Source: an uncultured Acidobacteriota bacterium
GTDB taxonomy: Bacteria; Acidobacteriota; Terriglobia; Acidiferrales; UBA7541
Length of the DNA: 64,000 nucleotides
Assembly (NCBI GenBank): GCA_963757885.1
Contig: CAVWSS010000006.1
Span: forward strand, 305,500-369,499
Direction of reading: 5' to 3'
Shown here: piece after piece, positions 1 through 64,000 of the stretch
How positions within the stretch are numbered: position 1 is the first letter of the stretch
Layout of the letters: each line of letters starts with the position of its first letter
The notes under the pieces: generated by a model
What the model saw: the letters and a program-made list of their open reading frames with translations, nothing else
Told to the model about the DNA's origin: nothing
The model's database searches: none
Translations under genes and position numbers: made by a program

Positions 1-875
1 GCCGTCGCAATGTTATTTTGCAGAACGAGTATGTCCCGCAAATCGCCTTGGTAGTCCTCCGCCCAAATGTGACGGTCCGTTCGCGCGTCTACAAGTTGGG
101 CGGAGACCCGAATCTTGTCACCGGTACGCACTACACTACCTTCAACAAATGCATCCACTTTTAGATCCCGTCCGATCTCCGAAGCGGAGGCCGACGTATT
201 CTTATAACGAACGACCGATGCTGCGGACGGTACCTGGAGACTCGAGATTTTAGCGAGTTGGGTGATTAATTCGTCGGTCATGCTATCGCTGAAATATTCC
301 TGAGATGGGTCTCCTGAAAGGTTTTTCAAAGGCAGAACAGCTACTGATCGGATCGCAGAAGGGGTTCCAAACACTTTCCGCGGGATGTGAAACGCCCAAA
401 AAATCGCAGCAACCAGACAGGCTAGCGCGACTCCTGGTGCAAGGTAGCGTCTTCTCCAGGTAATCTCACGCCTCGAATCCGCATGCCCGGTAACCAACGA
501 CGGTGCGAGAGGCGCCGTTGCGACGGGGGACTCTTCAAACTGTTCGGTGATATCACCGATGAATTTATAGCCATTAGGCAGCGTTTCGATGTACCGCGGT
601 TCTTCCGCGGAATCACTCAGGGCCTCGCGGATTTTGTTTACGGCTGTATTCAGGCCATGGTCGAAATCGACGAATATGTCGGGAGACCACAACAGCTTCT
701 TCAGCTCTTCCCGGCTGACCGTTTGGCCCGCTCGTCCTAAAAGCACTTTGAGCACCTGAAACGGCTTTGGCTGCAGCCTGATCCGAATGCCACTCTTCCG
801 CAGCTCAAAATTGACCGTGTCCGCGTGGTAAGGACCAAACCTATATCCGTTTGAATGTTTCGGCTGGTCGTTCAT
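1..875 (-). CDS. CadC/OmpR-type winged-helix transcriptional regulator with one TM segment (5' part; ORF runs off window start)
   Basis: Own translation from ATG at 875: MNDQPKHSNGYRFGPYHADTVNFELRKSGIRIRLQPKPFQVLKVLLGRAGQTVSREELKKLLWSPDIFVDFDHGLNTAVNKIREALSDS. This is the classic trans_reg_C pattern. A hydrophobic YLAPGVALACLVAAIFWAF follows. The ORF is absent from the track because it is open at the window edge. Confidence 0.8.
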   Translation of the reverse strand, partial: MNDQPKHSNGYRFGPYHADTVNFELRKSGIRIRLQPKPFQVLKVLLGRAGQTVSREELKKLLWSPDIFVDFDHGLNTAVNKIREALSDSAEEPRYIETLPNGYKFIGDITEQFEESPVATAPLAPSLVTGHADSRREITWRRRYLAPGVALACLVAAIFWAFHIPRKVFGTPSAIRSVAVLPLKNLSGDPSQEYFSDSMTDELITQLAKISSLQVPSAASVVRYKNTSASASEIGRDLKVDAFVEGSVVRTGDKIRVSAQLVDARTDRHIWAEDYQGDLRDILVLQNNIAT

Positions 876-1159
876 AGTGATTCTTGGGCAGGAGCGTAGC
901 ACCGCTTTTCTTCGTTATCAATAGATAAACCCCCACACCCTCGCCTCATTCGTAGCGTTATCTATAACTTACACGGTTACCCACCTCAGTTACCCAAGGA
1001 TGTTTCCCCGTGCATTGACCGCCTGGGCGGTTCGCTCCCATAGTCTGCCGACTCGAGCTATTTCGGAGATCCGAGGAGCAACACACATGGCAGATAGTCG
1101 CGGGCATCAACGGTCATTCAAGACTGAGAACGAACAGATTAGTTAAGGAGAACAGCTCC

Positions 1160-3181
1160 ATGAACAAAACAAGAGGATTTCAATCAGCACGTAAGGAAGC
1201 GGTCAGCATCTACTTCGCGCTACTTTTTGCATTGTTTTTGATCCTGCCTGCGAGTTCTCATGCTCAATCAAAGTCCCTCCCTGTCGGAAATTCCCACGTA
1301 GCGGCAGCTTGGAGATCGGTTGGCCCCGCACCACCCGCAATCGAAGCCTCCATAGCCGTTGACGATAGGACGCGCACTGTATACATCGCGAGTTTGGGCG
1401 GAGGAATTCTGAAGAGCGAGGACGGCGGCCAAACCTTCGCGCCGGCCAATCAAGGCCTCGATTCACTGGTCGTGGCATCGCTGGCTATGGCGCACAATGA
1501 TCCCAATCTCGTTTATGCGGGGACGGGCGCCGGCATCTACAAGACCACTAATGGGGGAGTCACATGGGGCCCTACAGGGTCGGGTCTTTTACCTCTCTCG
1601 TTGATTATCGATCCTACGGATCCAAATATTTTGTACGCGGGGTTCAACGGCGACCTACAGAAAACGACCGATGGTGGCGACACATGGGTTTCTTCAGCGA
1701 ATGGCATCGACAACCCTTTGGTTTTCTCATTGGCAATCGATCCGTATAACACGAGCGTTCTTTATGCGGGAACCGCCGGAACCGGCGCGTTCAAAAGTGT
1801 TGACGGCGGAGCCACCTGGAATCCGCTCAACATCGACACGACCGTTTGGTCTCTGTACGTGGATCCCACCAATAGCAACGTGATCTATGCCGGTTCTAAT
1901 GGCAACGGTGTCTACAAGAGTACGAACGCCGGAGCTTCCTTTGTCCGCGCGGGCTCACCGGTCGTCGGTGTTGTCCTGGCGCTCGCGAAAAGCGGGAATC
2001 GCTTGTATGCAGGCACCGCGACGCAGGGAGTTTCAGTCAGCAAGGACGACGGCGCAACTTGGACCAACACACGAATATCCGATGGATTAGGTCTCGTCCT
2101 TAGCGTTGGACAGGATGGATCAGTTTTCGCGGGAACCAACTTCGACGGAGTTTTTGAGCGCCCAGCGGCGACAAAAAACTCCGACGAAGACGATCGCCGG
2201 GCTTCAAATTGGCGAAGAGTGGCCTGGAAGCAACTGAGAGAAATCCGCGGCCAGAACGGGCACGCCTTGGCAATCGATCCGGCCAACCACGAACACGTGT
2301 TCTTCTCTACGAATGACGGCGGGTTGTTCGTTACGCACGATGGCGGTCGCAATTGGCAGGATGGCGGCGTGAACGGACTGACATCCCGAGCGCCACGTAG
2401 CATTGCCTTCGATCCACAGGATCCAACAATCGTCTACTCAGGCTCCTTTACTGGCGGGGGACTCTACCGATCTTTTGACCACGGCCGGCATTGGGAACGC
2501 CGCCTTTTCGGATCGAGCACCATCTACGTGGCCGGTGTAGCCGTCGATCCTGTCGATCACTCCATTTATGTTTCTACATTTCGCAGTGGCGACGGCATTT
2601 GGAAAAGCACAGACTTTGGCGAGACTTTTACCCGCATCGACCGGGCTCCTGGCAGCCTTCCGGACGATTTTCTGTCCCTTAGTGGAAGGGGAATTAGGGT
2701 TGACCCCGCACATCACCAGACTGTTTTCTTCGCCGGTAATAGCGGGATCTGGCGATCCACTGATGCCGGGGCGAGCTGGGTCAACGTAGATGAAACCCCT
2801 TCCTTGAGCATTACGGTCGACCCAGTCGAGCCCAATATCGTCTACGCGGGAACGTTCACCGGAGTGCTGAAGAGTCTCGATCGAGGTTTGTCCTTTGTCT
2901 CCCAGAGCGTCGGCCTGCCAGACGAATTTCAGACCGCGCGCACTGGCTCTGTTCAGGTCGATCCTCGCCGGCACAACGTCCTCTATGTTGCGTTCGAGGG
3001 CGCAGGCGTCTTTAAGAGCGTGGATAGTGGTGACTCCTGGGCCGCCATCAACACCGGGCTCGACGACCTTAATGTCTTCGGCATTGCCCTAGATTCAGAC
3101 TCACCCGACATCTTGTACGTATCGACGAACTCTTCGGTCTACAAGACGACCAGCGGCGGAGAAATGGGCGAGAAAAAGTGA
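1160..3181 (+). CDS. Secreted BNR/Asp-box-like beta-propeller repeat protein
   Basis: 673 aa with an N-terminal signal peptide (IYFALLFALFLILPASSHAQ). It has 8 or more repeats of Y(A/V)GT..G(I/V)(Y/F)KS.(D/N)GG.(T/S)W. An AGGAG RBS lies upstream of the ATG. Confidence 0.8.
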   Translation: MNKTRGFQSARKEAVSIYFALLFALFLILPASSHAQSKSLPVGNSHVAAAWRSVGPAPPAIEASIAVDDRTRTVYIASLGGGILKSEDGGQTFAPANQGLDSLVVASLAMAHNDPNLVYAGTGAGIYKTTNGGVTWGPTGSGLLPLSLIIDPTDPNILYAGFNGDLQKTTDGGDTWVSSANGIDNPLVFSLAIDPYNTSVLYAGTAGTGAFKSVDGGATWNPLNIDTTVWSLYVDPTNSNVIYAGSNGNGVYKSTNAGASFVRAGSPVVGVVLALAKSGNRLYAGTATQGVSVSKDDGATWTNTRISDGLGLVLSVGQDGSVFAGTNFDGVFERPAATKNSDEDDRRASNWRRVAWKQLREIRGQNGHALAIDPANHEHVFFSTNDGGLFVTHDGGRNWQDGGVNGLTSRAPRSIAFDPQDPTIVYSGSFTGGGLYRSFDHGRHWERRLFGSSTIYVAGVAVDPVDHSIYVSTFRSGDGIWKSTDFGETFTRIDRAPGSLPDDFLSLSGRGIRVDPAHHQTVFFAGNSGIWRSTDAGASWVNVDETPSLSITVDPVEPNIVYAGTFTGVLKSLDRGLSFVSQSVGLPDEFQTARTGSVQVDPRRHNVLYVAFEGAGVFKSVDSGDSWAAINTGLDDLNVFGIALDSDSPDILYVSTNSSVYKTTSGGEMGEKK

Positions 3182-3265
3182 TCCACAAATTCAGATCGCT
3201 CAACTCTGGAAATCTCGGGCAAGGAGATTCTCGCGAGAGGTAGCGGTTCCATCGAGCGACTGCCC

Positions 3266-3292
3266 GGGCTGGGAGACTCGACCTCCCAGCCC
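3266..3292 (+). terminator. Perfect 10-bp GC hairpin downstream of 1160..3181 (possible terminator, weak U-run)
   Basis: gggctgggag-actcgac-ctcccagccc, 85 nt after the stop codon. Confidence 0.4.
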
Positions 3293-3485
3293 ACGATTTA
3301 CTCTCAAATGTGCAGTGATCTATCCGCTGATCGCAGTTTTCGTATGGAAATTCGGACCGTCCATCTTGACCGCAGCAGCCACCGGTTTGTTGGGTAGCTC
3401 ATGTCCACCGGATCGGACGAAATCATATTGCCCGCGCGAACTGCCCTCGAACAATTCCATCTGAAACGAAACAAAGGGGAAAATC

Positions 3486-3571
3486 TGGTGCCCGGGGTGG
3501 GAGTCGAACCCACACGCCCCGAAGGGCAAAGGATTTTAAGTCCTCCGCGTATGCCATTCCGCCACCCGGGC
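3486..3571 (-). tRNA. tRNA-Leu (anticodon UAA), long variable arm, CCA encoded
   Basis: The reverse complement folds as a cloverleaf. Acceptor stem is GCCCGGG/CCCGGGC. The anticodon loop is cuUAAaa. The variable arm is long (tgcccttcggggcgt). The T-arm is GTGGG-TTCGACT-CCCAC, followed by ACCA. Confidence 0.95.
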
Positions 3572-3678
3572 TACGCTGTTGGGGAAACCTATATTACCAA
3601 ATCCACTCCGCGCAATAGCCGTCCCCACCCCGAGCCGCCCCGCCAAACAATTTGCCTTCTCATTGATTATTTCGTACC

Positions 3679-4710
3679 GTGCCACTCTGTAAAACACGAC
3701 CTCGCATGTCCACACCAAACGCCAGCGCACAGTCCAACTCAAAAGCCGCGACAAACGTCGAATTCCTTTTCCGCATTACTGCCGCCTCGGCCACAATCTG
3801 GGCAATTTTCGCGTTCTTCAGTCTCAAGCACCCTTCATTCACCCTGATCTACCTTCTCCTTCTCCTCGGTCCTTTCGTCATCGCTCCACTCGGCCTCTAT
3901 CTCGCTTCCCTCACCACCGCCGACACTGACGTTCGCGCCCAATTGAATCTACCTCTCAAAATCGCACCTTGGGTCCAACTTCCCGCGGCGATCTTGATTC
4001 TCTTTTCATTCCACTACCTGCCGGGCATGGTCGCCACGCTTTTCGTCCTGCCGTGGTTTTGCTTCGGAGCCCTTCTCGGTCTCTGCGGCCTGCTCGTCCT
4101 GTCACGCAAACCTGTAACCCTCTCCTCCCTCTGCCTCGCTGCCAGTCTCATCTATTTGCCCGTCGGCTGCGCCTGGCTCGTCGCCTCACGCTACGGACTC
4201 ACACCCATGAACTTCCAAGAGCCGATCGTGCTCCTCACCGCCGTCCATTTTCATTTCGCCGGATTCGCCGCGCCGCTTCTCGCCCTCGTCACGGCCCGAC
4301 ATTTCGCGCAGACCCCGCGCCCCGCCGTTCGCACCATTTTCAAGATTGTGGACGCTGGCGTAATTTGCGGCCCCGGACTCCTGGCCGTCGGATTCGTCGC
4401 CGGCCCTCACACCAAACTTGCAGCGTTCATCGTCGCGCTTAGCGAAGTTTCTCTCGCCGCATTTTTCCTCGCCGCTCTTCGCGCCATCTCGTCGCGCGCT
4501 GCGCAACTTCTCCTCGTCGTCTCGGCCGCTTCTGTGATTTTCTCAATGTCCTTCGCGATCGTCTGGGCCGTCGGCGAATTTCCCCTACAGCCCTTTGTTC
4601 ATCTTGCTGAAATGGCCAAATTCCACGGCATTGCCAACGCGCTCGGCTTCACCCTTTGCGGCCTACTCGGCTGGATCCACGCCCTCCGCGCTCCCAACGC
4701 CCCTCGTTGA
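3679..4710 (+). CDS. Polytopic integral membrane protein, function unknown (start may be ATG 3706)
   Basis: 343 aa, with roughly 8 or more hydrophobic helices across the whole length. No motif recognised. Confidence 0.6.
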   Translation: MPLCKTRPRMSTPNASAQSNSKAATNVEFLFRITAASATIWAIFAFFSLKHPSFTLIYLLLLLGPFVIAPLGLYLASLTTADTDVRAQLNLPLKIAPWVQLPAAILILFSFHYLPGMVATLFVLPWFCFGALLGLCGLLVLSRKPVTLSSLCLAASLIYLPVGCAWLVASRYGLTPMNFQEPIVLLTAVHFHFAGFAAPLLALVTARHFAQTPRPAVRTIFKIVDAGVICGPGLLAVGFVAGPHTKLAAFIVALSEVSLAAFFLAALRAISSRAAQLLLVVSAASVIFSMSFAIVWAVGEFPLQPFVHLAEMAKFHGIANALGFTLCGLLGWIHALRAPNAPR

Positions 4711-4772
4711 AACTCTCTCCATAAATCGGCCGTCTCAGTCGCACGTGTTGAGGTAAGGTATCCGACGGAGGA

Positions 4773-5444
4773 TTGGCACGCGTGTGTTTTTCAGCGACGG
4801 CAAATTTTGTAGGCAGCGGCGTGTTGGGCACACTCGGGGTTGTGACCCTGACCAAAGTGAAGCATCGCCGCGAGCTACTTTTTGCGTCGCTTCCCGCTCT
4901 GTTTGCCATTCACCAATTCACTGAAGGATTCGTCTGGCTGGGGCTCGACGGCATTCTCTCGCCCGCCGTCACCCGCGACATGGGGGCAGCCTTCATGCTC
5001 TACGCGCAAGGCCTTTTGCCCTTCATCTTGCCGCTAAGCGTGGTGTTGTTTGAGCCTGACGCGAAAAGCCGCAGGCGCATGACGCCATTTCTAATCGTCG
5101 GAACTCTCACCGCACTCTATATCCTCTGGGCCCTCGTCGCCTACCGCACCGAGATTTCCATCAAGAGCCACAGCATCGTGTATATAAATCCGGCCACCGA
5201 TAACACCGCCGTGGCAATTTTCTATATCATCGCCACCTGCGGTTCTCTCCTCTTTTCAAAAATAAAGGACATGGTCCTTTTCGGAATTGCCAACATGGCT
5301 ATTCTGCTGGTGGTCATGGGCGTGAAGCGCTACGCCTTTACTTCCCTCTGGTGCGCTTACGCAGCGGTCGCCAGCGTGATCATCCTTGCCTACTTTTGGA
5401 AAAGTAGCGGTTTGCGGCCCTTCAAATACGCCCGCGCTATCTAA
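4773..5444 (+). CDS. Polytopic integral membrane protein, function unknown
   Basis: 223 aa with about 6 hydrophobic helices and a conserved-looking HQFTEGFVWLG segment. It has a non-ATG start in the track. Confidence 0.6.
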   Translation: MARVCFSATANFVGSGVLGTLGVVTLTKVKHRRELLFASLPALFAIHQFTEGFVWLGLDGILSPAVTRDMGAAFMLYAQGLLPFILPLSVVLFEPDAKSRRRMTPFLIVGTLTALYILWALVAYRTEISIKSHSIVYINPATDNTAVAIFYIIATCGSLLFSKIKDMVLFGIANMAILLVVMGVKRYAFTSLWCAYAAVASVIILAYFWKSSGLRPFKYARAI

Positions 5445-5486
5445 GAACTTCTCGCGCCGGCACAATTCCTGGCGCAAAAACACAAA

Positions 5487-5533
5487 CGCGGCCACCGCAC
5501 TCCAAAGTGCAGCAGCCGCGCTGCCTAATTTTT
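5487..5533 (+). terminator. Rho-independent terminator of 4773..5444
   Basis: Interrupted hairpin: cgcggc..gcact-ccaa-agtgc..gccgcg, followed by ctgcctaattttt. Confidence 0.6.
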
Positions 5534-5638
5534 CGAATTAGCCCACTTCAAATCTAGAACGAATACTTCAGCGACAGTTGAATCCCCGGCGTCCAGTCCA
5601 CATTTTTCTGTGGCGGCCCCACGATGCAGCCCGGCGGC

Positions 5639-5721
5639 GGCGCACCGTTCCACTTGCGCGTTAATTCAAGCAGCTAATTAGTAGGGGGGAAATAAACACT
5701 GCATGGGGAACTTACAGCCGC
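5639..5721. repeat. Copy A of an 83-nt imperfect direct repeat flanking gene 5731..7830
   Basis: ggcgcaccgttccacttgcgcgttaattcaagcagctaattagtaggggggaaataaacac...cttacagccgc aligns to 7943..8025 at about 75% identity with 3-4 small gaps, by eye. Confidence 0.7.
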
Positions 5722-5730
5722 TCCGGAAGC

Positions 5731-7830
5731 CTAGTGTTCCGAGCTTCCTGGGTTGGTAAACGTCAGCCCTAGCGATAGCGTCGTTGTCACAATTCGGAAA
5801 TCCGGCGGCAGCGACCCGCGCAAAAGCGTCGTCGAAAATTGCAAGTAAGGATTCAGCGGAGCCTTCAACGCGGTCCGGAAATATGACCTCCTCGGCTTCG
5901 ACAAAATCTCCGGGCCATTATTTTCCACATCGGTCAAAGGTTCGTCATTGGCCAGCCATCGCACTCGATAGGAATAGTCCAAGGTGATGGGCGTGCTCCC
6001 CAGAAAATTATGCGTGAAAATGAACGGGAACCGCATACTCCCCTCCACTCCCGCCAATCCCCGCAAAATTGACGCGTGCTCTGGGATATGGGTCGCCACG
6101 TGCGAACCTTCTTCCGCGCCAATCAGCGGATAGATGGTCAACACCGAAGGCTGTTCATGCAGGTTGATCACGAATGGAAATCGTACTGTCTCGCCCTCAA
6201 TGACGTTTGCATCGTGCGGCGTGGTCGGCGCGATCTCCGCGGCTGTTCGCACCTGTAACTGTGGCTTCCTGGCCGCGAAGTGGGATGATTCGTACCAGTT
6301 CGGCTCTTTGAGCCATCTCAAGTCGTACGCGATGCCAAATATCAGCGCATCCAGATTCGATCCTCTGTTGCTGCTTTTTTCGAATACCAAAGGCACGTTC
6401 AGCCATCCCGGACCCAATTTAAAGGAAGAATCAGCCTGAATATCGAAGCTGAGTTGACGAGCACCCTTGCCGAGTACTGGCGTCATGCTGATGGTTCCTT
6501 GCGATGTCCCGGGCGGCGTTAAATGGCGGTAGATCCAGCGCGTGTTATAGAAAACTGCAGTCCAGGCGCTCTTCCTGTCGCACGGAGCGATCGTTTGCGG
6601 GGCATTTTGACCCAGGCAATCCGTATAACTCCCCGGCTTCGCCGGTGTCATTCGCGATGGGTCGAGGGGCTGCTTGAACGCGTATACCTCAGCCCAAACC
6701 ACGTGAACCGGCAAGGCAACGATGAATTTATCGCCCTCGCAAACGCCCGCACCCACGTCCCCGGGGCTGTAAATAAATATCGCCGCCGATTCCTTGGCTT
6801 GAACGGCCATCTTCCAATCGTAATTCCGGCAATTTCGAGAATTGACCCGTTCTCCAAAATTGAATTCCAGAAGACTTCCCGAAAATAGAGCTCTCGACGA
6901 ATTGATCGCCGTCACTTCCCCCGGATCGGTCTTCCCGTCCACCTTCTTCGTCTCATTAGTGGCCAAGTCAAAAATCTCACCCGTTTCCCCCTCCAACCTG
7001 TCGAAATCCTTCACCTTGCATTGCGGCGCTTCAGCCGACGGGCACCGCGCGTGAAATTCTCGCGCAACCACCGCAATCGGCACGTCCGTGGAAACACCGT
7101 TGATAGTTGCCGTAATCGTGACGCCTACAGTAGGAACTCTCTTGGGCGGTTCATAAATCACGCCCTGGCCACCCGACGTTTGAGCGCTTCGTTTAAGCAT
7201 CCCGATCGTCTCGTTGCCATTGGGTTCTCCATTGATCTTCCAGGTCACCGTTCCGGTCGAAACGGCTTCGCCCTTCACTTCCCGCGCCCGCAATCGCAGC
7301 GTTTCGCCCAATGTCACTAAGAAAGAAGCCGCCGGCACAAACGGCTCCTTGGCGGTTGAAACTTGCACGCAAGCGCCTCCGTCCTGGCCGCACGATTTGG
7401 GAAACGCCACGGTGGCCGCGCCGCTCACCCTGTGATCCGTTTTCAACCCAGCCGTGACAACCACGCTCGATATCGGTATTGCCAGCAGGTCGTTCGGCAA
7501 TTTGCACGCGTCCACGTCTGCCCCATCTTTAGGGCAACCACACTTCCTGCCGTTACCGCCCGGAGCTGTGTACGCGCCATCAGGCGTAACCGTTCCCAAT
7601 ACAGCATTGCCGCCCAGCACTTCGTTGACGTACCAGTCGACCTGCGCCGTCGAACCCTCACTTCCCTGCAGCGCCTGAAAATGCTGAACCTCGCAAGGCT
7701 GCAAATTGATCGCCTGGGGAGTGACCCTAATCGCAGTGACCTTCGCGGGACTGTCTTGGGCTTGTATGGTCAAGCACAGCAAAAACAAACTTATTGCAGC
7801 AACAAGAGGTTTGAGTAGCACGCAGCACAC
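5731..7830 (-). CDS. Secreted/outer-membrane-like protein of unknown function (N-terminal Ig-like region, Cys-rich middle, beta-rich C-terminus)
   Basis: 699 aa with a signal peptide (LVAAISLFLLCLTIQAQ). The last strands alternate hydrophobic residues and end ..TTLSLGLTFTNPGSSEH. No family recognised. Confidence 0.65.
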   Translation of the reverse strand: MCCVLLKPLVAAISLFLLCLTIQAQDSPAKVTAIRVTPQAINLQPCEVQHFQALQGSEGSTAQVDWYVNEVLGGNAVLGTVTPDGAYTAPGGNGRKCGCPKDGADVDACKLPNDLLAIPISSVVVTAGLKTDHRVSGAATVAFPKSCGQDGGACVQVSTAKEPFVPAASFLVTLGETLRLRAREVKGEAVSTGTVTWKINGEPNGNETIGMLKRSAQTSGGQGVIYEPPKRVPTVGVTITATINGVSTDVPIAVVAREFHARCPSAEAPQCKVKDFDRLEGETGEIFDLATNETKKVDGKTDPGEVTAINSSRALFSGSLLEFNFGERVNSRNCRNYDWKMAVQAKESAAIFIYSPGDVGAGVCEGDKFIVALPVHVVWAEVYAFKQPLDPSRMTPAKPGSYTDCLGQNAPQTIAPCDRKSAWTAVFYNTRWIYRHLTPPGTSQGTISMTPVLGKGARQLSFDIQADSSFKLGPGWLNVPLVFEKSSNRGSNLDALIFGIAYDLRWLKEPNWYESSHFAARKPQLQVRTAAEIAPTTPHDANVIEGETVRFPFVINLHEQPSVLTIYPLIGAEEGSHVATHIPEHASILRGLAGVEGSMRFPFIFTHNFLGSTPITLDYSYRVRWLANDEPLTDVENNGPEILSKPRRSYFRTALKAPLNPYLQFSTTLLRGSLPPDFRIVTTTLSLGLTFTNPGSSEH

Positions 7831-7942
7831 TCCGAGTCTTGAGAGGGTAAAGTATGTGCCGGTCCATTGTCATCCTGAACGCCGTGATCCAGTGACATGA
7901 TCAATGCCCTAACTAAACTCACTGTTGCCTAATGGTGCCGGA

Positions 7943-8025
7943 GGCGCACCGCCCCACTTGCGCATCCAATCGAAGCAGCTAAATTAGTAGGTGGGAATAA
8001 CACACTTACGAGGCGCTTACCCGCC
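7943..8025. repeat. Copy B of the 83-nt imperfect direct repeat
   Basis: ggcgcaccgccccacttgcgcatccaatcgaagcagctaaattagtaggtgggaataacacac...cttacccgcc. It ends 14 nt before ATG 8039. Confidence 0.7.
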
Positions 8026-8038
8026 AGGCGGGCACATC

Positions 8039-8821
8039 ATGAAAACACCCAACAAAATCCTTAATCTTCGCAATATCGCCGTCTTCCTATTCGCCCTGAC
8101 TCTCTCGGGCGTCCTCCTGGCCCAACAAAACGGCCAGCAGGAAAGCGCTCCCCAGGATAACAGCGCCAATAGCGACGCAACCGCCAGCACCGCCACGGCC
8201 ACGACCAGTAATCCAACCCGCCGCCTCGTGGTCAACGGCCGCAACACCACGCTCACCATCCGCCGCATTGATGGCCACTCTTACGTCGACCTCGAAAATC
8301 TCGCGCAGGCCACCAATGGCTCCGTCTCTTTTGAGCCCACTCGCGTCATTCTCACCATTCCCGGCGCACCCGCCGGACCCGGCAGCACCGCGGTCTCGTC
8401 GCAGACGTCCGCTAACCAGCGTCTCTCTCGCGATTTCGCCGGCGCCGCCAATGCCGCCGTCTCCGACATTCGCGAATGGAAAGGTGTTCTCACCGCTATG
8501 GTCACCTATGGCATGGCCATCAACGGAAACATAGCCGGCCAATATCACGACCGCGTTCTCGCCTCGGTCACCGACGCCGGCGTCGCCGCCAAAACTTCCG
8601 CCGATCACGACGCGCTCGGTCTCCTCAACAATCAATTCGCCAACATTTCCAACTGGGCCCAGTCCATCACCGCCGACCGCACATCTTTCAACGGCGCCCG
8701 CACCGTCGATCCCAGTTCCCTTTCCAGCGACCAAACCCTGCAGCACATCTCCGACTGCGACCGCTTCCTGAACTCCATGCTCGTCTCTGGCTCCTTCTCC
8801 GACTCCGCCGCCTGCCACTAA
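8039..8821 (+). CDS. Secreted protein, unknown function (possible copper-amine-oxidase-N-terminal-like stalk domain)
   Basis: I start it at ATG 8039 (MKTPNKILNLRNIAVFLFALTLSGVLLAQQ is a signal peptide). The segment LVVNGRNTTLTIRRIDGHSYVDLENLAQATNGSVSFEPTRVILTI resembles that domain. Confidence 0.6.
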   Translation: MKTPNKILNLRNIAVFLFALTLSGVLLAQQNGQQESAPQDNSANSDATASTATATTSNPTRRLVVNGRNTTLTIRRIDGHSYVDLENLAQATNGSVSFEPTRVILTIPGAPAGPGSTAVSSQTSANQRLSRDFAGAANAAVSDIREWKGVLTAMVTYGMAINGNIAGQYHDRVLASVTDAGVAAKTSADHDALGLLNNQFANISNWAQSITADRTSFNGARTVDPSSLSSDQTLQHISDCDRFLNSMLVSGSFSDSAACH

Positions 8822-8847
8822 CGCTTCTGCCGTGGCCGAGTTTCTCT

Positions 8848-8940
8848 GGGTGCCCCACTTCCGGTTGCGCGCCGGATGGCGCGCTGGTAGATGGAGATGG
8901 ACGGGAGTGGGACGAATGAAATCGGAAGCCTTTAAATTGC
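8848..8940 (+). repeat. Hairpin repeat R1 (type II tail, long form with nested GC palindrome)
   Basis: gggtgccccacttccgg-ttgcgcgccggatggcgcgctgg-tagatggagatggacgggagtggga-cgaatgaaatcggaagcctttaaattgc. The outer stem cccacttccg/cgggagtggg has one U.G pair. Confidence 0.85.
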
Positions 8941-9065
8941 TTACCCCGGGCGTAACAACACACACCTCTCCCTCATCTCCCTCCATTTTGAATTTTTCTT
9001 TAGGAATTAATACGGTGTGTCTTACTTAGCGGATTCCCTGCCGGTCCAGCGGGCCCCACAATCCC

Positions 9066-9389
9066 TTAATTACCCTCTTGCAGCCACCCGTCCAATATCC
9101 TCTGCTGCTCCGGATCCGTATCCATAAACACCACGCCCAATCCCATCCCGGGATTGTTGTACACAATCCTTCCCCGCGACTGAAACACTCCCTTATCCCG
9201 CGTGATCACCACGGTCACGTCCGACCCATCCGGCAGCGGGTTCAACACGTCCAAATAGCATCCCTTGGACGCCAATTCCGAAATCCGGCACTTGAACGTG
9301 CTTTCCGTCTTCAGGTCGGTAACTTTGGCTTCCGCGACAAGCGTTACTCGCGGGCCTCCACGTCGGTTGGCTACTTCGTTTTTAGGCAT
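9066..9389 (-). CDS. PilZ domain protein (putative c-di-GMP receptor)
   Basis: 107 aa. It has an RRGGPR (RxxxR) motif followed by CRISELASKGCYL, with PilZ-like beta-barrel length and spacing. Confidence 0.7.
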   Translation of the reverse strand: MPKNEVANRRGGPRVTLVAEAKVTDLKTESTFKCRISELASKGCYLDVLNPLPDGSDVTVVITRDKGVFQSRGRIVYNNPGMGLGVVFMDTDPEQQRILDGWLQEGN

Positions 9390-9579
9390 TACGGTCCTCT
9401 CTGTTTCAGGGCCTCAGATTTGTCAGGGACGCTGCATCCATCCAAAATGAACGCAGCAGCGAATACAAAAAATTTACCTTGGCCACGCCAGCGTCGCAAG
9501 CCCTACGCTCGCCCCGATAGCCTATCTATAAATCCTTAGCGAACTGCCGCTCTTACCTGCTTCCGTGCGCCCCAGCCAA

Positions 9580-12500
9580 CTACTCACTCAAATTTGAGAA
9601 AATCTGCCGCGACTTCCCGCGTCCGCGATTCTCTAGCGCCGCCACTCTTAGCCGCCTTCCAAAGTGGGCCAACATCTTCCGCAACTTCGCACGCTCGTCC
9701 AAGTCCATTTCCACCAACTCAAATGCCCGCGCCTGCGTGTTCGCGTCCCGCACAATCGCTTGCGCCTTCACTGACTTGGACCGCGGATTCAGCCGCAGCG
9801 TCACTACCGTGCCCGGATGCAGCCGCTGGTCGCTCAACGCCACGCCGCCGCCCAAATTCATTTCTGGCACTGTCACGTCGCAATTCTCTTTCAAATCCAC
9901 GGTCGAGGCTGGAATTGGATCGTCAAACCGCAGCCGCAAATAGCGCCGCTGCCTCACCCAGTTCGAAGCCGGATCTGGGTCCAACGGCTCCAAGGCCAAC
10001 TCATCCGCATTCAATCCGCTCTTGGGCAGGAAATAATTCATCCACTCGGGATCGATGCGCTCCATGGCCTGCGCCGCCACCGTGCGCAATTCCTGCTGCG
10101 AAACCCATCGCCACATTTGCTTCTCTTCCAAAATCTTCCGCAGCACTTTTTCCGCGCCTGCGGTCCGCAAACGTCCCAGCGCTTCAATCGCCTTCAGCTG
10201 CAAATACGGCGTCGCGCCCTGCGGCAAATCGCCTTCGGCCAGCCGGATCAACCGCGCTTCCGCGTCGCGCTCGCCCGCCAGCCCAATTTCATCGATCGCC
10301 AGCGGCTGCACGAAGCTGTCCAGATTGTCGAAAATATCCAGCAGCAAACGGCCCCGTTCCGGCGCGCCGCTACCCGCCAATTGCCGCACGACTCTGTCGT
10401 GTGACGACCGCGGAAATTCCTTCAGCCGCTTCGCCAACAGGAAATCCAGCGTGGCCAGATCGGTCCGCGCCAAAATTCCCACAGTGTCTACCGCCGCATT
10501 CGCTGAGCCGGTATTCAGAACCTCGCGCAAATGGCTGTGCGCCTCCGGCCCCAAATTCTTCAGCGTTTCCAGAGCTAGGTCTGCATCCTCGCGGAACCCG
10601 CTGCGCCCAAACTTCTGCGCCAAAAGTTCCGCCGACGCGCCCGGAACCCGCCTCATCAGCGTCATCAAGCCGGTCGGTACGCTTCCCGACCGCATCGCAT
10701 CATCCAGAAAATCCGCCATGCGGCTTTCCACTTCCACGCGCCCGCGCAAGTTCTTCGCTGCCGCCGGAGCCTCCGCCTCGATGTACTCCACCAGTTCCGA
10801 CGCGCGCTGCATCCCGGCGTAGGACCGCCGTATGCCCGCTTCTTGCGCCAGCCGCACAAACGCCGCGCTCACCAGGCTCCGCAGGTCCGCATCTTTTTCT
10901 TCGCTGAGCTGCACGCCCACTTCCCGAATCGTGGCGACAAATAGCGGCTCATCGAACGATCCATACGAAGGCGCCAATTCCGCAATTCCCAGCGCCGCCG
11001 AGCGCCGTGCGTCCGGCTTCTCGTTCCGGATGCACTCCGCGAAGTTCCGCAAGATATCCTTGACCTTGCCCTCTTCGCCCTTCTTGGTCAGCGCTTCGAT
11101 CGTCGACCGTACATTCGAAATCGGAATGCACCACGCATTCGACGAAAGCAAAATTTCCTGCCGCTTCTCTTCGGGCACTTCCTCCCAGAATTGGTCGGCC
11201 AGCATTTCGGACAGCGGCTGCACTCTCAAGCCCGCCTCGACCATCTTCTCTTCGTGCTTGCCTAGAATCTTGCGCAGGCTCGCGATCTCGCGACTCATTC
11301 CATGCAACATCTGCCGCACCGCGTCCACTTCCACATCGCCGCGTTCAAAGCTTTCCAGCGCGAACCGAATAGCCACCTGCTCCGCCAGCCGCATCAACGT
11401 TGGCTGATCCGCCGATTCGACCGGCGCGTTGGCCGCCATCGCATTCAACGCTTGCGCCAGCGTGAGTCGCGATTTCTTCGGCAGCAGCGCCACTCGCGTC
11501 TGAAATTCTCGCGTCTGCTCGTCCGTGCTTTCCACTTCCTTGCTTACCCGCGCCACGTGCCGCAGCATTTTCAGAATGCCCTGCAGCTCCTCATGGCTCA
11601 TTCCCACCAAACCCGTTTCAACCAGCGTTTCGTCCGCCATGAACGTCGCCGGCGCCTGCACCATCGTGCCGCCGGACACTAGTTCTTGGGCTGTAACTCC
11701 CGTAAAGAACGACGCACCCGCTGGAATTAGCGATTTGCGATCCTTCCGCCGCGATCCCGACCGCACCACGCGCGGCTTGGGTAGCTTGGCAATGTCTTCC
11801 GGCACCGTCGCATCCGACGCGCCCTCAATGCCCTCTTCGAAATCTCCCTCGTCGCCGTAATCCTGATCGTCCATCGCGCCCAGAAAGTCTGCCGGGCTTG
11901 CGGAATTTTGCGTATCTGTGGCCGCTACATCCGCCCCGCTGCCCGCCTGCGCCTGTCCATTCGCCGGACGACGCCGCCGCTTCGATCCAAATCCCCGCTT
12001 CGCCGCAGCCGATCCCGGCGCCAGCATCCCTTCCGGCTCTACCGACCCGTCTCCGCCAACATTCGGTCGCGTGCCTTCCGCCGCCGTAATCAGCTGTAGC
12101 AACCTGTGCGGATCGGAAAAAACTTCGTTGTACTTGCCCTCTTGCAGCCCAAAAGTCTTGGCCGCCAGCGTCGCCGCGACTCCGCCCTTGATCACCGCTG
12201 AATCCGCCGGCACAAAGCAAATCTCGTTAATCTGAATCCCAGGATCGTCTTCCAACGCGGTCTTGAGCTGCATTGCCAGCGCAGACGGCTTCGCTCCGCC
12301 CGTGGGGAAAGCCTTCACCAACGTCGCCAAACTGTGTTGGGTAACTTTCGGGGAAAAGTGAATGCTGGCGATGCCCGCGCTCGATAGCAGCCTGGCAAAA
12401 CTCTTTTCCGCGGCTGCCGACTCGAGTGGAACTCCGTCTAGTAGCAACTGGTCGCCGGAAGCGGAGAGCAGCAAACCCGCCTCGTCTTGCAACCCAATCG

Positions 12501-12645
12501 CATTTTTCAGTTCGCCCCACGCTGTTTCATATTGGGCCGCCGTTCTCGGATGCCCGAAATCGTACAAGCGCGCGAACTTGAGCAGAATGTTTAGGCTTCG
12601 CACAAAGTTGCGAGCCGACGCCGATCTGACGTTTGTAGTTTTCAT
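9580..12645 (-). CDS. Large HEAT/ARM-like repeat protein with disordered linker and C-terminal PilZ-like domain
   Basis: 1021 aa. The centre has helical repeats (ARRSAALGIAELAP.., LQLKAIEALGRLRTAGAEKVLRKILEE). The C-terminus has RQRRYLRLRF...EMNLGGGVAL, a PilZ-type pattern. Confidence 0.7.
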   Translation of the reverse strand: MKTTNVRSASARNFVRSLNILLKFARLYDFGHPRTAAQYETAWGELKNAIGLQDEAGLLLSASGDQLLLDGVPLESAAAEKSFARLLSSAGIASIHFSPKVTQHSLATLVKAFPTGGAKPSALAMQLKTALEDDPGIQINEICFVPADSAVIKGGVAATLAAKTFGLQEGKYNEVFSDPHRLLQLITAAEGTRPNVGGDGSVEPEGMLAPGSAAAKRGFGSKRRRRPANGQAQAGSGADVAATDTQNSASPADFLGAMDDQDYGDEGDFEEGIEGASDATVPEDIAKLPKPRVVRSGSRRKDRKSLIPAGASFFTGVTAQELVSGGTMVQAPATFMADETLVETGLVGMSHEELQGILKMLRHVARVSKEVESTDEQTREFQTRVALLPKKSRLTLAQALNAMAANAPVESADQPTLMRLAEQVAIRFALESFERGDVEVDAVRQMLHGMSREIASLRKILGKHEEKMVEAGLRVQPLSEMLADQFWEEVPEEKRQEILLSSNAWCIPISNVRSTIEALTKKGEEGKVKDILRNFAECIRNEKPDARRSAALGIAELAPSYGSFDEPLFVATIREVGVQLSEEKDADLRSLVSAAFVRLAQEAGIRRSYAGMQRASELVEYIEAEAPAAAKNLRGRVEVESRMADFLDDAMRSGSVPTGLMTLMRRVPGASAELLAQKFGRSGFREDADLALETLKNLGPEAHSHLREVLNTGSANAAVDTVGILARTDLATLDFLLAKRLKEFPRSSHDRVVRQLAGSGAPERGRLLLDIFDNLDSFVQPLAIDEIGLAGERDAEARLIRLAEGDLPQGATPYLQLKAIEALGRLRTAGAEKVLRKILEEKQMWRWVSQQELRTVAAQAMERIDPEWMNYFLPKSGLNADELALEPLDPDPASNWVRQRRYLRLRFDDPIPASTVDLKENCDVTVPEMNLGGGVALSDQRLHPGTVVTLRLNPRSKSVKAQAIVRDANTQARAFELVEMDLDERAKLRKMLAHFGRRLRVAALENRGRGKSRQIFSNLSE

Positions 12646-12894
12646 GGGAAATCGACCTATTTTCCCTTAGCCGCAGGATTTATCCGCTAAAATATTGAAT
12701 CCGGCAGGCTTAAGCGACAATGGTACGCAAGTACCAACTGACTGGAATCATTGGACTTAGCACCGTTTTGGGAATTAGCAGTACCTTCTTCGTTAACTTG
12801 CTCCATTCCACTTGCTTAACCATACCGCCTACGTACCAGTACCCACCATAGCGGACGTAGTTTTTCGACGAGGAATTTCTCGAAGGTGATTTTA

Positions 12895-12953
12895 GGTGCC
12901 CATGGGCCGCCTTTGCCCGTGGGGATTTTCAGCCAACCTGCGGGGTCCAAAAC
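12895..12953 (+). repeat. Hairpin repeat R2 (type I tail)
   Basis: ggtgcccatgggccgcctttgcccgtgggga-ttttcagccaacctgcggggtccaaaac. Confidence 0.8.
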
Positions 12954-12986
12954 TACGCAGACTTCTTGCTGTCGAATTTGCTTCTC

Positions 12987-13040
12987 GGGACGCCACCCCT
13001 CGGCTTTAGGGGTGGATTGCTACTACCGAAGACTTTGAGG
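12987..13040 (+). repeat. Hairpin repeat R3 (degenerate type II tail)
   Basis: gggacgccacccct-cggcttt-aggggtgga-ttgctactaccgaagactttgagg. The stem is ccacccct/aggggtgg. Confidence 0.6.
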
Positions 13041-13072
13041 AAACTCCACCGTGATTGGCGACGTCTCGACTT

Positions 13073-13810
13073 CTACTTTCTCTTCTCCAGCCACCCCTCC
13101 AACCCCCTCACATCACTCAACACCACCAACGCGCCCAGCTCTTCCAGCCTCTTCAACCTCAACTTCCTTGCCGCACTCCGGTATGGCAACAATCCCACAA
13201 ACGGCACCTTTCCCGCTCGCGCCGCCTTCGCGTCATCAACATTGTCTCCCAGATAAATCCCACGCGACGGTTCTCTCTTCCGCAACGCCACCAGCAATCC
13301 CTCCGGATCTGGCTTCCCTTTCTTCACATCCTCCGCGGTCACAATCCGGCCAAAAAATCCCCGCATCTTCAGCCCATCCAGCGTGTGATTCAGCTCTCGC
13401 CGCGTCCGCCCAGTAAACAAAGCCAATTCCGCACGCGTCCCGAGCCTCCGCAACGACGGCTTCGACAGCAGCCATTTCTCCCGCCGCACATTTCCCGGCG
13501 CCTCAATTCCCCAATAAATCTCCTCAAATCTCTTTTTCACTTCCTCGAACGGCCTCTTCACTCCCAGCTTGTTGACCCACACATGCGAAAGCTTCCAGTC
13601 GTCGTTAAATCCCGGCTTGTTCTTCCACGTGTGCACCTGCGCCATGGTCACGCGCTTCCCGGTAAAAAATTTCACCGTCTCGATCACCGTTCGCAAAAAC
13701 GACTCGCTCACGTCGACCAGCACGCCGTCCACATCAAAAATAATAATTTCTGGGAATGGGAACTTGCCGGTGGGAACTTTTCGAACTCGCTCCGTGCCTC
13801 TTTCACGCAC
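13073..13810 (-). CDS. HAD-superfamily hydrolase (phosphatase-like)
   Basis: 245 aa. Motif I is IIFDVDGVLVD. The C-terminal motif is GDNVDDAKAA. Confidence 0.8.
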   Translation of the reverse strand: MRERGTERVRKVPTGKFPFPEIIIFDVDGVLVDVSESFLRTVIETVKFFTGKRVTMAQVHTWKNKPGFNDDWKLSHVWVNKLGVKRPFEEVKKRFEEIYWGIEAPGNVRREKWLLSKPSLRRLGTRAELALFTGRTRRELNHTLDGLKMRGFFGRIVTAEDVKKGKPDPEGLLVALRKREPSRGIYLGDNVDDAKAARAGKVPFVGLLPYRSAARKLRLKRLEELGALVVLSDVRGLEGWLEKRK

Positions 13811-13833
13811 GGGCCTGACTTTTTTCTTCGCTG

Positions 13834-15234
13834 CTACGATTGGGACCCTTCTGAAGCTTCCTTCGCGCCCGTATGCTCGCCTGCATCCTCATCTGAGTGC
13901 TCTTCATCCCCGCTCGCCGCAGCCACTTCATTCTCCTCGCGAGCCTCTACCGCCTGTTCTTCGTGGGCTACTTCGTGCGCCTGATTCACTTCGCCGCTTG
14001 GACCCTCGTTACCCTTTTCCTTATTGGCCGGCTCGCCAAAATCCGGAGGCGCCTGCTCCTGCCCGCCACCTGCTGCCTGCGGCTCATGCTCTTCGCGCAT
14101 TTCCACTTTCGGCTGCTCTTCCTTTGTCTCGTATGCTTCCTTGGCCTGCTGTGTGGCTTCTGGAGCCTTTTCCGCCTTCGGCTGCGGCTTTTCTCGCTCT
14201 TCCTTTGCCGCGACTTCCTTCCCCGCCGCAGCCGCTTCCTTCGACGCGCCCTTCTCCACTCCTGCCGCATCCGCCGCACTCTCAGCCGTTTCCGCGGCCA
14301 CAGCTGCCGTAGCCGCGCGCAGCGTCTCCAAACGCAGCGCCATCAGCTCCCCAATCATCTCCACCAGCATCTTCGCCGCTTCGCCGTCCGCATCCTTCTC
14401 CGGATTGAACGCCGCAATATCAATCGCTGCCAGGTGCTTATCCTGGACAAAAACTTCCAGTGCCTCGCGCACTTCGTCCCGCGTCAACCCGCCCTGCCCT
14501 GGATAATCCGTCGCCGCAAAGTCCGCCATCACGTCCACGTCAAAATGCAAAATAAAGTCGTTCCGGCTGGCGTGAACTCGCTCCAAAGCCAGCTTGGCTG
14601 CTGCCGCTGCTCCTTTGCGCTTAACCTCCGTTGCCGGAAAATTCTTCAAGGGATACTTCTGCAGCAATTGCTCCTCCGGCGGATCGAATCGATCCGCTCC
14701 AAAAATCGCCAAATCCGGATCGCGCACCAGCGGAGGCTCGCCCCAGAATCGCACCAGCTCCGCCGCCCCGCGCCCCGTTAAATGCGCCACCGCCATTCCA
14801 TCCACGCATCCCGACGGAGTCGTCGCTGGCACATTCAAATCGGCGTCGCGATCCACCCAAATCATGCTCACATTGTGAAAATATCGCCGCACGCCCGCCA
14901 CCGTGGCCAGCGCGCTCGTACAATCGCCCGTCAGAACAATCGGAAGCGCACCCGTCTTCACCGCTGCTTCCACTCGCGGACGCAAACTCTCCAGAGATTT
15001 GACGATTGCCTTCAGGTTTCTTGCGCGTGGATTGTCCGGATCGGGTTCCGACAAATGCGTCGGGTCGTCCCCATGATCCGCCACTTCATATCCGGCCGAT
15101 TTCAGCCGGTCGACAATTCCCGCCGACCTCAGCGCCGCCGGTGCCCGCTCGTGCCCACGCGACATTGCCGCCGCGCTGGTGGGCACTCCCAACAGCACAA
15201 TCTTCTCCGGATGGCGCATGATCTTGACCGCCAT
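13834..15234 (-). CDS. Arginase/ureohydrolase-fold protein with divergent metal-ligand motifs and a ~150-aa E/A/K-rich C-terminal tail
   Basis: 466 aa. Segments LTGDCTSALAT, IWVDRDADLNVPATTPSGCVDG and LHFDVDVMADF align to the arginase motifs GGDHS, DAHxDxN..SGN.HG and DVDxLDP. Confidence 0.7.
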   Translation of the reverse strand: MAVKIMRHPEKIVLLGVPTSAAAMSRGHERAPAALRSAGIVDRLKSAGYEVADHGDDPTHLSEPDPDNPRARNLKAIVKSLESLRPRVEAAVKTGALPIVLTGDCTSALATVAGVRRYFHNVSMIWVDRDADLNVPATTPSGCVDGMAVAHLTGRGAAELVRFWGEPPLVRDPDLAIFGADRFDPPEEQLLQKYPLKNFPATEVKRKGAAAAAKLALERVHASRNDFILHFDVDVMADFAATDYPGQGGLTRDEVREALEVFVQDKHLAAIDIAAFNPEKDADGEAAKMLVEMIGELMALRLETLRAATAAVAAETAESAADAAGVEKGASKEAAAAGKEVAAKEEREKPQPKAEKAPEATQQAKEAYETKEEQPKVEMREEHEPQAAGGGQEQAPPDFGEPANKEKGNEGPSGEVNQAHEVAHEEQAVEAREENEVAAASGDEEHSDEDAGEHTGAKEASEGSQS

Positions 15235-15284
15235 GCTTGACTCCAGTTTAAGTCTTGCGTTTGGTTCGCGTTTGGTTCGTGTTG

Positions 15285-16265
15285 CTAGCGCGAGCCTTGG
15301 CGTGCGGCCAGTTCAGGCGGCAGCGTAAACCGCACATCCTCACGGATCAGGTCCAAGTCCCGCTGGTTTGTGAACCCGAAGGTCGCCAATCTCTGGCTCA
15401 CCTGCTCCACCAGCACTTCTGGCGCCGACGCCCCAGCCGTCAGCCCCAAGTTCTGAACCCCTTCGAGCCACTCGGATTCAATGTCATTTGCATCTTCGAT
15501 CAGGCGCGAGGCCACGCCCGCTCGTTTGGCCACTTCCACTAGCCGGTTTGAGTTCGAGCTGTTCGCCGAGCCCACCACCAGTATCAAATCCACTTCTCTG
15601 GTCAATGCTTCCACCGCTTCCTGCCGGTTCTGCGTCGCGTAACAAATATCGTCCGACGCCGGACCCACAATCGACGGGAACCGCTCGCGCAGCTTAGCCA
15701 CAATTTCCTGCGTGTCATACAGGGACAAAGTCGTTTGCGTCAGGAAAGCCAGCCGTTCCGGGTCGGCCACCCTCAATCCCTCGGCCTCTTCCACCGTGCC
15801 GACCACCACCGTCTGCAACGGCGCTTCTCCCGACGTACCCACAATCTCCTGGTGATCCTTATGACCGATCAAAATCAGCGTACGTCCCTCGCGCGCAAAC
15901 TTCAGCGCCTCCAGGTGCACCTTGGTCACTAGCGGGCACGTCGCATCGATCACCTGCAGCTTCCGATCCTTCGCCTCGTCGCGCACTCGGGGCGGCACTC
16001 CATGCGCGCTAAACACCAGCACCGCGCCCTCGGGCACCTCGCCAATCGACTCCACAAAGATCGCCCCGCGGCGCCTCAACTGGTCCACCACATAGCGGTT
16101 GTGCACAATCTCATGGTGTACATAAACCGGCCGCCCAAACGCCTCCAGCGCCAGTTCCACAATATCCACCGCGCGCACTACGCCCGCGCAAAATCCCCGC
16201 GGCCGCACCCGCACTAGCGTCTTAACCCCTTGCGAAGTAAGACCTTGTATTTGTGTCAGAGACAA
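15285..16265 (-). CDS. ispH: 4-hydroxy-3-methylbut-2-enyl diphosphate reductase
   Basis: 326 aa with RPRGFCAGVVRAVDIVE, HEIVHN and ATCPLVTKVH motifs typical of IspH/LytB. Confidence 0.9.
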   Translation of the reverse strand: MSLTQIQGLTSQGVKTLVRVRPRGFCAGVVRAVDIVELALEAFGRPVYVHHEIVHNRYVVDQLRRRGAIFVESIGEVPEGAVLVFSAHGVPPRVRDEAKDRKLQVIDATCPLVTKVHLEALKFAREGRTLILIGHKDHQEIVGTSGEAPLQTVVVGTVEEAEGLRVADPERLAFLTQTTLSLYDTQEIVAKLRERFPSIVGPASDDICYATQNRQEAVEALTREVDLILVVGSANSSNSNRLVEVAKRAGVASRLIEDANDIESEWLEGVQNLGLTAGASAPEVLVEQVSQRLATFGFTNQRDLDLIREDVRFTLPPELAARQGSR

Positions 16266-16378
16266 TTCTACCTACCTCAATCACAATATCTTAGCCGAAA
16301 CCCCTCCCCCTCGCCACCGCATTTAGACGCCCCCGCCCCACTCCCGTTTCGCCACTGCTTTTGACGTTTCCCGGTTTT

Positions 16379-16440
16379 GGGTGCCCCATGGGCCGCCTTT
16401 GCCCGTGGGGAATTACACCCAAGGTCCGGGGTCCAAAAAA
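16379..16440 (+). repeat. Hairpin repeat R4 (type I tail)
   Basis: gggtgccccatgggccgcctttgcccgtgggga-attacacccaaggtccggggtccaaaaaa. Confidence 0.85.
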
Positions 16441-16456
16441 TACTTCAAGCTTTTTC

Positions 16457-16519
16457 GGGTGCCCCACTTTCTGGTTTTAGAAAGTGGGAAGGAATGTAAT
16501 TCAAAGCCTTTGACTTGGC
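16457..16519 (+). repeat. Hairpin repeat R5 (type II tail, short form; reference copy)
   Basis: gggtgcccc-actttct-ggtttt-agaaagt-gggaaggaatgtaattcaaagcctttgacttgg. It has a perfect 10-bp stem. Confidence 0.85.
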
Positions 16520-16570
16520 CTTTTCCTTCCTCCTAATGCTACATTCCCAAAGTTTTCTAGGAGTAATTCC

Positions 16571-17353
16571 ATGCGCCTCCCCGGCAAAATCGCCATCATT
16601 ACCGGTGCCGGTCGCGGCATCGGCCGCGCCATCGCCAAAAAATTCGCCGCCGAAGGCGCCTCCGTCCTCCTCACTGCCCGCACTGACTCCGAACTCAAAG
16701 ACTCGCTTCACGAAATCCAATCCTCCGGCGGCAAAGCCATCACCCTCGTCGCCGACGTCTCCCAGCCCAAAGCCTGCGAACTCATTTTCCGCGCCGCCCG
16801 CGACACCTTCGGCCCCGTCGACATCCTCGTCAACAACGCCGGCATTTACGGCCACGTCCTTCCTCTCGAAGAGGTCACCGTCGAAGAATGGGACGAAGTT
16901 ATGGCCGTCAACCTCCGTGGCCCCTTCCTCCTCTCCAAACTCGTCCTCCCCGAAATGTACGAGCGCCATTCCGGCTCGATCGTCAACATCACTTCCATCG
17001 CCGGCAAAGCAGCCTTCGGACTCAACGGGCCCTACGCCACTTCCAAAGCCGGGCTCGCCGGCCTCACTCGCACTCTCGCCGGCGAAGCCGCCCGCAAAGG
17101 CGTTCGCGTCAACGCCATCAGCCCCGGCCCAGTCACTTCCACCAAAATGTCTCAGGATTTGGGCCGCGGCCTGGTCGAACGTTTCAAAACCACGCCCGAC
17201 GTACTCATGACCAAAATGCTCGATGGGGTGCTGCAAGGTAGGCCACAAACAGAAGAGGAAATTGCCGATGCTGCCCTGTTTCTCGCTTCTGACGAATCGT
17301 CCGCGATTACCGGGCAGACTCTGAACGTTGATGGCGGAATGGCTTTTTACTGA
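16571..17353 (+). CDS. Short-chain dehydrogenase/reductase (FabG-like)
   Basis: 260 aa with TGAGRGIGRAIA, NNAG and YATSKAG motifs. Confidence 0.9.
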   Translation: MRLPGKIAIITGAGRGIGRAIAKKFAAEGASVLLTARTDSELKDSLHEIQSSGGKAITLVADVSQPKACELIFRAARDTFGPVDILVNNAGIYGHVLPLEEVTVEEWDEVMAVNLRGPFLLSKLVLPEMYERHSGSIVNITSIAGKAAFGLNGPYATSKAGLAGLTRTLAGEAARKGVRVNAISPGPVTSTKMSQDLGRGLVERFKTTPDVLMTKMLDGVLQGRPQTEEEIADAALFLASDESSAITGQTLNVDGGMAFY

Positions 17354-17523
17354 ATCGTCTGCGAGCGCCAACCATCCGCGCCGGATCAATTCCGCCGATT
17401 TATTGAAGAACTTCTTCGCCAAAGGTCCCGCAGCTTCGATCCCGCGATCCGCGTAGCGCACCATTTCGCGCCATACTCGCACCGCCAGCACGCCGGCTTC
17501 GCGCAAATACGGCCGCGCTGCGA

Positions 17524-17955
17524 TCATTCCCGCGCTTCGCCGTCACTGCGATCCACCGCGCAAACGCGCCTAATTCCTTCGCTCCGCGCTCCGCCGCTCG
17601 CGCCGCAAACGGTCCCGCCCAGTTCCACGCCGCGCTTTCCCGCATCCACTGACGCGGTAATTCCCTCTTTGGTCAGCTCGCCAACTTTTTGCGCATACGG
17701 TTCGGCCAAATCCATCCCGCGCTCACCCGCCGACCCAAGCCCATAAAGCACCAGCGCCAACACGAAGAAAACCGCGAATCCCAAGCCAAAAAGCAGCTCC
17801 AGCACGATCAACTCACGCACAAAATAGAGCTGCAGAAATAAAATAATTACTACAGCCCACCAGATTGTTCGCTTGAGTTTCCGCCGCGCCGCTGGGTCTT
17901 TGGGAAGAAAATCTGAAAACCAATTGCTGTAACTATGCGCCATTTCCGCCTTCAA
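17524..17955 (-). CDS. Small membrane protein, unknown function; C-terminal third looks out of frame (see findings)
   Basis: 143 aa with two clear TM helices (IWWAVVIILFLQLYF, LLFGLGFAVFFVLALVLYGL). The last ~40 aa are Gly/Arg-rich and look like junk. Confidence 0.5.
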   Translation of the reverse strand: MKAEMAHSYSNWFSDFLPKDPAARRKLKRTIWWAVVIILFLQLYFVRELIVLELLFGLGFAVFFVLALVLYGLGSAGERGMDLAEPYAQKVGELTKEGITASVDAGKRGVELGGTVCGASGGARSEGIRRVCAVDRSDGEARE

Positions 17956-18228
17956 ATACTCAGGGACATTGGATGCAAATGCACGTCCAAAGACCTAGAA
18001 ATCGCGCGCACTGTGGAAAGCACTTAGCAAAGTCCTAGGACTATAAACACCTTTCTTGCCAGTACTTCCTTGCACAATTCCGGAAATCCCTTCGGCTCCA
18101 TACATTCCGTTACATCTCCTCCTACCACTCCCAAATATTAATCAACTCTGCCCTTCCTTCTTCACCTCCACGTAAGTGCACAATTACAAAGTCGCATTCG
18201 ATGTTGATGTTGAATTAGCCGTTTCTGT

Positions 18229-18273
18229 GGGTGTCTCACCTGCCGGTTCTGCGGGTGGGGATTTTGCGCGCGG
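18229..18273 (+). repeat. Hairpin repeat R6 (type I-like, diverged head)
   Basis: gggtgtctcacctgc-cggttct-gcgggtgggga-ttttgcgcgcgg. The stem pairs with two U.G wobbles. Confidence 0.6.
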
Positions 18274-18340
18274 ATAGCCTTATCTCTCCCATGCGCGTTT
18301 CCGCCTGGAAACTAGTTTTCCTGAATTTGATTTTGTTTCT

Positions 18341-18396
18341 GGGTGCCCCACCCTTCGGTTTTAAGGGTGGGTGGCAATCATTGATGACCTTGGCGA
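18341..18396 (+). repeat. Hairpin repeat R7 (degenerate type II tail)
   Basis: gggtgccccaccctt-cggtttt-aagggtgggt-ggcaatcattgatgaccttggcg. Confidence 0.7.
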
Positions 18397-18429
18397 CTCT
18401 CTTCTATCTTTCACTCAAAAAATGAAAAT

Positions 18430-20301
18430 CTAATAGCCCCCAAACGGATACCTATTCCTCGCCTCCACCGCATCCGCCACTTTTCTCCTCAACCCAATCA
18501 CATCCACCGCATCTTTCCTCGCAAATCTCTTCAACACCGCAAGCTGCGTCCTCAACCCATCGCCCTGATCCGTTGCCGCCAACGCAGTCCGCGCCTCTTT
18601 CTCAATTCGGTCGCTCGCGTCATAAATAAACACTTTCGCCGCCGCTATCATCGCGTGCGCATTCCCGCCACTGCCCGCCGCCGCGCCACCCCGCGCCGCC
18701 ACAATCTTCTGCGCCCTCCGCAGCACCGACTCCACCGCATAAACTTCCATCACGATATTCGCCAGCGCCCCCACCACTTCCTGCTCCTCCGCTAGCTTCT
18801 CCCGAAACTTCTGCATCGCCCCGCCTGCCGCCTGCAAAAAGATCTTCTTGCTCGACTCCAGCACCTTCTCCTCTTCCGCAAACTCTCCCGCGTCGCCATC
18901 CCCCACCGCGCCAAACGACCCGCCCATCGACGGCCCCACCATCACCTCATCCGCCAGCCCCTTCGCCGCCGCGAAAAACGGCAAGGCCCCGCTCATCGCT
19001 CGCTTAATCAGCATCTGCACAATCAACATCCGGTTAATCTCGTTTGTCCCTTCAAAAATTCTATTAATACGGCTGTCCCGATACGCCCGCGCCACCGGAT
19101 AATCCTCGTGAAATCCATACCCGCCATAAATCTGCACCGCTTCATCCACGCAGTAGTCCACCACTTCGCTGCAATACACCTTGCAGATCGAACTCTCGAT
19201 TGCATACTCCTCGAGGACCCGCATCGCCCTCTGCGCCTTCGTCTCGGCGGCCCCCGCAGCTCCAGCGGCCTCCGCGCCTTCCGTCGCATTCATCGCCTCA
19301 TCCACCGTTCCCGCCGTCCGGTAGACCATCGACTCAATCGCAAAAATCTGCACCGCCATCTCGCCCAGCTTTGAACGAATCATCCCAAATTCCGCAATCG
19401 GCTTCCCAAAGGCCACCCGCTCCTTCGCATATTTCGCTGAGGCTTCCAGCACTTTCTTCGCCCCGCCCAGGCAATACGCTCCCAGCGAAAATCGCCCCGC
19501 ATTCAACGTGTTGAAGGCGACAATGTGCCCGCGCCCAATCTCGTGCAGCAAATTTTCCTTGGGTATCGCGCAATTCTCGAAAAAGATCGGCACCGTCGAG
19601 CTGCCTTTGATCCCCATCTTTTTCTCTTCGGCGCCGGTCGAAAACCCCTTGGTCCCCCGCTCCACGATGAAGCACGAAAATTTCTCGCCATCCACTTTGG
19701 CGAACACCACAAACACATCCGCGAATCCGCCATTGGTAATCCACATCTTCTGCCCGTTCAGCACCCAACTCTTTCCATCACTCGATAGCACCGCGCGCGT
19801 CCGCGCCGCCAGCGCATCCGACCCCGCCTGCGGCTCCGACAGGCAGTAGCAAGAAATCAATTCGCCCGTGGCAATCTTGGGCAGATATTTTTTCTTCTGC
19901 TCCTCGGTCCCGAAATACACAATCGGTATCGTTCCAATCCCCGCATGGCCGCCATGCGTCACCGCAAACGACGCGTATGGCGCTAGCTTCTCCGCAATTA
20001 TCGTCGACGACACTTTATCCAGCCCCGCCCCTCCGTACTCTTCCGGAATCGCCCCGCCCAGCAGCCCCAATTCACCCGACTTTTTCAGCAGCTCCGGCAT
20101 CAACCCTTCTTTGTGCTGCTCCAACTCCCCCGCCAGGGGCAACACTTCCTTCATCACAAACTCTTCCGCCGTCTGCCCAATCAGCCGCTGATCGTCCTTA
20201 AAATCCTCCACACTAAAAATCTCCTCCGCCCTCAGCGGAGCCAACAAAAAACCCCCTCCTTTCACCCGCCCCTCTGAAACTGTGGAAGTGGCCATAGTCA
20301 A
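18430..20301 (-). CDS. Acyl-CoA dehydrogenase (long form with C-terminal helical extension)
   Basis: 623 aa with ACAD-type segments LSEPQAGSDA, MWITNGGFADVFVVFAK and RIFEGTNEI. Confidence 0.9.
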   Translation of the reverse strand: MTMATSTVSEGRVKGGGFLLAPLRAEEIFSVEDFKDDQRLIGQTAEEFVMKEVLPLAGELEQHKEGLMPELLKKSGELGLLGGAIPEEYGGAGLDKVSSTIIAEKLAPYASFAVTHGGHAGIGTIPIVYFGTEEQKKKYLPKIATGELISCYCLSEPQAGSDALAARTRAVLSSDGKSWVLNGQKMWITNGGFADVFVVFAKVDGEKFSCFIVERGTKGFSTGAEEKKMGIKGSSTVPIFFENCAIPKENLLHEIGRGHIVAFNTLNAGRFSLGAYCLGGAKKVLEASAKYAKERVAFGKPIAEFGMIRSKLGEMAVQIFAIESMVYRTAGTVDEAMNATEGAEAAGAAGAAETKAQRAMRVLEEYAIESSICKVYCSEVVDYCVDEAVQIYGGYGFHEDYPVARAYRDSRINRIFEGTNEINRMLIVQMLIKRAMSGALPFFAAAKGLADEVMVGPSMGGSFGAVGDGDAGEFAEEEKVLESSKKIFLQAAGGAMQKFREKLAEEQEVVGALANIVMEVYAVESVLRRAQKIVAARGGAAAGSGGNAHAMIAAAKVFIYDASDRIEKEARTALAATDQGDGLRTQLAVLKRFARKDAVDVIGLRRKVADAVEARNRYPFGGY

Positions 20302-20353
20302 TCGCCTCCGCGTCCCTCTACGCCCATCCTACTACGTGCGCCCCCTTTTTCTT

Positions 20354-20437
20354 GGGTGGCCCCATGAGCGCTTACGCGCACGGCGCGCCGGCAAATGCCA
20401 GAAAGTGAAAGGAATGAAAATAAACTCGAATTTCAGC
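20354..20437 (+). repeat. Hairpin repeat R8 (degenerate long type II)
   Basis: gggtggccccatgagcgcttacgcgcacggcgcgccggcaaatgccagaaagtgaaaggaatgaaaataaactcgaatttcagc. Confidence 0.55.
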
Positions 20438-20574
20438 TCCGCCTCGCGGCTTTTGTATTAAGTTGTCCTAGGCGAATCGCGCGCTTCTCTAGCTTGGCAT
20501 CGAAGGCTCTCCCGGCAGTCATGCGAAGTGTTTTTGATTCTCGTGCTTTCTTTCTTCTTTAGAAAGGACCCCTC

Positions 20575-21696
20575 ATGCACCTCAAATCCCTCACCCTCAC
20601 TCTTCCCCTTATCCTGCTCTCCTCTCTCCCTCTTCTCCCCCGCCAACAACAAACTCAAACTCCACCGCCCATCCCCGAACTCGACCGCCTCAAAATTTTC
20701 CTAGGAACCTTCAACGTCACCGAACACTACGAAAAAACCTCCCTCTTCCCTAAAGGCGGCGAATCCCACGGCCAATACAAATCCCACGCTGGTCCTGGCA
20801 ACTTCTCATACATCTCCGACTTCTGGACCTCCGGCGGTCCCGAAGGCTCTATCGCCGGCGAACAAATCATCACCTGGGACACCGACTCCGCCGGACTCAA
20901 GCGCTACACCTTTGGGTCCAATTTTCCCGGCGCCTTCATATCTCCCGGCGACTGGCAGGAAAACTCCCTCGTCTTCGGCGGCGATTTCGAATTCAACAAC
21001 CAAAAACTCCATTTCACCGACTCAACCACTCTCGGCTCTTCCCCTGACCTTTTTTCCATGAAGGAGATTTTCACCAGTCAGGAGAGCTCCACCACCATGC
21101 TCACCATGACCGCCAAAAAAGAATCCGCCTCCGGCACCGTCTCTACCCTTCCCGCCGCCGCTGAAGGCACGAAGCACGCCGACATTGCAGAACGTACCGG
21201 CCCCGAACCTCCCGCCCCGCCTACCGTCAAAGACTTGAACGCGGGCCTCCAGAAAATGTCTTTCCTCGTCGGCTCCTGGCACTATCAGCAGAAATTCCAA
21301 AAAGGCGGAATGACTCCCGACGGCGGCGGCGGCGAAGGCAACTACACCGCAGTCGTCGGCCCCGGCGGCAAATCCATCCTCACCGACTTCTCCGAAACGT
21401 CCGGCCCTCTCGCGGGCACTTCCGCTCACGAAGTCTTCACCTACGACGACGGCCAATCCCAATACACCGGCTACGCCTTCGTCTCCAGCGGACCCGGCTG
21501 CTTTACTCGCACCGGCATCTGGGAAAAAGACCACCTCGCCTTCAATCGTGAACTCACCATCCAGGGCCAGAAATTCCACATGCGCTTCGTCTACACTCTC
21601 CTCGCCCCCGACACTCTCACCATCGAAACCTACACCGGCATCAATGACCAACCCCTCGCCCTCTCCTTCTCCACCTCCGCTAAAAAACAGCAATAG
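20575..21696 (+). CDS. Secreted protein with two tandem lipocalin-like (DUF1579-like, from memory) repeats
   Basis: 373 aa with a signal peptide. There is an internal duplication: FLGTFNVTEHYEK...ITWDTDSAGLKRYTF versus FLVGSWHYQQKF...FTYDDGQSQYTGYAF. Confidence 0.7.
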   Translation: MHLKSLTLTLPLILLSSLPLLPRQQQTQTPPPIPELDRLKIFLGTFNVTEHYEKTSLFPKGGESHGQYKSHAGPGNFSYISDFWTSGGPEGSIAGEQIITWDTDSAGLKRYTFGSNFPGAFISPGDWQENSLVFGGDFEFNNQKLHFTDSTTLGSSPDLFSMKEIFTSQESSTTMLTMTAKKESASGTVSTLPAAAEGTKHADIAERTGPEPPAPPTVKDLNAGLQKMSFLVGSWHYQQKFQKGGMTPDGGGGEGNYTAVVGPGGKSILTDFSETSGPLAGTSAHEVFTYDDGQSQYTGYAFVSSGPGCFTRTGIWEKDHLAFNRELTIQGQKFHMRFVYTLLAPDTLTIETYTGINDQPLALSFSTSAKKQQ

Positions 21697-21708
21697 TTGT
21701 GGTTCTTT

Positions 21709-21786
21709 GGTGCCCAATAGGCCTCTTGCGCGCCGAATGGCGCGCTGATTAATAGGCCCCGTGGGGGTTTCACCCAAATTCCGGGA
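21709..21786 (+). repeat. Hairpin repeat R16 (type I tail, long form with nested GC palindrome)
   Basis: ggtgccc-aataggcc-tcttgcgcgccgaatggcgcgctgatt-aataggcc-ccgtggggg-tttcacccaaattccggga. Confidence 0.75.
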
Positions 21787-21822
21787 CATCGACTACATAG
21801 AATGTTTGGTAGTTGAATTTCT

Positions 21823-21885
21823 GGGTGCCCCACTTTCTGTTTTGAGAAAGTGGGATCGAATGAAATTTAAAGCCTTTGACTTAGC
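21823..21885 (+). repeat. Hairpin repeat R9 (type II tail, short form)
   Basis: gggtgccccactttct-gttttg-agaaagtggga-tcgaatgaaatttaaagcctttgacttagc. Confidence 0.85.
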
Positions 21886-21892
21886 TTTTCCG

Positions 21893-23078
21893 CTAAATCC
21901 TCTCCAAAATCCCCGCCGCTCCCATCCCCCCTCCCACACACATCGTCACCAACCCATACCTCGCCCCTCTTCTCTCCATCTCCCTCAATATCGTCGCCGT
22001 CAACTTCGTTCCCGTGCATCCCAACGGATGCCCCAACGCAATCGCTCCCCCATTCACATTCACGCGCGCGGCATCCAGCCCAGCCACTTTGATCACCGCG
22101 AGCGCCTGCGCCGCAAACGCCTCATTCAACTCAATCACCTCAATATCTTCGAGCCTCAATCCTGCCTGCTTCAACGCCTTCGGTATCGCCAGTGCCGGCC
22201 CAATCCCCATCTCCTCCGGCTTGCATCCCGCCGTCGCGAACGCAATCAACCGCGCAGCGCCCTTCAATCCCCGCGCTCGCGCCGCATCCGCATTCATCAC
22301 CACCGTCGCCGCCGCTCCGTCGCTCGTCTGCGACGAATTTCCCGCCGTCACCACGCCGTGCGCATGAAACGCCGGCTTCAAGTTCCCGAGCGCCTCCATC
22401 GACGTATCCGCCCTCGGACCCTCGTCCGTATCAAACCTCAATTCCCGAGTTACTGGTTTCGATCCGTTCCCGCTCACAAACTCCGTAAACTTCACTTCCA
22501 CCGGCACAATCTCATCCTTAAATCTCCCCGCCGCAATCGCCGCCAGCGCCTTCTTATGACTGGCCAGCGAAAATTTATCCGCCTGCCTCGCGCGTAATTC
22601 CGTATTTCTTCGCCACGTTTTCCGCGGTCAGCCCCATCCCCAAATACGCATCCGGATAGTGATCCATCAGCCATGGATTCGGCGAGATTCGGTTCCCGCC
22701 CATCGGCACCAGGCTCATCGACTCGGTCCCGCCAGCGATAATCAATTCCGCGCGCCCAGCCATAATTCGCTCCGCCGCAATCGCAATCGCCTGCAGCCCC
22801 GACGAGCAAAATCGATTAATCGTCATCGCCGACGCTTCCACCGGCAGCCCCGCCCTTAGCGACGCGATCCGCGCCACATTCATTCCCTGCTCCGCTTCCG
22901 GCATGGCACATCCCAAAATCACATCGTCAACGTCCTTCGCCGCCACTCCCGGCGCGCGTTCCAGCGCCGCGCAAATCGCCGTCGCCGCCAAATCATCCGG
23001 CCTCGTCGACCTCAACGTCCCTCGCGGCGCTTTCCCCACCGCCGTCCTCACCGCACTCACAATCACCGCCTCCGCCAT
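21893..23078 (-). pseudogene. Acetyl-CoA C-acyltransferase (thiolase) interrupted by a +1 frameshift near 22586
   Basis: ORFs 22575..23078 (N-terminal half, [10 protein letters not shown] active-site Cys) and 21893..22507 (C-terminal half, GNSSQTSDGA, CVGGGMG) are contiguous halves. Total length is 1186 nt, which is 3n+1. The downstream frame reads [31 protein letters not shown] directly after ..GITRE. Confidence 0.85.
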
Positions 23079-23157
23079 CTCGCCTCACCTCCTCTCTCCC
23101 TGCCCCTACTGTACACCCCCGCCTTTCTTGCGCGCCCATCCGCGGCCCTGCCGCTAT

Positions 23158-23187
23158 ATGAACAAAATTTAAACTCTTTGACTTTGC
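23158..23187 (+). repeat. Repeat R10 (type II tail only, no hairpin head)
   Basis: atgaacaaaatttaaactctttgactttgc. Confidence 0.55.
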
Positions 23188-23269
23188 TCTTCTTCGTACT
23201 CTTACTATCAATTCCTTACCACTACTAAAACCGGGTTCCGATCACCCCAAGGTCAAAGGAGAACACCCC

Positions 23270-24115
23270 ATGCCAACCGTCAAAACGAAAGACGGACTAG
23301 AGATCTACTACAAGGACTGGGGCACCGGGCAGCCAATTGTTTTCTCACACGGCTGGCCGCTTTCAGCGGACGACTGGGACACACAGATGTTGTTCTTCGG
23401 CCAGCGTGGCTATCGTGTGATTGCTCACGACCGAAGAGGCCACGGCCGCTCAACCCAGACCTGGGACGGCCATGACATGGATCATTACGCTGACGACTTG
23501 GCGGCTGTGACGGAACATCTCAACCTCAAAGACGCGATTCACGTCGGTCACTCGACCGGCGGCGGCGAAGTGGTGCATTATCTCGCTCGCCATGGCGAAA
23601 GCCGCGTGGCCAAAGCGGCCATCATCAGCGCCGTTCCGCCCCTCATGTTGAAGACCGCCGCCAATCCGACCGGCCTGCCCAAGCAGGCCTTTGACGATCT
23701 CCAAGCGCAACTTGCAGCGAACCGCTCACAGTTTTTCTATGACGTCGCGGCCGGCCCGTTCTACGGTTACAACCGGCCCGGCGCAAAATCCTCGCAACCG
23801 GTAATCTGGAACTGGTGGCGGCAAGGCATGATGGGAGGCGAAAAGGCGCACTACGACGGTATCGTCGCCTTTTCCCAGACCGACTTCACCGAAGACCTAA
23901 AGAAAATCAATGTGCCAGTTTTGGTCATGCACAGCAAAGACGATCAAATCGTTCCGTACGTCGCCGCGGGACCCCTGTCCGCAAAGTTGCTGAAGAATGG
24001 CACCTTGAAAACCTACGAGGGCTTTCCCCACGGCATGCCCACCACGGAAGCTCCAACGATTAATGCCGACCTGCTGGCGTTCCTGCAGGGCGCAGCGAGC
24101 AAAGCCGCGGGATAA
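23270..24115 (+). CDS. Alpha/beta hydrolase, non-heme haloperoxidase/arylesterase-like
   Basis: 281 aa. The N-terminus [30 protein letters not shown] and the nucleophile elbow GHSTGGGE are typical of this family. Confidence 0.85.
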
Positions 24116-24214
24116 TCGGGCGCATTCGAAACATTATGGATCGTACGGTCCGGCGTCACGCCGGGCGATACCTATAGACTGCCCAAATCCAACTGTTAGT
24201 TAGGCTCAGCTCGC

Positions 24215-26038
24215 TTAAAATACGAACTTCACACCAAGCTGCACCACCCGCGGCCCTCCGCCTCCCAACCCAGGGTTCCCCTGCGCTACATCCGGCGTCG
24301 CCGTGATCAACCCATCCGGCCCCACTCCCGGCGTCACCACGTTATCCGGCAACGCAAAATTGGGATGATTGAAAATGTTGAAAAATTCCATCCTCAATTG
24401 CATATCCAACTTTTCGCGCAGCCTCGTATCTTTGGTCAATGAAAAATCCACATTCCAAAATCCGGGCCCATAAATCTGGTCGCGCCCCAGCGTCCCAAAT
24501 TCCCCAGTCGGCTCCGCAAATGCCGCAGGATTCAAATATCCCGTCGACGGCGTCCAATTCGGCAAAATTGGATTCACTCCAGGGACCACGTCGGGCCGCA
24601 AATGCCCGTTGATTCCAAACTCATCGTCAATAATCGGAATCGGCCGCCCCGACTGCACCGTCATCACCGTATTCAGCTGCCATCCCGTCGCAAGCACCCG
24701 CGGCATGCGGTCGAAACTCGGCACCTCATAATTCAACGCCGCCGTAAACCTGTGCCGCGTGTCGAATGTCGACGGCCCCTTCTCGGCCGCCAAATCATCC
24801 GAATTCTGCGGAAACGCCGCCGTCGCAAAGTTGAAATCGATCCCATCCGACGCGCCATCCAGCGACTTCGAATACACATACGAATAAAATCCCGAGAATC
24901 CGTAAAAATTCTGGAACCTGCCATTCAATTGCAGCGCGTTGTACGTCGAATTCGCGCTGGTGCTGAAAATATCGATCTCCCCGTATCGCGGATTCTCCCC
25001 GTCCTGATTCAAATCGTATAGCCGCGTCAGGTCCGTTCCTTTAGTGCCCACATACCCAATCTCCACCGCGGCGTGCTGCCCGATTTGCTCATCAATATTC
25101 AAGTTCCAGCTATTCACATACGGTGTCTTCAAATTGTGATCGGTCACAAAAATGCTAAACGGCGGCGTCCCCGGCGTAAAAATCGCTCCTGGGGCCACGC
25201 CCGTAAACGCATCCTGCTTAAAATCGAGCGGCAGCACTGGTACCGATCCCACCGGATTCGTCGCGATTCCCGCCGACGTCGTGAAATTCGCGATCATCAA
25301 ATGCTGCGGAATGTAGTCGTAATACAGCCCGTATCCCGCGCGCACCGTCGTGTTATTCCACGGCGTCCACGCAACTCCCAATCGGGGCCCAAAATTGTTC
25401 AGGTCCTTCTTGTACGCTCCGCCAAGCCCTGCCGACCCGACGTGCTGCAGCACCGAGTCTGGCCCTTCGTTCGCCCCAAAATTCCAGAGCAAATTATTCT
25501 TCTCGCTGATCGGCCCAAAATATTCCCAACGCAATCCGTAATTGACCGTCAGATTCGGCCGTATCCGCCAGTCGTCCTGCGCGAAAAACGCCATCCCATT
25601 GTTGTACGTCGTCCGCTGCGCGTTCCCCGAATTCGCCGTAGTGAAGCAGTCGTCGCACTCCGCGTTGCCTAAATAAAATTGCGTCAACACATCCACGATG
25701 CTTTCGGACAGCGTCGTGTCGTTATTCGCCGGTGCGAATCCAATCAGCCCGCGCTCCAAGTTGTCGTTATACGCGCTTACCTCCGCCCGCCTAAACTCCC
25801 CGCCAAACTTCCACGTGTGCGCCCCACGAATCCACGTGTCGCGTGTCTCGCCCGTCGCCTGATTCTTCGCCGTCACCTTCGCGCCCACCACCACCGCGCC
25901 CGAAGGATCCATCACCGTCCCGCGAACACTCCCGCGATACGTCTGCGCCCCCGCCCTCGGCGCACACACTAATCCCGCTAAAATCAGCACCACCGCCACA
26001 AGGAATCCTGCGTACTCCCCGCCACTCTTCTTTCTCAT
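24215..26038 (-). CDS. TonB-dependent-receptor-like outer membrane protein lacking plug and first half of barrel (likely decayed)
   Basis: I start it at the internal ATG 26038 (MRKKSGGEYAGFLVAVVLILAGLVCAPRAGAQ). A truncated CarboxypepD_reg start (GSVRGTVMDPSGAVVVGAKVTAKNQATGETRDT) joins directly to mid-barrel sequence (WIRGAHTWKFGGEFRR). The C-terminal strand is VVQLGVKFVF. Confidence 0.6.
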   Translation of the reverse strand: MRKKSGGEYAGFLVAVVLILAGLVCAPRAGAQTYRGSVRGTVMDPSGAVVVGAKVTAKNQATGETRDTWIRGAHTWKFGGEFRRAEVSAYNDNLERGLIGFAPANNDTTLSESIVDVLTQFYLGNAECDDCFTTANSGNAQRTTYNNGMAFFAQDDWRIRPNLTVNYGLRWEYFGPISEKNNLLWNFGANEGPDSVLQHVGSAGLGGAYKKDLNNFGPRLGVAWTPWNNTTVRAGYGLYYDYIPQHLMIANFTTSAGIATNPVGSVPVLPLDFKQDAFTGVAPGAIFTPGTPPFSIFVTDHNLKTPYVNSWNLNIDEQIGQHAAVEIGYVGTKGTDLTRLYDLNQDGENPRYGEIDIFSTSANSTYNALQLNGRFQNFYGFSGFYSYVYSKSLDGASDGIDFNFATAAFPQNSDDLAAEKGPSTFDTRHRFTAALNYEVPSFDRMPRVLATGWQLNTVMTVQSGRPIPIIDDEFGINGHLRPDVVPGVNPILPNWTPSTGYLNPAAFAEPTGEFGTLGRDQIYGPGFWNVDFSLTKDTRLREKLDMQLRMEFFNIFNHPNFALPDNVVTPGVGPDGLITATPDVAQGNPGLGGGGPRVVQLGVKFVF

Positions 26039-26063
26039 CTCCCCCGCTCCTCCACGCCCCCGC

Positions 26064-26426
26064 TCACTCGACGGTCGCTGCTCGTTCACGAAGTTCCAAC
26101 TTGAAGTTGATCGTCGTATCGCGCCCCGCTTTCACGATCGCTTTCTTCATCATCGACTTAAAATTCGCCGCCTCCACTCTGACCACATACTTGCCCGCCT
26201 CCAAATTAGCGAACGAAAAGTCGCCGTGCGGATTCGCCGTGGTTTCACGCGTCTCGTCCGTCCCCTTCTTCGTTATCGTCACCTTCGCGTTCGGTAACAC
26301 TGCACCCGCAGGATCGGTTACCTCCCCGCGAATATCACCCCGATCCGCTTGCGCCTTGGCTCCCGATGCCAGAGCCACCACACACGCCAACGCTATAGAA
26401 ATCAGTAACGCCACAACTCGCTTCAT
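26064..26426 (-). CDS. Stand-alone secreted carboxypeptidase-regulatory-like (CarboxypepD_reg) domain protein
   Basis: 120 aa: signal peptide + IRGEVTDPAGAVLPNAKVTITKKGTDETRETTANPHGDFSFANLEAGKYVVRVEAANFK. It ends where a TBDR would continue into the plug. Confidence 0.6.
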   Translation of the reverse strand: MKRVVALLISIALACVVALASGAKAQADRGDIRGEVTDPAGAVLPNAKVTITKKGTDETRETTANPHGDFSFANLEAGKYVVRVEAANFKSMMKKAIVKAGRDTTINFKLELRERAATVE

Positions 26427-27346
26427 CTCATTTCCTCTTCGGTATAAATATCGATACCGGCGGACGTCACCTTGTAAGTCGTCCCAAAGTTTCCCTGATT
26501 CACCGCCAGCCCCATCCGCCCTCGCGAATCCTGATACAGCAATATCTGCCCTACCGGCACGTCCATAAACGTCTTCACATACGGCAGCGTGTAACTCTTC
26601 TCTCCAACCTTCACCGTCACCTTCTCGCCGAGCTGATACCCCAGCTTCCTGAAATCATCACCTCGGATATCCGTAATCAAACTTCCATACGGATCGTCCA
26701 GCGCAATTACTTCGCCCGTGATCCCCTTGTCCGAAACAGTCGCCACTCGTGGATTCAATCTCACTAGCTCACTCACCACCGGCCCTGCCTGCGTCCAATC
26801 CTCGCCTGCCGCCAAATGCGCCGCCGCCGGTGAAAAAATGTCCCGCCCATGAAATGTCGACGAAATTCCCGCCCCAATCATCCACGCCGTGTTGGTAATT
26901 TCCCGCGCCCCCTCAAACCCGTCGCGATCCACCACCGGCGTCATCAATCCGTTATCCGGCAGCACAAAATACTGGCCTTTCTTCGACTTCACGATCACGG
27001 CTTTCCTCGACGTCCCCACCCCTGGATCCACCACCACCAGAAAAACCGTCCCGGACGGGTAATACGGCGTCACGCCCGCCAAAAATCGCGCGCCCTCTTC
27101 AATCGAAAACGGCGTCACCTGATGCGTGATGTCCATAATCCTCACGTCCGGCACAATTTGCAGAATCACCGCCCTGCAAATCGCCACCGCATCGTTCGCC
27201 GTTCCAAAATCCGTCATAAACACAATCACCGGCCGCGCCGCCAGCTTCGCCGCCTGCTGCTGCGTCTGCGCACTGCCCGTCCCCGCAATCCCGCACCCCG
27301 CGCACACGCACGCGCACAACAGCCCCACCAACCATAACTTCCTCAT
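26423..27346 (-). CDS. SAM hydrolase / SAM-dependent halogenase family (DUF62-like) protein with N-terminal signal peptide
   Basis: I start it at ATG 27346 (MRKLWLVGLLCACVCAGCGIAG). VFMTDFGTANDAVAICRAVI...VVVDPGVGTSRKAVIV...VLPDNGL matches the family pattern. Its stop overlaps ATG 26426 (ATGA). Confidence 0.75.
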   Translation of the reverse strand: MRKLWLVGLLCACVCAGCGIAGTGSAQTQQQAAKLAARPVIVFMTDFGTANDAVAICRAVILQIVPDVRIMDITHQVTPFSIEEGARFLAGVTPYYPSGTVFLVVVDPGVGTSRKAVIVKSKKGQYFVLPDNGLMTPVVDRDGFEGAREITNTAWMIGAGISSTFHGRDIFSPAAAHLAAGEDWTQAGPVVSELVRLNPRVATVSDKGITGEVIALDDPYGSLITDIRGDDFRKLGYQLGEKVTVKVGEKSYTLPYVKTFMDVPVGQILLYQDSRGRMGLAVNQGNFGTTYKVTSAGIDIYTEEEMR

Positions 27347-27502
27347 GATTTGCCTCGTCTTTTTTGAATTATGACTTCGACGCCCCGCCCTACACTTCGA
27401 TTCGCCGAGAATTGTAAATTTTCTCGTCAGATGATATTCCTTCCTCACGCTATTTCCATCTCCCGAAAAGGGTCGCCCAGTAAAAACCAAAGGAGAAATT
27501 CG

Positions 27503-27994
27503 ATGGGAAGTTTCCGCAAGCCGATCATACTCAACTGGGCTGCCGGAAAGGCCGGATGCGAGCTGGTTGAAGGATTCCAAATCAAGTTGATTCAACACGA
27601 AGGGATCAGCCTATGCATCAATCCGCCCAGATTCGATGCAGACGAAACTGAAATCTTCTTTATCGTTTCCAGCACTCATCCGAAAGCAGTTGGACTAGGA
27701 GACGGCGGCATTACCCTCGTTGCAGACGGCCACCCGCAAATCTGTAAGAATCTAAGAGCTACCGCTCCCGTACGCGGGCTTGAAATCCAACAGCACGCCC
27801 CACTTGGGGGCACTAGGCGCATAATGATCGATTCATTCCAGAACGCACAGTTCGCGGCGCAATTCCAGCCTGTGCCCGAGCCTGATAGAGCGAGCGCTGC
27901 AATTGTCATTGAAATGAAGCGTCTATGGGCTCCTAATTTCATGTTTGTAGTTCCCGTTTCGGAAAGTACTTCCGTCGCTTCTCACGTTGACTGA
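27503..27994 (+). CDS. Hypothetical protein, no recognisable family (low-GC cassette gene 1)
   Basis: An AGGAG RBS lies 7 nt upstream of ATG 27503. 163 aa. Local GC is clearly below the window average. Confidence 0.55.
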   Translation: MGSFRKPIILNWAAGKAGCELVEGFQIKLIQHEGISLCINPPRFDADETEIFFIVSSTHPKAVGLGDGGITLVADGHPQICKNLRATAPVRGLEIQQHAPLGGTRRIMIDSFQNAQFAAQFQPVPEPDRASAAIVIEMKRLWAPNFMFVVPVSESTSVASHVD

Positions 27995-28484
27995 CGCGCG
28001 AGATCGTCTGCCCTCGACTCCCTTTAACTCTGTGATAAGCTCCCGCCGCGTGCCACCTATCCTGGAAGACCGCAAACTAGAAATTCAGCTAACCGAATAC
28101 CAAAAAGCACAGGATTCGGCGCAACATCACGATTCTCTTCTCTGGACTGTGGTCGGAATTCTTACATCTGGCATTGCGGCTTTATTTGGCTTTGCGTTGG
28201 AATACTACGATGGCCGGCATCCAAAGTGGATGTTCGGTTTGCTGGCCTCTTTGGGAATGGTATTCAGTCTTCTAATCGCGTTATTTGTTCGTAGCTTCTC
28301 AAATATAAGCCAGCAAAAATACGACCGGTGCAAAGAAATTGAAGAGGATCTCGGCATGAAACAGCATCGGGGTCTTCGTTGTTGGGACTCGCAAAGATTC
28401 GTAGTCTACATGCTAAGCAGCGCATTCTTTGTCATTTGGCTGATCCTTCTATGCGCACATCTGTGTTCCCAAGCTCCGTCGTAA
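27987..28484 (+). CDS. Hypothetical 3-TM membrane protein (low-GC cassette gene 2)
   Basis: 165 aa. A TTG or GTG start overlaps the stop of the upstream ORF. An amphipathic LTEYQKAQDSAQHHDSLLW lead-in is followed by TM1, TM2, a charged helix (QQKYDRCKEIEEDLG) and TM3. Lines sampled in this gene were about 33-43% GC. Confidence 0.55.
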   Translation: MTDARDRLPSTPFNSVISSRRVPPILEDRKLEIQLTEYQKAQDSAQHHDSLLWTVVGILTSGIAALFGFALEYYDGRHPKWMFGLLASLGMVFSLLIALFVRSFSNISQQKYDRCKEIEEDLGMKQHRGLRCWDSQRFVVYMLSSAFFVIWLILLCAHLCSQAPS

Positions 28485-28496
28485 CCTCGCCCCGGA

Positions 28497-30905
28497 CTAA
28501 TTCCTCAGCGCCTTCCCCGTCTTCAAAGTGTATCCAATCCTCTCCTGCGTCTTCCTCTCCCCGCACAAACTCACAAACGCCTCCCGCTCCAAATCCAGTG
28601 CATACTGCTCACTCACCAACTGCGGCGCGCTCAACTCGCCTCCCGCCAGCACATGCGCCAATTTCCTTGCCACCAACGCGTCATACTCCGAAATAAATTC
28701 GCCGCGCAGCATCATATGTATCGCCAGCTTCGCCGCCGCAATCAACTCTTCTCCTAGAACGCGCACCTCCGCGCCACCCCCCGCGTCACGCACCGGGGCC
28801 CTATACTCACTCCTCGCCAATCCCAGCACCGTCTCCTTCGCATCCGCCACCAATCGATCCCTATTCATGGCCACCGAGTCCGACCGGCGCATATACCCCA
28901 GCTCCACCGCCTCCGCCGCGCTCGTCGACACCTTCGCCATCGCAATCGTTTCAAACACCGGCTTGTACGCGTGAAACAAATCCAAGCTCTCCCCGCCTGA
29001 CGCATGCTCATTCGCGCGAATCATCATTTCCTTCGTTCCGCCGCCCGCCGGTATCAACCCCACTCCCGCCTCCACCAGCCCCATATACGTCTCCGCCGCC
29101 GCGTGAATCTTCGCGCCATGCAAACTAATCTCGCATCCGCCTCCCAGCGCCATTCCCTGCGGCGCAATCACCACCGGCTTCGGCGCATATTTGATCGCCA
29201 TATTCACGCGCTGAAATTCCCGCACCGCCGCGTGCAGATCGTCCCACTCCTGCTCCTGCGCGCTCACTAGGAGCAGCATCAAATTCGCGCCCACCGAAAA
29301 ATTGGCCGCCTGATTGGCGATGATCATGGCCTCAAAATCGGTGGCCAGCCGCTTCAGTCCCGCGTGAATCATCGACACAATGTCGCCGCCGATTGAATTC
29401 ATCTTGGAGTGAAACTCGCAGCAAACCACTCCGTCTCCCAAATCGATCAGGCTCGCGCCTACATTCGACTGCACCACTTTTGTTCGTTCTTGCAGCTCCT
29501 TCAAAATTAAAATTCCCGGCGGCCGCTCCTCGGGCACCATCTTTCCCGCGCTGACCACATCGAAATACTTCTTCTCGCCCTTCGCGCTCTCATAAAAGGA
29601 TTTCGCGCCGCCGTTCAGCAACTTCTCCACCAGCGACGGCCGCTGATAACCCGCCGCCTCCAGCCGCGCTGCCATCTTCTCCACTCCCACTGCATCCCAA
29701 ATCTCAAACGGACCCTGCTCCCACCCAAATCCCCACCGCATCGCCCGGTCCACATCCACCACGCGATCAGCAATTTCCGGCACGCGCATCGCCGCGTACC
29801 AACACGTCCTGCTCACGCTCGCCCACAAAAATCGCGACGCCTTATCCGCCTTCTCGCTCCCCTGCATCGCCGGCCCCATCAACGCCAGCAATCTCTTCCG
29901 CGTCCCTTCAATCCCCTTCGCCGCCTCAATTGACCCAAATCTCGCCTTCGTGCGCGGTCGGTATTCCAACGTCTTCCAATCCAGCGCCACAATTTCCTTC
30001 TCCCCGCCCGCGACGCGAACCTGCTGATAAAACCCTTTGCCGGCCTTCTCGCCCAGCCACCCGCGCCGGATCATCTCCTGCACAAACTTCGGCAACTCAT
30101 ACATCCCTCGCGACTCATCCTCCGTCGCGCGCTCATGAATGTTCCGCACCACATTCGCAATAATGTCGAGCCCCACAATATCCGCCGTGCGAAATGTCGC
30201 GCTCTTCGGCCATCCCGCAATCGGCCCAGTGCACGCGTCCACTTCCTCCACGGACATTTCCAGCTCCGCCATCAGCCGCATTGCGTTCATCAGCGAAAAA
30301 GTCCCAATGCGATTGGCAATAAAATTCGGCGTATCCTTCGCTCTCACCACACCTTTGCCCAGTCGCCGGTCGCAAAATTCTCCCAGCACTTGCCAACACA
30401 CTTTCGCGCGCGTCTGCGGCCCTGGTATCAACTCCACCAATTTCATGTACCGTGGCGGATTGAAAAAATGCGTCCCTGCAAAATGCTTCTGAAAGTCTTC
30501 CGATCTTCCCTCCGCAATCGAATGAATCGGCAGTCCGCTCGTATTTGTCGAAACGATCGTCCCCAGCCCGCCTAAACTTTTCCACGCGCTCCAGCAGCCG
30601 CGCTTGATCTCCAGCTTTTCCGCCACCGCCTCCACAATCCAATCGGCCTTCGCGCACCAATCCAGGTTGTCTTCAAAATTTCCGATCGTAATCAACCTCG
30701 CCACATCCGCGGCAAAAAATGCGGCCGGTTTCGCCTTCTTCGCGGCTTCCAATCCCGTCCGTGCCACCGCATTGCGATCCTTGCCTTCGCCCGGCGCCAC
30801 AATATCCAGCAAAAAACACGACACCCCCGCATTCGCCAGATGCGCCGCAATCCGCGCGCCCATCGTCCCCGCGCCTAGTACCGCTACCCGCTCAATCCCC
30901 GCCAT
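28497..30905 (-). CDS. 3-hydroxyacyl-CoA dehydrogenase / enoyl-CoA hydratase fusion (FadN/FadB-like)
   Basis: 802 aa. It has an N-terminal Rossmann fold (VAVLGAGTMGARIAAHLA) and a C-terminal crotonase region (ANFSVGANLMLLL). Confidence 0.9.
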   Translation of the reverse strand: MAGIERVAVLGAGTMGARIAAHLANAGVSCFLLDIVAPGEGKDRNAVARTGLEAAKKAKPAAFFAADVARLITIGNFEDNLDWCAKADWIVEAVAEKLEIKRGCWSAWKSLGGLGTIVSTNTSGLPIHSIAEGRSEDFQKHFAGTHFFNPPRYMKLVELIPGPQTRAKVCWQVLGEFCDRRLGKGVVRAKDTPNFIANRIGTFSLMNAMRLMAELEMSVEEVDACTGPIAGWPKSATFRTADIVGLDIIANVVRNIHERATEDESRGMYELPKFVQEMIRRGWLGEKAGKGFYQQVRVAGGEKEIVALDWKTLEYRPRTKARFGSIEAAKGIEGTRKRLLALMGPAMQGSEKADKASRFLWASVSRTCWYAAMRVPEIADRVVDVDRAMRWGFGWEQGPFEIWDAVGVEKMAARLEAAGYQRPSLVEKLLNGGAKSFYESAKGEKKYFDVVSAGKMVPEERPPGILILKELQERTKVVQSNVGASLIDLGDGVVCCEFHSKMNSIGGDIVSMIHAGLKRLATDFEAMIIANQAANFSVGANLMLLLVSAQEQEWDDLHAAVREFQRVNMAIKYAPKPVVIAPQGMALGGGCEISLHGAKIHAAAETYMGLVEAGVGLIPAGGGTKEMMIRANEHASGGESLDLFHAYKPVFETIAMAKVSTSAAEAVELGYMRRSDSVAMNRDRLVADAKETVLGLARSEYRAPVRDAGGGAEVRVLGEELIAAAKLAIHMMLRGEFISEYDALVARKLAHVLAGGELSAPQLVSEQYALDLEREAFVSLCGERKTQERIGYTLKTGKALRN

Positions 30906-31400
30906 TTATCTTTCTGCTACTCCTCTCCCTCGCGCGCCATCCAAATCCGTGCTCACCCCTCTCCGCCTCCCGCGTCAAATCCCACCGAAGAGCCAAACAG
31001 TTTGACGATGACGCTGCAACGCCCCAGTCACCGATTAAATTGCGTTTGGCTCTTCTAATTTTTTGAACTTTCCCCGCCTTTCTCCTCTTCTACCTCCACT
31101 TTCACTTTCTTCCCTCCGCCCTTCCCCGTTTTATTCAACCAATCCTCGAGCGACTTCCTCAATCTCTCCGGCTTCACACTCAATCCCGCCTCAATCCTGC
31201 CCTCTCCTACCGGCAACGTGTCATCAAACTCCGCCGCCCCCGTAAAATTTCTCATCGCAAAGGCATCCAGCCACTCCAGACGGACAATCCTTCTTTTCGC
31301 CTCCTCCCACCTCCACCCACACCCTCATCTTCCTCGCAAACATCCCGCGAGTATATCTCGCTCCCATCTTTGAGTTTGCTTTTGCCTTAGAAGTTTCTGC

Positions 31401-31516
31401 GGGTGCCACAAATGCGTTTTGGGCGTTCACAGAACGCACAGACGAACCGCAAGGTTCGTTCTCATATCAATGGACGCAGGTGGGAAGGCAGCACGTGAAA
31501 GCTTAAGTGTTTTTGC
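31401..31516 (+). repeat. Hairpin repeat R11 (long, diverged; nested GNRA hairpin)
   Basis: gggtgccacaaatgcg...acgaacc-gcaa-ggttcgt...caggtgggaaggcagcacgtgaaagcttaagtg. Confidence 0.5.
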
Positions 31517-31522
31517 TTTTCC

Positions 31523-31584
31523 GGGTGCCCCACTTCCTGGCGTCAGGAAGTGGAATCGAATGAAATTTAAAGCCTTCGCTTTGC
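31523..31584 (+). repeat. Hairpin repeat R12 (type II tail, short form)
   Basis: gggtgccccacttcctg-gcgt-caggaagtgga-atcgaatgaaatttaaagccttcgctttgc. The stem sequence differs from R5 and R9 by compensated changes. Confidence 0.85.
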
Positions 31585-31609
31585 TCGTCCTAACGGTCCG
31601 GCCTCAACT

Positions 31610-34114
31610 TTACTCCGCCCTTAGCACCATGACCGGATCCACCCTCATTGCCCTTCTCGCCGGCACAAAACACGCCGCTGCTCCCACCGCCACCAACACG
31701 ACCGCCCCCGCCGCCAGCGTTACCGGATCAAACGGCTTCACTCCAAATACCAAACTTTCCAGCGATCTGGTCAGCAACGCCGCCCCCACCACTCCAATTA
31801 CAATTCCCGCCCCAGTCAGCCACACTCCGCGGCCCACCACCAAACTCATCACGTCCTGCGGCTTTGCTCCCAGCGCAATTCGTATCCCAATTTCCCGCAT
31901 CCGCTGCGTCACGTAGTACGCCATCACCCCATAAATCCCAATCGACGCCAAAATCATCGCCGTCGCCGCGAAAAACGCCAGCAGCAGCATTGCAAATCTT
32001 CGCGCCGCCAACGAATCTATCACCACGCTATCGAGCGTCCTCACTCCAAACACCGGCAGCGTCGGATCCACCGCCTGCACTTCCCGCCGCAACGGCTCGG
32101 CCAAGACCTCTGCGCTCGATGAAGTCCGCACAAAAATCGTCAAAATCTTCACGCCCGACTGAAACACTGCCTGATAAATGTGCGGCGTGAATGGCTCGTC
32201 CAAACTCCCGCTCTTCATCTTTCCCACCACGCCCACAATCTTCAGTGACTTTCGCGCCTGCGGCTGAAACGATGCCGGCACATTCGCAAAGTGAAAGCTC
32301 TTCCCCACCGGATCCTCGCTCGGCCAATAACGCTGCGCCGTCGTCTCGTCGATCAACGCCACTCGCTCTGCCGTCTCGTTATCTCCGTCCTTAAAAAATC
32401 GACCCGCCACCAACGGCGTTCCCAGCAACTTAAAATAATCCGGCGTCACTGACGAAATTTCCGCCGTCGGTGCTTCTCCCGCCGAAGCTGGCGGCCTGTC
32501 GTCAATCACAATCGGCGTTAAATTCTTCGCTCGTGATAACGGCAGACTCCCCTGGGTCCCGATGGCCACTTCATTCACGCCCGGCAATGCCGACACTCGC
32601 CGGATAATTTCCCGCGATAACGCCGCCTGCTTCGGCGCATTCGGATACAAATTCTGCGTCGGATTGTTTGGCGTCGGCAGCCAGATCTGCGACACCACCA
32701 CATTGTCCGGCCTAAATCCCGGCGATACTGACAGCAAATTCCAAAAACTCCGCAGCAGCAGCCCCGCGCCCACCATCAGCACCAGTGACAGCGCCACTTC
32801 CGACACAATCAGCGCGCCCATCACTCTGCTCTGCTTCGTCCCCACTCCGCCGCGCCCGCCTTCCTTCAAGTTCTCCATCAACTTCGGATCCGAAAGCTGT
32901 AGCGCCGGCGCAATTCCAAATAGAATTCCAGTCAGTAACGCCAGCCCCATGGTGAACACCAGCACCGTCCCGCTCATGTGTATCTCCGCAATGCGCGGCA
33001 GCCGCTCCGGCATCAAGTGCAACAGCGCACCTTGCAGCCACGCATCCACCAATAGCCCCAGCACTCCGCCTGCGAGCGACAACACCATGCTCTCCGTCAG
33101 CGTCTGCCTGATCAGCCGCCCAGATCCAGCTCCGAGCGCGCGCCTCAGCGCAAATTCCCGGTGCCTTCCCGACGACCGCGCCAATAGCAGCGCCGCAATA
33201 TTCACGCACGCAATCAGCAGCACCAAGCCCACCGCGCTCAACAAAATCACCAGCATCGTTTCCGACTTGCCCACCATATCTTTCTTCAACGGCTCCATCC
33301 GCACCCGCCACCCCATCGCCGCCGGATAACTTCCCGGATACTGTGCCGTCAAATTCGACACAAACGCATTCAACTTCGCCTGGGCCTGCTCCACCGTCAT
33401 CCCGCGCTGCAATCGGCCAATCGCCGTTGGCAACATTCGAATGTCCCGGCTCGGCGGCACTGGAAACGGATCCGCTACATAGCCCGCGGCCACCCAGCAC
33501 TCCACGTCATGCTCCAGCGTCGGCCCCGGGTGCCGAAAGTCCGGCCCCATCACGCCCACAATCACGTACTCGTCGCCGTCAATTCGAAACTGCTTCCCAA
33601 TCGCGCTCGAATCCCCACCAAACATCCGCCGCCACAAACTGTCGCTGATCACCGCATTCTGCGTAAATCCCGGCGCGTAATCCTGCGAAGTGATAAACCG
33701 CCCCACTTCCGGTTTCACTCCCAGCATTTCAAAATAGTTGAAACTCACCGCCATCGCCTCGATGCGCTCCGGCTTTTCTCCGCCGGTCACATTCGCATCG
33801 ATCGGCCAAGCCGCCGAAATTTCCTGAAACACGCCCGAGCTTTTTTGCAGATCGTCGATCTCCGGCTGCGACATACCCACATTCTTCACCTGCTGCGCCG
33901 TCAGATCGTCCTGCACCGCGACGAGCTCCTGCGGAGCCGGAAACGGCAAAGGCCTGAGCAGCACTGCGTCGACCACCGAAAATAGCGCCGTGTTCGCGCC
34001 AATCCCCAGCGCCAGAGTCAGCAGCGCCACCACCGTAAATCCCCTGTTTTGCCGCAACGCCCGCAACCCATACCTCAGGTCCTGCCCTACCTCATCCATC
34101 CATTCCCAACTCAT
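31610..34114 (-). CDS. ADOP-family duplicated ABC-type permease (two MacB/FtsX-like halves)
   Basis: I start it at ATG 34114 (MSWEWMDEVGQDLRYGLRALRQNRGFTVVALLTLALGIGANTALFSVV, the typical ADOP N-terminus). 834 aa with two 4-TM FtsX-like halves. Confidence 0.85.
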   Translation of the reverse strand: MSWEWMDEVGQDLRYGLRALRQNRGFTVVALLTLALGIGANTALFSVVDAVLLRPLPFPAPQELVAVQDDLTAQQVKNVGMSQPEIDDLQKSSGVFQEISAAWPIDANVTGGEKPERIEAMAVSFNYFEMLGVKPEVGRFITSQDYAPGFTQNAVISDSLWRRMFGGDSSAIGKQFRIDGDEYVIVGVMGPDFRHPGPTLEHDVECWVAAGYVADPFPVPPSRDIRMLPTAIGRLQRGMTVEQAQAKLNAFVSNLTAQYPGSYPAAMGWRVRMEPLKKDMVGKSETMLVILLSAVGLVLLIACVNIAALLLARSSGRHREFALRRALGAGSGRLIRQTLTESMVLSLAGGVLGLLVDAWLQGALLHLMPERLPRIAEIHMSGTVLVFTMGLALLTGILFGIAPALQLSDPKLMENLKEGGRGGVGTKQSRVMGALIVSEVALSLVLMVGAGLLLRSFWNLLSVSPGFRPDNVVVSQIWLPTPNNPTQNLYPNAPKQAALSREIIRRVSALPGVNEVAIGTQGSLPLSRAKNLTPIVIDDRPPASAGEAPTAEISSVTPDYFKLLGTPLVAGRFFKDGDNETAERVALIDETTAQRYWPSEDPVGKSFHFANVPASFQPQARKSLKIVGVVGKMKSGSLDEPFTPHIYQAVFQSGVKILTIFVRTSSSAEVLAEPLRREVQAVDPTLPVFGVRTLDSVVIDSLAARRFAMLLLAFFAATAMILASIGIYGVMAYYVTQRMREIGIRIALGAKPQDVMSLVVGRGVWLTGAGIVIGVVGAALLTRSLESLVFGVKPFDPVTLAAGAVVLVAVGAAACFVPARRAMRVDPVMVLRAE

Positions 34115-34135
34115 CGGGCTTCTCCTTCCGTCTCT

Positions 34136-34190
34136 GGGTGCCCCATGCGCCGGTTTTGCGCGTGGGGACTTACATCCAAATTCCGGGTCC
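34136..34190 (+). repeat. Hairpin repeat R13 (type I tail)
   Basis: gggtgccccatgcgc-cggtttt-gcgcgtgggga-cttacatccaaattccgggtcc. Confidence 0.8.
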
Positions 34191-34505
34191 ACTGCGACGT
34201 GTAGAGTTTTGCCTTGCTACTCAATCAGATGCCCTTCCATTCCTCCCATCTCCGCTATTCGCCCTGTTCTAAGGTGTTTACGTCCCTCCCACTTCCTTTT
34301 CGTTTCTCCTTCCTTCGTCCGCTTACGAACACCCCCGTCCCCTCACCGCTACATCCAATTTGGCCCGCTTCGCTTGCGATTGATTCTCTGTTTTCTTGGT
34401 GTGACTTCGTTCTCCCTTTCCTTCTCTTCCCCTCTCCCCCGTAACCTCCCCGCCACCCGTTCCACATCTTGCAATTACCCCCCTCCCTGACCTAGACTTC
34501 CCTAT

Positions 34506-34527
34506 CGGCCTTTGGGCCGTTTTTTTT
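34506..34527 (+). terminator. Rho-independent terminator-like hairpin + U8 on the + strand, upstream of pckG
   Basis: cggcc-tttg-ggccg followed by tttttttt. No + strand CDS lies upstream of it. Confidence 0.55.
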
Positions 34528-34665
34528 CCTCCGCTTGCGCTTTTTGCGCTTTGCGCTGAAACGCCAAGACGTCGAAACGCCGTAACCAGCGCCGGCCCAT
34601 ACACCGGCCTAGTCCCCCCGCCAGGGAGCGGTGAGAATTTCCTGGGGTTCTTTCTTGGAGGCTGA

Positions 34666-36429
34666 TTGGCCACGCCACTGGAACGTTGGGTCGAAGACTC
34701 TGCACGGCTCACCAAACCCGAGAAAATCGTCTGGTGTGACGGCTCCTCCTCCGAATACTCCCGCCTCGTCGACATCATGCTTCGCGACGGCACTTTCCTC
34801 CCCCTCAATCCCAAGACTTACCCAAACTCCTTCCTCCATCGCAGCAATCCCAACGATGTAGCTCGCACTGAAAAGATTACCTTTATCTGCACTCGCGATA
34901 AGCACGCCGCCGGCCCCACCAATAACTGGATGGCCCCCGATGAAGCAAAGAACATGGTCCGTCCGCTCTTTGACGGCGCCATGAAGGGCCGCATCATGTA
35001 TGTCGTGCCCTACGTCATGGGCCCCATCGACTCGCCCTACTCCCGCCTCGGCGTCGAAGTCACCGACTCTCCCTATGTCGCCGCCTCCATGCGCATCATG
35101 TCCCACATGGGCACCATCGCCCGCGACCGCATTAGCGCTTCCGAAGATTTCGTTCCCGGCCTCCACTCCCTCGGCGACCTCGATCCGTCCCGCCGCTACG
35201 TTCTGCATTTCCCCGAAGAACGCCTGATCTGGTCCATCGGCTCCGGCTACGGCGGCAACGCCCTCCTCGGCAAAAAATGCTTCGCCCTGCGCATCGCTTC
35301 CTACATCGCTCGCTCCCAGGGCTGGATGGCCGAGCACATGTTGATCCTCGGTCTCGAAGACCCCTCCGGCAAAGTCACCTACATGGCCGCCGCGTTCCCC
35401 TCCGCCTGCGGCAAGACCAACCTCGCCATGATGGTCTCCACCCTCGAAGATCAGGGCTACCGCGTGTGGACCGTTGGCGACGACATCGCCTGGATTCACA
35501 TCGCTTCCGACGGCACCCTCCGTGCCATCAACCCTGAAAACGGCTTCTTCGGCGTCGCTCCCGGCACTTCCCGCAAAAGCAATCCGCACATCGTCGAAGC
35601 CATGCGCCATAACTCCATCTTCACCAACGTGGCGCTCACTCCCGAAAGCGAGCCCTGGTGGGAAGGTATGGACGCCGAACCGCCTCCGGGCCTCGTCAAT
35701 TGGCTCGGCCAGCCCTGGTCGCCCGACAAAGGACAAGGACCCGCCGCGCATCCCAACGCGCGCTACACCGTCCCGGCCACTCAATCGAAATCCATTTCAC
35801 CGAAGTGGCAGGACCCCGAAGGCGTGCCCATCTCCGCCATCATCTTTGGCGGACGCCGAGCCAGCCTTGCTCCTCTCGTCTACGAATCGCGCGACTGGCA
35901 GCACGGCGTCTTCGTCGGCGCCACTCTTGCTTCCGAAACCACCGCCGCCGCTACCGGAGCCGTCGGCGTTACTCGTCGAGACCCAATGGCCATGCTTCCC
36001 TTCTGCGGCTACAACATGTCCGAATATTTCGAGCACTGGCTGCGCATGGGTACGCGCGTCAAAAATCCGCCCAAGATTTTCCATGTGAATTGGTTCCGAC
36101 GCGGCGCCGACGGCAAATTCCTCTGGCCCGGCTATGGCGAAAACGTTCGCGTTCTCAAGTGGATGCTCGAGCGCATCGAAGGCCGGGCCAACGCCGTCGA
36201 AACTCCCATTGGCTGTGTCCCCGCTCCCGGCTCGCTTACTCTCGACGGCCTCAACATTTCCAAGTCCACCATGGATCAGCTCATGCTCGTCGATCCCGCC
36301 GAATGGGCCACCGAATCCGAAGCCATCTCCAAATTCTTCCAAATCTTCGGCTCCGAACTCCCCGCCCCGCTCACCGACCAACTCCACATCCTCGAATCCA
36401 ACCTCCACGCCGCCGTCTCCCCCCGCTAA
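34666..36429 (+). CDS. pckG: Phosphoenolpyruvate carboxykinase (GTP)
   Basis: 587 aa with a TTG start and GGAGG 7 nt upstream. Motifs: WCDGS, GSGYGGNALLGKKCFALRIAS, FPSACGKTNLAMM. Confidence 0.92.
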   Translation: MATPLERWVEDSARLTKPEKIVWCDGSSSEYSRLVDIMLRDGTFLPLNPKTYPNSFLHRSNPNDVARTEKITFICTRDKHAAGPTNNWMAPDEAKNMVRPLFDGAMKGRIMYVVPYVMGPIDSPYSRLGVEVTDSPYVAASMRIMSHMGTIARDRISASEDFVPGLHSLGDLDPSRRYVLHFPEERLIWSIGSGYGGNALLGKKCFALRIASYIARSQGWMAEHMLILGLEDPSGKVTYMAAAFPSACGKTNLAMMVSTLEDQGYRVWTVGDDIAWIHIASDGTLRAINPENGFFGVAPGTSRKSNPHIVEAMRHNSIFTNVALTPESEPWWEGMDAEPPPGLVNWLGQPWSPDKGQGPAAHPNARYTVPATQSKSISPKWQDPEGVPISAIIFGGRRASLAPLVYESRDWQHGVFVGATLASETTAAATGAVGVTRRDPMAMLPFCGYNMSEYFEHWLRMGTRVKNPPKIFHVNWFRRGADGKFLWPGYGENVRVLKWMLERIEGRANAVETPIGCVPAPGSLTLDGLNISKSTMDQLMLVDPAEWATESEAISKFFQIFGSELPAPLTDQLHILESNLHAAVSPR

Positions 36430-36431
36430 TC

Positions 36432-36842
36432 ATGTCCCGCCGCATTTGGCTCACGCTCATAATCGCTGGATTTGCCCTGCTGGTTTTAGTAGTGGATTTT
36501 GCTTGTGTTCTGCTGCTGCATTCTTTCGGCACAATGCCGCCCCTTACAAGTCACTGGCGCTTCGAGTTCTTGGTCGGTGCTTTGTGGTTCGTGCCCATTG
36601 CTGCTGCGTCTTACGGTATTTTTCGTCAGCTTCTCAAGAAATTTTCGCGCCGCGAATCCCGTAGTATCGGCACCGTCTTCGGCCTCACCTCGCCATTTGC
36701 ATTCGGCGTGGGATTTCTGGTCTCGTCGCTCACGGGTAGTTTCGTCGGCGCGATAGCCGCCACTGTCCTGCTTACTACTGTTATCGAACTCGCCTTCTCA
36801 GCGCTAACCCTGAAAGTGATCCGTCTTTCCCCGTCGATTTAA
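36432..36842 (+). CDS. Small 4-TM membrane protein, unknown function
   Basis: ATG 36432 lies 2 nt after the pckG stop. 136 aa (MSRRIWLTLIIAGFALLVLVV...). Only this last part of track ORF 35658..36842 looks real. Confidence 0.5.
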   Translation: MSRRIWLTLIIAGFALLVLVVDFACVLLLHSFGTMPPLTSHWRFEFLVGALWFVPIAAASYGIFRQLLKKFSRRESRSIGTVFGLTSPFAFGVGFLVSSLTGSFVGAIAATVLLTTVIELAFSALTLKVIRLSPSI

Positions 36843-36874
36843 ATAAAAAAGGCCGCCCAATTCACCGGGCGGCC
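36841..36874 (-). terminator. Rho-independent terminator of the 2-oxoacid dehydrogenase operon (hairpin shared with convergent + genes)
   Basis: On the minus strand: ggccgccc-ggtgaatt-gggcggcc followed by ttttttattt. Confidence 0.8.
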
Positions 36875-36902
36875 TCTTATCAAACAGGTTTTTGAAACGA
36901 AG

Positions 36903-38402
36903 CTACAAAATCCCTTCCGTCCAATTCTCCAACGTATGCTTTATCTTCCCCATAAACTGATGTGCAATCGCGCCATCCACCACCCGATGGTCATAGCTCA
37001 GCGTCAGATACACCATCGACCGAATCGCAATCGCATCATCAATCACCACCGGTCGCTTCTGAATCGTGCCCAGCCCCAATATCGCCACATTCGGCTGGCT
37101 GATCACCGGCAGCCCCATTAACCCGCCAAAAACTCCCGGATTCGTAATTGAAAAAGTCCCTTCCGACACTTCCTCCGGCCGCAATTTCTTCGACCGCGCC
37201 CGCTCCGCCAGATCGTTGATCGCGCGCGCGATGCCCAGGAAACTTTTCTCCTCGGCATTCTTAATCACCGGGACAATCAATCCCCAATCGAGCGCCACCG
37301 CGATTCCGATATTCGCTTCCTTGTGCAGCACGATATTCGTACCGTCCACCGACGAATTCACCGTGGGAAATTCCCGCAGCGCTTCCACCGCCGCCCGCAC
37401 AAAGAACGGCATGAAGCTCAACTTGGTCCCCGACGTCTCTTCAAATTTATTCTTCATCTTCGCGCGCAGCGCCGCGATCCCGGTCACGTCCGCCTCGTCA
37501 ATCGAGTACACGTGCGGCGACACGCGCTTCGATAGCACCATGTGCTCGGCAATCTTCTGCCGCATCACCGACATCGGCTGCACTTCGTAATGACCGAAGT
37601 ACATCCGCTCGCGCGGCACCGCGGCATCGAACGCGCCTCCGCGCGCGGTTCCCGCTCCGCTTGAAGCCGGAGGAGGTGGCGGTGGTGGCACACTCGGCCT
37701 TGGCGTCGCTGCCGGCGCAACATAGCCTGCCCCCACGCCTGCTCCATCTCCCGCTTCCGCCCCACCTGCGCCGCCATCAATCGCGCCCAAAATATCTCTC
37801 TTGCTCACTCTGCCGCCCGCGCCGGTGCCAGGCACCTGCGTCAGATCAACTCCGTGTTCCTTAGCCAGCTTTCGCACCAGCGGCGAACTCCGCACCTTTT
37901 CGCGATCGCCAACCGAAGCGCCCCGTTCCTGAGCCTGCACGGGAGCTTGCGTCTCTGTCTTTTGCGCGCTCGCTCGCCCGCTCGGCACTGTCTCCGGCGC
38001 TTCCACCTCCGCGCCATCCGCTTGAGCCTTGGCCTGCGTAGCCTTCCCGCTTGGCGCTGCTACCTGTGGCGCGCCCTTCTTTGCTGCAGGCGCAGCTTCC
38101 GGAGCCGGAGTCGCCGCCTTCTTTGGCACCTCCGCCGCAGGCGCGCTCGTCGCCGCTCCCGCGCCGTCCGCGTCAATCACCGCGACCACCGTCTGCACCG
38201 GCACAGTCTGCCCTTCATTAATCCGAATCTCTTTCAGCACGCCCGCCGACGGCGCAGGAATTTCCGCGTCCACTTTGTCCGTCGAAATTTCGAACAGCGG
38301 CTCGTCCCGCTCAACTTTCTCGCCGGGCTTCTTCAGCCACTTGGTGATCGTTCCTTCAAAAATGCTCTCGCCCATCTGCGGCATCACTACGTCAACGGCC
38401 AT
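36903..38402 (-). CDS. Dihydrolipoamide acyltransferase (E2) of a 2-oxoacid dehydrogenase complex
   Basis: 499 aa. It has a lipoyl domain (EISTDKVDAEIPAP), an Ala/Pro linker, a subunit-binding domain (SPLVRKLAKEHGVDL) and a catalytic DHRVVDG motif. Confidence 0.92.
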   Translation of the reverse strand: MAVDVVMPQMGESIFEGTITKWLKKPGEKVERDEPLFEISTDKVDAEIPAPSAGVLKEIRINEGQTVPVQTVVAVIDADGAGAATSAPAAEVPKKAATPAPEAAPAAKKGAPQVAAPSGKATQAKAQADGAEVEAPETVPSGRASAQKTETQAPVQAQERGASVGDREKVRSSPLVRKLAKEHGVDLTQVPGTGAGGRVSKRDILGAIDGGAGGAEAGDGAGVGAGYVAPAATPRPSVPPPPPPPASSGAGTARGGAFDAAVPRERMYFGHYEVQPMSVMRQKIAEHMVLSKRVSPHVYSIDEADVTGIAALRAKMKNKFEETSGTKLSFMPFFVRAAVEALREFPTVNSSVDGTNIVLHKEANIGIAVALDWGLIVPVIKNAEEKSFLGIARAINDLAERARSKKLRPEEVSEGTFSITNPGVFGGLMGLPVISQPNVAILGLGTIQKRPVVIDDAIAIRSMVYLTLSYDHRVVDGAIAHQFMGKIKHTLENWTEGIL

Positions 38403-38459
38403 GTCCCTCTCCTCGGTCTCTTCCCTTTTTCAGCTTTCCCTCTGCGACTCTGCTTTTCC

Positions 38460-38547
38460 GGGTGCCCCACCTTCGGTTGCGCGCCGTAGGCGCGCTGATA
38501 AATGGACGAAAGTGGGATCGAATGAAATTTAGAGTCTTTGACTTTGC
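38460..38547 (+). repeat. Hairpin repeat R14 (type II tail, long form with nested GC palindrome) inside the E1beta-E2 intercistronic gap
   Basis: gggtgccccaccttcgg-ttgcgcgccgtaggcgcgctgat-aaatggacgaaagtggga-tcgaatgaaatttagagtctttgactttgc. Confidence 0.85.
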
Positions 38548-38572
38548 TTTTCCCTCGCGAAACTCTCGGTTC

Positions 38573-39547
38573 CTAGTATCTCGCCAGCTCCCTTGCTGCC
38601 TCAACCACCTTCCCCGCGTTGGGCAAAAACCTCTCCTCCAACGGAGGCGCGTACGGCACTGGCGTGTCGAGCGACGTCACCCTCACCACCGGCCCATCCA
38701 AATCCTCAAACGCTTCCTCGCAAATAATCTGCGCAATCTCTCCTGCAATCCCGCCCGTCTTTGTGTCCTCGTGCACTACCATCAGTTTATTCGTTTTCTT
38801 CACTGACGCGACAATCGTTTCCTTGTCCAGCGGCAACAAAGTACGCAGGTCGATCACTTCCGCGTCGATCCCTTCCTTCTCTAATTCCGCCGCAGCCTCC
38901 ATCGACGTGTGCGCCATCGCCGCGTACGTCAATATCGTCAAGTCCTTCCCTTCGCGTCGCACCACCGCTTTCCCCAGCGGCACTGTGTACTCTTCCTTCG
39001 GCAATTCCTCCTTAATTCGCCGATACAAAAATTTGTGCTCGAAGAAAAGCACCGGATTATTGTCCCGCACCGCCGACTTCAGCAGCCCCTTCGCGTCATA
39101 CGGCGTCGACGGATAAACCACCTTCAGTCCCGGCGTATGCACAAAATACATTTCCGGATTCGCCGAATGAAATGGGCCCCCGCGCACTCCGCCTCCCGAC
39201 GGCCCTCTCAACACCATCGGTGCCGGCGCACCCCACAAGTAGTGCCCCTTAGCCACAAAATTGGTCACCTGATTGAAGCAGCATGCAATGAAATCGATAA
39301 ACTGCATCTCCGCGATCGGACGCAATCCCAAATAACTCATCCCGCAAGCCGCGCCCACGATCGCCGTCTCGCTGATCGGCGTATCGATTACTCGCTCCGG
39401 CCCAAAGCGGTCCAGCAGCCCCTCGGTCGCCTTGAACGCGCCGCCGTATATCCCAATATCCTCGCCCATCGCGACCACCGCCGGATCGCGTTCCATTTCC
39501 TCAAACATTGCCTGCCGGATCGCTTCCAGCATCGTCACCGGAGCCAT
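38573..39547 (-). CDS. 2-oxoacid dehydrogenase E1 component, beta subunit
   Basis: 324 aa. It is transketolase-like, with a typical E1beta N-terminus (MLEAIRQAMFEEMERDPAVVAMGEDIG). Confidence 0.92.
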   Translation of the reverse strand: MAPVTMLEAIRQAMFEEMERDPAVVAMGEDIGIYGGAFKATEGLLDRFGPERVIDTPISETAIVGAACGMSYLGLRPIAEMQFIDFIACCFNQVTNFVAKGHYLWGAPAPMVLRGPSGGGVRGGPFHSANPEMYFVHTPGLKVVYPSTPYDAKGLLKSAVRDNNPVLFFEHKFLYRRIKEELPKEEYTVPLGKAVVRREGKDLTILTYAAMAHTSMEAAAELEKEGIDAEVIDLRTLLPLDKETIVASVKKTNKLMVVHEDTKTGGIAGEIAQIICEEAFEDLDGPVVRVTSLDTPVPYAPPLEERFLPNAGKVVEAARELARY

Positions 39548-40947
39548 TAGCGTCGCCCCTTCTTGGCACTCGATTTACTCTTCTTCGCCCCGTTCGATCG
39601 ACCGGCTGGCTTCCCCGATCCATTCGCAAGCGATCCGCTCGACTTCCTCGCCGCCGATGAAACCGGTGAACCCGCCGCCCCCGGCCCTACACTCACCGCC
39701 TCGCCTTCCTCTTCCTTCGTGACCAGCGCATTCACGTGACCCGGCTCCGGTGCGTACGCCGCGCGCTCCTCGCGCGTCTCCCGGCTCTCCGGCTCGCACT
39801 GACCGTAATCTTCCACATTCCACTTCGCCTCGCACACTGTCCGCGGCGGCATCACTTCTTCCTTCGGTCTTTGCCAATCCGCTTCAATCGCGTGGCAACC
39901 GTTCTCGCAATAAACTCCCTGCTCGGCCAATTCCGGCGGCGGCAGCGGCGAATTCTCCGCAAACTCCAATTCCCCCTTCAGCAGATCCGCAATTCGTTTC
40001 TCCACCTTCTCCTTATCGCCCGCGCTCCACAGCTTCCGCTCCGTCAAATACTTTTCATAACGCGCAATCGGATCCCGCTGCTCCCAAAATTCCCTCATCT
40101 CCTTGGGCACATACTCAGCCGGGTCGTGCTGCGCATGTCCGCGCATCCGGTGCGTCTTCGCTTCGATCAACACGGGCCCCTCGCCCTTCCTGCACAAATC
40201 CACCGCGCGCCGCGAAGTTTCAAACACCGCCGCCACGTCGTTCCCATCCACAATCATGGTGTTGATTCCATACGCCCGCCCGCGATCCGCCAAATCCCGC
40301 AGCGGCACCTGCTTGCTCACATGCGTTGAATACGCCCACTGGTTATTCTCCAACACCAGCACCAACGGAGCCTTCTGTGACGCCGCTAAATTCAATCCCT
40401 CGTGAAACGCGCCCGTTGAACTCCCGCCATCTCCGATCCACGTCATGGCCACAATGTTCTGCCCCAGATAACGCCCCGCCATCCCCACTCCGGTCATCAC
40501 CGGAATCAAATCGCCCAGCATCGAAATCGGCGACACGATGTGCAAATTCTTCAGATCCCCAAAATGGCTCGTCCCGTCTTTTCCCTGTGTCGGCGACGTG
40601 TACTTGGCCATGTGCTGCGTGAAAATGTCCCGCGGCGGGACGCCCTTCACCAACAGCGCCCCAATATTTCGGATCATCGGTGCGAGCCAATCGCGCTTCT
40701 CCAGCGCGTACGCCGTTCCCACCGAAATCCCTTCCTGCCCCAAACTTGAATACAGCCCGCCCACAATCTTGTTCTGCCGGAACAGCTTCCCCATCTGGTC
40801 TTCGACCGCCCGGTTCAGCCGCATGTAGTAATACAAATCGAGATGCTGCTCACGCGTAATCCCCCGCGCGCCATTCCCCGCCGCGCCCGACCCATTCACC
40901 CGTTTCCCCGTTGCCTTCGAACTCATCTCCTCACTCCCTCTCCCCAT
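39547..40947 (-). CDS. 2-oxoacid dehydrogenase E1 component, alpha subunit (TPP-binding) with ~100-aa charged C-terminal extension
   Basis: 466 aa with the TPP motif GDGGSSTGAFHEGLNLA. Its stop overlaps the E1beta start (TAATG). Confidence 0.9.
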   Translation of the reverse strand: MGRGSEEMSSKATGKRVNGSGAAGNGARGITREQHLDLYYYMRLNRAVEDQMGKLFRQNKIVGGLYSSLGQEGISVGTAYALEKRDWLAPMIRNIGALLVKGVPPRDIFTQHMAKYTSPTQGKDGTSHFGDLKNLHIVSPISMLGDLIPVMTGVGMAGRYLGQNIVAMTWIGDGGSSTGAFHEGLNLAASQKAPLVLVLENNQWAYSTHVSKQVPLRDLADRGRAYGINTMIVDGNDVAAVFETSRRAVDLCRKGEGPVLIEAKTHRMRGHAQHDPAEYVPKEMREFWEQRDPIARYEKYLTERKLWSAGDKEKVEKRIADLLKGELEFAENSPLPPPELAEQGVYCENGCHAIEADWQRPKEEVMPPRTVCEAKWNVEDYGQCEPESRETREERAAYAPEPGHVNALVTKEEEGEAVSVGPGAAGSPVSSAARKSSGSLANGSGKPAGRSNGAKKSKSSAKKGRR

Positions 40948-41003
40948 TCTCTCAAATTACCATCCTCCTCGCTCCCGCCGTTGCTTATATCTCGCCGCGA
41001 CTC

Positions 41004-41756
41004 TTATCCCGCCTTCACCGCCAGCGCGCTCTCCGCCTTTGCCTTCTTCATGTCCATTCCAAAAACATCCCCAAAATGGCTCACCACCGCATCCCTCACC
41101 TTCTCCATATCCACACCGCGCCCCAACACCTTCTCCAGCGACGTCGCCCGCTTCCCTACCAACCCACACGGCACAATCAAATCAAAGTGCCTCAAATCCG
41201 TGGCCACATTAAACGCAAACCCGTGCGACGTAACCCACCGGCTCAAATGCACTCCCAGCGCTCCCAACTTCTCGCTTCCTTGCCGCGTATCCACCCAAAC
41301 TCCATGCATCCCATCTTCGCGATGCGCCGCCACTCCAAAATCTGCCGCTACCCGAATCATCACTTCTTCAAGCTGTGCCACATACCAACGCACATCCCGT
41401 CGGTGCTCCGTCAAATCCACAATCGGGTAGCCAACAATCTGCCCCGGCCCGTGATACGTAATGTCCCCGCCCCGATCCGTCAGCCGGTACTCAATCCCCA
41501 TTTGCTTCAGCACTCGCTCGCTCGCCCGCAAATTCCCCGCGTCGCCATTCCGCCCCAGCGTGATCACCGGTGGATGCGCGCACATCAGCAACACATCCGG
41601 CACTCGCCCCGCTTTCCTACCCTCCACAAACAGCTTCTGTAGCTCACACCCCGCCCCATACTTCACCACCCCCACATCCACCCACCACCCGTCTCTTAAT
41701 TTATGGTTCACGCCGGTTTTGCCTTTGATTAGGAACTTCCTGCGGTTCGCCCACAC
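41004..41756 (-). CDS. lipB: Lipoyl(octanoyl) transferase
   Basis: 250 aa with HPPVITLGRNG, RGGDITYHGPGQIVGYPI and KLGALGVHLSRWVTSHGFAFNV. The exact start is uncertain. Confidence 0.88.
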   Translation of the reverse strand: MWANRRKFLIKGKTGVNHKLRDGWWVDVGVVKYGAGCELQKLFVEGRKAGRVPDVLLMCAHPPVITLGRNGDAGNLRASERVLKQMGIEYRLTDRGGDITYHGPGQIVGYPIVDLTEHRRDVRWYVAQLEEVMIRVAADFGVAAHREDGMHGVWVDTRQGSEKLGALGVHLSRWVTSHGFAFNVATDLRHFDLIVPCGLVGKRATSLEKVLGRGVDMEKVRDAVVSHFGDVFGMDMKKAKAESALAVKAG

Positions 41757-41777
41757 GTGACGTGCGAGAGATTTTTC

Positions 41778-41839
41778 GGGTGCCCCACTTTCTGGTGTTA
41801 GAAAGTGGGAAAGAATGAAACCTAAAGCCTTTGACTTGC
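41778..41839 (+). repeat. Hairpin repeat R15 (type II tail, short form) between lpdA and lipB
   Basis: gggtgccccactttct-ggtgtt-agaaagtggga-aagaatgaaacctaaagcctttgacttgc. Confidence 0.85.
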
Positions 41840-41861
41840 TTTCCTCTCCGAGGTCCTCAAA

Positions 41862-43259
41862 CTACGCGTTAATACTCAGCCCCCTCACCGAATTAAACGC
41901 ATCTCCCATCGCTTCCCACACCGTCGGATGCGCATGGATCATCGCTGCCATATCATCCAGCGTCGCCTCGAGTCCAATCGCCGCTACCGGCTCGGCAATA
42001 ATCTCCGTCGCCAAGACGCCAATCGCGTGCACTCCTAAAATCTCGCCGTACTTCTCCTCAGCCACCACCTTAATAAACCCGTCGTGATGCCCCAAAATCG
42101 ACGCCTTGCTATTCCCCACAAACGGAAACTTCCCCACCTTCACTTTCATCCCGCTCTCTCGTGCCTGCTTCTCCGTCAATCCAATCGAACCGATCTGCGG
42201 CTCGCAGTACGTGCAGGCCGGGCAACGCCGCCGGTCAAACGGCTGCACATCCTTCCCCGCCATCCTGCCCACCGCGATCAACCCTTCCATCGACGCGGCA
42301 TGCGCCAGTTGCGGCAATCCCGCCACAATGTCTCCAATCGCATACAAATTCGGCTCGGCCGTCTCCATATGCGAATTGGTGTGCACGAATCCGCGCTCCA
42401 GCTTCACCTTCGTTTTCTCCAGCCCGCAATTCTCCGTCAGCGGCCGCCTGCCCACCGCAATCAACACTTTCTCCGCGGCAATCGTTTCCGACTTCCCCGC
42501 CTTATCGTTAAACGCCACCGCCACTCCGCCCTTCTCCTTCTTCACTGACATCACCATCGCTTCGGTCACAATCCGGATTCCGCGCTTCTTAAATTGCTTC
42601 TGCAACTCCGCCGAAATTTCCTCATCCTCCAGCGGCACCGCGCGCGGCAACATCTCCAAAATCGTCACGTCTGTCCCAAAACTCTTGTAGATCGACGCAA
42701 ACTCCACTCCCACCGCCCCCGCTCCCACCACCACTAAACTCTTCGGGATTTGCGGCAGCTGCAAAATTTCCCGGTTGCTCAAAATATCCTTTCCATCCAT
42801 CTCCACCGTTGGCAGCGAACGCGCTTCCGACCCTGTCGCCAGCATGGTGTACTTCGTCTCGAGCTCCGTTTTTTTCCCGCCGGCTTCAACGCTCACCCGC
42901 CCCGGCCCGGCAATTCGCCCCCAGCCCGTGACCGTCTCGATCTTGTGCTTGCGAAACAAAAACTCGATCCCCTTCGCATGCTTGCTGACAATCTTCTGCT
43001 TCCGCTCCAGCCCAGCCTTCCAATTCACCTTCACGTCCTTCACTTCAAATCCAAACTCCGCCGCCCGCTGGAAATTCTCGTAAATCTCTGCATGATGTAG
43101 CAGCACCTTGGTCGGTATGCACCCTACGTGCAAACACGTCCCGCCCAAGAACGGGTCCTTTTCCACCACCGCCGTCTTCAACCCATACTGCGCGGCGCGT
43201 ATCGCGGCTACATAGCCGCCCGGACCGCTTCCAATGATCACCAAATCATACTTAGCCAA
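41862..43259 (-). CDS. lpdA: Dihydrolipoyl dehydrogenase (E3)
   Basis: 465 aa with GSGPGGYVAAIRAAQYG and the redox disulfide GGTCLHVGCIPTK. Confidence 0.93.
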   Translation of the reverse strand: MAKYDLVIIGSGPGGYVAAIRAAQYGLKTAVVEKDPFLGGTCLHVGCIPTKVLLHHAEIYENFQRAAEFGFEVKDVKVNWKAGLERKQKIVSKHAKGIEFLFRKHKIETVTGWGRIAGPGRVSVEAGGKKTELETKYTMLATGSEARSLPTVEMDGKDILSNREILQLPQIPKSLVVVGAGAVGVEFASIYKSFGTDVTILEMLPRAVPLEDEEISAELQKQFKKRGIRIVTEAMVMSVKKEKGGVAVAFNDKAGKSETIAAEKVLIAVGRRPLTENCGLEKTKVKLERGFVHTNSHMETAEPNLYAIGDIVAGLPQLAHAASMEGLIAVGRMAGKDVQPFDRRRCPACTYCEPQIGSIGLTEKQARESGMKVKVGKFPFVGNSKASILGHHDGFIKVVAEEKYGEILGVHAIGVLATEIIAEPVAAIGLEATLDDMAAMIHAHPTVWEAMGDAFNSVRGLSINA

Positions 43260-43340
43260 GCGGGTCTCCTAACTCGGGCGCCCTCAACGCATCCGGGCAC
43301 GCCGAACCTTGCAATCATTCCACTCCATAACACAAATGCT

Positions 43341-43357
43341 TCAACTTAATAAGTTGA
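43341..43357. promoter_or_regulatory. 17-bp palindrome in the lpdA / Fe-S-subunit divergent promoter region (candidate operator)
   Basis: TCAACTTA-A-TAAGTTGA: perfect 8-bp arms in an AT-rich stretch. Confidence 0.35.
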
Positions 43358-43501
43358 TTCAATTCATAAATTGTTTCACAGCTCCCCACTCCCGTCCAAT
43401 TTCCTCGCCAAACATTTGCCCTTAACCCCGCCACAATTTGCTGCGCCCGACTATCCTCTATGCTAGCCTTCCACTCATCTATTGGATGAAAGAAGGTTTC
43501 A

Positions 43502-44146
43502 ATGCCGAAAAAACCTGAAAACCCTAAAAAATCCGACTCCTCGAATCCCACTCGCCGTGAATTTCTTTCGACCGCCGGCAATACCGCCGCTGCTACCTTG
43601 ATCGCTGGATACCTGCCGATGCATCCCGGCGCGTCGGAGCAAAGCGCACCTGACGCCAATGCCGGCCAGTCACCGATCGAAGGTGCAGTCCCCATGACTC
43701 TGCGCATCAATGGCGTCGACCGCCAGCTTCGCATCGATCCGCGCACCACACTGCTCGATTGCATTCGCGAGAGTGTCGTCCTCACCGGCACAAAGAAGGG
43801 CTGCGATCACGGCCAATGTGGCGCCTGCACGGTTCACGTGAATGGCCGACGGGTCGTCTCCTGCCTAAGTCTCGCCCTGATGCACGACGGCGAGGAAATC
43901 ACCACCATCGAGGGCTTGGGCACGCCCGAGGCGATGCACCCAATGCAGGCCGCATTCCTCGCCTGCGATGGCTATCAATGCGGATATTGCACCTCCGGCC
44001 AAATCATGTCCGCCGTCGCGCTACTCAAAGAACGATGCGGGCCCGATGACGCCGCAGTAAAGGAACTAATGAGCGGCAACATCTGCCGCTGCGGCGCCTA
44101 CGCCAATATCACCGCCGCCATCCAACAAGTCCGCAAAGGCGCGTAG
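43502..44146 (+). CDS. Tat-exported [2Fe-2S] subunit of a xanthine-dehydrogenase-family oxidoreductase (PaoA-like)
   Basis: 214 aa with a twin-arginine motif (TRREFL) and Cys clusters [11 protein letters not shown] and CGYCTSGQ. Confidence 0.88.
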
Positions 44147-44165
44147 CACGCGCAGGAGGGATTCA

Positions 44166-45183
44166 ATGCACGCCTTCGAGTTCATTCGACCCGAAACTTC
44201 CGACGCGGCCATCAAGGCGGCCGCCCAGTCCAAAACCGCGCAACAGGGTGCCGACGTGCGCTTCATCGCCGGCGGCACTACTTTGCTCGACCTGATGAAG
44301 CTCGAAGTCGAAACTCCCGCGCGTCTGCTCGACGTGAACCGCCTCCCGCTCGACAAGATCGAAGAACTTCCCAGTGGCGGCTTAAAGATCGGCGCCACCG
44401 TGCGCAATTCCGATCTGGCCCATCATCCCCGAGTGCAGCGCGATTATGCGGTGCTCTCCCAAGCCATCCTCGCCGGCGCTTCCGCCCAGCTTCGCAACAT
44501 GGCCACCACCGCGGGCAATTTGCTCCAGCGCACCCGCTGCATGTACTTCCGCGACGCAGCCATGCCCTGCAACAAGCGCGAGCCTGGATCCGGCTGTCCA
44601 GCAATCATCGGAGCCAACCGCACTCTCGCGATTCTCGGCACCAGCGAACATTGCATCGCTACCCATCCCTCCGATATGTGCGTGGCCATGGCCGCGCTCG
44701 AAGCAACCATCCACGTCGACGGCCTGAAAGGTTCACGGGCAATTCCTATCGGCGAATTTCATTTACTTCCCGGCAACACTCCGCATCGCGAAACAGTCCT
44801 CGAACCAGGCGACCTCATCACTCACGTCACTCTGCCGCCGCCTCGTTCCGGCAGCCGCCAGGTCTACTTGAAATTGCGCGATCGCGCGTCCTACGAATTT
44901 GCCCTTGCCTCCGCCGCGGTGGTGTTGAATATCGCTGACGGCCACGTCACTTCCGTCCGCGTCGCGCTGGGCGGCGTGGGCACCAAACCCTGGCGATCGC
45001 CTGAAGCGGAAGCCGCGCTCATACGGCAAGCCCGCCGACCCAGCAAACTTCCGCAAAGCTGCCGAGGCCGCTTTGCGCATCGCCAAGCCGCAAAGCCATA
45101 ACAAATTCAAAATCGAACTCGCCAAGCGCTGCCTGACGCACGCCTTACAAACCGCCGCGACCGCTCGGACCGCGAACGCCTAG
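44166..45183 (+). pseudogene. FAD-binding subunit of the same oxidoreductase (PaoB-like) with a +1 frameshift at about 45021
   Basis: The track ORF ends at 45101 with an implausible tail ([18 protein letters not shown]..). The frame from 45022 reads [53 protein letters not shown] and ends at 45183, 18 nt before the next gene's ATG and ahead of its AGGAG RBS. Total length is 1018 nt, which is 3n+1. Confidence 0.8.
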
Positions 45184-45201
45184 CCCATCGAAGGAGAACA
45201 C

Positions 45202-47454
45202 ATGGCCACACCTCAACAATCGCCTGCTTCCCCAATCGGCCTCGACACTCCTCGAGTCGACGGCCCGCGCAAAGTCACTGGAACAGCCCACTATTCCGCC
45301 GACTTCCACTTCCCCGGCATGCTCTACGCCGTCCCCGTCGGCGCCACTATCGCCAACGGCAAGCTGGTCAATCTCGACACTTCCGCCGCCGAAAAAATGC
45401 CCGGCGTCCACGCCATTTTCCATCACGGAAATATCGGCAAGATTTACCGTTCAACGCCGCTACCTGGATTCCTGGGTGTTTGCGAAGAGCGGCGACCGCC
45501 ATTTGACGATGACCTAATCCGCTACTACGGCCAATACGTTGCTCTTGCCGTCGCGGAAACGTTTGAAACCGCCAAAGCCGCCGCCGATGCCGTTCGCGCA
45601 ACCTACGCTCCAGAAAAGCCGAATGTCGACCCGCACCTTTTAGCCGATGACGAGCCCAGCCCGGTGATGACCACCTTCGGCCCGCAGGATCGCCTCGAAA
45701 GCCACCGCGGCGATCCAGACGCCGCCTTCGCGTCCGCGCCCGCCAAAATCGACCAGACCTACGTCACGCCCACCGAAACCCACAATCCCATGGAGCCCCA
45801 CACCACCACGGCCCTTTGGGAAGGCGGGATGCTAACTCTCTACGAATCCTCCCAGGGGATCGTCAATCTCCGCACCGTCCTGGCGCAAATGTTCGGCCTG
45901 CCGCTTGAGAATGTCCGCGTCATCACCAAATTCATAGGTTCGGGTTTTGGCAGTAAGCTGTGGCCCTGGACGCTCTGCCCTCTGGCCGCGGCCGCGGCTC
46001 GGCAAGTCGGCCGGCCGGTGAGATTAGTGCTCGCTCGCAAGATGATGTTCCACGCCGTCGGACACCGCCCTCGCACTCAACAGCGCGTGCGTCTCGGCGC
46101 AACCCCCGACGGCAAGCTCGTCTCGCTGCATCACGACTACGTCTACACGCGCTCTATGCTCGACGCACATCACGAAGACTGCGGTGAGGCTACGCCGCTC
46201 CAGTACAGCGTCCCCAACCTGCGCGTCACCTTCGGCCGCGCCAAGCGCAACATCGGCGGCGGTGCCGACATGCGCGGACCCGGTCGCGTCCCCGGCCTCT
46301 TCGCCACAGAATCGGCGCTCAATGAACTAGCCCACCAACTCAGCATCGACCCAGTAAAACTTCGCGTCATGAACGAGCCCAAAATCGATGAAGGCGCCGG
46401 AATCCCGTTCTCTTCGCGCCACCTCGTCGAATGCTTTGAACTCGGCGCTGAAAAGTTCGGCTGGGCCAAGCGCACGCCTGCCGTCGGCTCAATGAAACGC
46501 GATGCCTTAACCTTAGGTTGGGGAATGGCCGGCTGCTCGTGGATTGCCATGCGGGACTACACCGCTGCCAACATTCAGTTGCGCGATGACGGCTCCTGCC
46601 GTATCGCCAGCGCCACCCAGGACATCGGCACCGGCACCTATACCATCCTGGCCCAGCTCGCCTCGTATAAAACAGGCGTGCCAGTTCAAAAGGTCGAGGT
46701 CGCGCTCGGCGACACCACGCTGCCGCGCGGGCCGTTGTCGGGCGGCTCGATGACTGTTGAATGCGTCGTGGACGCGGTACTTGCTGCCGCTGATCAAGCC
46801 ATCGAAACCCTTAAAACCGTCGCCATCTCTACTCCCGATTCACCTTTCGTGAATCGCAACCCAGACGATCTGGCTTTCGAGAATGGACAGCTCTTCATCA
46901 AGGCCGAAGGGCCCGCGAAAGGCGTTCCCTTCGCTGAAATTCTCCGCCGTGCCGATCTCCGAATGGTCACAGGCGACGGTAAATGGGAAGCCTCCGGCGA
47001 TGCGAAGCCGAAATTCTCCACTCAATCTTTTGGCTGCCACTTCGCCGAGGTCACCTGGCAGCCTGAAATCGCTCGCCTGCGTGTATCCCGTGTCGTCACC
47101 GTCATCGACGCCGGTCGGATCATCAACACTCTCGCCGGTCGCAATCAGATTCAGGGCGCGGTCGTGATGGGCATCGGCATGGCCTTGTTGGAGCAGACAG
47201 AATACGACCCGCAGAACGGCGCGCCGATTAACAGCAGCCTCGCCGACTACATCGTCGCCGTGAATGCCGACGCTCCGCTCGTCGAAGTCCACTTCCTCGA
47301 CTATCCCGACAAAGAAATGAACCAAATCGGAGCGCGCGGCATAGGTGAGATTGGCTTAGCCGGCATCGCTGCCGCCATCACCGACGCCGTCCACCACGCC
47401 ACAGGTGTCCGCGTCCGCGAACTGCCCGTAAAAATCGAAGACCTGCTGACCTGA
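45202..47454 (+). CDS. Molybdopterin-binding large subunit of xanthine-dehydrogenase-family oxidoreductase (PaoC-like)
   Basis: 750 aa with AGGAG upstream. The N-terminus PRVDGPRKVTGTAHYSADF and overall length are typical of this family. Confidence 0.88.
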   Translation: MATPQQSPASPIGLDTPRVDGPRKVTGTAHYSADFHFPGMLYAVPVGATIANGKLVNLDTSAAEKMPGVHAIFHHGNIGKIYRSTPLPGFLGVCEERRPPFDDDLIRYYGQYVALAVAETFETAKAAADAVRATYAPEKPNVDPHLLADDEPSPVMTTFGPQDRLESHRGDPDAAFASAPAKIDQTYVTPTETHNPMEPHTTTALWEGGMLTLYESSQGIVNLRTVLAQMFGLPLENVRVITKFIGSGFGSKLWPWTLCPLAAAAARQVGRPVRLVLARKMMFHAVGHRPRTQQRVRLGATPDGKLVSLHHDYVYTRSMLDAHHEDCGEATPLQYSVPNLRVTFGRAKRNIGGGADMRGPGRVPGLFATESALNELAHQLSIDPVKLRVMNEPKIDEGAGIPFSSRHLVECFELGAEKFGWAKRTPAVGSMKRDALTLGWGMAGCSWIAMRDYTAANIQLRDDGSCRIASATQDIGTGTYTILAQLASYKTGVPVQKVEVALGDTTLPRGPLSGGSMTVECVVDAVLAAADQAIETLKTVAISTPDSPFVNRNPDDLAFENGQLFIKAEGPAKGVPFAEILRRADLRMVTGDGKWEASGDAKPKFSTQSFGCHFAEVTWQPEIARLRVSRVVTVIDAGRIINTLAGRNQIQGAVVMGIGMALLEQTEYDPQNGAPINSSLADYIVAVNADAPLVEVHFLDYPDKEMNQIGARGIGEIGLAGIAAAITDAVHHATGVRVRELPVKIEDLLT

Positions 47455-47504
47455 ACCGTGACCCGGCCTATTAGAGCGCCTATCAGACCCCATTAGACAT
47501 TGGA

Positions 47505-48056
47505 TCAGCCGCCATCCGTTCGAGATGCACTGCCTGATTCGCCTGTCCTGTTCGCATAAAGATCGGATTCAGCGACCGGAGGCGCAGCGGCTGCGCCTCC
47601 ACTCAAACCGACTCGTTGTCGAGCCGAAAACATCCCGCCGCGCGCTTCATATGAAGGCGCGAACTTCAGGAAGCCCATCGGTACAGGCAAATCGTCGTAG
47701 ATCGCCTCCATGCCACCACGCATGAAATACGTCTCGTGCCAGAATGCCGTTCCACGCGAATCCCGCAGAAACTGCTTCCACCATGCACGATGTGGCTCCG
47801 AGCGAGCCCAGGTTTCCAGTGATTCGAAGTCACGCCAATATTGGCGCATTCCAATATTAGGTGGGAAAAGCGTATAAACCACGTTTTCGTGCAGCAATAG
47901 CCCGTTCGGCTGAGCAGCCACCGAGTTCGTGATCTTGGGCCCGAAACCCAGCAGAGTCTTCACACCCGTGACCGCATTGACGCGCATCCCCAGATAGATG
48001 ACGACTAAATCCGGATAATTGCTCAGGTCCACAGTACGTCGGTTCACTTTTGCCAT
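47505..48056 (-). CDS. Small cytoplasmic protein, probably DUF4188-like dimeric alpha/beta-barrel (assignment from memory)
   Basis: 183 aa with VVIYLGMRVN...LLGFGPKI...GLLLHE...QYWRDFESLETWA. Confidence 0.6.
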   Translation of the reverse strand: MAKVNRRTVDLSNYPDLVVIYLGMRVNAVTGVKTLLGFGPKITNSVAAQPNGLLLHENVVYTLFPPNIGMRQYWRDFESLETWARSEPHRAWWKQFLRDSRGTAFWHETYFMRGGMEAIYDDLPVPMGFLKFAPSYEARGGMFSARQRVGLSGGAAAAPPVAESDLYANRTGESGSASRTDGG

Positions 48057-48222
48057 AGGCGCTACTCCTTCCGCGTCTTTCTTTTCCGGGCAAGGACTTG
48101 GTGGGGCTGGCGAACTTTGTGTTCCAGCGAGTTAGGAGGGCGTGATCATCTTAGAACAAAGCCTCGATCAGACCTGTACCGTCAAACCTGTATTGGAGAG
48201 TCCCAGCTCGATTCGCTACCCC

Positions 48223-48260
48223 ACCCTCGATCCCTGAATCAATATATCCACCAACCTCCT
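48223..48260. repeat. 38-bp direct repeat, copy 1 (orphan duplicate of the TetR gene 3' end)
   Basis: accctcgatccctgaatcaatatatccaccaacctcct matches 51941..51978 at 37/38. In the TetR frame it reads RRLVDILIQGSRVG*. Confidence 0.85.
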
Positions 48261-48401
48261 CATGCTCCGCCCTATCAACCGTCGTCGGAATTCCTTCTCT
48301 TCGTCTTGACGATTGCTTCCCCGAATGGTACTCGTTTACTCGCAAATTACTCCTCTTCTGCAAATTACTATTTTGGTCACTCTGTCTTCGAAAGGCGCTT
48401 C

Positions 48402-51400
48402 ATGACTCGCGCTTTCACTCGTAACTGCCTAACCTTCCTCTGCTTCTCCTTTCTAATCCTCGCAAGCACCTTCGCTTTCCATCACCGCCCCGCGAAGCAC
48501 GCTCGCACACCCAAGCCTCCGCTCGCCAAATCCCACGCATCCTACGCAGCCTCCATCGCAAACATGCCCCTCGCCTTCGAGCCCAACGAAGGCCAATCCC
48601 GCGCTGATACTCTCTTCCTGGCTCGCTCCCACTCCTTCCAGCTTCGTCTAAACTCCTCCGAAACGATCCTGGCTCTGCCCTCCCACAAAAACTCCAACCG
48701 CCGCGCCTCGCCTCCCTCACTCCTTCATCTCCGGCTGCAAAATTCCCGACTCCACCCCCAACTCCGCCCCCTCGATCCTCTGCCCACGAAGATTAATTAC
48801 TTCAAGCCTTCCGGCTCAATCCCCAACGTCCCTACCTTTGCCAAGGTCGAATACGAAAACGTCTACCCTGGAATCAATCTCGCCTTCCACGGCACGGAAG
48901 GTCACCTCGAATACGATTTCATGGTCGCTCCTGGCGCAGATCCAAAATCGATTCGGCTCAACTTCAGCGGCGCAAGAAATATCCATCTCGCGTCCAACGG
49001 CGACCTTATCCTCGAGACCCCCGCCGGCCCCCTGGTTCAGCACAAGCCCGTTCTCTATCAAGGCTCCGGATCGTCACGCCATGAAATCGCCGGGTCCTAT
49101 CGACAGCTTTCCTCCAACCTCGTCGCCCTCAACGTCGGCTCTTACGACAAGAGTCAAACCCTGGTCATCGACCCAACCCTGGAATACGCAGCGTCCTTTG
49201 ATCCAGGACCATTCCCCAACGGGGCATATGGCAGCGCCATAGCTGTCGATTCAACTGGAAACGCCTACATCACTGGATTTGCCCCGGATCTTTCAGTATC
49301 AGGGGGAACCGGGAGTTGCTATCAGACTCCGCCTCCCAGCCGCAACTGCGCGGAAGGATTCGTCGACAAACTTTCGGCTGATGGAACCACTCTGATTTAT
49401 CAAACTAACTTGGCAAACGCCGGTGGCTATAGCATCGCGGTCGACGCCGCTGGAGATGTGTATGTCGTGGGAGCGGCGGAAGCACCTGGCTTCGGAATCG
49501 CGACAAATGGAGTCCAGCAAAACCCACCAGCCGGGACTTGCCCCATAGAACCCGACCTAACCGATGAAATCCCGTGTCCTCATGCTTTCGTCGTCGTTTT
49601 GGATCCCACAGGAGCTAATTTCTTGTACTCCACATATCTCGGGAGTTCGGCCACCGATACCGCTAATGGCGTCGCAATTGATTCTGCCAATTTGATTTAT
49701 ATAACGGGCTTTGTAGGTAAGCCTGATTTTCCCACTACCGCGAACGCATTTCAGAAGACCTTCAATACTGACAGCGCCCTTTCAGCAATCTTCGTGGCCA
49801 AAATCGATCCGACCAAAGTTGGTGGGGCGTCCCTGATCTATTCAACATTTCTAGGCGGTGCGCCCGCCGGCACACCTATTACAGACATCGCAGAGGAAGG
49901 AAATGGGATCGCCGTAGACCAAGCAGGTGACGCCTTTGTAGCCGGTCTAACCGATTCCACGAACATTGCTACCCCTGGCGCTCTTCAGACGAAGCTACCG
50001 AAAATTGGCACTTCCTTCGTCACAAAACTCAATCCTTCAGGAAGCAAATTGATATGGTCCACTTATCTGGGGGGAACAGATTCCACTCTACCTGAACACG
50101 CCTCAGCGATCGCGATTGACGGCGCAGGCAACAGCTACGTTACAGGCGTAGCAACCACCACCGATTTCCCAACTACTGCCGGAGCCTTTGATACGGACTT
50201 AAAAGTTCCTTCCAAAGCTTTCGTCTCTAAGTTAAATGCCAGCGGTAGTGGCCTGATATACTCGACTCTGCTTGGCAGCAACATCTCGCTGGACAACATC
50301 GCCGCATCCAATGCACAAGCGCCGACCGGATTGGCCGTTGATGCGAATGGCGACGTCTTCGTAACCGGCAACGCAATCCTCGAGTACTTCCCCATCGGAT
50401 CTTCTACCTTATTGCCTTTCTGTAACGAATCGGCCGCGGGAACTGTTCCAAATTGCGATGTCTTTCTCTCCGAGTTGGACCCGGCAGGCAAGACGCTCTT
50501 GTTTTCAAGCTATCTATTTGGCAACACTAGTTCCGGCATTGCACTGGATAGCACCGGAAACGCCTATGTCATAGGCCTCGGAGCTGTGCTTCTCACGAAC
50601 CCACCTCCCGGCCTAAGCACGGGCACAGGCATCTTTGTTGACAAGGTGAACTTGACCGCTACAGGTCCGGCCGTTCTGATTACCCCTAACGCCCTCGCCT
50701 TCGATCCGATCGCTTCCGGCAAAACTAGCGCTGCGCAAACGGCCCTACTGGAGAACCTGGGTAACGGACCACTCGATATTTCAAGCATCGCCGCCAACAA
50801 TGACTTCACTCAGAAGAATAACTGCCCCCCTCAACTGGCAGCTGGCGCCCGCTGCACCCTGAGCGTTACCTACACGGCGAACAACAACGCACTTCAAAAT
50901 GAAACTGGAACCTTGACCGTTGCGGACAGCGCCTTTGGCAGCCCCCACCACCTGAATCTTTATGGTGGCTTGGCGGGCGCCATCGGCAGTCCTTCCACTG
51001 GTCAGTTGAACTTTCCCGACCAATTGGTTGGCGCCAGCAGTGCACCGCGGGGTGTCACCTTGCTATCCCAAGGCACTGCCACTATGAGTCCCATTCTTAT
51101 CTCAGCCTCGGGTGATTACGCAGAAACTACCAACTGCGGCAATACCCTCGCGGTTGGCAACGCATGTCAAATCTCGGTGTCCTTTTCACCGACCGCTGTG
51201 GGTTCGCGTATCGGATCGGTATCAGTTATATACGGCAGCAGCGGCAGCACTATGCAAATCAACCCGGTCTCGGTGGAGTTAATCGGCAACGGCGTCGCCA
51301 TCCCGCTCTTCGTCACCGCTTCCTCTTCGTCCGCCACTGTCACCGCCGGTCAGACAGCCACCTACACTCTTCAGTTGAAGTCTTCAGCCGGCATCAACGA

Positions 51401-51833
51401 AAAGATTACCCTCGCCTGCTTCGACATTCCCAACGCCTCAACCTGTTCAGCTCCCTCTGTTGCCCTGAACGGCGCCACGCCAGTGAGCGAAAAAATTTCC
51501 GTCTCCACCACCGCGCACTCTCTGGCACCTCCCAATGCGCTACCCAACAAAATAGTTCCGCAGCGCCCGCTCTGGGCAGCCCTCTCCGTCTTCCTCGCCA
51601 TCGCCACCGTCGCGCTTTTCTTCCTCACCAAAGCGCACCAAACCTGGCGCGCCGTCATTCTTTGTGCCGGCTCATTGATTCTCTGCGCGATGCTCAGTAA
51701 TTGCGGAGGCAGCGGAGGCGGCGGTAGCGGAGGCGGGTCGACCGGCACGCCATCTGGCTCTTACCACCTAACCGTGAATGTATCGGCCGGCGGGACGACA
51801 AAATCCGTACCCCTTACACTTATCGTCCAATGA
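48402..51833 (+). CDS. Large surface protein: SBBP beta-propeller repeats + Ig-like (choice-of-anchor-D/ASH-like) domains + C-terminal TM anchor and Gly-rich tail
   Basis: I start it at ATG 48402 (MTRAFTRNCLTFLCFSFLILAST). It has repeated YSTYLGG..D.A.(A/G)IA(V/I)D..GN.Y(V/I)TG...DFPTT.(G/N)AF units. Later segments include LENLGNGPLDISSI...NCPPQLAAGARCTLSVTY. TM segment is LWAALSVFLAIATVALFFL. Confidence 0.8.
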   Translation: MTRAFTRNCLTFLCFSFLILASTFAFHHRPAKHARTPKPPLAKSHASYAASIANMPLAFEPNEGQSRADTLFLARSHSFQLRLNSSETILALPSHKNSNRRASPPSLLHLRLQNSRLHPQLRPLDPLPTKINYFKPSGSIPNVPTFAKVEYENVYPGINLAFHGTEGHLEYDFMVAPGADPKSIRLNFSGARNIHLASNGDLILETPAGPLVQHKPVLYQGSGSSRHEIAGSYRQLSSNLVALNVGSYDKSQTLVIDPTLEYAASFDPGPFPNGAYGSAIAVDSTGNAYITGFAPDLSVSGGTGSCYQTPPPSRNCAEGFVDKLSADGTTLIYQTNLANAGGYSIAVDAAGDVYVVGAAEAPGFGIATNGVQQNPPAGTCPIEPDLTDEIPCPHAFVVVLDPTGANFLYSTYLGSSATDTANGVAIDSANLIYITGFVGKPDFPTTANAFQKTFNTDSALSAIFVAKIDPTKVGGASLIYSTFLGGAPAGTPITDIAEEGNGIAVDQAGDAFVAGLTDSTNIATPGALQTKLPKIGTSFVTKLNPSGSKLIWSTYLGGTDSTLPEHASAIAIDGAGNSYVTGVATTTDFPTTAGAFDTDLKVPSKAFVSKLNASGSGLIYSTLLGSNISLDNIAASNAQAPTGLAVDANGDVFVTGNAILEYFPIGSSTLLPFCNESAAGTVPNCDVFLSELDPAGKTLLFSSYLFGNTSSGIALDSTGNAYVIGLGAVLLTNPPPGLSTGTGIFVDKVNLTATGPAVLITPNALAFDPIASGKTSAAQTALLENLGNGPLDISSIAANNDFTQKNNCPPQLAAGARCTLSVTYTANNNALQNETGTLTVADSAFGSPHHLNLYGGLAGAIGSPSTGQLNFPDQLVGASSAPRGVTLLSQGTATMSPILISASGDYAETTNCGNTLAVGNACQISVSFSPTAVGSRIGSVSVIYGSSGSTMQINPVSVELIGNGVAIPLFVTASSSSATVTAGQTATYTLQLKSSAGINEKITLACFDIPNASTCSAPSVALNGATPVSEKISVSTTAHSLAPPNALPNKIVPQRPLWAALSVFLAIATVALFFLTKAHQTWRAVILCAGSLILCAMLSNCGGSGGGGSGGGSTGTPSGSYHLTVNVSAGGTTKSVPLTLIVQ

Positions 51834-51930
51834 CGTCGCGTTGGGGGCGTGTGGCGTGCTCACATCCCGTGAATGGACGCGGGCGGAAATGCTCCCTTCA
51901 ACTGCCCGAGTTGTTCGGTCCCAGTTTCTT

Positions 51931-52527
51931 CTAATTCTCTACCCTCGATCCCTGAATCAATATATCCACCAATCTCCTGGCGCTCTCTTTCCAATCAGGC
52001 CCCAAGGCCACGTGCGACACTCCCACTAGCGCCCGCAGCAAATCGACCGGATCCAAATCCGCCTTTATCTCCCCGCTTTCAACCGCCCGCTTGACCAACT
52101 TGCTTATCGCCCCATGCACCTGCCCGTACGACGCCTCGAATACCTTTTTCGATCCGCCCACCAGCGTATCCAAAGCCGGCGCAATAATGTGCTTCGCCGC
52201 AATGTAATCCACGAACAACATCATCCATGCTCGCAGCGCTGGGACTGGATCCATTTCCGCCGCAAATTTCCGCGACGCTGCCGCCAGCTTATCCACTTCT
52301 GTCCGGTACACCACCTCAAGCAGCGCGTCACGCGTCGGAAAATGCCGGTACAACGTCCCCGGTCCAACCCGCGCCTGCTTCGCAATATCGTCCAGGCTTG
52401 TATTCGCGCCTGACCGCGCAAACGCCTCCTTGGCCACCTCTAAAATTCGCTGCCGGTTCCGCTGCGCATCCGCCCGCGGCTTTCGCCCTGCCAACCCTGC
52501 CCGCTTCTTAGCCACCCTGTTAGCCAT
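51931..52527 (-). CDS. TetR/AcrR-family transcriptional regulator
   Basis: 198 aa with the HTH SLDDIAKQARVGPGTLYRHFPTRDALL. Confidence 0.9.
   Translation of the reverse strand: MANRVAKKRAGLAGRKPRADAQRNRQRILEVAKEAFARSGANTSLDDIAKQARVGPGTLYRHFPTRDALLEVVYRTEVDKLAAASRKFAAEMDPVPALRAWMMLFVDYIAAKHIIAPALDTLVGGSKKVFEASYGQVHGAISKLVKRAVESGEIKADLDPVDLLRALVGVSHVALGPDWKESARRLVDILIQGSRVEN
51941..51978. repeat. 38-bp direct repeat, copy 2 (within the TetR 3' coding end)
   Basis: accctcgatccctgaatcaatatatccaccaatctcct encodes ..RRLVDILIQGSRVEN*. Confidence 0.85.
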
Positions 52528-52581
52528 CTTGGGTCACCTTATTCCCTGTAAATTCCACAGCCTGCCAAAAATACTTGCATC

Positions 52582-52637
52582 CGGAGACAGCCTCCGCTAA
52601 TCTAAGCTTCCCGGAGACACTCTCCGTTTTACCGGAG
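52582..52637. promoter_or_regulatory. Two 15-bp palindromic operator-like sites plus a third half-site in the TetR/SDR divergent region
   Basis: CGGAGAcagCCTCCG (52582-52596), CGGAGAcacTCTCCG (52612-52626, perfect arms) and CCGGAG (52632-52637). Confidence 0.55.
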
Positions 52638-52686
52638 TTCACGCGTCTCGTCAATACAGCCATCCAGCTCAGCGAGGAAGAACAAC

Positions 52687-53664
52687 ATGACTAAGAATTT
52701 TGGTGCCACCTCAACAACCGACGAAGTCTTATCCGGTGCCGACCTTCACGGTAAGCGCGTTCTCGTCACCGGCGTTTCCGCCGGACTCGGCGTCGAAACA
52801 GCCCGTTCCCTTGTCGCCCATGGCGCCTACGTTGTCGGTGCCGCCCGCGACTTAACCAAAGCCGAATCAGCTACTGCCCAAGTCCGCAAAGATGCCGCGG
52901 CCAAAGGCGGCGGTTTCGAGCTCATCGCCTTGGACCTAGCCAGTCTCAAAAGCGTTCGAGCCTGCGCCGATGCCCTACTCGCCAAAGGCCAGCCGTTCGA
53001 CGTCGTCATCGCCAACGCCGGCGTCATGGGCACTCCATTCGGCCATACCGCCGACGGCTTCGAAACGCAGTTCGGTACCAATCACCTGGGCCACTTTGTG
53101 TTCGTCAATCGAATCGCCCGCCTCATCCGTAAAGGCGGTCGCCTAATTAATCTCTCTTCTGCGGGTCACCGCTATTCCAATGTCGATCTCGATGATCCCA
53201 ACTTTGAGCAGACACCCTACGAACCATTCGTCGCTTACGGTCGATCGAAAACCGCCAACATCCTCTTCGCAGTCGCGTTCGATAAACGCCACAAGGACCA
53301 GGGCGTGCGTGCCGCGGCCGTTCACCCGGGCGTCATCCAAACCGAGCTTGCCCGCAACGTCGACCCCGCTGAACTCCAGAAGCTACTTGACCAAATAAAT
53401 CAGCAGAATGTGGCCGAGGGCAAAGGACCTTTCCAATGGAAGACCATCCCTCAGGGATCAGCAACATCCGTGTGGGCCGGTGTCGTTGCTTCCGCTGACG
53501 AGGTCGGCGGGCGCTATTGCGAGAACTGCCATGTCGGCCAAATTGTGCCGGAGAATGTAACCATCAGCGGCGTCAGCGAAGGAGTCCGCGCCTACGCGCT
53601 CGATCGGAAAAACGCTGAGGCGCTCTGGAAGAAAAGCGAAGAAATGGTCGGTGAGTCTTTTTGA
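52687..53664 (+). CDS. Short-chain dehydrogenase/reductase (retinol-DH/WWOX-like subgroup)
   Basis: 325 aa with VTGVSAGLGVETA, NAGVM and YGRSK. Confidence 0.88.
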   Translation: MTKNFGATSTTDEVLSGADLHGKRVLVTGVSAGLGVETARSLVAHGAYVVGAARDLTKAESATAQVRKDAAAKGGGFELIALDLASLKSVRACADALLAKGQPFDVVIANAGVMGTPFGHTADGFETQFGTNHLGHFVFVNRIARLIRKGGRLINLSSAGHRYSNVDLDDPNFEQTPYEPFVAYGRSKTANILFAVAFDKRHKDQGVRAAAVHPGVIQTELARNVDPAELQKLLDQINQQNVAEGKGPFQWKTIPQGSATSVWAGVVASADEVGGRYCENCHVGQIVPENVTISGVSEGVRAYALDRKNAEALWKKSEEMVGESF

Positions 53665-53729
53665 AGCATGACTGGCTTCTCGAAATTAAGCGTCTCGGAA
53701 TCGATGACCTAAAATAGAAGGAGAACATC

Positions 53730-54638
53730 ATGACGACACAAACTACCCTCGGCGGCACTTTCAAACTTCCCGGCACCTCAACCAGCCTTCATCGCCTCGG
53801 CTACGGCGCCATGCAACTTGCCGGCAAGGAAGTCTGGGGCCCTCCCCGCGATGTCGACGCTGCTATTCATGTTTTGCGAGAGGCAATCGCCGACGGCGTC
53901 AATCACATCGACACCAGCGATTATTACGGCCCCCATGTCACCAATCAAATCATCCACCGGGCTCTTCATCCATATCCCGCCAGCCTTACCATCGTTACCA
54001 AAGTCGGCGCCCGCCGCGGCGATGACAAATCCTGGTCGCCTGCCCTTTCCCGCCAAGCATTGATCGACGCCATTCACGACAATCTTCGCAATCTCGGCGT
54101 CGATCATCTTGACGTAGTCAATCTTCGCGTCGGCGGAATGCTCGAGCCATCCGAAGGATCCATCGAGGAGCCGCTCACGGCCCTCACCGAACTGAAGCGT
54201 CAAAGTTTGATTCGCCACATCGGTCTCAGCAACATCACTCCGCGCCAACTCGAGCAAGGTCAAAAAATTACCGAAATCGTTTGCATCCAAAATTTCTACA
54301 ACGTCGCAAATCGCAAAGACGACGCATTCATCGACGCTCTCGCCCAGCAAGGTATCGCCTACGTCCCGTTCTTCCCCTTGGGAGGATTCACCCCGTTGCA
54401 ATCCTCGGTGCTTGATCAGGTCGCCGCGACGCTGCAAGTCACTCCCATGCAAGTCGCCCTTGCCTGGCTTCTGCAACGATCGCCTAACATCCTGCTCATT
54501 CCGGGCACATCGTCGCTAATTCATCTTCGCGAAAACCTAGCCGCAGCCACCCTGAAACTGCCCGCGGACGCAATCGCCCAGCTCAACTCAATCGCCCAAA
54601 ACTCCCCAGCCCCCAAGGCCGCTCCGGCGGCCCATTAA
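53730..54638 (+). CDS. Aldo/keto reductase
   Basis: 302 aa with LGYGAMQLAG, IDTSDYYG and the typical AKR length. Confidence 0.88.
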   Translation: MTTQTTLGGTFKLPGTSTSLHRLGYGAMQLAGKEVWGPPRDVDAAIHVLREAIADGVNHIDTSDYYGPHVTNQIIHRALHPYPASLTIVTKVGARRGDDKSWSPALSRQALIDAIHDNLRNLGVDHLDVVNLRVGGMLEPSEGSIEEPLTALTELKRQSLIRHIGLSNITPRQLEQGQKITEIVCIQNFYNVANRKDDAFIDALAQQGIAYVPFFPLGGFTPLQSSVLDQVAATLQVTPMQVALAWLLQRSPNILLIPGTSSLIHLRENLAAATLKLPADAIAQLNSIAQNSPAPKAAPAAH

Positions 54639-54690
54639 CCACCGGGACGAAACACAAACGAGGTGGATCTCCAGCGACGCCGCGCGGCCC

Positions 54691-55509
54691 CTATCGGTGT
54701 AGCCCAATCCCCCGACCTAGCACAAAAACAAAGCCCCCCGCCACCACCGCCGCAACGCCCACCCACCCCCACGACCTCCTCACCAATTCCCGCTCCACCT
54801 CCGGTGCCGTTCTCTTCGGTATGTAATACTTCATCCAAATCAGCCCGCAGTCCGCTCCCGCCGTCGCTGGCAGCGCCGACTCCCACACCAACTGGAGCCC
54901 CAGCGGATTCAGCAGCCCCGCCACCGTCAGCAGCACGACTGCGGTGAAATAAGGAATCAATGTCATCTTCCAAATCCGTACCGCATCCGCTTCGCCCAGC
55001 GCCACTCCCACATAACGCACCAGCCCAATCCCCACCGCCATAATTGCCCCGTAATACGACGCCGCCCCCACCAGCACCAGCCCCGTCCTCCACGCCCAAT
55101 GCGGCCCGAGCCCCGCGATCACCACCGCCCAATCCCCAAAGTTCGTCACCCCCGAAAAAAAGAAGTACCCGGTCCCCGTAAATAAATTGAACGCCATACT
55201 CGCCCACAAAAATACCCGTGCCTCCACGCTAGCGCGCCTTCCTAAAGCCGCCCTCCTCAACGCCCACCAAAACACCAGCCCCGCCGCCAAATTCACCAGC
55301 GTCCCACCAGCCGCCACCAGTCTTGAATCCACCCCGCTCGACCACGCCACCGTCGACAGCACTCCCGACTGCGTCCCGGTCGCCAGTGCCACCGCCGCAT
55401 GTCCTACTCCCTCATGCAGCACATTCGCGAGCGCCGCCGCCACTACGCTAATCGTGCACAACGTCAGCGCATCATCCCTCCCTGCCCCCAACCCCCCCGT
55501 CTCATTCAT
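54691..55509 (-). CDS. Polytopic membrane protein with HEGVGH motif (possible intramembrane metalloprotease-like; uncertain)
   Basis: I start it at ATG 55509, with GGAGG upstream. The longer track start at 55584 would overlap the atp promoter. It has about 7 TM helices. Confidence 0.55.
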   Translation of the reverse strand: MNETGGLGAGRDDALTLCTISVVAAALANVLHEGVGHAAVALATGTQSGVLSTVAWSSGVDSRLVAAGGTLVNLAAGLVFWWALRRAALGRRASVEARVFLWASMAFNLFTGTGYFFFSGVTNFGDWAVVIAGLGPHWAWRTGLVLVGAASYYGAIMAVGIGLVRYVGVALGEADAVRIWKMTLIPYFTAVVLLTVAGLLNPLGLQLVWESALPATAGADCGLIWMKYYIPKRTAPEVERELVRRSWGWVGVAAVVAGGFVFVLGRGIGLHR

Positions 55510-55574
55510 CCCGCCTCCCCTTCCAAACTCCGCCACCCCTCCATAAACTCCCCCGCAACATCCTCGCTTACACG

Positions 55575-55603
55575 TTGACGCCAAAACACTTTACTGTGAT
55601 AAT
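55575..55603 (+). promoter_or_regulatory. Near-consensus sigma70-type promoter for the atp operon
   Basis: TTGACG - 17 nt - GATAAT, about 105 nt upstream of atpF' ATG 55710. Confidence 0.6.
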
Positions 55604-55709
55604 CTCGCGTTTCTGAGGGCCGTTTCACCCGTTCCACGCCCTCGTCCAAGGCGCTTCCCAGCGCCGGCGTGGCGAAATTTCCGGAGGACGGCACCGCTCC
55701 AGGTTAACG

Positions 55710-56177
55710 ATGCAAGAAATTCTCCACCAACTCGCCGAGTTGTTTATCGAAGCTGTGCCCACGGTGGTCATTGTCTTCCTCTTTTACTTCTTCATGCGCT
55801 TCGTGTTCTTTAAGCCCATCATGGCGGCCATGGATGAACGCAAAAAGCGCATCGAAGGCGCCAAGGCCGAAGCCGAAAATGCTCGCGCCATCGCCGCCAC
55901 CGAGATGAACCGCTACCACGACGCCATCCGCAAAGCTCGCGGCGAAATCTACGGGGAGCAGGAAGTCCAGCGCCAGGCCATGCTCGATGAACGCGCCAAA
56001 CTACTCCGCGCTCTCCGCACACGCAATCAGGAAAACGTCGCCGCCGCCAAAGATCGCATCGCCAAGGAAGTCGAAGCCGCTCGCGCCGAAGTCCAGGCTC
56101 AGGCTCCCGCCCTCGCTACCGAAATTGCCACGGCCATCCTGGCCCACGCCGACGCCCTGCCGGAGCGCCCCCGTTGA
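55710..56177 (+). CDS. F-type ATP synthase subunit b' (second b-type stalk subunit)
   Basis: 155 aa: one N-terminal TM helix plus a long charged coiled coil. It is the first gene of the atp cluster. Confidence 0.8.
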   Translation: MQEILHQLAELFIEAVPTVVIVFLFYFFMRFVFFKPIMAAMDERKKRIEGAKAEAENARAIAATEMNRYHDAIRKARGEIYGEQEVQRQAMLDERAKLLRALRTRNQENVAAAKDRIAKEVEAARAEVQAQAPALATEIATAILAHADALPERPR

Positions 56178-56809
56178 TCCAGTTTGTTCAAACTCCCTGT
56201 GACGCTTGGCGCCCCTCTGCCTTTTTCCGGGCCTTAGCCGCCGCCTTCTCAATCGCCGCGACGGTCGCTCTCACCGCCGCCCCCGCTATCGCCCAGGAAT
56301 CCGGCGAAAATGCGCCAGCGCCCGAAAATTCCCCCATAGGCTGGGTCTTCCGCTGGCTCAATTTCGCCATCGTCTTCGGCGTCATCGCCTGGGCCCTCGC
56401 CAAGGTTGCCGGTCCGGCCTTCCGCGCCCGCACCAATCAAATCGAGGAAGCCATCTTCGAAGGCTCGCGCGCTCGCGAAGCCGCCGAAAAACAGCGGGCT
56501 GAAGCCGAGCAAAAGCTCGCCAATATCGACGCCGAAATCGCCTCCATGCACGCTCATGCGCAGCGCGAAGGTCAAGTCAACGCCGAACGCATCCGCACCG
56601 CCACCAAAGAAGAAGCCGCCAAGGTCGATAAGGCCGCCGAACTCGAAATTGCCGCCGCCGAACGTGCCGCCCGCCTCGAACTGAAGGCTCTCGCTGCCGG
56701 CCTTGCCGTCGAACGCGCCGAATCGCTCCTCCGCGACCATCTCACTCCCGAACGCGACTCCAAAATCCTCTCCGACTTCGTGGCCCGCGTGGCCGGGAGC
56801 TCCAATTGA
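56174..56809 (+). CDS. atpF: F-type ATP synthase subunit b
   Basis: 211 aa: TM (FAIVFGVIAWALA) plus an E/A/K-rich coiled coil. Its start overlaps the upstream stop. Confidence 0.8.
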   Translation: MIQFVQTPCDAWRPSAFFRALAAAFSIAATVALTAAPAIAQESGENAPAPENSPIGWVFRWLNFAIVFGVIAWALAKVAGPAFRARTNQIEEAIFEGSRAREAAEKQRAEAEQKLANIDAEIASMHAHAQREGQVNAERIRTATKEEAAKVDKAAELEIAAAERAARLELKALAAGLAVERAESLLRDHLTPERDSKILSDFVARVAGSSN

Positions 56810-57345
56810 GTCACGGAATCGCCCAGCGCTACGCCGAAGCTCTCGCCGACGTGGCCGCCGAACAGAAAAACCCCGAAATCGTTCGCACCGAGCTCGGCTG
56901 GCTTGTCGAGGCCTATCAGGATTCCGACGATTTGCGCCATTTCCTCTCCAGCCCGGCCATCAATCATGCACAAAAGCAGGCCGTCATCGATAAGCTCGCG
57001 CAAAAAATGGCCCTCAGTCAGACCATGCGCAATTTTCTTCTGGTCCTCACCGATCATCGCCGTACCGAATTAATCGAAATTATTCAGCGCGCCTTCGACG
57101 CCGAGCTAAACTCCCGCGAAGGGATCGCCGAGGCCTACGTCACGTCCGCGCGCGATCTCAACGACGCAGAAAAGCACCAGGTGTTGCAAGCCTTCGAGCA
57201 ACTGACCAAAAAGAAGATTCGCGCGCATTTCTGGACCGATCCTGCCCTCGTCGGTGGCGTCATCGTCCAAATCGGTTCCACCATTTACGATGGTTCGCTG
57301 CGCGATCAGCTCGAACGCATGCGCGAAAAGCTTTCCTTGGAATAG
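56806..57345 (+). CDS. atpH: F-type ATP synthase subunit delta (OSCP)
   Basis: 179 aa with N-terminus IAQRYAEALADVA and C-terminus GGVIVQIGSTIYDGSLRDQL. Confidence 0.9.
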   Translation: MSHGIAQRYAEALADVAAEQKNPEIVRTELGWLVEAYQDSDDLRHFLSSPAINHAQKQAVIDKLAQKMALSQTMRNFLLVLTDHRRTELIEIIQRAFDAELNSREGIAEAYVTSARDLNDAEKHQVLQAFEQLTKKKIRAHFWTDPALVGGVIVQIGSTIYDGSLRDQLERMREKLSLE

Positions 57346-57455
57346 ATATCTGAAAAACACGAAGTAAACGGAACGGCAGCGCGGTAGGGCGAAAAGCTAA
57401 GCAGCGAGACACAAGATAGAAGCGATAATCGGCGACCAAACGGTACAGGAGCACA

Positions 57456-59093
57456 ATGGCCACCATCAAAGCGGACGAAATCACTAAGGTCATACGCGAA
57501 CAAATCGAAAACTACCAGCAGACCGTCACCGTCGACGAAGTCGGCTCGGTTATCTCTGTCGGCGACGGCATCGCCCGTATTCACGGCCTCGATAAAGTCA
57601 TGGCCGGCGAAATGATCTCCTTCCCACACCACGTTACCGGCCTCGCCCTCAACCTTGAAGAAGATCAGGTCGGCGCGGTTCTCCTGGGCGAATACGAAAA
57701 AATCCGTGAAGGCGACACCGTTAAGCGCACGAAAGAAATTATGTCCGTGCCCGTCGGCGAAGCTCTTGTCGGCCGCGTGGTCAATCCACTTGGTGAGCCC
57801 GTCGACGCCCGTGGGCCTATTGCCACTACCCAGCGCAATCCCGTCGAGCGCATCGCTCCCGGCGTTGTCGACCGTCAGCCTGTCCGCGAGCCGCTGCAAA
57901 CCGGACTCAAGTCGATTGACGCCATGATTCCCATCGGCCGCGGCCAGCGCGAACTCATCATCGGCGACCGCCAGACCGGCAAAACCGCCATCATTCTCGA
58001 CACCATCATCAATCAGCGCGGCTCGGACATGATCTGCATCTACTGCGCGATCGGTCAGAAGCGCTCCACTATCGCGCAAGTCGTCAAAGTGCTCACTGAC
58101 GAAGGCGCCATGGACTACACCATCGTCGTCGCCGCCTCGGCCACCGAACCTGCCACCATGCAGTACATCGCGCCTTTTGCCGCATGCGCCATGGGCGAAT
58201 ACTTCCGGGATTCGAAGCGCCACGCTGTCACTTTCTACGACGATCTTTCCAAACACGCTCAGGCCTATCGCGAAATTTCTCTTCTTCTCCGCCGCCCGCC
58301 AGGCCGCGAGGCCTTCCCCGGCGACGTTTTCTTCCTTCACTCGCGTCTTCTCGAGCGCGCCGCCAAATTGAACGACCAGCTCGGCGCCGGCTCGCTCACT
58401 TCCCTGCCGGTCATCGAAACCCAGGCCGGTGACGTCTCCGCCTACATTCCAACCAACGTCATCTCCATCACTGACGGTCAGATCTATCTCGAGTCCGAAC
58501 TCTTCAACATCGGCGTTCGTCCGGCCGTCAACGTCGGTCTTTCCGTTTCGCGCGTCGGCGGCAATGCCCAAATCAAAGCCATGCGTCAGGTTTCCGGCCG
58601 CATGCGTCTTGACCTCGCGCAGTATCGCGATCTCGCCGCTTTCGCTCAGTTCGGCACCGAGCAACTCGACAAAGCGACTCAGGCCCAGCTACTTCGCGGC
58701 GCCCGGCTCACCGAAATTCTCAAGCAAGACCAATACAAGCCCATGCCCGTCGAAAAGGAAGTCTTGGTCATCTTCGCCGGCACCTCCGGCTACCTCGACG
58801 ATCTCGACGTTTTAGATTGCCGCCGCTTTGAATCTGAATTGCTCTCCTTTATGGACAACAATTACGGCGATCTGATGAACACTCTCCGCGAGAAAAAGGC
58901 TCTCGACGATCAGCTTCGTGCCGACTTAAAAGCTGCTCTCGATGATTTCAAGGACGCCTTCGTTCCCAGCGAAAAGACTCGGGAGGACCGGAAGGAAGAA
59001 AAGCAAGCCGAGAAAGAAGCAGCCGAAGAGAAGGCTGCCGCGGCGGAGGATGATCACCACTCCGCGGCAAAGGAACAGAGCAAAGCACACTAG
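57456..59093 (+). CDS. atpA: F-type ATP synthase subunit alpha (with ~40-aa K/E-rich C-terminal extension)
   Basis: 545 aa with Walker A GDRQTGKT. Confidence 0.95.
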
Positions 59094-59113
59094 TTCGCAT
59101 CCATAGCTGACTC

Positions 59114-59992
59114 ATGCCCACACTACTCGATTATCGGCGCCGCATCCGCTCCGTGAAAAACACCCAGCAGATCACTCGCGCCATGAAATTCATCGCCGCC
59201 GCGCGCTTTCGAAAAGCGCACGACGCAGTTCTTGGCGCGCGTCCCTATGCCCGCGAAATCTTGCGCATACTTCGCTCCGCCGTCGCGCGCATGGAAACCG
59301 TTTCCCACCCGCTCCTCGAACGCCGCAAAGAGCAGCGCATCCTGGCCATCGTTCTTTCCGGCGACCGCGGGCTCGCGGGTCCGTTCAACGCCAATGTGAT
59401 TCGCTTCTCCACTCGCTTCCTCCGCGAGAATGAATCCAAGCAGATTCAGGTCATCGCTGTCGGCCGCAAGGGCCGAGACGCTCTCCGCAAGCGCGGATTC
59501 AACATTACAGGCGACTATCTCCACGTCTCGCTGAACGTCAATTTCAGCCACGCCAAGGAAATTGGCCAGCGCATCATCGAACTCTACGAAAAAGATGAAA
59601 TCGATGCGGCCTATTTGGTCTACAACGAATTCAAGACTGTAATGACTCAGACGCTCCGTGCCGAAAAACTTCTGCCCATCGAGCCGGCTATCTTCAAATC
59701 CGATGAAAAGGAAGGCGGCGCTCCCGCTCTCGTGGACTACATCTACGAGCAGCCTCCCGCCGAAATTTTCCGCGGTCTCCTGCAGCGCTACGTCGAAAAC
59801 GAAGTCTTTCGCGTCTTGCTTGAGTCCGCTGCCGCTGAGTTTGGCGCGCGTATGTCCGCCATGGAGTCCGCCACCAAGAACGCCGGCGACCTCATCGAAA
59901 AACTCACTTTAGACATGAACAAGATTCGCCAGGCCGCCATTACTCGCGAGCTGATTGAGATTGTTAGCGGCGCGGCGTCTGCGGGTGGCTAA
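59114..59992 (+). CDS. atpG: F-type ATP synthase subunit gamma
   Basis: 292 aa with N-terminus RRIRSVKNTQQITRAMKFIAAARFRKA and C-terminus IRQAAITRELIEIVSGA. Confidence 0.95.
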   Translation: MPTLLDYRRRIRSVKNTQQITRAMKFIAAARFRKAHDAVLGARPYAREILRILRSAVARMETVSHPLLERRKEQRILAIVLSGDRGLAGPFNANVIRFSTRFLRENESKQIQVIAVGRKGRDALRKRGFNITGDYLHVSLNVNFSHAKEIGQRIIELYEKDEIDAAYLVYNEFKTVMTQTLRAEKLLPIEPAIFKSDEKEGGAPALVDYIYEQPPAEIFRGLLQRYVENEVFRVLLESAAAEFGARMSAMESATKNAGDLIEKLTLDMNKIRQAAITRELIEIVSGAASAGG

Positions 59993-60008
59993 TTTGAAAT
60001 TGCTTTGA

Positions 60009-61507
<1,499 letters not shown>

Positions 61508-61508
<1 letters not shown>

Positions 61509-61924
61509 TGCTTCCTGAACATATCAAACTCGAAGTCGTTACTCCTGCTCGCCAAGTCTTGAGCGAGCAGGTCGATGCCATTCAGCTGCCGGGTAAAGAC
61601 GGCTACCTCGGTATCCTCCCTGGCCACGCCCCCTTACTCACCGCTCTTGGCATCGGCGCCCTCTCCTATCTCAAGGGCTCCACCACCCGCTTCCTGACCA
61701 TCATGGAAGGCTACGCCGAGGTTCTCCCGGAGCGTGTCATCGTGCTTGCGGAAGTCTCTGAAAAGGCTGAGGAAATTGATGTGAATCGCGCCCGGCAGGC
61801 CGCGGATCGCGCCCAAAAGGAGCTGACTGGCGGTAACCTCGAAACTGACTGGCACTACCAGGCTCTGGCCCTCGAACGCGCCCTCGCCCGCCAGCAAGTC
61901 GCCTCCAAATCCTCGGGCCGGTAG
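61508..61924 (+). CDS. atpC: F-type ATP synthase subunit epsilon
   Basis: 138 aa with LEVVTPARQVL..LPGKDGYLGILPGHAPLLTAL. TAATG overlap with atpD. Confidence 0.92.
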
Positions 61925-61983
61925 CTAAACCACTCTAAATACTACTGTTGCGGGCTTATTGGCCGCCTCAGACCAACTCCTGG

Positions 61984-62400
61984 CTATAGCTTCTTCTTGT
62001 AGTGCACACACCGGTCTACCTCCTCAAAACCCAGCGCCTCATGCAACTTCTGCGACAGCTCGTTGTGTATCCCCGTATCCGACGCCATCTCCATACATCC
62101 CTGCTCCCTCGCCCACTCCTCCGCCGCCTCCACCAGCCTCTTCCCCACTCCCCTCCCCCTCGCCCCCTCCTCCACAAACCACCCTTCCAAAAACCCCACC
62201 GGATGCGTCTCGCACCCATCCGCGTGCGAACGCAAACTCACTTCAACAAATCCAATCAACCGATCCTCATCCTCCGCGACAAAAACCTGTCCCGGTGTCG
62301 TCGCGCTCTGCAGTTCCTCCGCAGGCGCCTCGGGCCACAACTTCCCCCGCACCGCCACGAGTTGCTCCCGATCCTTCTCGCCCGCCACCCTAATCTTCAT
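61984..62400 (-). CDS. GNAT-family N-acetyltransferase (AAC(6')-I-like pattern)
   Basis: 138 aa with LWPEAP...GFVEVSLRSHADGCETHPVGFLEGWFV..RGRGVGKRLV...ASDTGIHNELSQKLHEALGF. Confidence 0.8.
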   Translation of the reverse strand: MKIRVAGEKDREQLVAVRGKLWPEAPAEELQSATTPGQVFVAEDEDRLIGFVEVSLRSHADGCETHPVGFLEGWFVEEGARGRGVGKRLVEAAEEWAREQGCMEMASDTGIHNELSQKLHEALGFEEVDRCVHYKKKL

Positions 62401-62507
62401 GCCTTTGCCTCTAGATAGAACCGTGAGATAGAACGTGTCCCGCGTGACTTCCGCGCTCTCTCGTGCATCTTCTCTTTTCCTTTTTGATTAAACGTTTCAG
62501 GTAAAGA

Positions 62508-63695
62508 CTAGGAAGGACCAATCCCACGGGTCATCACGCCTTCAACCTTCAAATCCTCCGACAGAAAAACCAGATCAGCGTCCGCGCCCGGCGCGATCAC
62601 GCCTTTCTTTCCACCTAAGCCCAGCCGCCGCGCCGGACCCAAACTCGCCATTCGCAAAGCATCCGCCAACGGCACGCCCAACCCAACCATATGCCGCACC
62701 GCGCGATCCAGCGTCAAAGTGCTCCCCGCCAGCCGACCTTCTTCATTTCGCGCCACTCCCCCGCTAACCTTCACTGCAATTCCGCCCAGCCGGTAGTCTC
62801 CGTCAGGCATCCCGGTCGCCGCCATCCCGTCACTCACCAGCAGCACATTCTCAACTCCCTTACACGCCAGCAAAATTCGAATGGCCGCATCGTCCACATG
62901 AATGCCGTCCGCGATCAGCTCCGCCGTCACTTCCGGATTCGTCAGGATGCACCCGAGCACTCCCGTTTCCCGATGACTCAGCGGCCGCATCGCATTAAAC
63001 ACATGAACCCCATGCCGCGCTCCGCGCACCACAGCCTCTTCCGCCTGCTCGAACGTCGCATCCGTATGCCCCATCCCCACCACGACGCTGCTTCCCACTT
63101 TCGCAGCACGCGCAAAGCTAATCAGCTCCATTGCTCCCGGCAGCTCCGGTGCCAGAGTCAACATCCGCGCGCACCCTTCCGCCGCCTCCACAAATTTCTG
63201 CCACACCTCCATTGATGGCCTCGCCAACACACTCTCCGGATGCACTCCTCGTCGCACCGTACTGATGAACGGCCCTTCGAAATGGATGCCGAGAATCTCG
63301 GCGGCGGACACAGACCCAGGCCGTGCGCGGCGTGAGTCGTGAATGTGAGCGGCGATGCCGCGAACGCCGCGGCAAGTATCTTCTTCCGACGCGGAGACCG
63401 TGGTGGCCACGATCGAGGTCGTTCCGTGGCATGCAACGCTTCGGCAAATCGTATCGAGCGCCTCGGACGTTCCCTCCATCACATCGCGCCCGCCAGCACC
63501 GTGAATATGGATATCAACGAAGCCCGGCGCGACAATCATCTCGCGCGCCACCACTTCCCGTGCGCCTGATGGCACAGCGATTTCGTCGCGATGGCCCACC
63601 GCCGTGATGGTCTGATCTTCCACGACGATGATGCTGTCGCTCAGCTCCTCGTGAGAGGTCAGGATCCGATTGGAATAAATTACCTGGCTCGCCAT
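62508..63695 (-). CDS. nagA: N-acetylglucosamine-6-phosphate deacetylase
   Basis: 395 aa with GFVDIHIHGAGG, HFEGPF and HVFNAM motifs. Confidence 0.9.
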   Translation of the reverse strand: MASQVIYSNRILTSHEELSDSIIVVEDQTITAVGHRDEIAVPSGAREVVAREMIVAPGFVDIHIHGAGGRDVMEGTSEALDTICRSVACHGTTSIVATTVSASEEDTCRGVRGIAAHIHDSRRARPGSVSAAEILGIHFEGPFISTVRRGVHPESVLARPSMEVWQKFVEAAEGCARMLTLAPELPGAMELISFARAAKVGSSVVVGMGHTDATFEQAEEAVVRGARHGVHVFNAMRPLSHRETGVLGCILTNPEVTAELIADGIHVDDAAIRILLACKGVENVLLVSDGMAATGMPDGDYRLGGIAVKVSGGVARNEEGRLAGSTLTLDRAVRHMVGLGVPLADALRMASLGPARRLGLGGKKGVIAPGADADLVFLSEDLKVEGVMTRGIGPS

Positions 63696-63801
63696 GGCAG
63701 CTAAATCCTACTCGAAGTTGACCACCTTTACAGCGCCGCTTCCACGCAGGTGTCCTGCTAGGCTACAATTTGCCTGCACATAAATTGCTTAGGGAGAGCG
63801 A

Positions 63802-63972
63802 ATGTCGAACGAAAAGAACTTCATGGCGTGGAAGAGGCAGCACCGCCGCAGAAAAGTAGCGAAGGCCAAGGTGCGTGCCTATGAGCAGGGCAAAATCAAG
63901 CACGAGGATCTGTCGGCGCTAGCCAAGCGCTTTCTCTCGCGCAAATTGCGTTTTCTTACTAAGGCATCCTGA
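63802..63972 (+). CDS. Small basic protein (56 aa), unknown function
   Basis: GGGAGAG RBS + ATG 63802. Sequence: MSNEKNFMAWKRQHRRRKVAKAKVRAYEQGKIKHEDLSALAKRFLSRKLRFLTKAS*. It is below the track's 60-aa cutoff. Confidence 0.4.
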   Translation: MSNEKNFMAWKRQHRRRKVAKAKVRAYEQGKIKHEDLSALAKRFLSRKLRFLTKAS

Positions 63973-64000
63973 AGTAGCGAGTCGACAGAAGCAGATCTCG

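Follow-up and report, generated by a model that had tools for sequence, protein, structure and literature searches.

REP elements are usually arranged as inverted doublets (REPIN/BIME), an arrangement that is typical of these elements and not required of every family. Singletons and head-to-tail REP dimers have also been described (PMC3733652). In E. coli, the processing of single-stranded REPs is strand-specific (PMC3333891, PMC8266576). Demonstrations of RAYT activity are so far confined to in vitro work, and authors writing on REPs treat a coupling to replication as no more than a hypothesis (PMC3333891, PMC8266576). IS200/IS605 elements are reported to have an orientation biased relative to replication, with the active top strand on the lagging-strand template (PMC3333891, PMC3971601). 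RAYT-like genes of Acidobacteria have been described as “TIRYT” genes (Di Nocera et al. 2013, PMC3733652) and within class 3 TnpA_Y1 (Quentin et al. 2018, PMC6006769); those papers noted only one small repeat family and left polarity undescribed. An orientation locked to GC skew was not reported in the REP literature compared here.

The window analyzed here, a 64-kb stretch of an acidobacterial contig, contained 15 hairpin copies of a modular repeat and 1 tail-only remnant, all between 8.8 and 41.9 kb and all on the + strand (Table 1), which is the same total as the 16 same-strand copies counted in the initial annotation. Each unit opened with a T-rich lead and a nearly invariant tag (GGGTGC), continued with a variable stem-loop whose base was an invariant CCCA/TGGG and whose upper stem covaried freely, and ended in either of two conserved tails of 25 to 30 nt; both tail types were present as first described, and the 3' tail was lineage-specific. 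With 14 copies as its training set, a covariance model run without filters on both strands of the window returned strong + strand matches (n = 7) at 16453, 41774, 21819, 31519, 18337, 34132, and 16375 and weaker ones at 8844, 18225, 38456, 12993, 12890, and 31397. On the - strand, it matched only the untagged palindromic stems of the + strand copies, and between 42 and 64 kb, a region reported as empty by the initial annotation, it found no copies on either strand. Whole-unit nhmmer profiles recovered 6 copies of type II and 3 of type I, together with the long copy at 21705 and partial copies at 18226 and 18336; the degenerate long copy at 20345-20425 and the tail-II-only remnant at 23160-23192 were added by eye. 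The core GGGTGCCCCAY occurred 9 times at ≤1 mismatch, 9/9 on the + strand, while shuffled sequence yielded a mean of 1.7 and a maximum of 5 occurrences, with 0 of 100 shuffles reaching 9.

Table 1. Repeat copies in the 64-kb window
Position	Strand	Copy	Context
8841..8940	+	long copy, tag GGGTGCCCCAC, nested GCGCGCC...GGCGCGC hairpin, type II tail	convergent gap, gene 7991-8821 (+) / PilZ gene 9066-9389 (-)
12888..12953	+	type I, shortened tag AGGTGCCCA	between co-directional - strand genes
12980..13040	+	degenerate, GGGACGCCACCCC...GGGGTGGA	tandem after type I copy 12888..12953
16373..16440	+	type I, tag GGGTG pairs with tail CACCC	divergent gap, ispH (-) / SDR gene (+)
16449..16525	+	type II	tandem after 16373..16440, same divergent gap
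18222..18300	+	degenerate, type I-like, GGGTGTCTCACC...GGGTGGGGATTTTG	
18335..18395	+	tag and hairpin intact, tail degenerate	just past stop codon of acyl-CoA dehydrogenase gene (-)
20345..20425	+	degenerate long copy, GGGTGGCCCCATGAGCG...GAAAGGAATGAAAATAAAC	divergent gap
21703..21800	+	long copy, nested GCGCGCC hairpin, type I tail	convergent gap
21816..21891	+	type II	tandem after long copy 21703..21800
23160..23192	+	remnant, type II tail without hairpin	divergent gap, thiolase gene (-) / hydrolase gene (+)
31394..31495	+	degenerate long copy, GGGTGCCACAA...GGTGGGAAGG	
31516..31591	+	type II	just past stop codon of MacB/FtsX gene (-)
34130..34195	+	type I	divergent gap, MacB (-) / PEPCK (+)
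38454..38553	+	long type II	2-oxoacid dehydrogenase operon, between E1-beta and E2 genes
41771..41846	+	type II	between E3 and lipoate ligase genes (both -)

All copies in the window were intergenic and, as had been claimed, lay in varied contexts (convergent, divergent, or co-directional; gene calls backed by Pfam). They occurred as singletons or head-to-tail tandems: four type I-type II tandems reported previously (12895/12987, 16379/16457, 18229/18341, and 21709/21823) were confirmed, a fifth and similar pair was found at 31401/31523, and, with no copy on the - strand, the window held no inverted doublet. Density was uneven, with 15 copies in 33 kb followed by 0 in 22 kb. The initial annotation had judged 16 of 16 copies in one orientation to be very unlikely by chance; the single orientation stands, yet because the copies share only 10 intergenic gaps, its in-window chance is about 0.002 and not 2^-15. 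Stronger evidence on orientation comes from other genomes than from the window itself.

The repeats are likely to be the REP elements of an acidobacterial REP/RAYT system, because their tag and hairpin flank five RAYT genes in inverted orientation. At 5/5 independent RAYT loci of related Acidobacteriota (L008, L038, L041, L042, and L044), a GGGTGCCCCA hairpin was found on both sides of the gene, inverted, so that the REP/RAYT comparison proposed at the outset settled the class of the element. Both tags face outward from the RAYT gene at four of these loci; at L038, the downstream flank copy lacks a good tag (model positions 11-38). The encoded proteins matched Pfam Y1_Tnp, and their best solved-structure match was E. 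coli TnpA_REP (4ER8). Scores for the NCBIfam model of REP-associated tyrosine transposases (NF047646) were above the cutoff for 4/4 proteins tested (91-102 versus 80 bits), and those for the transpos_IS200 model were below it (22-32 versus 55 bits). An identical RAYT protein was encoded among the same neighboring genes in 10 samples, counted here as one locus of one lineage, which indicates that the gene is single-copy and fixed. No RAYT gene lies within the 64-kb window of the 2.70-Mb source contig, and a cognate RAYT is assumed for the source genome itself. The family is so far undescribed in Acidobacteriota, but the class of element, REP, is known. The earlier statement that no named family was recognizable thus holds for the sequence family, which was not found in Rfam or the searchable literature, and does not hold for the class, at which level a match to described elements exists. 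The tag GGGTGC differs from the catalogued REP superfamily tags GTAG and CGTC, and a pattern scan of viral contigs returned nothing.

Being hairpin-ended and strand-biased, the copies resemble the ends of single-stranded DNA transposons, and the ends of type I units are weakly complementary by eye (TTTTGGGTGCCCC ... GGGGTCCAAAA); non-autonomous IS200/IS605 derivatives or a TIR-type MITE, moved by an ordinary multi-copy transposase and not by a RAYT, might look alike. However, the associated proteins score as RAYTs and not as IS200 transposases by the equivalog models, the single-copy gene that encodes them keeps a constant neighborhood, and the hairpins beside it are inverted, whereas IS200/IS605 end hairpins lie on the same strand. 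Neither TnpB, a DDE transposase, long TIRs, nor a target-site duplication was seen: TIRs and target-site duplications were absent both from the repeat search and from the comparison of filled with empty sites. The insertion boundaries of copy 38454..38553 are not base-exact because the flanks have diverged. With the 5'-tagged strand taken as the active one, the polarity is also opposite to that reported for IS200/IS605 (PMC3333891, PMC3971601). We regard such an origin as most improbable, and the exclusion of a CRISPR array, IS, or TIR-type MITE by the initial annotation was borne out.

The hairpin was strongly conserved among 79 copies recovered from related genomes: 98.6% of positions in the stem were paired, and the 175 double-sided compensatory changes represent a level reached by 0/500 shuffles. 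Stem pairs 1 to 4 were invariant, a T.G wobble at position 5 of the stem pairs on the tagged strand only, and the tag and stem base were conserved at the family level or above. Type I units folded better on the tagged strand by 2-3 kcal/mol, whereas the type II fold was symmetric, so that hairpin stability alone is insufficient as a cause of polarity. Strong helix covariation, wobble pairs confined to the tagged strand, and the better type I fold on that strand would also suit a structured RNA family (sRNA or cis-regulatory) transcribed from the + strand, its one working sense fixing the orientation. Yet an RNA would leave the orientation along GC skew, described below, unexplained, and copies were found 5' of genes, 3' of genes, inside an operon, and in one case in frame within prmC, flank RAYT genes as inverted pairs, and differ in presence or absence between close relatives. 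Rfam gave no match at gathering scores across the window and no relevant match at E ≤ 5 for positions 8000-42500; the suggested comparison with Acido-1 and Acido-Lenti-1 likewise gave no covariance-model match. The TTGACT of tail II resembles a -35 element, but it has no consistent -10, the promoter scan was empty there, and the majority of tails point toward a gene's 3' end; tail II was rejected as a promoter. An RNA family is thus quite unlikely, although a secondary RNA role may exist beside the REP identity.

The polarity of these REP elements followed GC skew. At |skew| ≥ 0.08, copies outside RAYT flanks were concordant without exception across several genera (35/35 copies, 16 loci), the tagged strand being the C-rich strand, and the one-strand polarity first seen in the window therefore reaches other genomes. 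Copies flanking RAYT genes were concordant in 9/14 cases, and every one of the discordant copies at this threshold (n = 5) flanks a RAYT gene. Further metagenome contigs were concordant in 7/8 cases, the eighth having no usable skew. The C-rich strand is, by the usual rule, the leading-strand template; replication direction was taken here from GC skew alone, no dnaA, origin, terminus, or skew switch was found in the loci of relatives, and gene-strand bias (50:50) gives no independent check on it. Because coding sequence in the skewed loci was split about 50:50 between strands while copies were uniform, gene orientation was ruled out as the cause of polarity, in agreement with the claimed independence from flanking genes, and at clear skew concordance was complete among sites in convergent or divergent gaps (about 17, read off the table of sites). 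Gene context nevertheless left a second mark: by crude gene calls, REPs occupied 15/40 gaps between G-rich-strand genes and 2/38 gaps between C-rich-strand genes (Fisher p = 7e-4), a depletion between co-directional C-rich-strand genes.

This enrichment between co-directional genes of one strand, together with the many copies directly past the stop codons of - strand genes, would suit terminators or stabilizers of mRNA 3' ends, roles reported for REPs in other bacteria (PMC3733652); genes would then set the orientation, and the link to GC skew would be a by-product. However, copies past C-rich-strand genes (L060, L061, and L041) obeyed the skew rule and not the gene rule, genes were evenly divided between strands in skewed loci where orientation was uniform, and at least 4 of the sites lie in promoter gaps between divergent genes. 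On neither strand is the hairpin followed by a T-run, and a scan for terminators did not call the REP hairpins while giving as its only strong hit a canonical 14-bp terminator at 36847-36878. The missing T-run and the copies in divergent gaps led us to reject an intrinsic terminator, and we consider terminators or 3'-end stabilizers in general very unlikely.

Comparison with close relatives supports the mobility of the copies, which were gained and lost between genomes. In one close relative (L054; about 87% identical in DNA), copies 34130..34195 and 38454..38553 (R13 and R14) were absent from the orthologous sites, the E1-beta/E2 gap measuring only 22 nt without a REP copy, and the E3/LplA site held a REP with a different stem and tail from copy 41771..41846. 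Two nearly identical strains carried different hairpins before the same tail. This turnover bears on whether the repeats are polar chromosome signals selected by the host (cf. KOPS, Chi, and single-strand initiation sites), with the RAYT only as their maintainer. Exceptionless polarity at clear skew in several genera, conservation of tag and stem base at the family level or above, and a single-copy RAYT vertically fixed in one lineage are what such signals might produce, but strains gain and lose copies, density in the window is very uneven and copies are far scarcer in a close relative, and inverted doublets occur in weak-skew genomes (L009). Host-selected signals are very unlikely.

For the REP/RAYT system, the most economical reading is that the distribution of copies is set by single-stranded exposure. 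Each unit would form a hairpin in single-stranded DNA, and the RAYT, a TnpA_REP-type HUH/Y1 transposase that has become domesticated and whose single-copy gene is bracketed by inverted copies, would bind, cut, and rejoin these hairpins in one strand only, thereby spreading and reshuffling them. The tagged C-rich strand would be the leading-strand template, with a presumed coupling to replication, and copies are scarce at sites where an operon would have the tagged strand as its sense strand. In a first version, the enzyme would read the 5'-tagged strand, and copies would last only where that strand is shielded from exposure and excision; in a second, it would read the complementary strand, with insertion into exposed single-stranded DNA as for IS608. 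The active strand in each version is one that we infer. Should the 5'-tagged strand be the one read by the enzyme, the sense of the polarity is opposite to that of IS200/IS605, and for this reason the joining of REP units to the 3' ends of nascent lagging strands is one possibility; another is that units persist only at places where the active strand never becomes single-stranded. That the strict polarity is a direct natural record of in vivo REP movement by RAYTs is conceivable, if rather doubtful. In a stronger version, Acidobacteriota, whose GC skew is exceptionally strong, may have recruited the hairpins as signals specific to one replication strand.

These elements broaden REP/RAYT systems to include Acidobacteriota, with a new tag and a family that combines exceptionless skew orientation with a second, transcription-related bias, and they provide both a naturally occurring data set and a lineage for testing single-stranded-exposure models of REP spread. 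For annotation, such conserved intergenic hairpins should not be labeled RNA genes or terminators.

Among described systems, E. coli REP/BIME and TnpA_REP resemble the acidobacterial system in having short hairpins between genes, each with a conserved motif on the 5' side of its stem, and a single-copy HUH/Y1 enzyme gene bracketed by REPs, and the acidobacterial RAYT aligns with TnpA_REP (4ER8) over residues 10-143, including HxH and YxxxNP. In contrast to E. coli, the tag is GGGTGC instead of GTAG, conserved tails of 25 to 30 nt are added, and singletons and head-to-tail tandems locked to GC skew take the place of inverted pairs in the window. Pseudomonas REPIN/RAYT systems (Bertels and Rainey; PMC3116915) likewise combine a vertically inherited single-copy RAYT with within-lineage turnover, but their REPINs are inverted REP doublets, which here were found only in some weak-skew relatives (L009 and L013). 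IS200/IS605 elements (IS608 and ISDra2) also use a Y1 HUH enzyme, subterminal hairpins with a 5' guide, and single-strand intermediates, whereas in the acidobacterial elements it is the C-rich strand that carries the 5' tag, the opposite sense, the proteins fail the IS200 equivalog model, and the elements carry no transposase gene. Also described from Acidobacteria are the TIRYT and class 3 TnpA_Y1 genes, RAYT-like and with inverted-repeat flanks in Terriglobus, Granulicella, Acidobacterium, and Koribacter; their published flank motifs (GGGGWSAS; CnGA foot) are unlike GGGTGCCCCA, flank motif being the feature by which the present family was compared with them.

Each repeat unit consisted of four parts in order: a T-rich lead, the tag GGGTGC, a stem, and a tail. 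The first four pairs of the stem (CCCA/TGGG) were invariant, while its upper part was free to vary yet complementary; position 5 was frequently T.G, which pairs only on the tagged strand (that carrying 5' GGGTGC). Among 79 copies, the helix was 98.6% paired with 175 double-sided changes, a result equaled by 0 of 500 shuffles. Type I tails contained CACCC, which pairs with GGGTG of the tag, and type II tails read GAATGAAATTTAAAGCCTTTGACTT. Long variants carried a nested hairpin, GCGCGCC-N-GGCGCGC, followed by TGATAAATGGAC.

In the window, the 11-mer GGGTGCCCCAY (≤1 mismatch) matched nine times, always on the + strand, against a mean of 1.7 matches in shuffled sequence (none of 100 shuffles reached 9), and a repeat finder returned families of 60 to 70 nt at the places where the initial annotation had put its 16 copies. 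A covariance model made from 14 short copies and run unfiltered on both strands of the entire window yielded 7 strong and 6 weaker matches on the + strand; its sole - strand matches were the untagged palindromic stems of those same copies, and neither strand had a match between 42 and 64 kb. Whole-unit nhmmer profiles found six type II and three type I copies and also picked up the long copy at 21705 and partial copies at 18226/18336. The total came to 15 hairpin copies and one remnant, bearing out the initial annotation in its count, its exclusive + strand orientation, and its lack of copies from 42 to 64 kb. Pfam-supported gene calls likewise confirmed the mixture of convergent, divergent, and co-directional contexts that it had described. 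Since the copies take up just ten gaps, the probability of a single orientation arising by chance within the window is about 0.002.

Features of the repeat family and a reference terminator (window coordinates)
Feature	Position	Basis or description
Long variants	8848, 21709, 38460	Also in relatives L061 and L063
Degenerate long copy	20345-20425	Sequence reading
Tail-only remnant	23160	Sequence reading
Convergent gaps with copies	8848; 21709/21823	Pfam-supported gene calls
Divergent gaps with copies	16379/16457; 20353; 23160; 34136	Pfam-supported gene calls
Gaps between co-directional - strand genes	Including 38460	38460 within 2-oxoacid dehydrogenase operon; Pfam-supported gene calls
Canonical bidirectional intrinsic terminator	36843-36880 (terminator scan, 36847-36878)	14-bp GGCCGCCC/GGGCGGCC stem, flanking A and T runs

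The window held other features of note. A thiolase gene (21893-23078, -) was broken in two, with ORFs at 21893-22507 and 22575-23078, and the match of an outer-membrane barrel gene (24215-26426, -) to its Pfam profile began at position 282, a separate ORF lying upstream. Frameshifts, pseudogenes, or misassembly may account for both cases, and split genes likewise occurred in the related long-read assemblies L039 and L042. A 68-nt direct repeat, 78% identical (48200-48267 and 51918-51985), lay around a 1,238-amino-acid ORF (48117-51833) and adjoined a TetR-family gene (51931-52527, -). About 900 nt between a SAM hydroxide adenosyltransferase gene and a FadB-like gene (27600-28500) held only weak ORFs, was atypical in composition, and had no repeat copy.

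Several conventional identities were rejected. Comparison with Rfam was negative both at gathering scores and at E ≤ 5, which argues against a known RNA family. The hairpins were not called terminator-like on either strand; an example of the ordinary terminators in the source genome is that in the gap separating the E2 gene from a small + strand ORF (see table). A promoter scan predicted none in tail II. Consistent with the initial annotation, which had excluded a classic MITE or IS, neither a transposase, a long terminal inverted repeat, nor a target duplication was seen.

The identity of the repeats emerged from relatives. A search for the tag, a hairpin, and GAATG, with one genome per species, found 36 loci, 32 of them in Acidobacteriaceae, Terracidiphilus, Granulicella, Korobacteraceae, and Acidiferrales assemblies; stems varied from genome to genome with complementarity kept. 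At one locus (L008), an ORF adjoining the copies resembled E. coli YafM, a likeness that served as a lead only. This ORF matched Pfam Y1_Tnp, had TnpA_REP (4ER8) as its top solved-structure match, and scored 97 bits against the NCBIfam cutoff of 80 for REP-associated tyrosine transposases (RAYTs) while falling under the IS200 cutoff. An inverted hairpin copy lay on each side of the gene, both tags outward. Its homologues were plentiful, some in Terracidiphilus being named RAYT by NCBI, and four further independent RAYT loci (L038, L041, L042, and L044) likewise had inverted flanks, except that the downstream flank in L038 lacked a good tag. One RAYT was found in identical gene context across ten samples, which implies a single-copy fixed gene. 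A RAYT gene between inverted hairpins is the standard "REPtron" layout, and the window repeats are therefore REP elements.

Window GC skew was exceptionally strong: it ranged from -0.03 to -0.37 per 2 kb (-0.10 or stronger past 4 kb) and stayed negative across + strand genes; it is therefore a property of the chromosome strand. In relatives L054, L057, and L060 to L063, |skew| was 0.27 to 0.37 and was kept through genes of both strands; neither there nor in the window did a gene-strand bias accompany the skew, coding sequence being divided about 50:50. For 77 non-duplicate model matches, we compared orientation with GC skew measured over the 6 kb around each. At |skew| ≥ 0.08 and outside RAYT flanks, the tagged strand was the C-rich strand in all 35 copies (16 loci), extending past the window the single orientation claimed by the initial annotation. 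Five copies above this threshold were discordant, every one a RAYT flank, and such flanks are inverted by design. Metagenome contigs bearing a type II unit agreed: seven of eight had |skew| of 0.21 to 0.37, all seven concordant, and the eighth had no usable skew. Below 0.08, a few nonflank copies were discordant, most clearly in L009 and L013 (skew about +0.05). These weak-skew Acidobacteriaceae genomes, in which orientation cannot be judged against skew, contained inverted, REPIN-like REP doublets with tags outward (L009, 1005-1165; L013, 3165-3205), an arrangement absent from the window.

Gene orientation was rejected as the cause of the polarity, coding sequence at the skewed loci being evenly divided between strands. 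Convergent and divergent sites with clear skew (about 17 by our own reading of the tabulated matches) were all concordant, which argues against gene orientation because transcription offers no orientation cue there. A second, weaker rule did involve genes: REPs occurred in 15 of 40 gaps between co-directional G-rich-strand genes and in 2 of 38 between C-rich-strand genes (Fisher P = 7e-4, with crude gene calls). The copy-free 42 to 64 kb, dominated by + strand operons, fits this rule. The rare copies following C-rich-strand genes still obeyed the skew rule, as did a REP inserted in frame within prmC (L041, 12988-13035, -), in the sense orientation of a C-rich-strand gene, where it encodes LGAPSLNRSLIQGWES just ahead of the SAM-binding motif.

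Copies came and went between close relatives. In L054, the closest relative available (E1-beta protein 98% identical, DNA about 87%), the E1-beta/E2 gap was 22 nt, versus 170 nt in the window, where it holds copy R14 (38454-38553). L054 also lacked R13, the window copy in the MacB/PEPCK gap, and at its E3/LplA site carried a REP with a stem and tail unlike those of the window. The almost identical strains L057 and L061 had common flanks and a common type II tail around different hairpins: a short one with a degenerate tag in L057 (about 760-850), and a long one containing the nested GCGCGCC stem, accompanied by a further type I-like unit, in L061 (about 440-620).

The leading strand is generally G-rich and is identical in sequence to the lagging-strand template; by that rule, the tagged strand lies on the leading-strand template. 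Replication direction was read from GC skew only, no origin, terminus, or skew switch being found in the DNA available. The tagged strand would usually be the transcribed template strand too and hence, on both counts, the strand least often single-stranded. Single-strand exposure could thus be one principle behind both the skew rule and the gene-strand rule. Known RAYTs and IS200/IS605 transposases act on one folded single strand only, via a motif located 5' to the foot of the hairpin, and the lagging-strand template is both the strand that IS200/IS605 elements leave and the one they enter (PMC3333891, PMC8266576, PMC3971601). The enzyme might read the tagged strand, with copies persisting only where that strand is shielded; alternatively, it might read the complementary strand (hairpin, then 3' GCACCC), with units inserting into exposed single strands as in IS608. 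A third idea, prompted by in vitro strand-transfer activity (PMC8266576), is that units become attached to 3' ends of Okazaki fragments. All three are candidate mechanisms for the polarity. Hairpin stability was rejected as its whole cause, as it differed between strands in type I copies only.

The initial annotation had recognized no named family. The class proves to be a known one, the same hairpin flanking RAYT genes inversely at five independent loci; the specific motif, however, appeared in no paper with a bacterial context found in open-access text. Nor did open-access text yield a report in which REPs keep a fixed orientation relative to the replication strand; the polarity described here is, to that extent, unreported, and it is informative on mechanism. 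The elements share with REP/RAYT systems the defining features tested here, save the inverted-doublet arrangement. Catalogued REP superfamilies carry GTAG and CGTC tags, whereas the tag here is GGGTGC, which also differs from the published flank motifs of acidobacterial RAYT-like genes (PMC3733652, PMC6006769). The element is of a known kind but represents a new family and lineage.

Follow-up and report, generated by a model that had tools for sequence, protein, structure and literature searches.

Why does one 64,000-nucleotide stretch of acidobacterial DNA (the window) carry, within about 35 kb, about 15 copies of a single hairpin-forming repeat on the + strand but not one on the - strand? 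The sequence-only reading of this locus proposed that the stems change between copies while pairing is kept and that wobble pairs occur on the + strand only, pointing to selection on a folded + sense nucleic acid, RNA or ssDNA. The DNA comes from a relative of Candidatus Acidiferrales. The repeats are very probably REP elements (repetitive extragenic palindromes) of a family common in soil Acidobacteriota, the cognate RAYT gene of which sits between inverted copies.

Architecture of the repeat and its copies

Each copy runs from a T-rich leader to a GGGTG head, which is conserved, single-stranded and located 5' of the hairpin, and then to a hairpin with the foot CCCCAY...GTGGG(G). This lower stem is conserved, while the upper stem varies in sequence and length with pairing retained. 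The stems span 9–18 bp, the commonest loop is T-rich and 7 nt long, and loop composition on the element strand is 55% T and 6% A. A covariance-model search of the window with filters off returned full-length matches on the + strand only, and all window copies are intergenic. Scanning metagenomes with the repeat pattern yielded at least 120 stretches with identical architecture throughout; among the matches listed at these loci, an approximate gene caller puts 17 of the 164 placed copies inside a called gene. Like REPs, which are palindromes of about 20–40 nt, the repeat forms a stem-loop and occurs in many dispersed, mainly intergenic copies. Canonical REPs are defined by a GT[AG]G tetranucleotide, and atypical heads have also been reported for some classes (PMC6006769). 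In this family the canonical motif 0–2 nt from the hairpin foot is lacking: the head is well placed but reads GGGTG, i.e. GGTG. The window copies also lack the inverted-doublet (BIME/REPIN) organization usual in well-characterized families, as they are single or head-to-tail with one shared orientation; an inverted arrangement is seen around RAYT genes only. Four head-to-tail pairs are present (R2-R3, R4-R5, R6-R7 and R11-R12), spaced 78–122 nt apart.

All of the copies described here are on the + strand. The type A copies R5 (16457–16516; head at 16457, hairpin 16463–16488, tail GGGAAGGAATGTAATTCAAAGCCTTTGACTT), R9 (21823–21883; hairpin 21829–21854) and R15 (41778–41838; hairpin 41784–41809) share the stem cccactttct/agaaagtggg, as had been described, and R12 (31523–31583; hairpin 31530–31553) has the expected CCACTTCCTG/CAGGAAGTGG. 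R9 occupies the convergent gap between 20575–21696 (+) and a thiolase gene (-), and R15 lies between lipoamide dehydrogenase and lipoate ligase genes (both -). R10 (23160–23192) is a fragment consisting of the type A tail GAACAAAATTTAAACTCTTTGACTTTGC alone, without head or hairpin. In the type B copies R4, R13 and R2, the head and its reverse complement flank the hairpin (GGGTG...CACCC/CATCC) to form an outer helix, and the hairpin stem of each contains one T.G, as claimed. R4 (16369–16431; head at 16379), in the divergent gap between ispH (-) and an SDR gene (+), has the inner hairpin CCCCATGGGC/GCCCGTGGGG at 16384–16410 and the outer helix TTGGGTG/CACCCAA, a "double foot." R13 (34136–34178; CCCCATGCGC/GCGCGTGGGG) differs from R4 by one pair swapped from G-C to C-G, and its outer helix, GGGTG/CATCC, contains a G.T. 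R2 (12894–12924; CCCATGGGC/GCCCGTGGG) is slightly decayed, with the head AGGTG and one foot C lost, and pairs at 95 nt spacing with R3 (12987–13015), which has a decayed head (GGGAC) and, at 12993–13015, the stem CCACCCCT/AGGGGTGG. R7 (18341–18398; head at 18341) likewise has the stem reported for it, CCCACCCTT/AAGGGTGGG at 18347–18371, followed by the variant tail TGGCAATCATTGATGACCTTGG.

Others are long variants. The copy R1/Rx (8848–8911; head GGGTG at 8848) has the stem CCCACTTCCG/CGGGAGTGGG with the single T.G noted earlier (cTtccg/cggGag), a nested hairpin in its loop (GCGCGCC..GGCGCGC) and a type A tail to about 8938; it lies in a convergent gap, 27 nt past the stop of the + strand gene 7991–8821. 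R8 (20354–20420) is degenerate, with the head GGGTGG and a broken stem, and is found in the divergent gap between an acyl-CoA dehydrogenase gene (-) and 20575–21696 (+). R11 (31401–31484), which forms a pair with R12 at 122 nt spacing, is decayed and contains the head GGGTGCCACA and two nested hairpins, then AATGGACGCAGGTGGG. R14 (38460–38545) has the stem CCCACCTTCG/CGAAAGTGGG and a type A tail and lies antisense within a 2-oxoacid dehydrogenase gene cluster (E1 beta to E2). The sequence-only reading had tied its copies to 12895–34190, a span outside which lie those it named at 8848 and 38460 and also the one at 41778. It correctly placed T opposite G in R6 (18229–18260; head GGGTG, stem TCTCACCTGC/GCGGGTGGGG), but three such pairs are present, not two. 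Similarly, the C.A in R14 (38460) is real but not the sole mismatch: counting the outermost foot position (GCCCCAC...GTGGGA), type A copies place a C across from an A there, and the degenerate R8 and R11 contain other mismatches.

A RAYT gene between inverted copies in related DNA

A search for RAYT-like nucleases had been suggested, and related metagenome DNA does contain a RAYT gene with inverted copies of this repeat on either side. With tblastn, the HUH/Y1 gene family is detected in 16 of the 120 metagenome stretches listed, which were fetched by the repeat pattern alone. In one of these (L064), an ORF between inverted copies contains the HUH motif PEHVHLL and a WSSF..Y motif, and the copies flanking it match a model whose input included copies from the window. 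Inverted copies with their heads outward flank the gene in nine of the ten full-length cases among the listed stretches, which is the layout of a REPtron. In these nine, the upstream copy is in the gene's own direction with its head at -48 to -171, while the downstream inverted copy adjoins the gene with its head at +537 to +567. Pfam assigns the flanked protein to Y1_Tnp. It belongs to the RAYT class of HUH/Y1 enzymes, not IS200: flanked proteins score 107–110 bits against NCBIfam NF047646 (REP-associated tyrosine transposase; cut-off 80) and 31–44 bits against NF033573 (IS200 transposase), below the cut-off of 55. Among solved structures, the top match is 4ER8, E. coli TnpA-REP (E = 2e-13), and homologues are common in Terriglobia, one of them named a REP-associated tyrosine transposase by NCBI. 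The gene matches and the REPtron layout thus argue strongly that the repeats are REPs, which would be read as ssDNA hairpins on the head-bearing strand.

The 64-kb window contains no RAYT gene, and consequently the link to the source genome rests on shared repeat architecture. We infer that a RAYT of this family is present in the source genome and that, by analogy with characterized enzymes, it would act on the window copies as ssDNA. The substrate that TnpA-REP binds and cleaves is the REP strand folded into an ssDNA hairpin, the complementary iREP being left unprocessed (PMC8266576), and recognition of the 5' motif and lower stem is sequence-dependent, while that of the upper stem is structural only (PMC8266576, PMC3333891). 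RAYTs (TnpA-REP) are small HUH/Y1 enzymes that act on ssDNA as endonuclease and transposase, and one of them is the proposed cognate enzyme. Similar to the TnpA-REP enzymes of E. coli, Stenotrophomonas and Marinomonas, it would bind the head-bearing strand after this folds as ssDNA, reading the 5' head and lower stem by sequence and the upper stem by shape alone. Such reading would allow upper stems to co-vary, would tolerate T opposite G on the head-bearing strand with the mirror C opposite A being rare, and would leave the strand of a copy unrelated to the direction of neighboring genes.

Covariation, wobble pairs and gene context

The proposal that stems change while pairing is kept gains support once copies are added, as covariation exceeds that of shuffled sets. 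The stem set comprises 188 copies (174 distinct) from the window, relatives, and soil and peat metagenomes; stem cells are 97–99% paired in these 188, which were retained for having a hairpin. All five variable stem positions are paired in 75% of the 174 copies, compared to 8.6% when arms are recombined between copies. Paired cells amount to 97.7% in alignment A6 (81.2% shuffled) and 98.6% in alignment A7 (79.2% shuffled), and the covariation scores of 0.51–0.55, versus 0.18, are reached by 0 of 500 shuffles. Of 116 distinct metagenome copies with a hairpin interior left free in the search pattern, 74% continue the helix for four or more uninterrupted pairs, versus 3.3% of shuffled interiors. 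The hairpin features of the repeat are therefore far beyond chance. The wobble asymmetry also holds in the larger set. Stem position 5 is T.G in 101 of the 174 copies and C.A in none, and copies unselected by pattern show 27 T.G, 24 C-G and no C.A at this position. At positions 6–9, 22 G.T or T.G pairs are found versus 6 A.C or C.A. Under RNA parameters, 144 of 174 copies have an element-strand hairpin that is more stable than the complementary one; under DNA parameters, 128 do. This greater stability, the excess of T.G over C.A and the T-rich loops lend indirect support to a RAYT that would bind and cut the folded ssDNA copy on one strand. Together with the RAYT gene flanked by the repeat, the covariation and asymmetry favor selection on a folded + sense nucleic acid, as had been proposed, and the RAYT association and the published ssDNA specificity of TnpA-REP suggest that this molecule is best read as ssDNA.

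The upper stems are far more diverse than those of families spread by recent copying, and so other forces may also maintain pairing. Quasi-palindrome correction is an established mutational process, and pairing could in principle be kept with no selection on the fold, by template switching within quasi-palindromes during replication that copies one arm from the other, so that stems remain perfect as their sequence drifts. Most upper stems are indeed perfect despite extreme diversity (86 copies show 25 distinct 4-mers at the first four free positions), a diversity above expectation for a recently copied family. However, template switching leaves the conserved head, the conserved lower stem, the T-rich loop and the RAYT association unaccounted for, and it does not explain why 101 of 174 copies retain an uncorrected T.G at position 5 and none has C.A. 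Template switching is unlikely to be the whole explanation, though it could contribute alongside REP/RAYT activity.

A structured + sense RNA (a small RNA, cis-regulatory leader or antisense regulator), in which covariation reflects selection on an RNA fold, would present T.G on the + strand as U.G. It would also fit the stabler + strand fold under RNA parameters and the position of R5, R8, R10 and R13 upstream of + strand genes. The copies nevertheless gave no Rfam family match at E up to 10: tRNA alone reached its gathering score in the scan, and the sole overlap with the copies is RybB across R4, at 20.1 bits versus a gathering score of 40 (E = 7.5). Gene context also argues against an RNA. 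Copies occur alike in divergent, convergent and tandem gaps beside unrelated genes, and in orthologous gaps of species at 85–92% nucleotide identity the flanks are kept while the copies are different, with one orthologue, that of R7 in L011, decayed. Copies turn over rapidly between related species, unlike a conserved regulator. Additionally, they have no consistent upstream promoter (1 promoter-like site in 19 kb versus 6.4 expected), and the RAYT association accounts for the same features. The covariation and one-strand wobble are thus most likely not caused by a + sense RNA, and this explanation has little probability. A + sense fold had seemed unexpected next to genes many of which were said to be on the minus strand; several neighbors are in fact + strand genes, and the surprise dissolves because copy orientation is independent of gene direction.

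Pairing kept by selection on transcription, with the repeats serving as intrinsic terminators or as hairpins that stabilize mRNA 3' ends, is very improbable. A T-rich tail such as ATTTTGACTTT follows many metagenome copies, sense-oriented metagenome copies lie a median of 34 nt past the upstream gene, the 8848 copy and R9 directly follow + strand genes, and REPs reportedly have a secondary role of this kind (PMC3733652). In the window, however, no stem is followed by a T run and a terminator scan calls none of the copies, 11 of 15 are not downstream of an own-strand gene, and no copy is present in any of about 13 gaps whose flanking genes both run on the + strand, those of the ATP synthase cluster among them. 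The combination of a G+C-rich hairpin, an immediate T run and a same-strand upstream gene is accordingly absent from the window copies, and neither a conserved 5' GGGTG head nor a RAYT partner characterizes terminators.

Relation to known elements and orientation on the chromosome

REP/RAYT systems are of a known kind; the head GGGTG in place of GT[AG]G and the single or head-to-tail copies set this family apart. Similar to E. coli REP/BIME elements, the repeats are short palindromes between genes, a conserved single-stranded motif lies 5' at the hairpin foot, a single small HUH/Y1 gene lies between inverted copies as in the E. coli REPtron, and E. coli TnpA-REP is the closest structural relative of the flanked protein; its recognition of ssDNA from one strand would explain why the wobble is confined to that strand (PMC8266576). 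In contrast to E. coli REPs, the head is GGGTG and not GTAG, the recurring irregularity is T.G at stem position 5 and not a conserved AA/GC bulge, copies are locally on one strand and not in inverted pairs, and upper stems are much more variable. The group 3 REPs/REPINs of Pseudomonas and Stenotrophomonas, which also have RAYTs, are likewise short, mostly perfect palindromes in which the 5' motif sets strand discrimination and the lower stem and loop are informative (PMC8266576). Their REPINs are inverted doublets, their head motif differs, and no GC-skew orientation bias is reported for them in the literature searched. The type B outer helix of R4, R13 and R2 resembles the "double foot" REPs of TnpA-Y1 subclass 2.4 (Quentin et al. 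2018, PMC6006769), although GGGTG replaces GT[AG]G and a 5-nt bulge separates the 3' foot from the hairpin.

Within the same phylum, Di Nocera et al. (2013, PMC3733652) describe TIRtrons: in Terriglobus, Koribacter, Acidobacterium and Granulicella, inverted repeats bracket Y1 transposase (TIRYT) genes, with one K. versatilis repeat being a dispersed family. TIRYT and the RAYT described here probably belong to the same protein group, with homologues across Terriglobia. The flanks are called TIRs there, unrelated to REPs and with the motif GGGGWSAS, which the reverse complement of the head region, GGGGCACC, does not fit.

Like IS608 and ISDra2 of the IS200/IS605 group, the repeats combine hairpins that a Y1/HUH enzyme would read as ssDNA on a single strand with a guide-like motif upstream (5') of the foot and an orientation apparently linked to replication. 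It is nonetheless most improbable that they are non-autonomous IS200/IS605 derivatives (palindrome-associated transposable elements) moved by a classical TnpA-IS200 and not a RAYT: the head-to-tail hairpin pairs (78–122 nt) look like the two end hairpins (left and right) of IS608-type elements and orientation is linked to strand composition, but the flanked gene scores above the REP-associated cut-off and below that for IS200, its flanking copies are inverted and not direct, no transposase is enclosed between direct end hairpins, no tnpB-like gene was seen adjoining the flanked gene, and the orientation is opposite to the lagging-strand-template insertion expected (PMC3333891).

The orientation of the REP copies tracks GC skew, with the head-bearing strand on the C-rich strand at 30 loci versus 1. 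GC skew, as usually interpreted, makes the C-rich strand the leading-strand template. The insertion target favored by IS608-type enzymes is the lagging-strand template (PMC3333891); the opposite polarity observed for the foldable strand counts against the REP/RAYT reading. The folding strand of these single copies, the one a RAYT would read, is nearly always C-rich whichever way the neighboring genes run. Tentatively, and with more doubt than confidence, this placement may be tied to replication or to host avoidance of the hairpin. If complete genomes show that orientation switches at the origin and terminus, then REP spread or retention would be linked to replication in the reverse polarity to that of IS608/ISDra2, or else the host would keep a stable hairpin off the lagging-strand template. 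In either case, REP orientation would be a chromosome-wide polar signal.

Repeat copies in the window and in related DNA

The window DNA is part of an acidobacterial chromosome, on a source contig of 2.70 Mb; judged by IspH, its nearest named relatives are MAGs of Candidatus Acidiferrales and Acidoferrum. Approximately 15 copies of the repeat are found between 8.8 and 41.9 kb, every one on the + strand; three copies named in the sequence-only reading (8848, 38460 and 41778) fall outside the range of 12895–34190 that it gave. From 5' to 3', a copy comprises a T-rich leader, a GGGTG head, and a hairpin with the foot CCCCA(C/T)...GTGGG(G), a variable upper stem and a T-rich loop. The type A tail is GGGAtcGAATGAAATTTAAAGCCTTTGACTT, and the type B tail is GGGGAaTTACAcCCAA, which pairs back with the head. 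In the type B copies at 16369–16431, 34136–34178 and 12894–12944, the complement of the GGGTG head (CACCC or CATCC) lies 3' of the hairpin, and the two form an outer helix (TTGGGTG/CACCCAA) that bears a 5-nt bulge, an arrangement similar to that of the "double foot" REPs known from another subclass of RAYT (TnpA-REP), the HUH/Y1 single-strand DNA transposase that acts on REPs. In long variants (8848–8911, 38460–38516, 20354–20420 and 31401–31484, as well as L004 and L011–L013 outside the window), a further hairpin (GCGCGCC..GGCGCGC or the like) is nested in the loop of the main one, together with a conserved AATGGAcg. Head-to-tail pairs with a spacing of 78–122 nt are frequent (12894–13015, 16379–16488, 18229–18371 and 31401–31553); the first member is usually of type B or long and the second of type A. 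A type A tail fragment lacking head and hairpin occupies 23160–23192, in the divergent gap before an alpha/beta hydrolase gene, and a similar 5'-truncated copy is present in the ispH gap of L004. A covariance-model search of both strands of the window with filters off placed every full-length match on the + strand; the hits on the − strand are palindromic parts of the same + copies.

In species at 85–92% nucleotide identity, the syntenic region also carries the repeat, with its orientation unchanged; the syntenic region of the relatives L005–L010 (89% IspH identity) contains no GGGTGCCCCA copies. Scanning assembled-genome contigs with the type A pattern yielded L001, a plausible additional copy, and L002, a chance match, in a collection that seemingly lacks the source species and its close relatives. 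A metagenome scan, in which the pattern was fixed at the leader, the head and five foot pairs but left the hairpin interior free, recovered at least 120 stretches with the repeat from soil and peat. Together with further copies on the same stretches, the relatives and the window, this gives at least 174 distinct hairpin-bearing copies. The sole constant across the family is GGGTGCCCC. One subfamily (L018, L029, L039, L060, L064 and L093) has foot variants CCCCAGG..CCTGGG, CCCCATG..CATGGG and CCCCGG..CCGGGG, and its stem position 5 also co-varies with full Watson-Crick pairing (C-G, T-A, G-C). Four near-identical direct copies within 1.3 kb at L040 551–1795 suggest local amplification.

Stem covariation and strand asymmetry

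The stems listed in the sequence-only reading are all found in the window as written, and its claim that stem sequence changes while pairing is kept holds with many more copies. Large-scale counts were made with a foot-anchored, ungapped pairing script because covariance model R1 (not copy R1, at 8848), which gave 37 matches at E up to 0.001 across 100 sources, is too specific to one subfamily. At least four uninterrupted helix-extending pairs are formed by 74% of 116 distinct unconstrained interiors among the matches listed, compared with 3.3% of shuffled ones. Across the at least 174 copies, all five variable stem positions are paired in 75%, versus 8.6% when the arms are drawn from different copies. 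In an ungapped alignment of 13 sequences, 97.7% of cells pair (81.2% shuffled), the covariation score is 0.51 (0.19 shuffled, with 0 of 500 shuffles reaching 0.51), and shifting the partner by 1–3 columns reduces pairing to 25–51%. The corresponding values for the model-based alignment of 37 sequences are 98.6% versus 79.2% pairing and a score of 0.55 versus 0.18.

Wobble pairs are confined largely to one strand, as had been proposed. The T.G positions given for the window copies are confirmed, as is the single C.A in R14; counting the outermost foot position would give the type A copies an additional C opposite A. R6 has three T.G pairs rather than two. At stem position 5, numbered from the second C after GGGTG, the at least 174 copies have T.G 101 times, C-G 61, G-C 5, T-A 2, C.A 0 and other mismatches 5; where the search pattern left this position free, the main counts are T.G 27, C-G 24 and C.A 0. 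At positions 6–9, there are 22 G.T or T.G versus 6 A.C or C.A. The loops are 55% T and 6% A on the element strand, and of 174 copies from the matches listed, 144 form a more stable hairpin on the element strand than on the complement with RNA parameters, and 128 do so with DNA parameters.

Covariation and asymmetry bear out the proposed folded + sense nucleic acid, which had been put forward as either RNA or ssDNA. It is highly unlikely that the copies are a structured + sense RNA: Rfam searches of the window, with the gathering score as threshold and with E-values as high as 10, gave no credible hit on them. Moreover, the gaps that contain copies are of mixed layout (two convergent, four divergent and five tandem-antisense) and adjoin unrelated genes; two of them, one between ispH and SDR and one following the acyl-CoA dehydrogenase gene, have flanks that are kept across species but copies that are different, partial or decayed. 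Gap placement and turnover also weigh against the hairpins being transcription terminators, a most improbable reading despite the T-rich tail on many metagenome copies, as window copies have no T run after the stem and a terminator scan does not call them. The type A tail TTGACT was rejected as a promoter, there being no consistent −10 box at the right spacing on either strand (scanning 19 kb for the promoter consensus gave one site, versus 6.4 expected); the minus strand (...GTGGGGCACCCA) was rejected by eye as tRNA-like or a minihelix, ARAGORN giving tRNA-Leu 3486–3571 only; and integron attC, CRISPR and sigma-54 sites do not fit the motifs or the gene context of large housekeeping genes.

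RAYT genes between inverted copies

The repeats are very probably a REP/RAYT system, the co-varying hairpins with one-strand wobble being the footprint of a single-strand DNA enzyme that reads one strand. On the metagenome stretch L064, copies in both orientations flank a 0.6 kb segment containing an ORF with an HUH motif and a WSSF..Y motif. A tblastn search with this ORF placed the same protein family on 16 of the 120 stretches among the matches listed; stretches carrying or lacking RAYT had been retrieved by repeat pattern alone. In nine of ten full-length cases among these matches, the gene has both a copy in its own direction upstream (head at −48 to −171) and an inverted copy just downstream (head at +537 to +567), as in a REPtron. 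The flanked proteins score 107–110 bits on the NCBIfam REP-associated tyrosine transposase (NF047646; cut-off 80), fall under the NCBIfam cut-off for IS200 transposase, and match Pfam Y1_Tnp; among solved structures the best match is E. coli TnpA-REP (4ER8), and the Terriglobia are rich in homologues. RAYT-like candidates of the kind envisaged earlier are present between inverted copies in related metagenome DNA, and tblastn found no RAYT-family gene within the 64 kb window. Upstream of the RAYT genes of L019, L087, L122 and L067, the copy has a T-rich tail (..CTTTGACTT..) that stops 10–15 nt before the start codon; the T-rich tail of dispersed copies may thus derive from the 5' flank of RAYT. 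At L064 477–1018 the RAYT gene is frameshifted into two overlapping ORFs, still with nine heads within 900 nt. A second, distant Y1/HUH family, with 25–28% identity to RAYT, occurs at L088 2734–3111, L051 5197–5571 and L073 13518–13898, and no GGGTGCCCC head lies within 900 nt of it on any of the three stretches.

According to published work, TnpA-REP acts on single-stranded DNA: it binds and cleaves the folded REP strand and leaves the complementary strand unprocessed. Recognition depends on the sequence of the 5' motif and of the lower stem, and only on the shape of the upper stem (PMC8266576, PMC3333891, PMC6006769). By analogy, RAYT would act on the head-bearing strand of these copies as folded single-stranded DNA. 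Sequence reading of head and foot would keep both conserved, shape-only reading would leave the upper stem free to co-vary, and reading of the head strand would tolerate T.G but not C.A. In contrast to textbook REPs, which have a GT[AG]G head and form inverted doublets, these copies have a GGGTG head, are single or head-to-tail, have very diverse upper stems, and follow GC skew in their orientation. Acidobacterial Y1 genes between inverted repeats were named TIRtrons by Di Nocera et al. 2013 (PMC3733652); the motif given there, GGGGWSAS, does not fit the repeat. A literature search with the head sequence found no bacterial paper among the results listed.

Orientation, GC skew and significance

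The + sense of the copies had been considered unexpected beside minus-strand genes, a view that does not stand. In the metagenome loci, genes and copies are co-oriented in 14–16, anti-oriented in 22–24 and mixed in 12–13 among the matches listed, by an approximate gene caller; on these calls, gene direction is no predictor of copy orientation. The window was mapped with the same strand-aware gene model. Gene calls from pooled codon usage were discarded, as they picked shadow ORFs on the G-rich strand, such as 16445–17527 (−) over the real SDR gene at 16571–17353 (+). Other shadow ORFs are 21022–21789 (−), 8087–8986 (−) and 34323–36408 (−), where the real genes are 20575–21696 (+), 7991–8821 (+) and 34666–36429 (+), respectively. 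Because long G-rich-strand ORFs shadow + genes, the region seemed more uniformly minus-stranded than it is. The thiolase gene at 21893–23078 (−) is in two ORFs, 22575–23078 (Thiolase_N) and 21893–22507 (the end of Thiolase_N and Thiolase_C), which could reflect a frameshift, a pseudogene or an assembly error.

Copy orientation follows base composition. The + strand of the window is C-rich throughout (GC skew −0.03 to −0.37). The skew is very strong and keeps its negative sign across stretches with + strand genes, and the C-rich strand carries the genes for ATP synthase alpha, gamma and beta (57456–61508). With copies masked, 42 of 54 metagenome loci among the matches listed have the head on the C-rich strand (p = 5e-5); in those with |GC skew| > 0.05 the split is 30 to 1. 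C-to-T pressure tied to replication should place T.G on the G-rich strand, and the observed asymmetry runs opposite to this bias. By the usual skew rule the C-rich strand is the leading-strand template, which would place the foldable strand on it, contrary to the prediction of the IS608 and ISDra2 model (PMC3333891, PMC6006769).

REP/RAYT is an already known kind of system, and the moderate interest of these repeats lies mainly in their orientation bias. Co-varying hairpins with one-strand wobble are explained without any new RNA, and a REP family with an unusual GGGTG head, abundant in soil and peat, is added for the Acidobacteriota, a phylum in which such repeats are barely described. With head and lower stem conserved, the upper stem free and T.G recurrent, the family is a natural experiment on what RAYT needs. 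Should complete genomes confirm that orientation is linked to GC skew, this would be informative about the spread of REPs and about whether they mark the polarity of replication.
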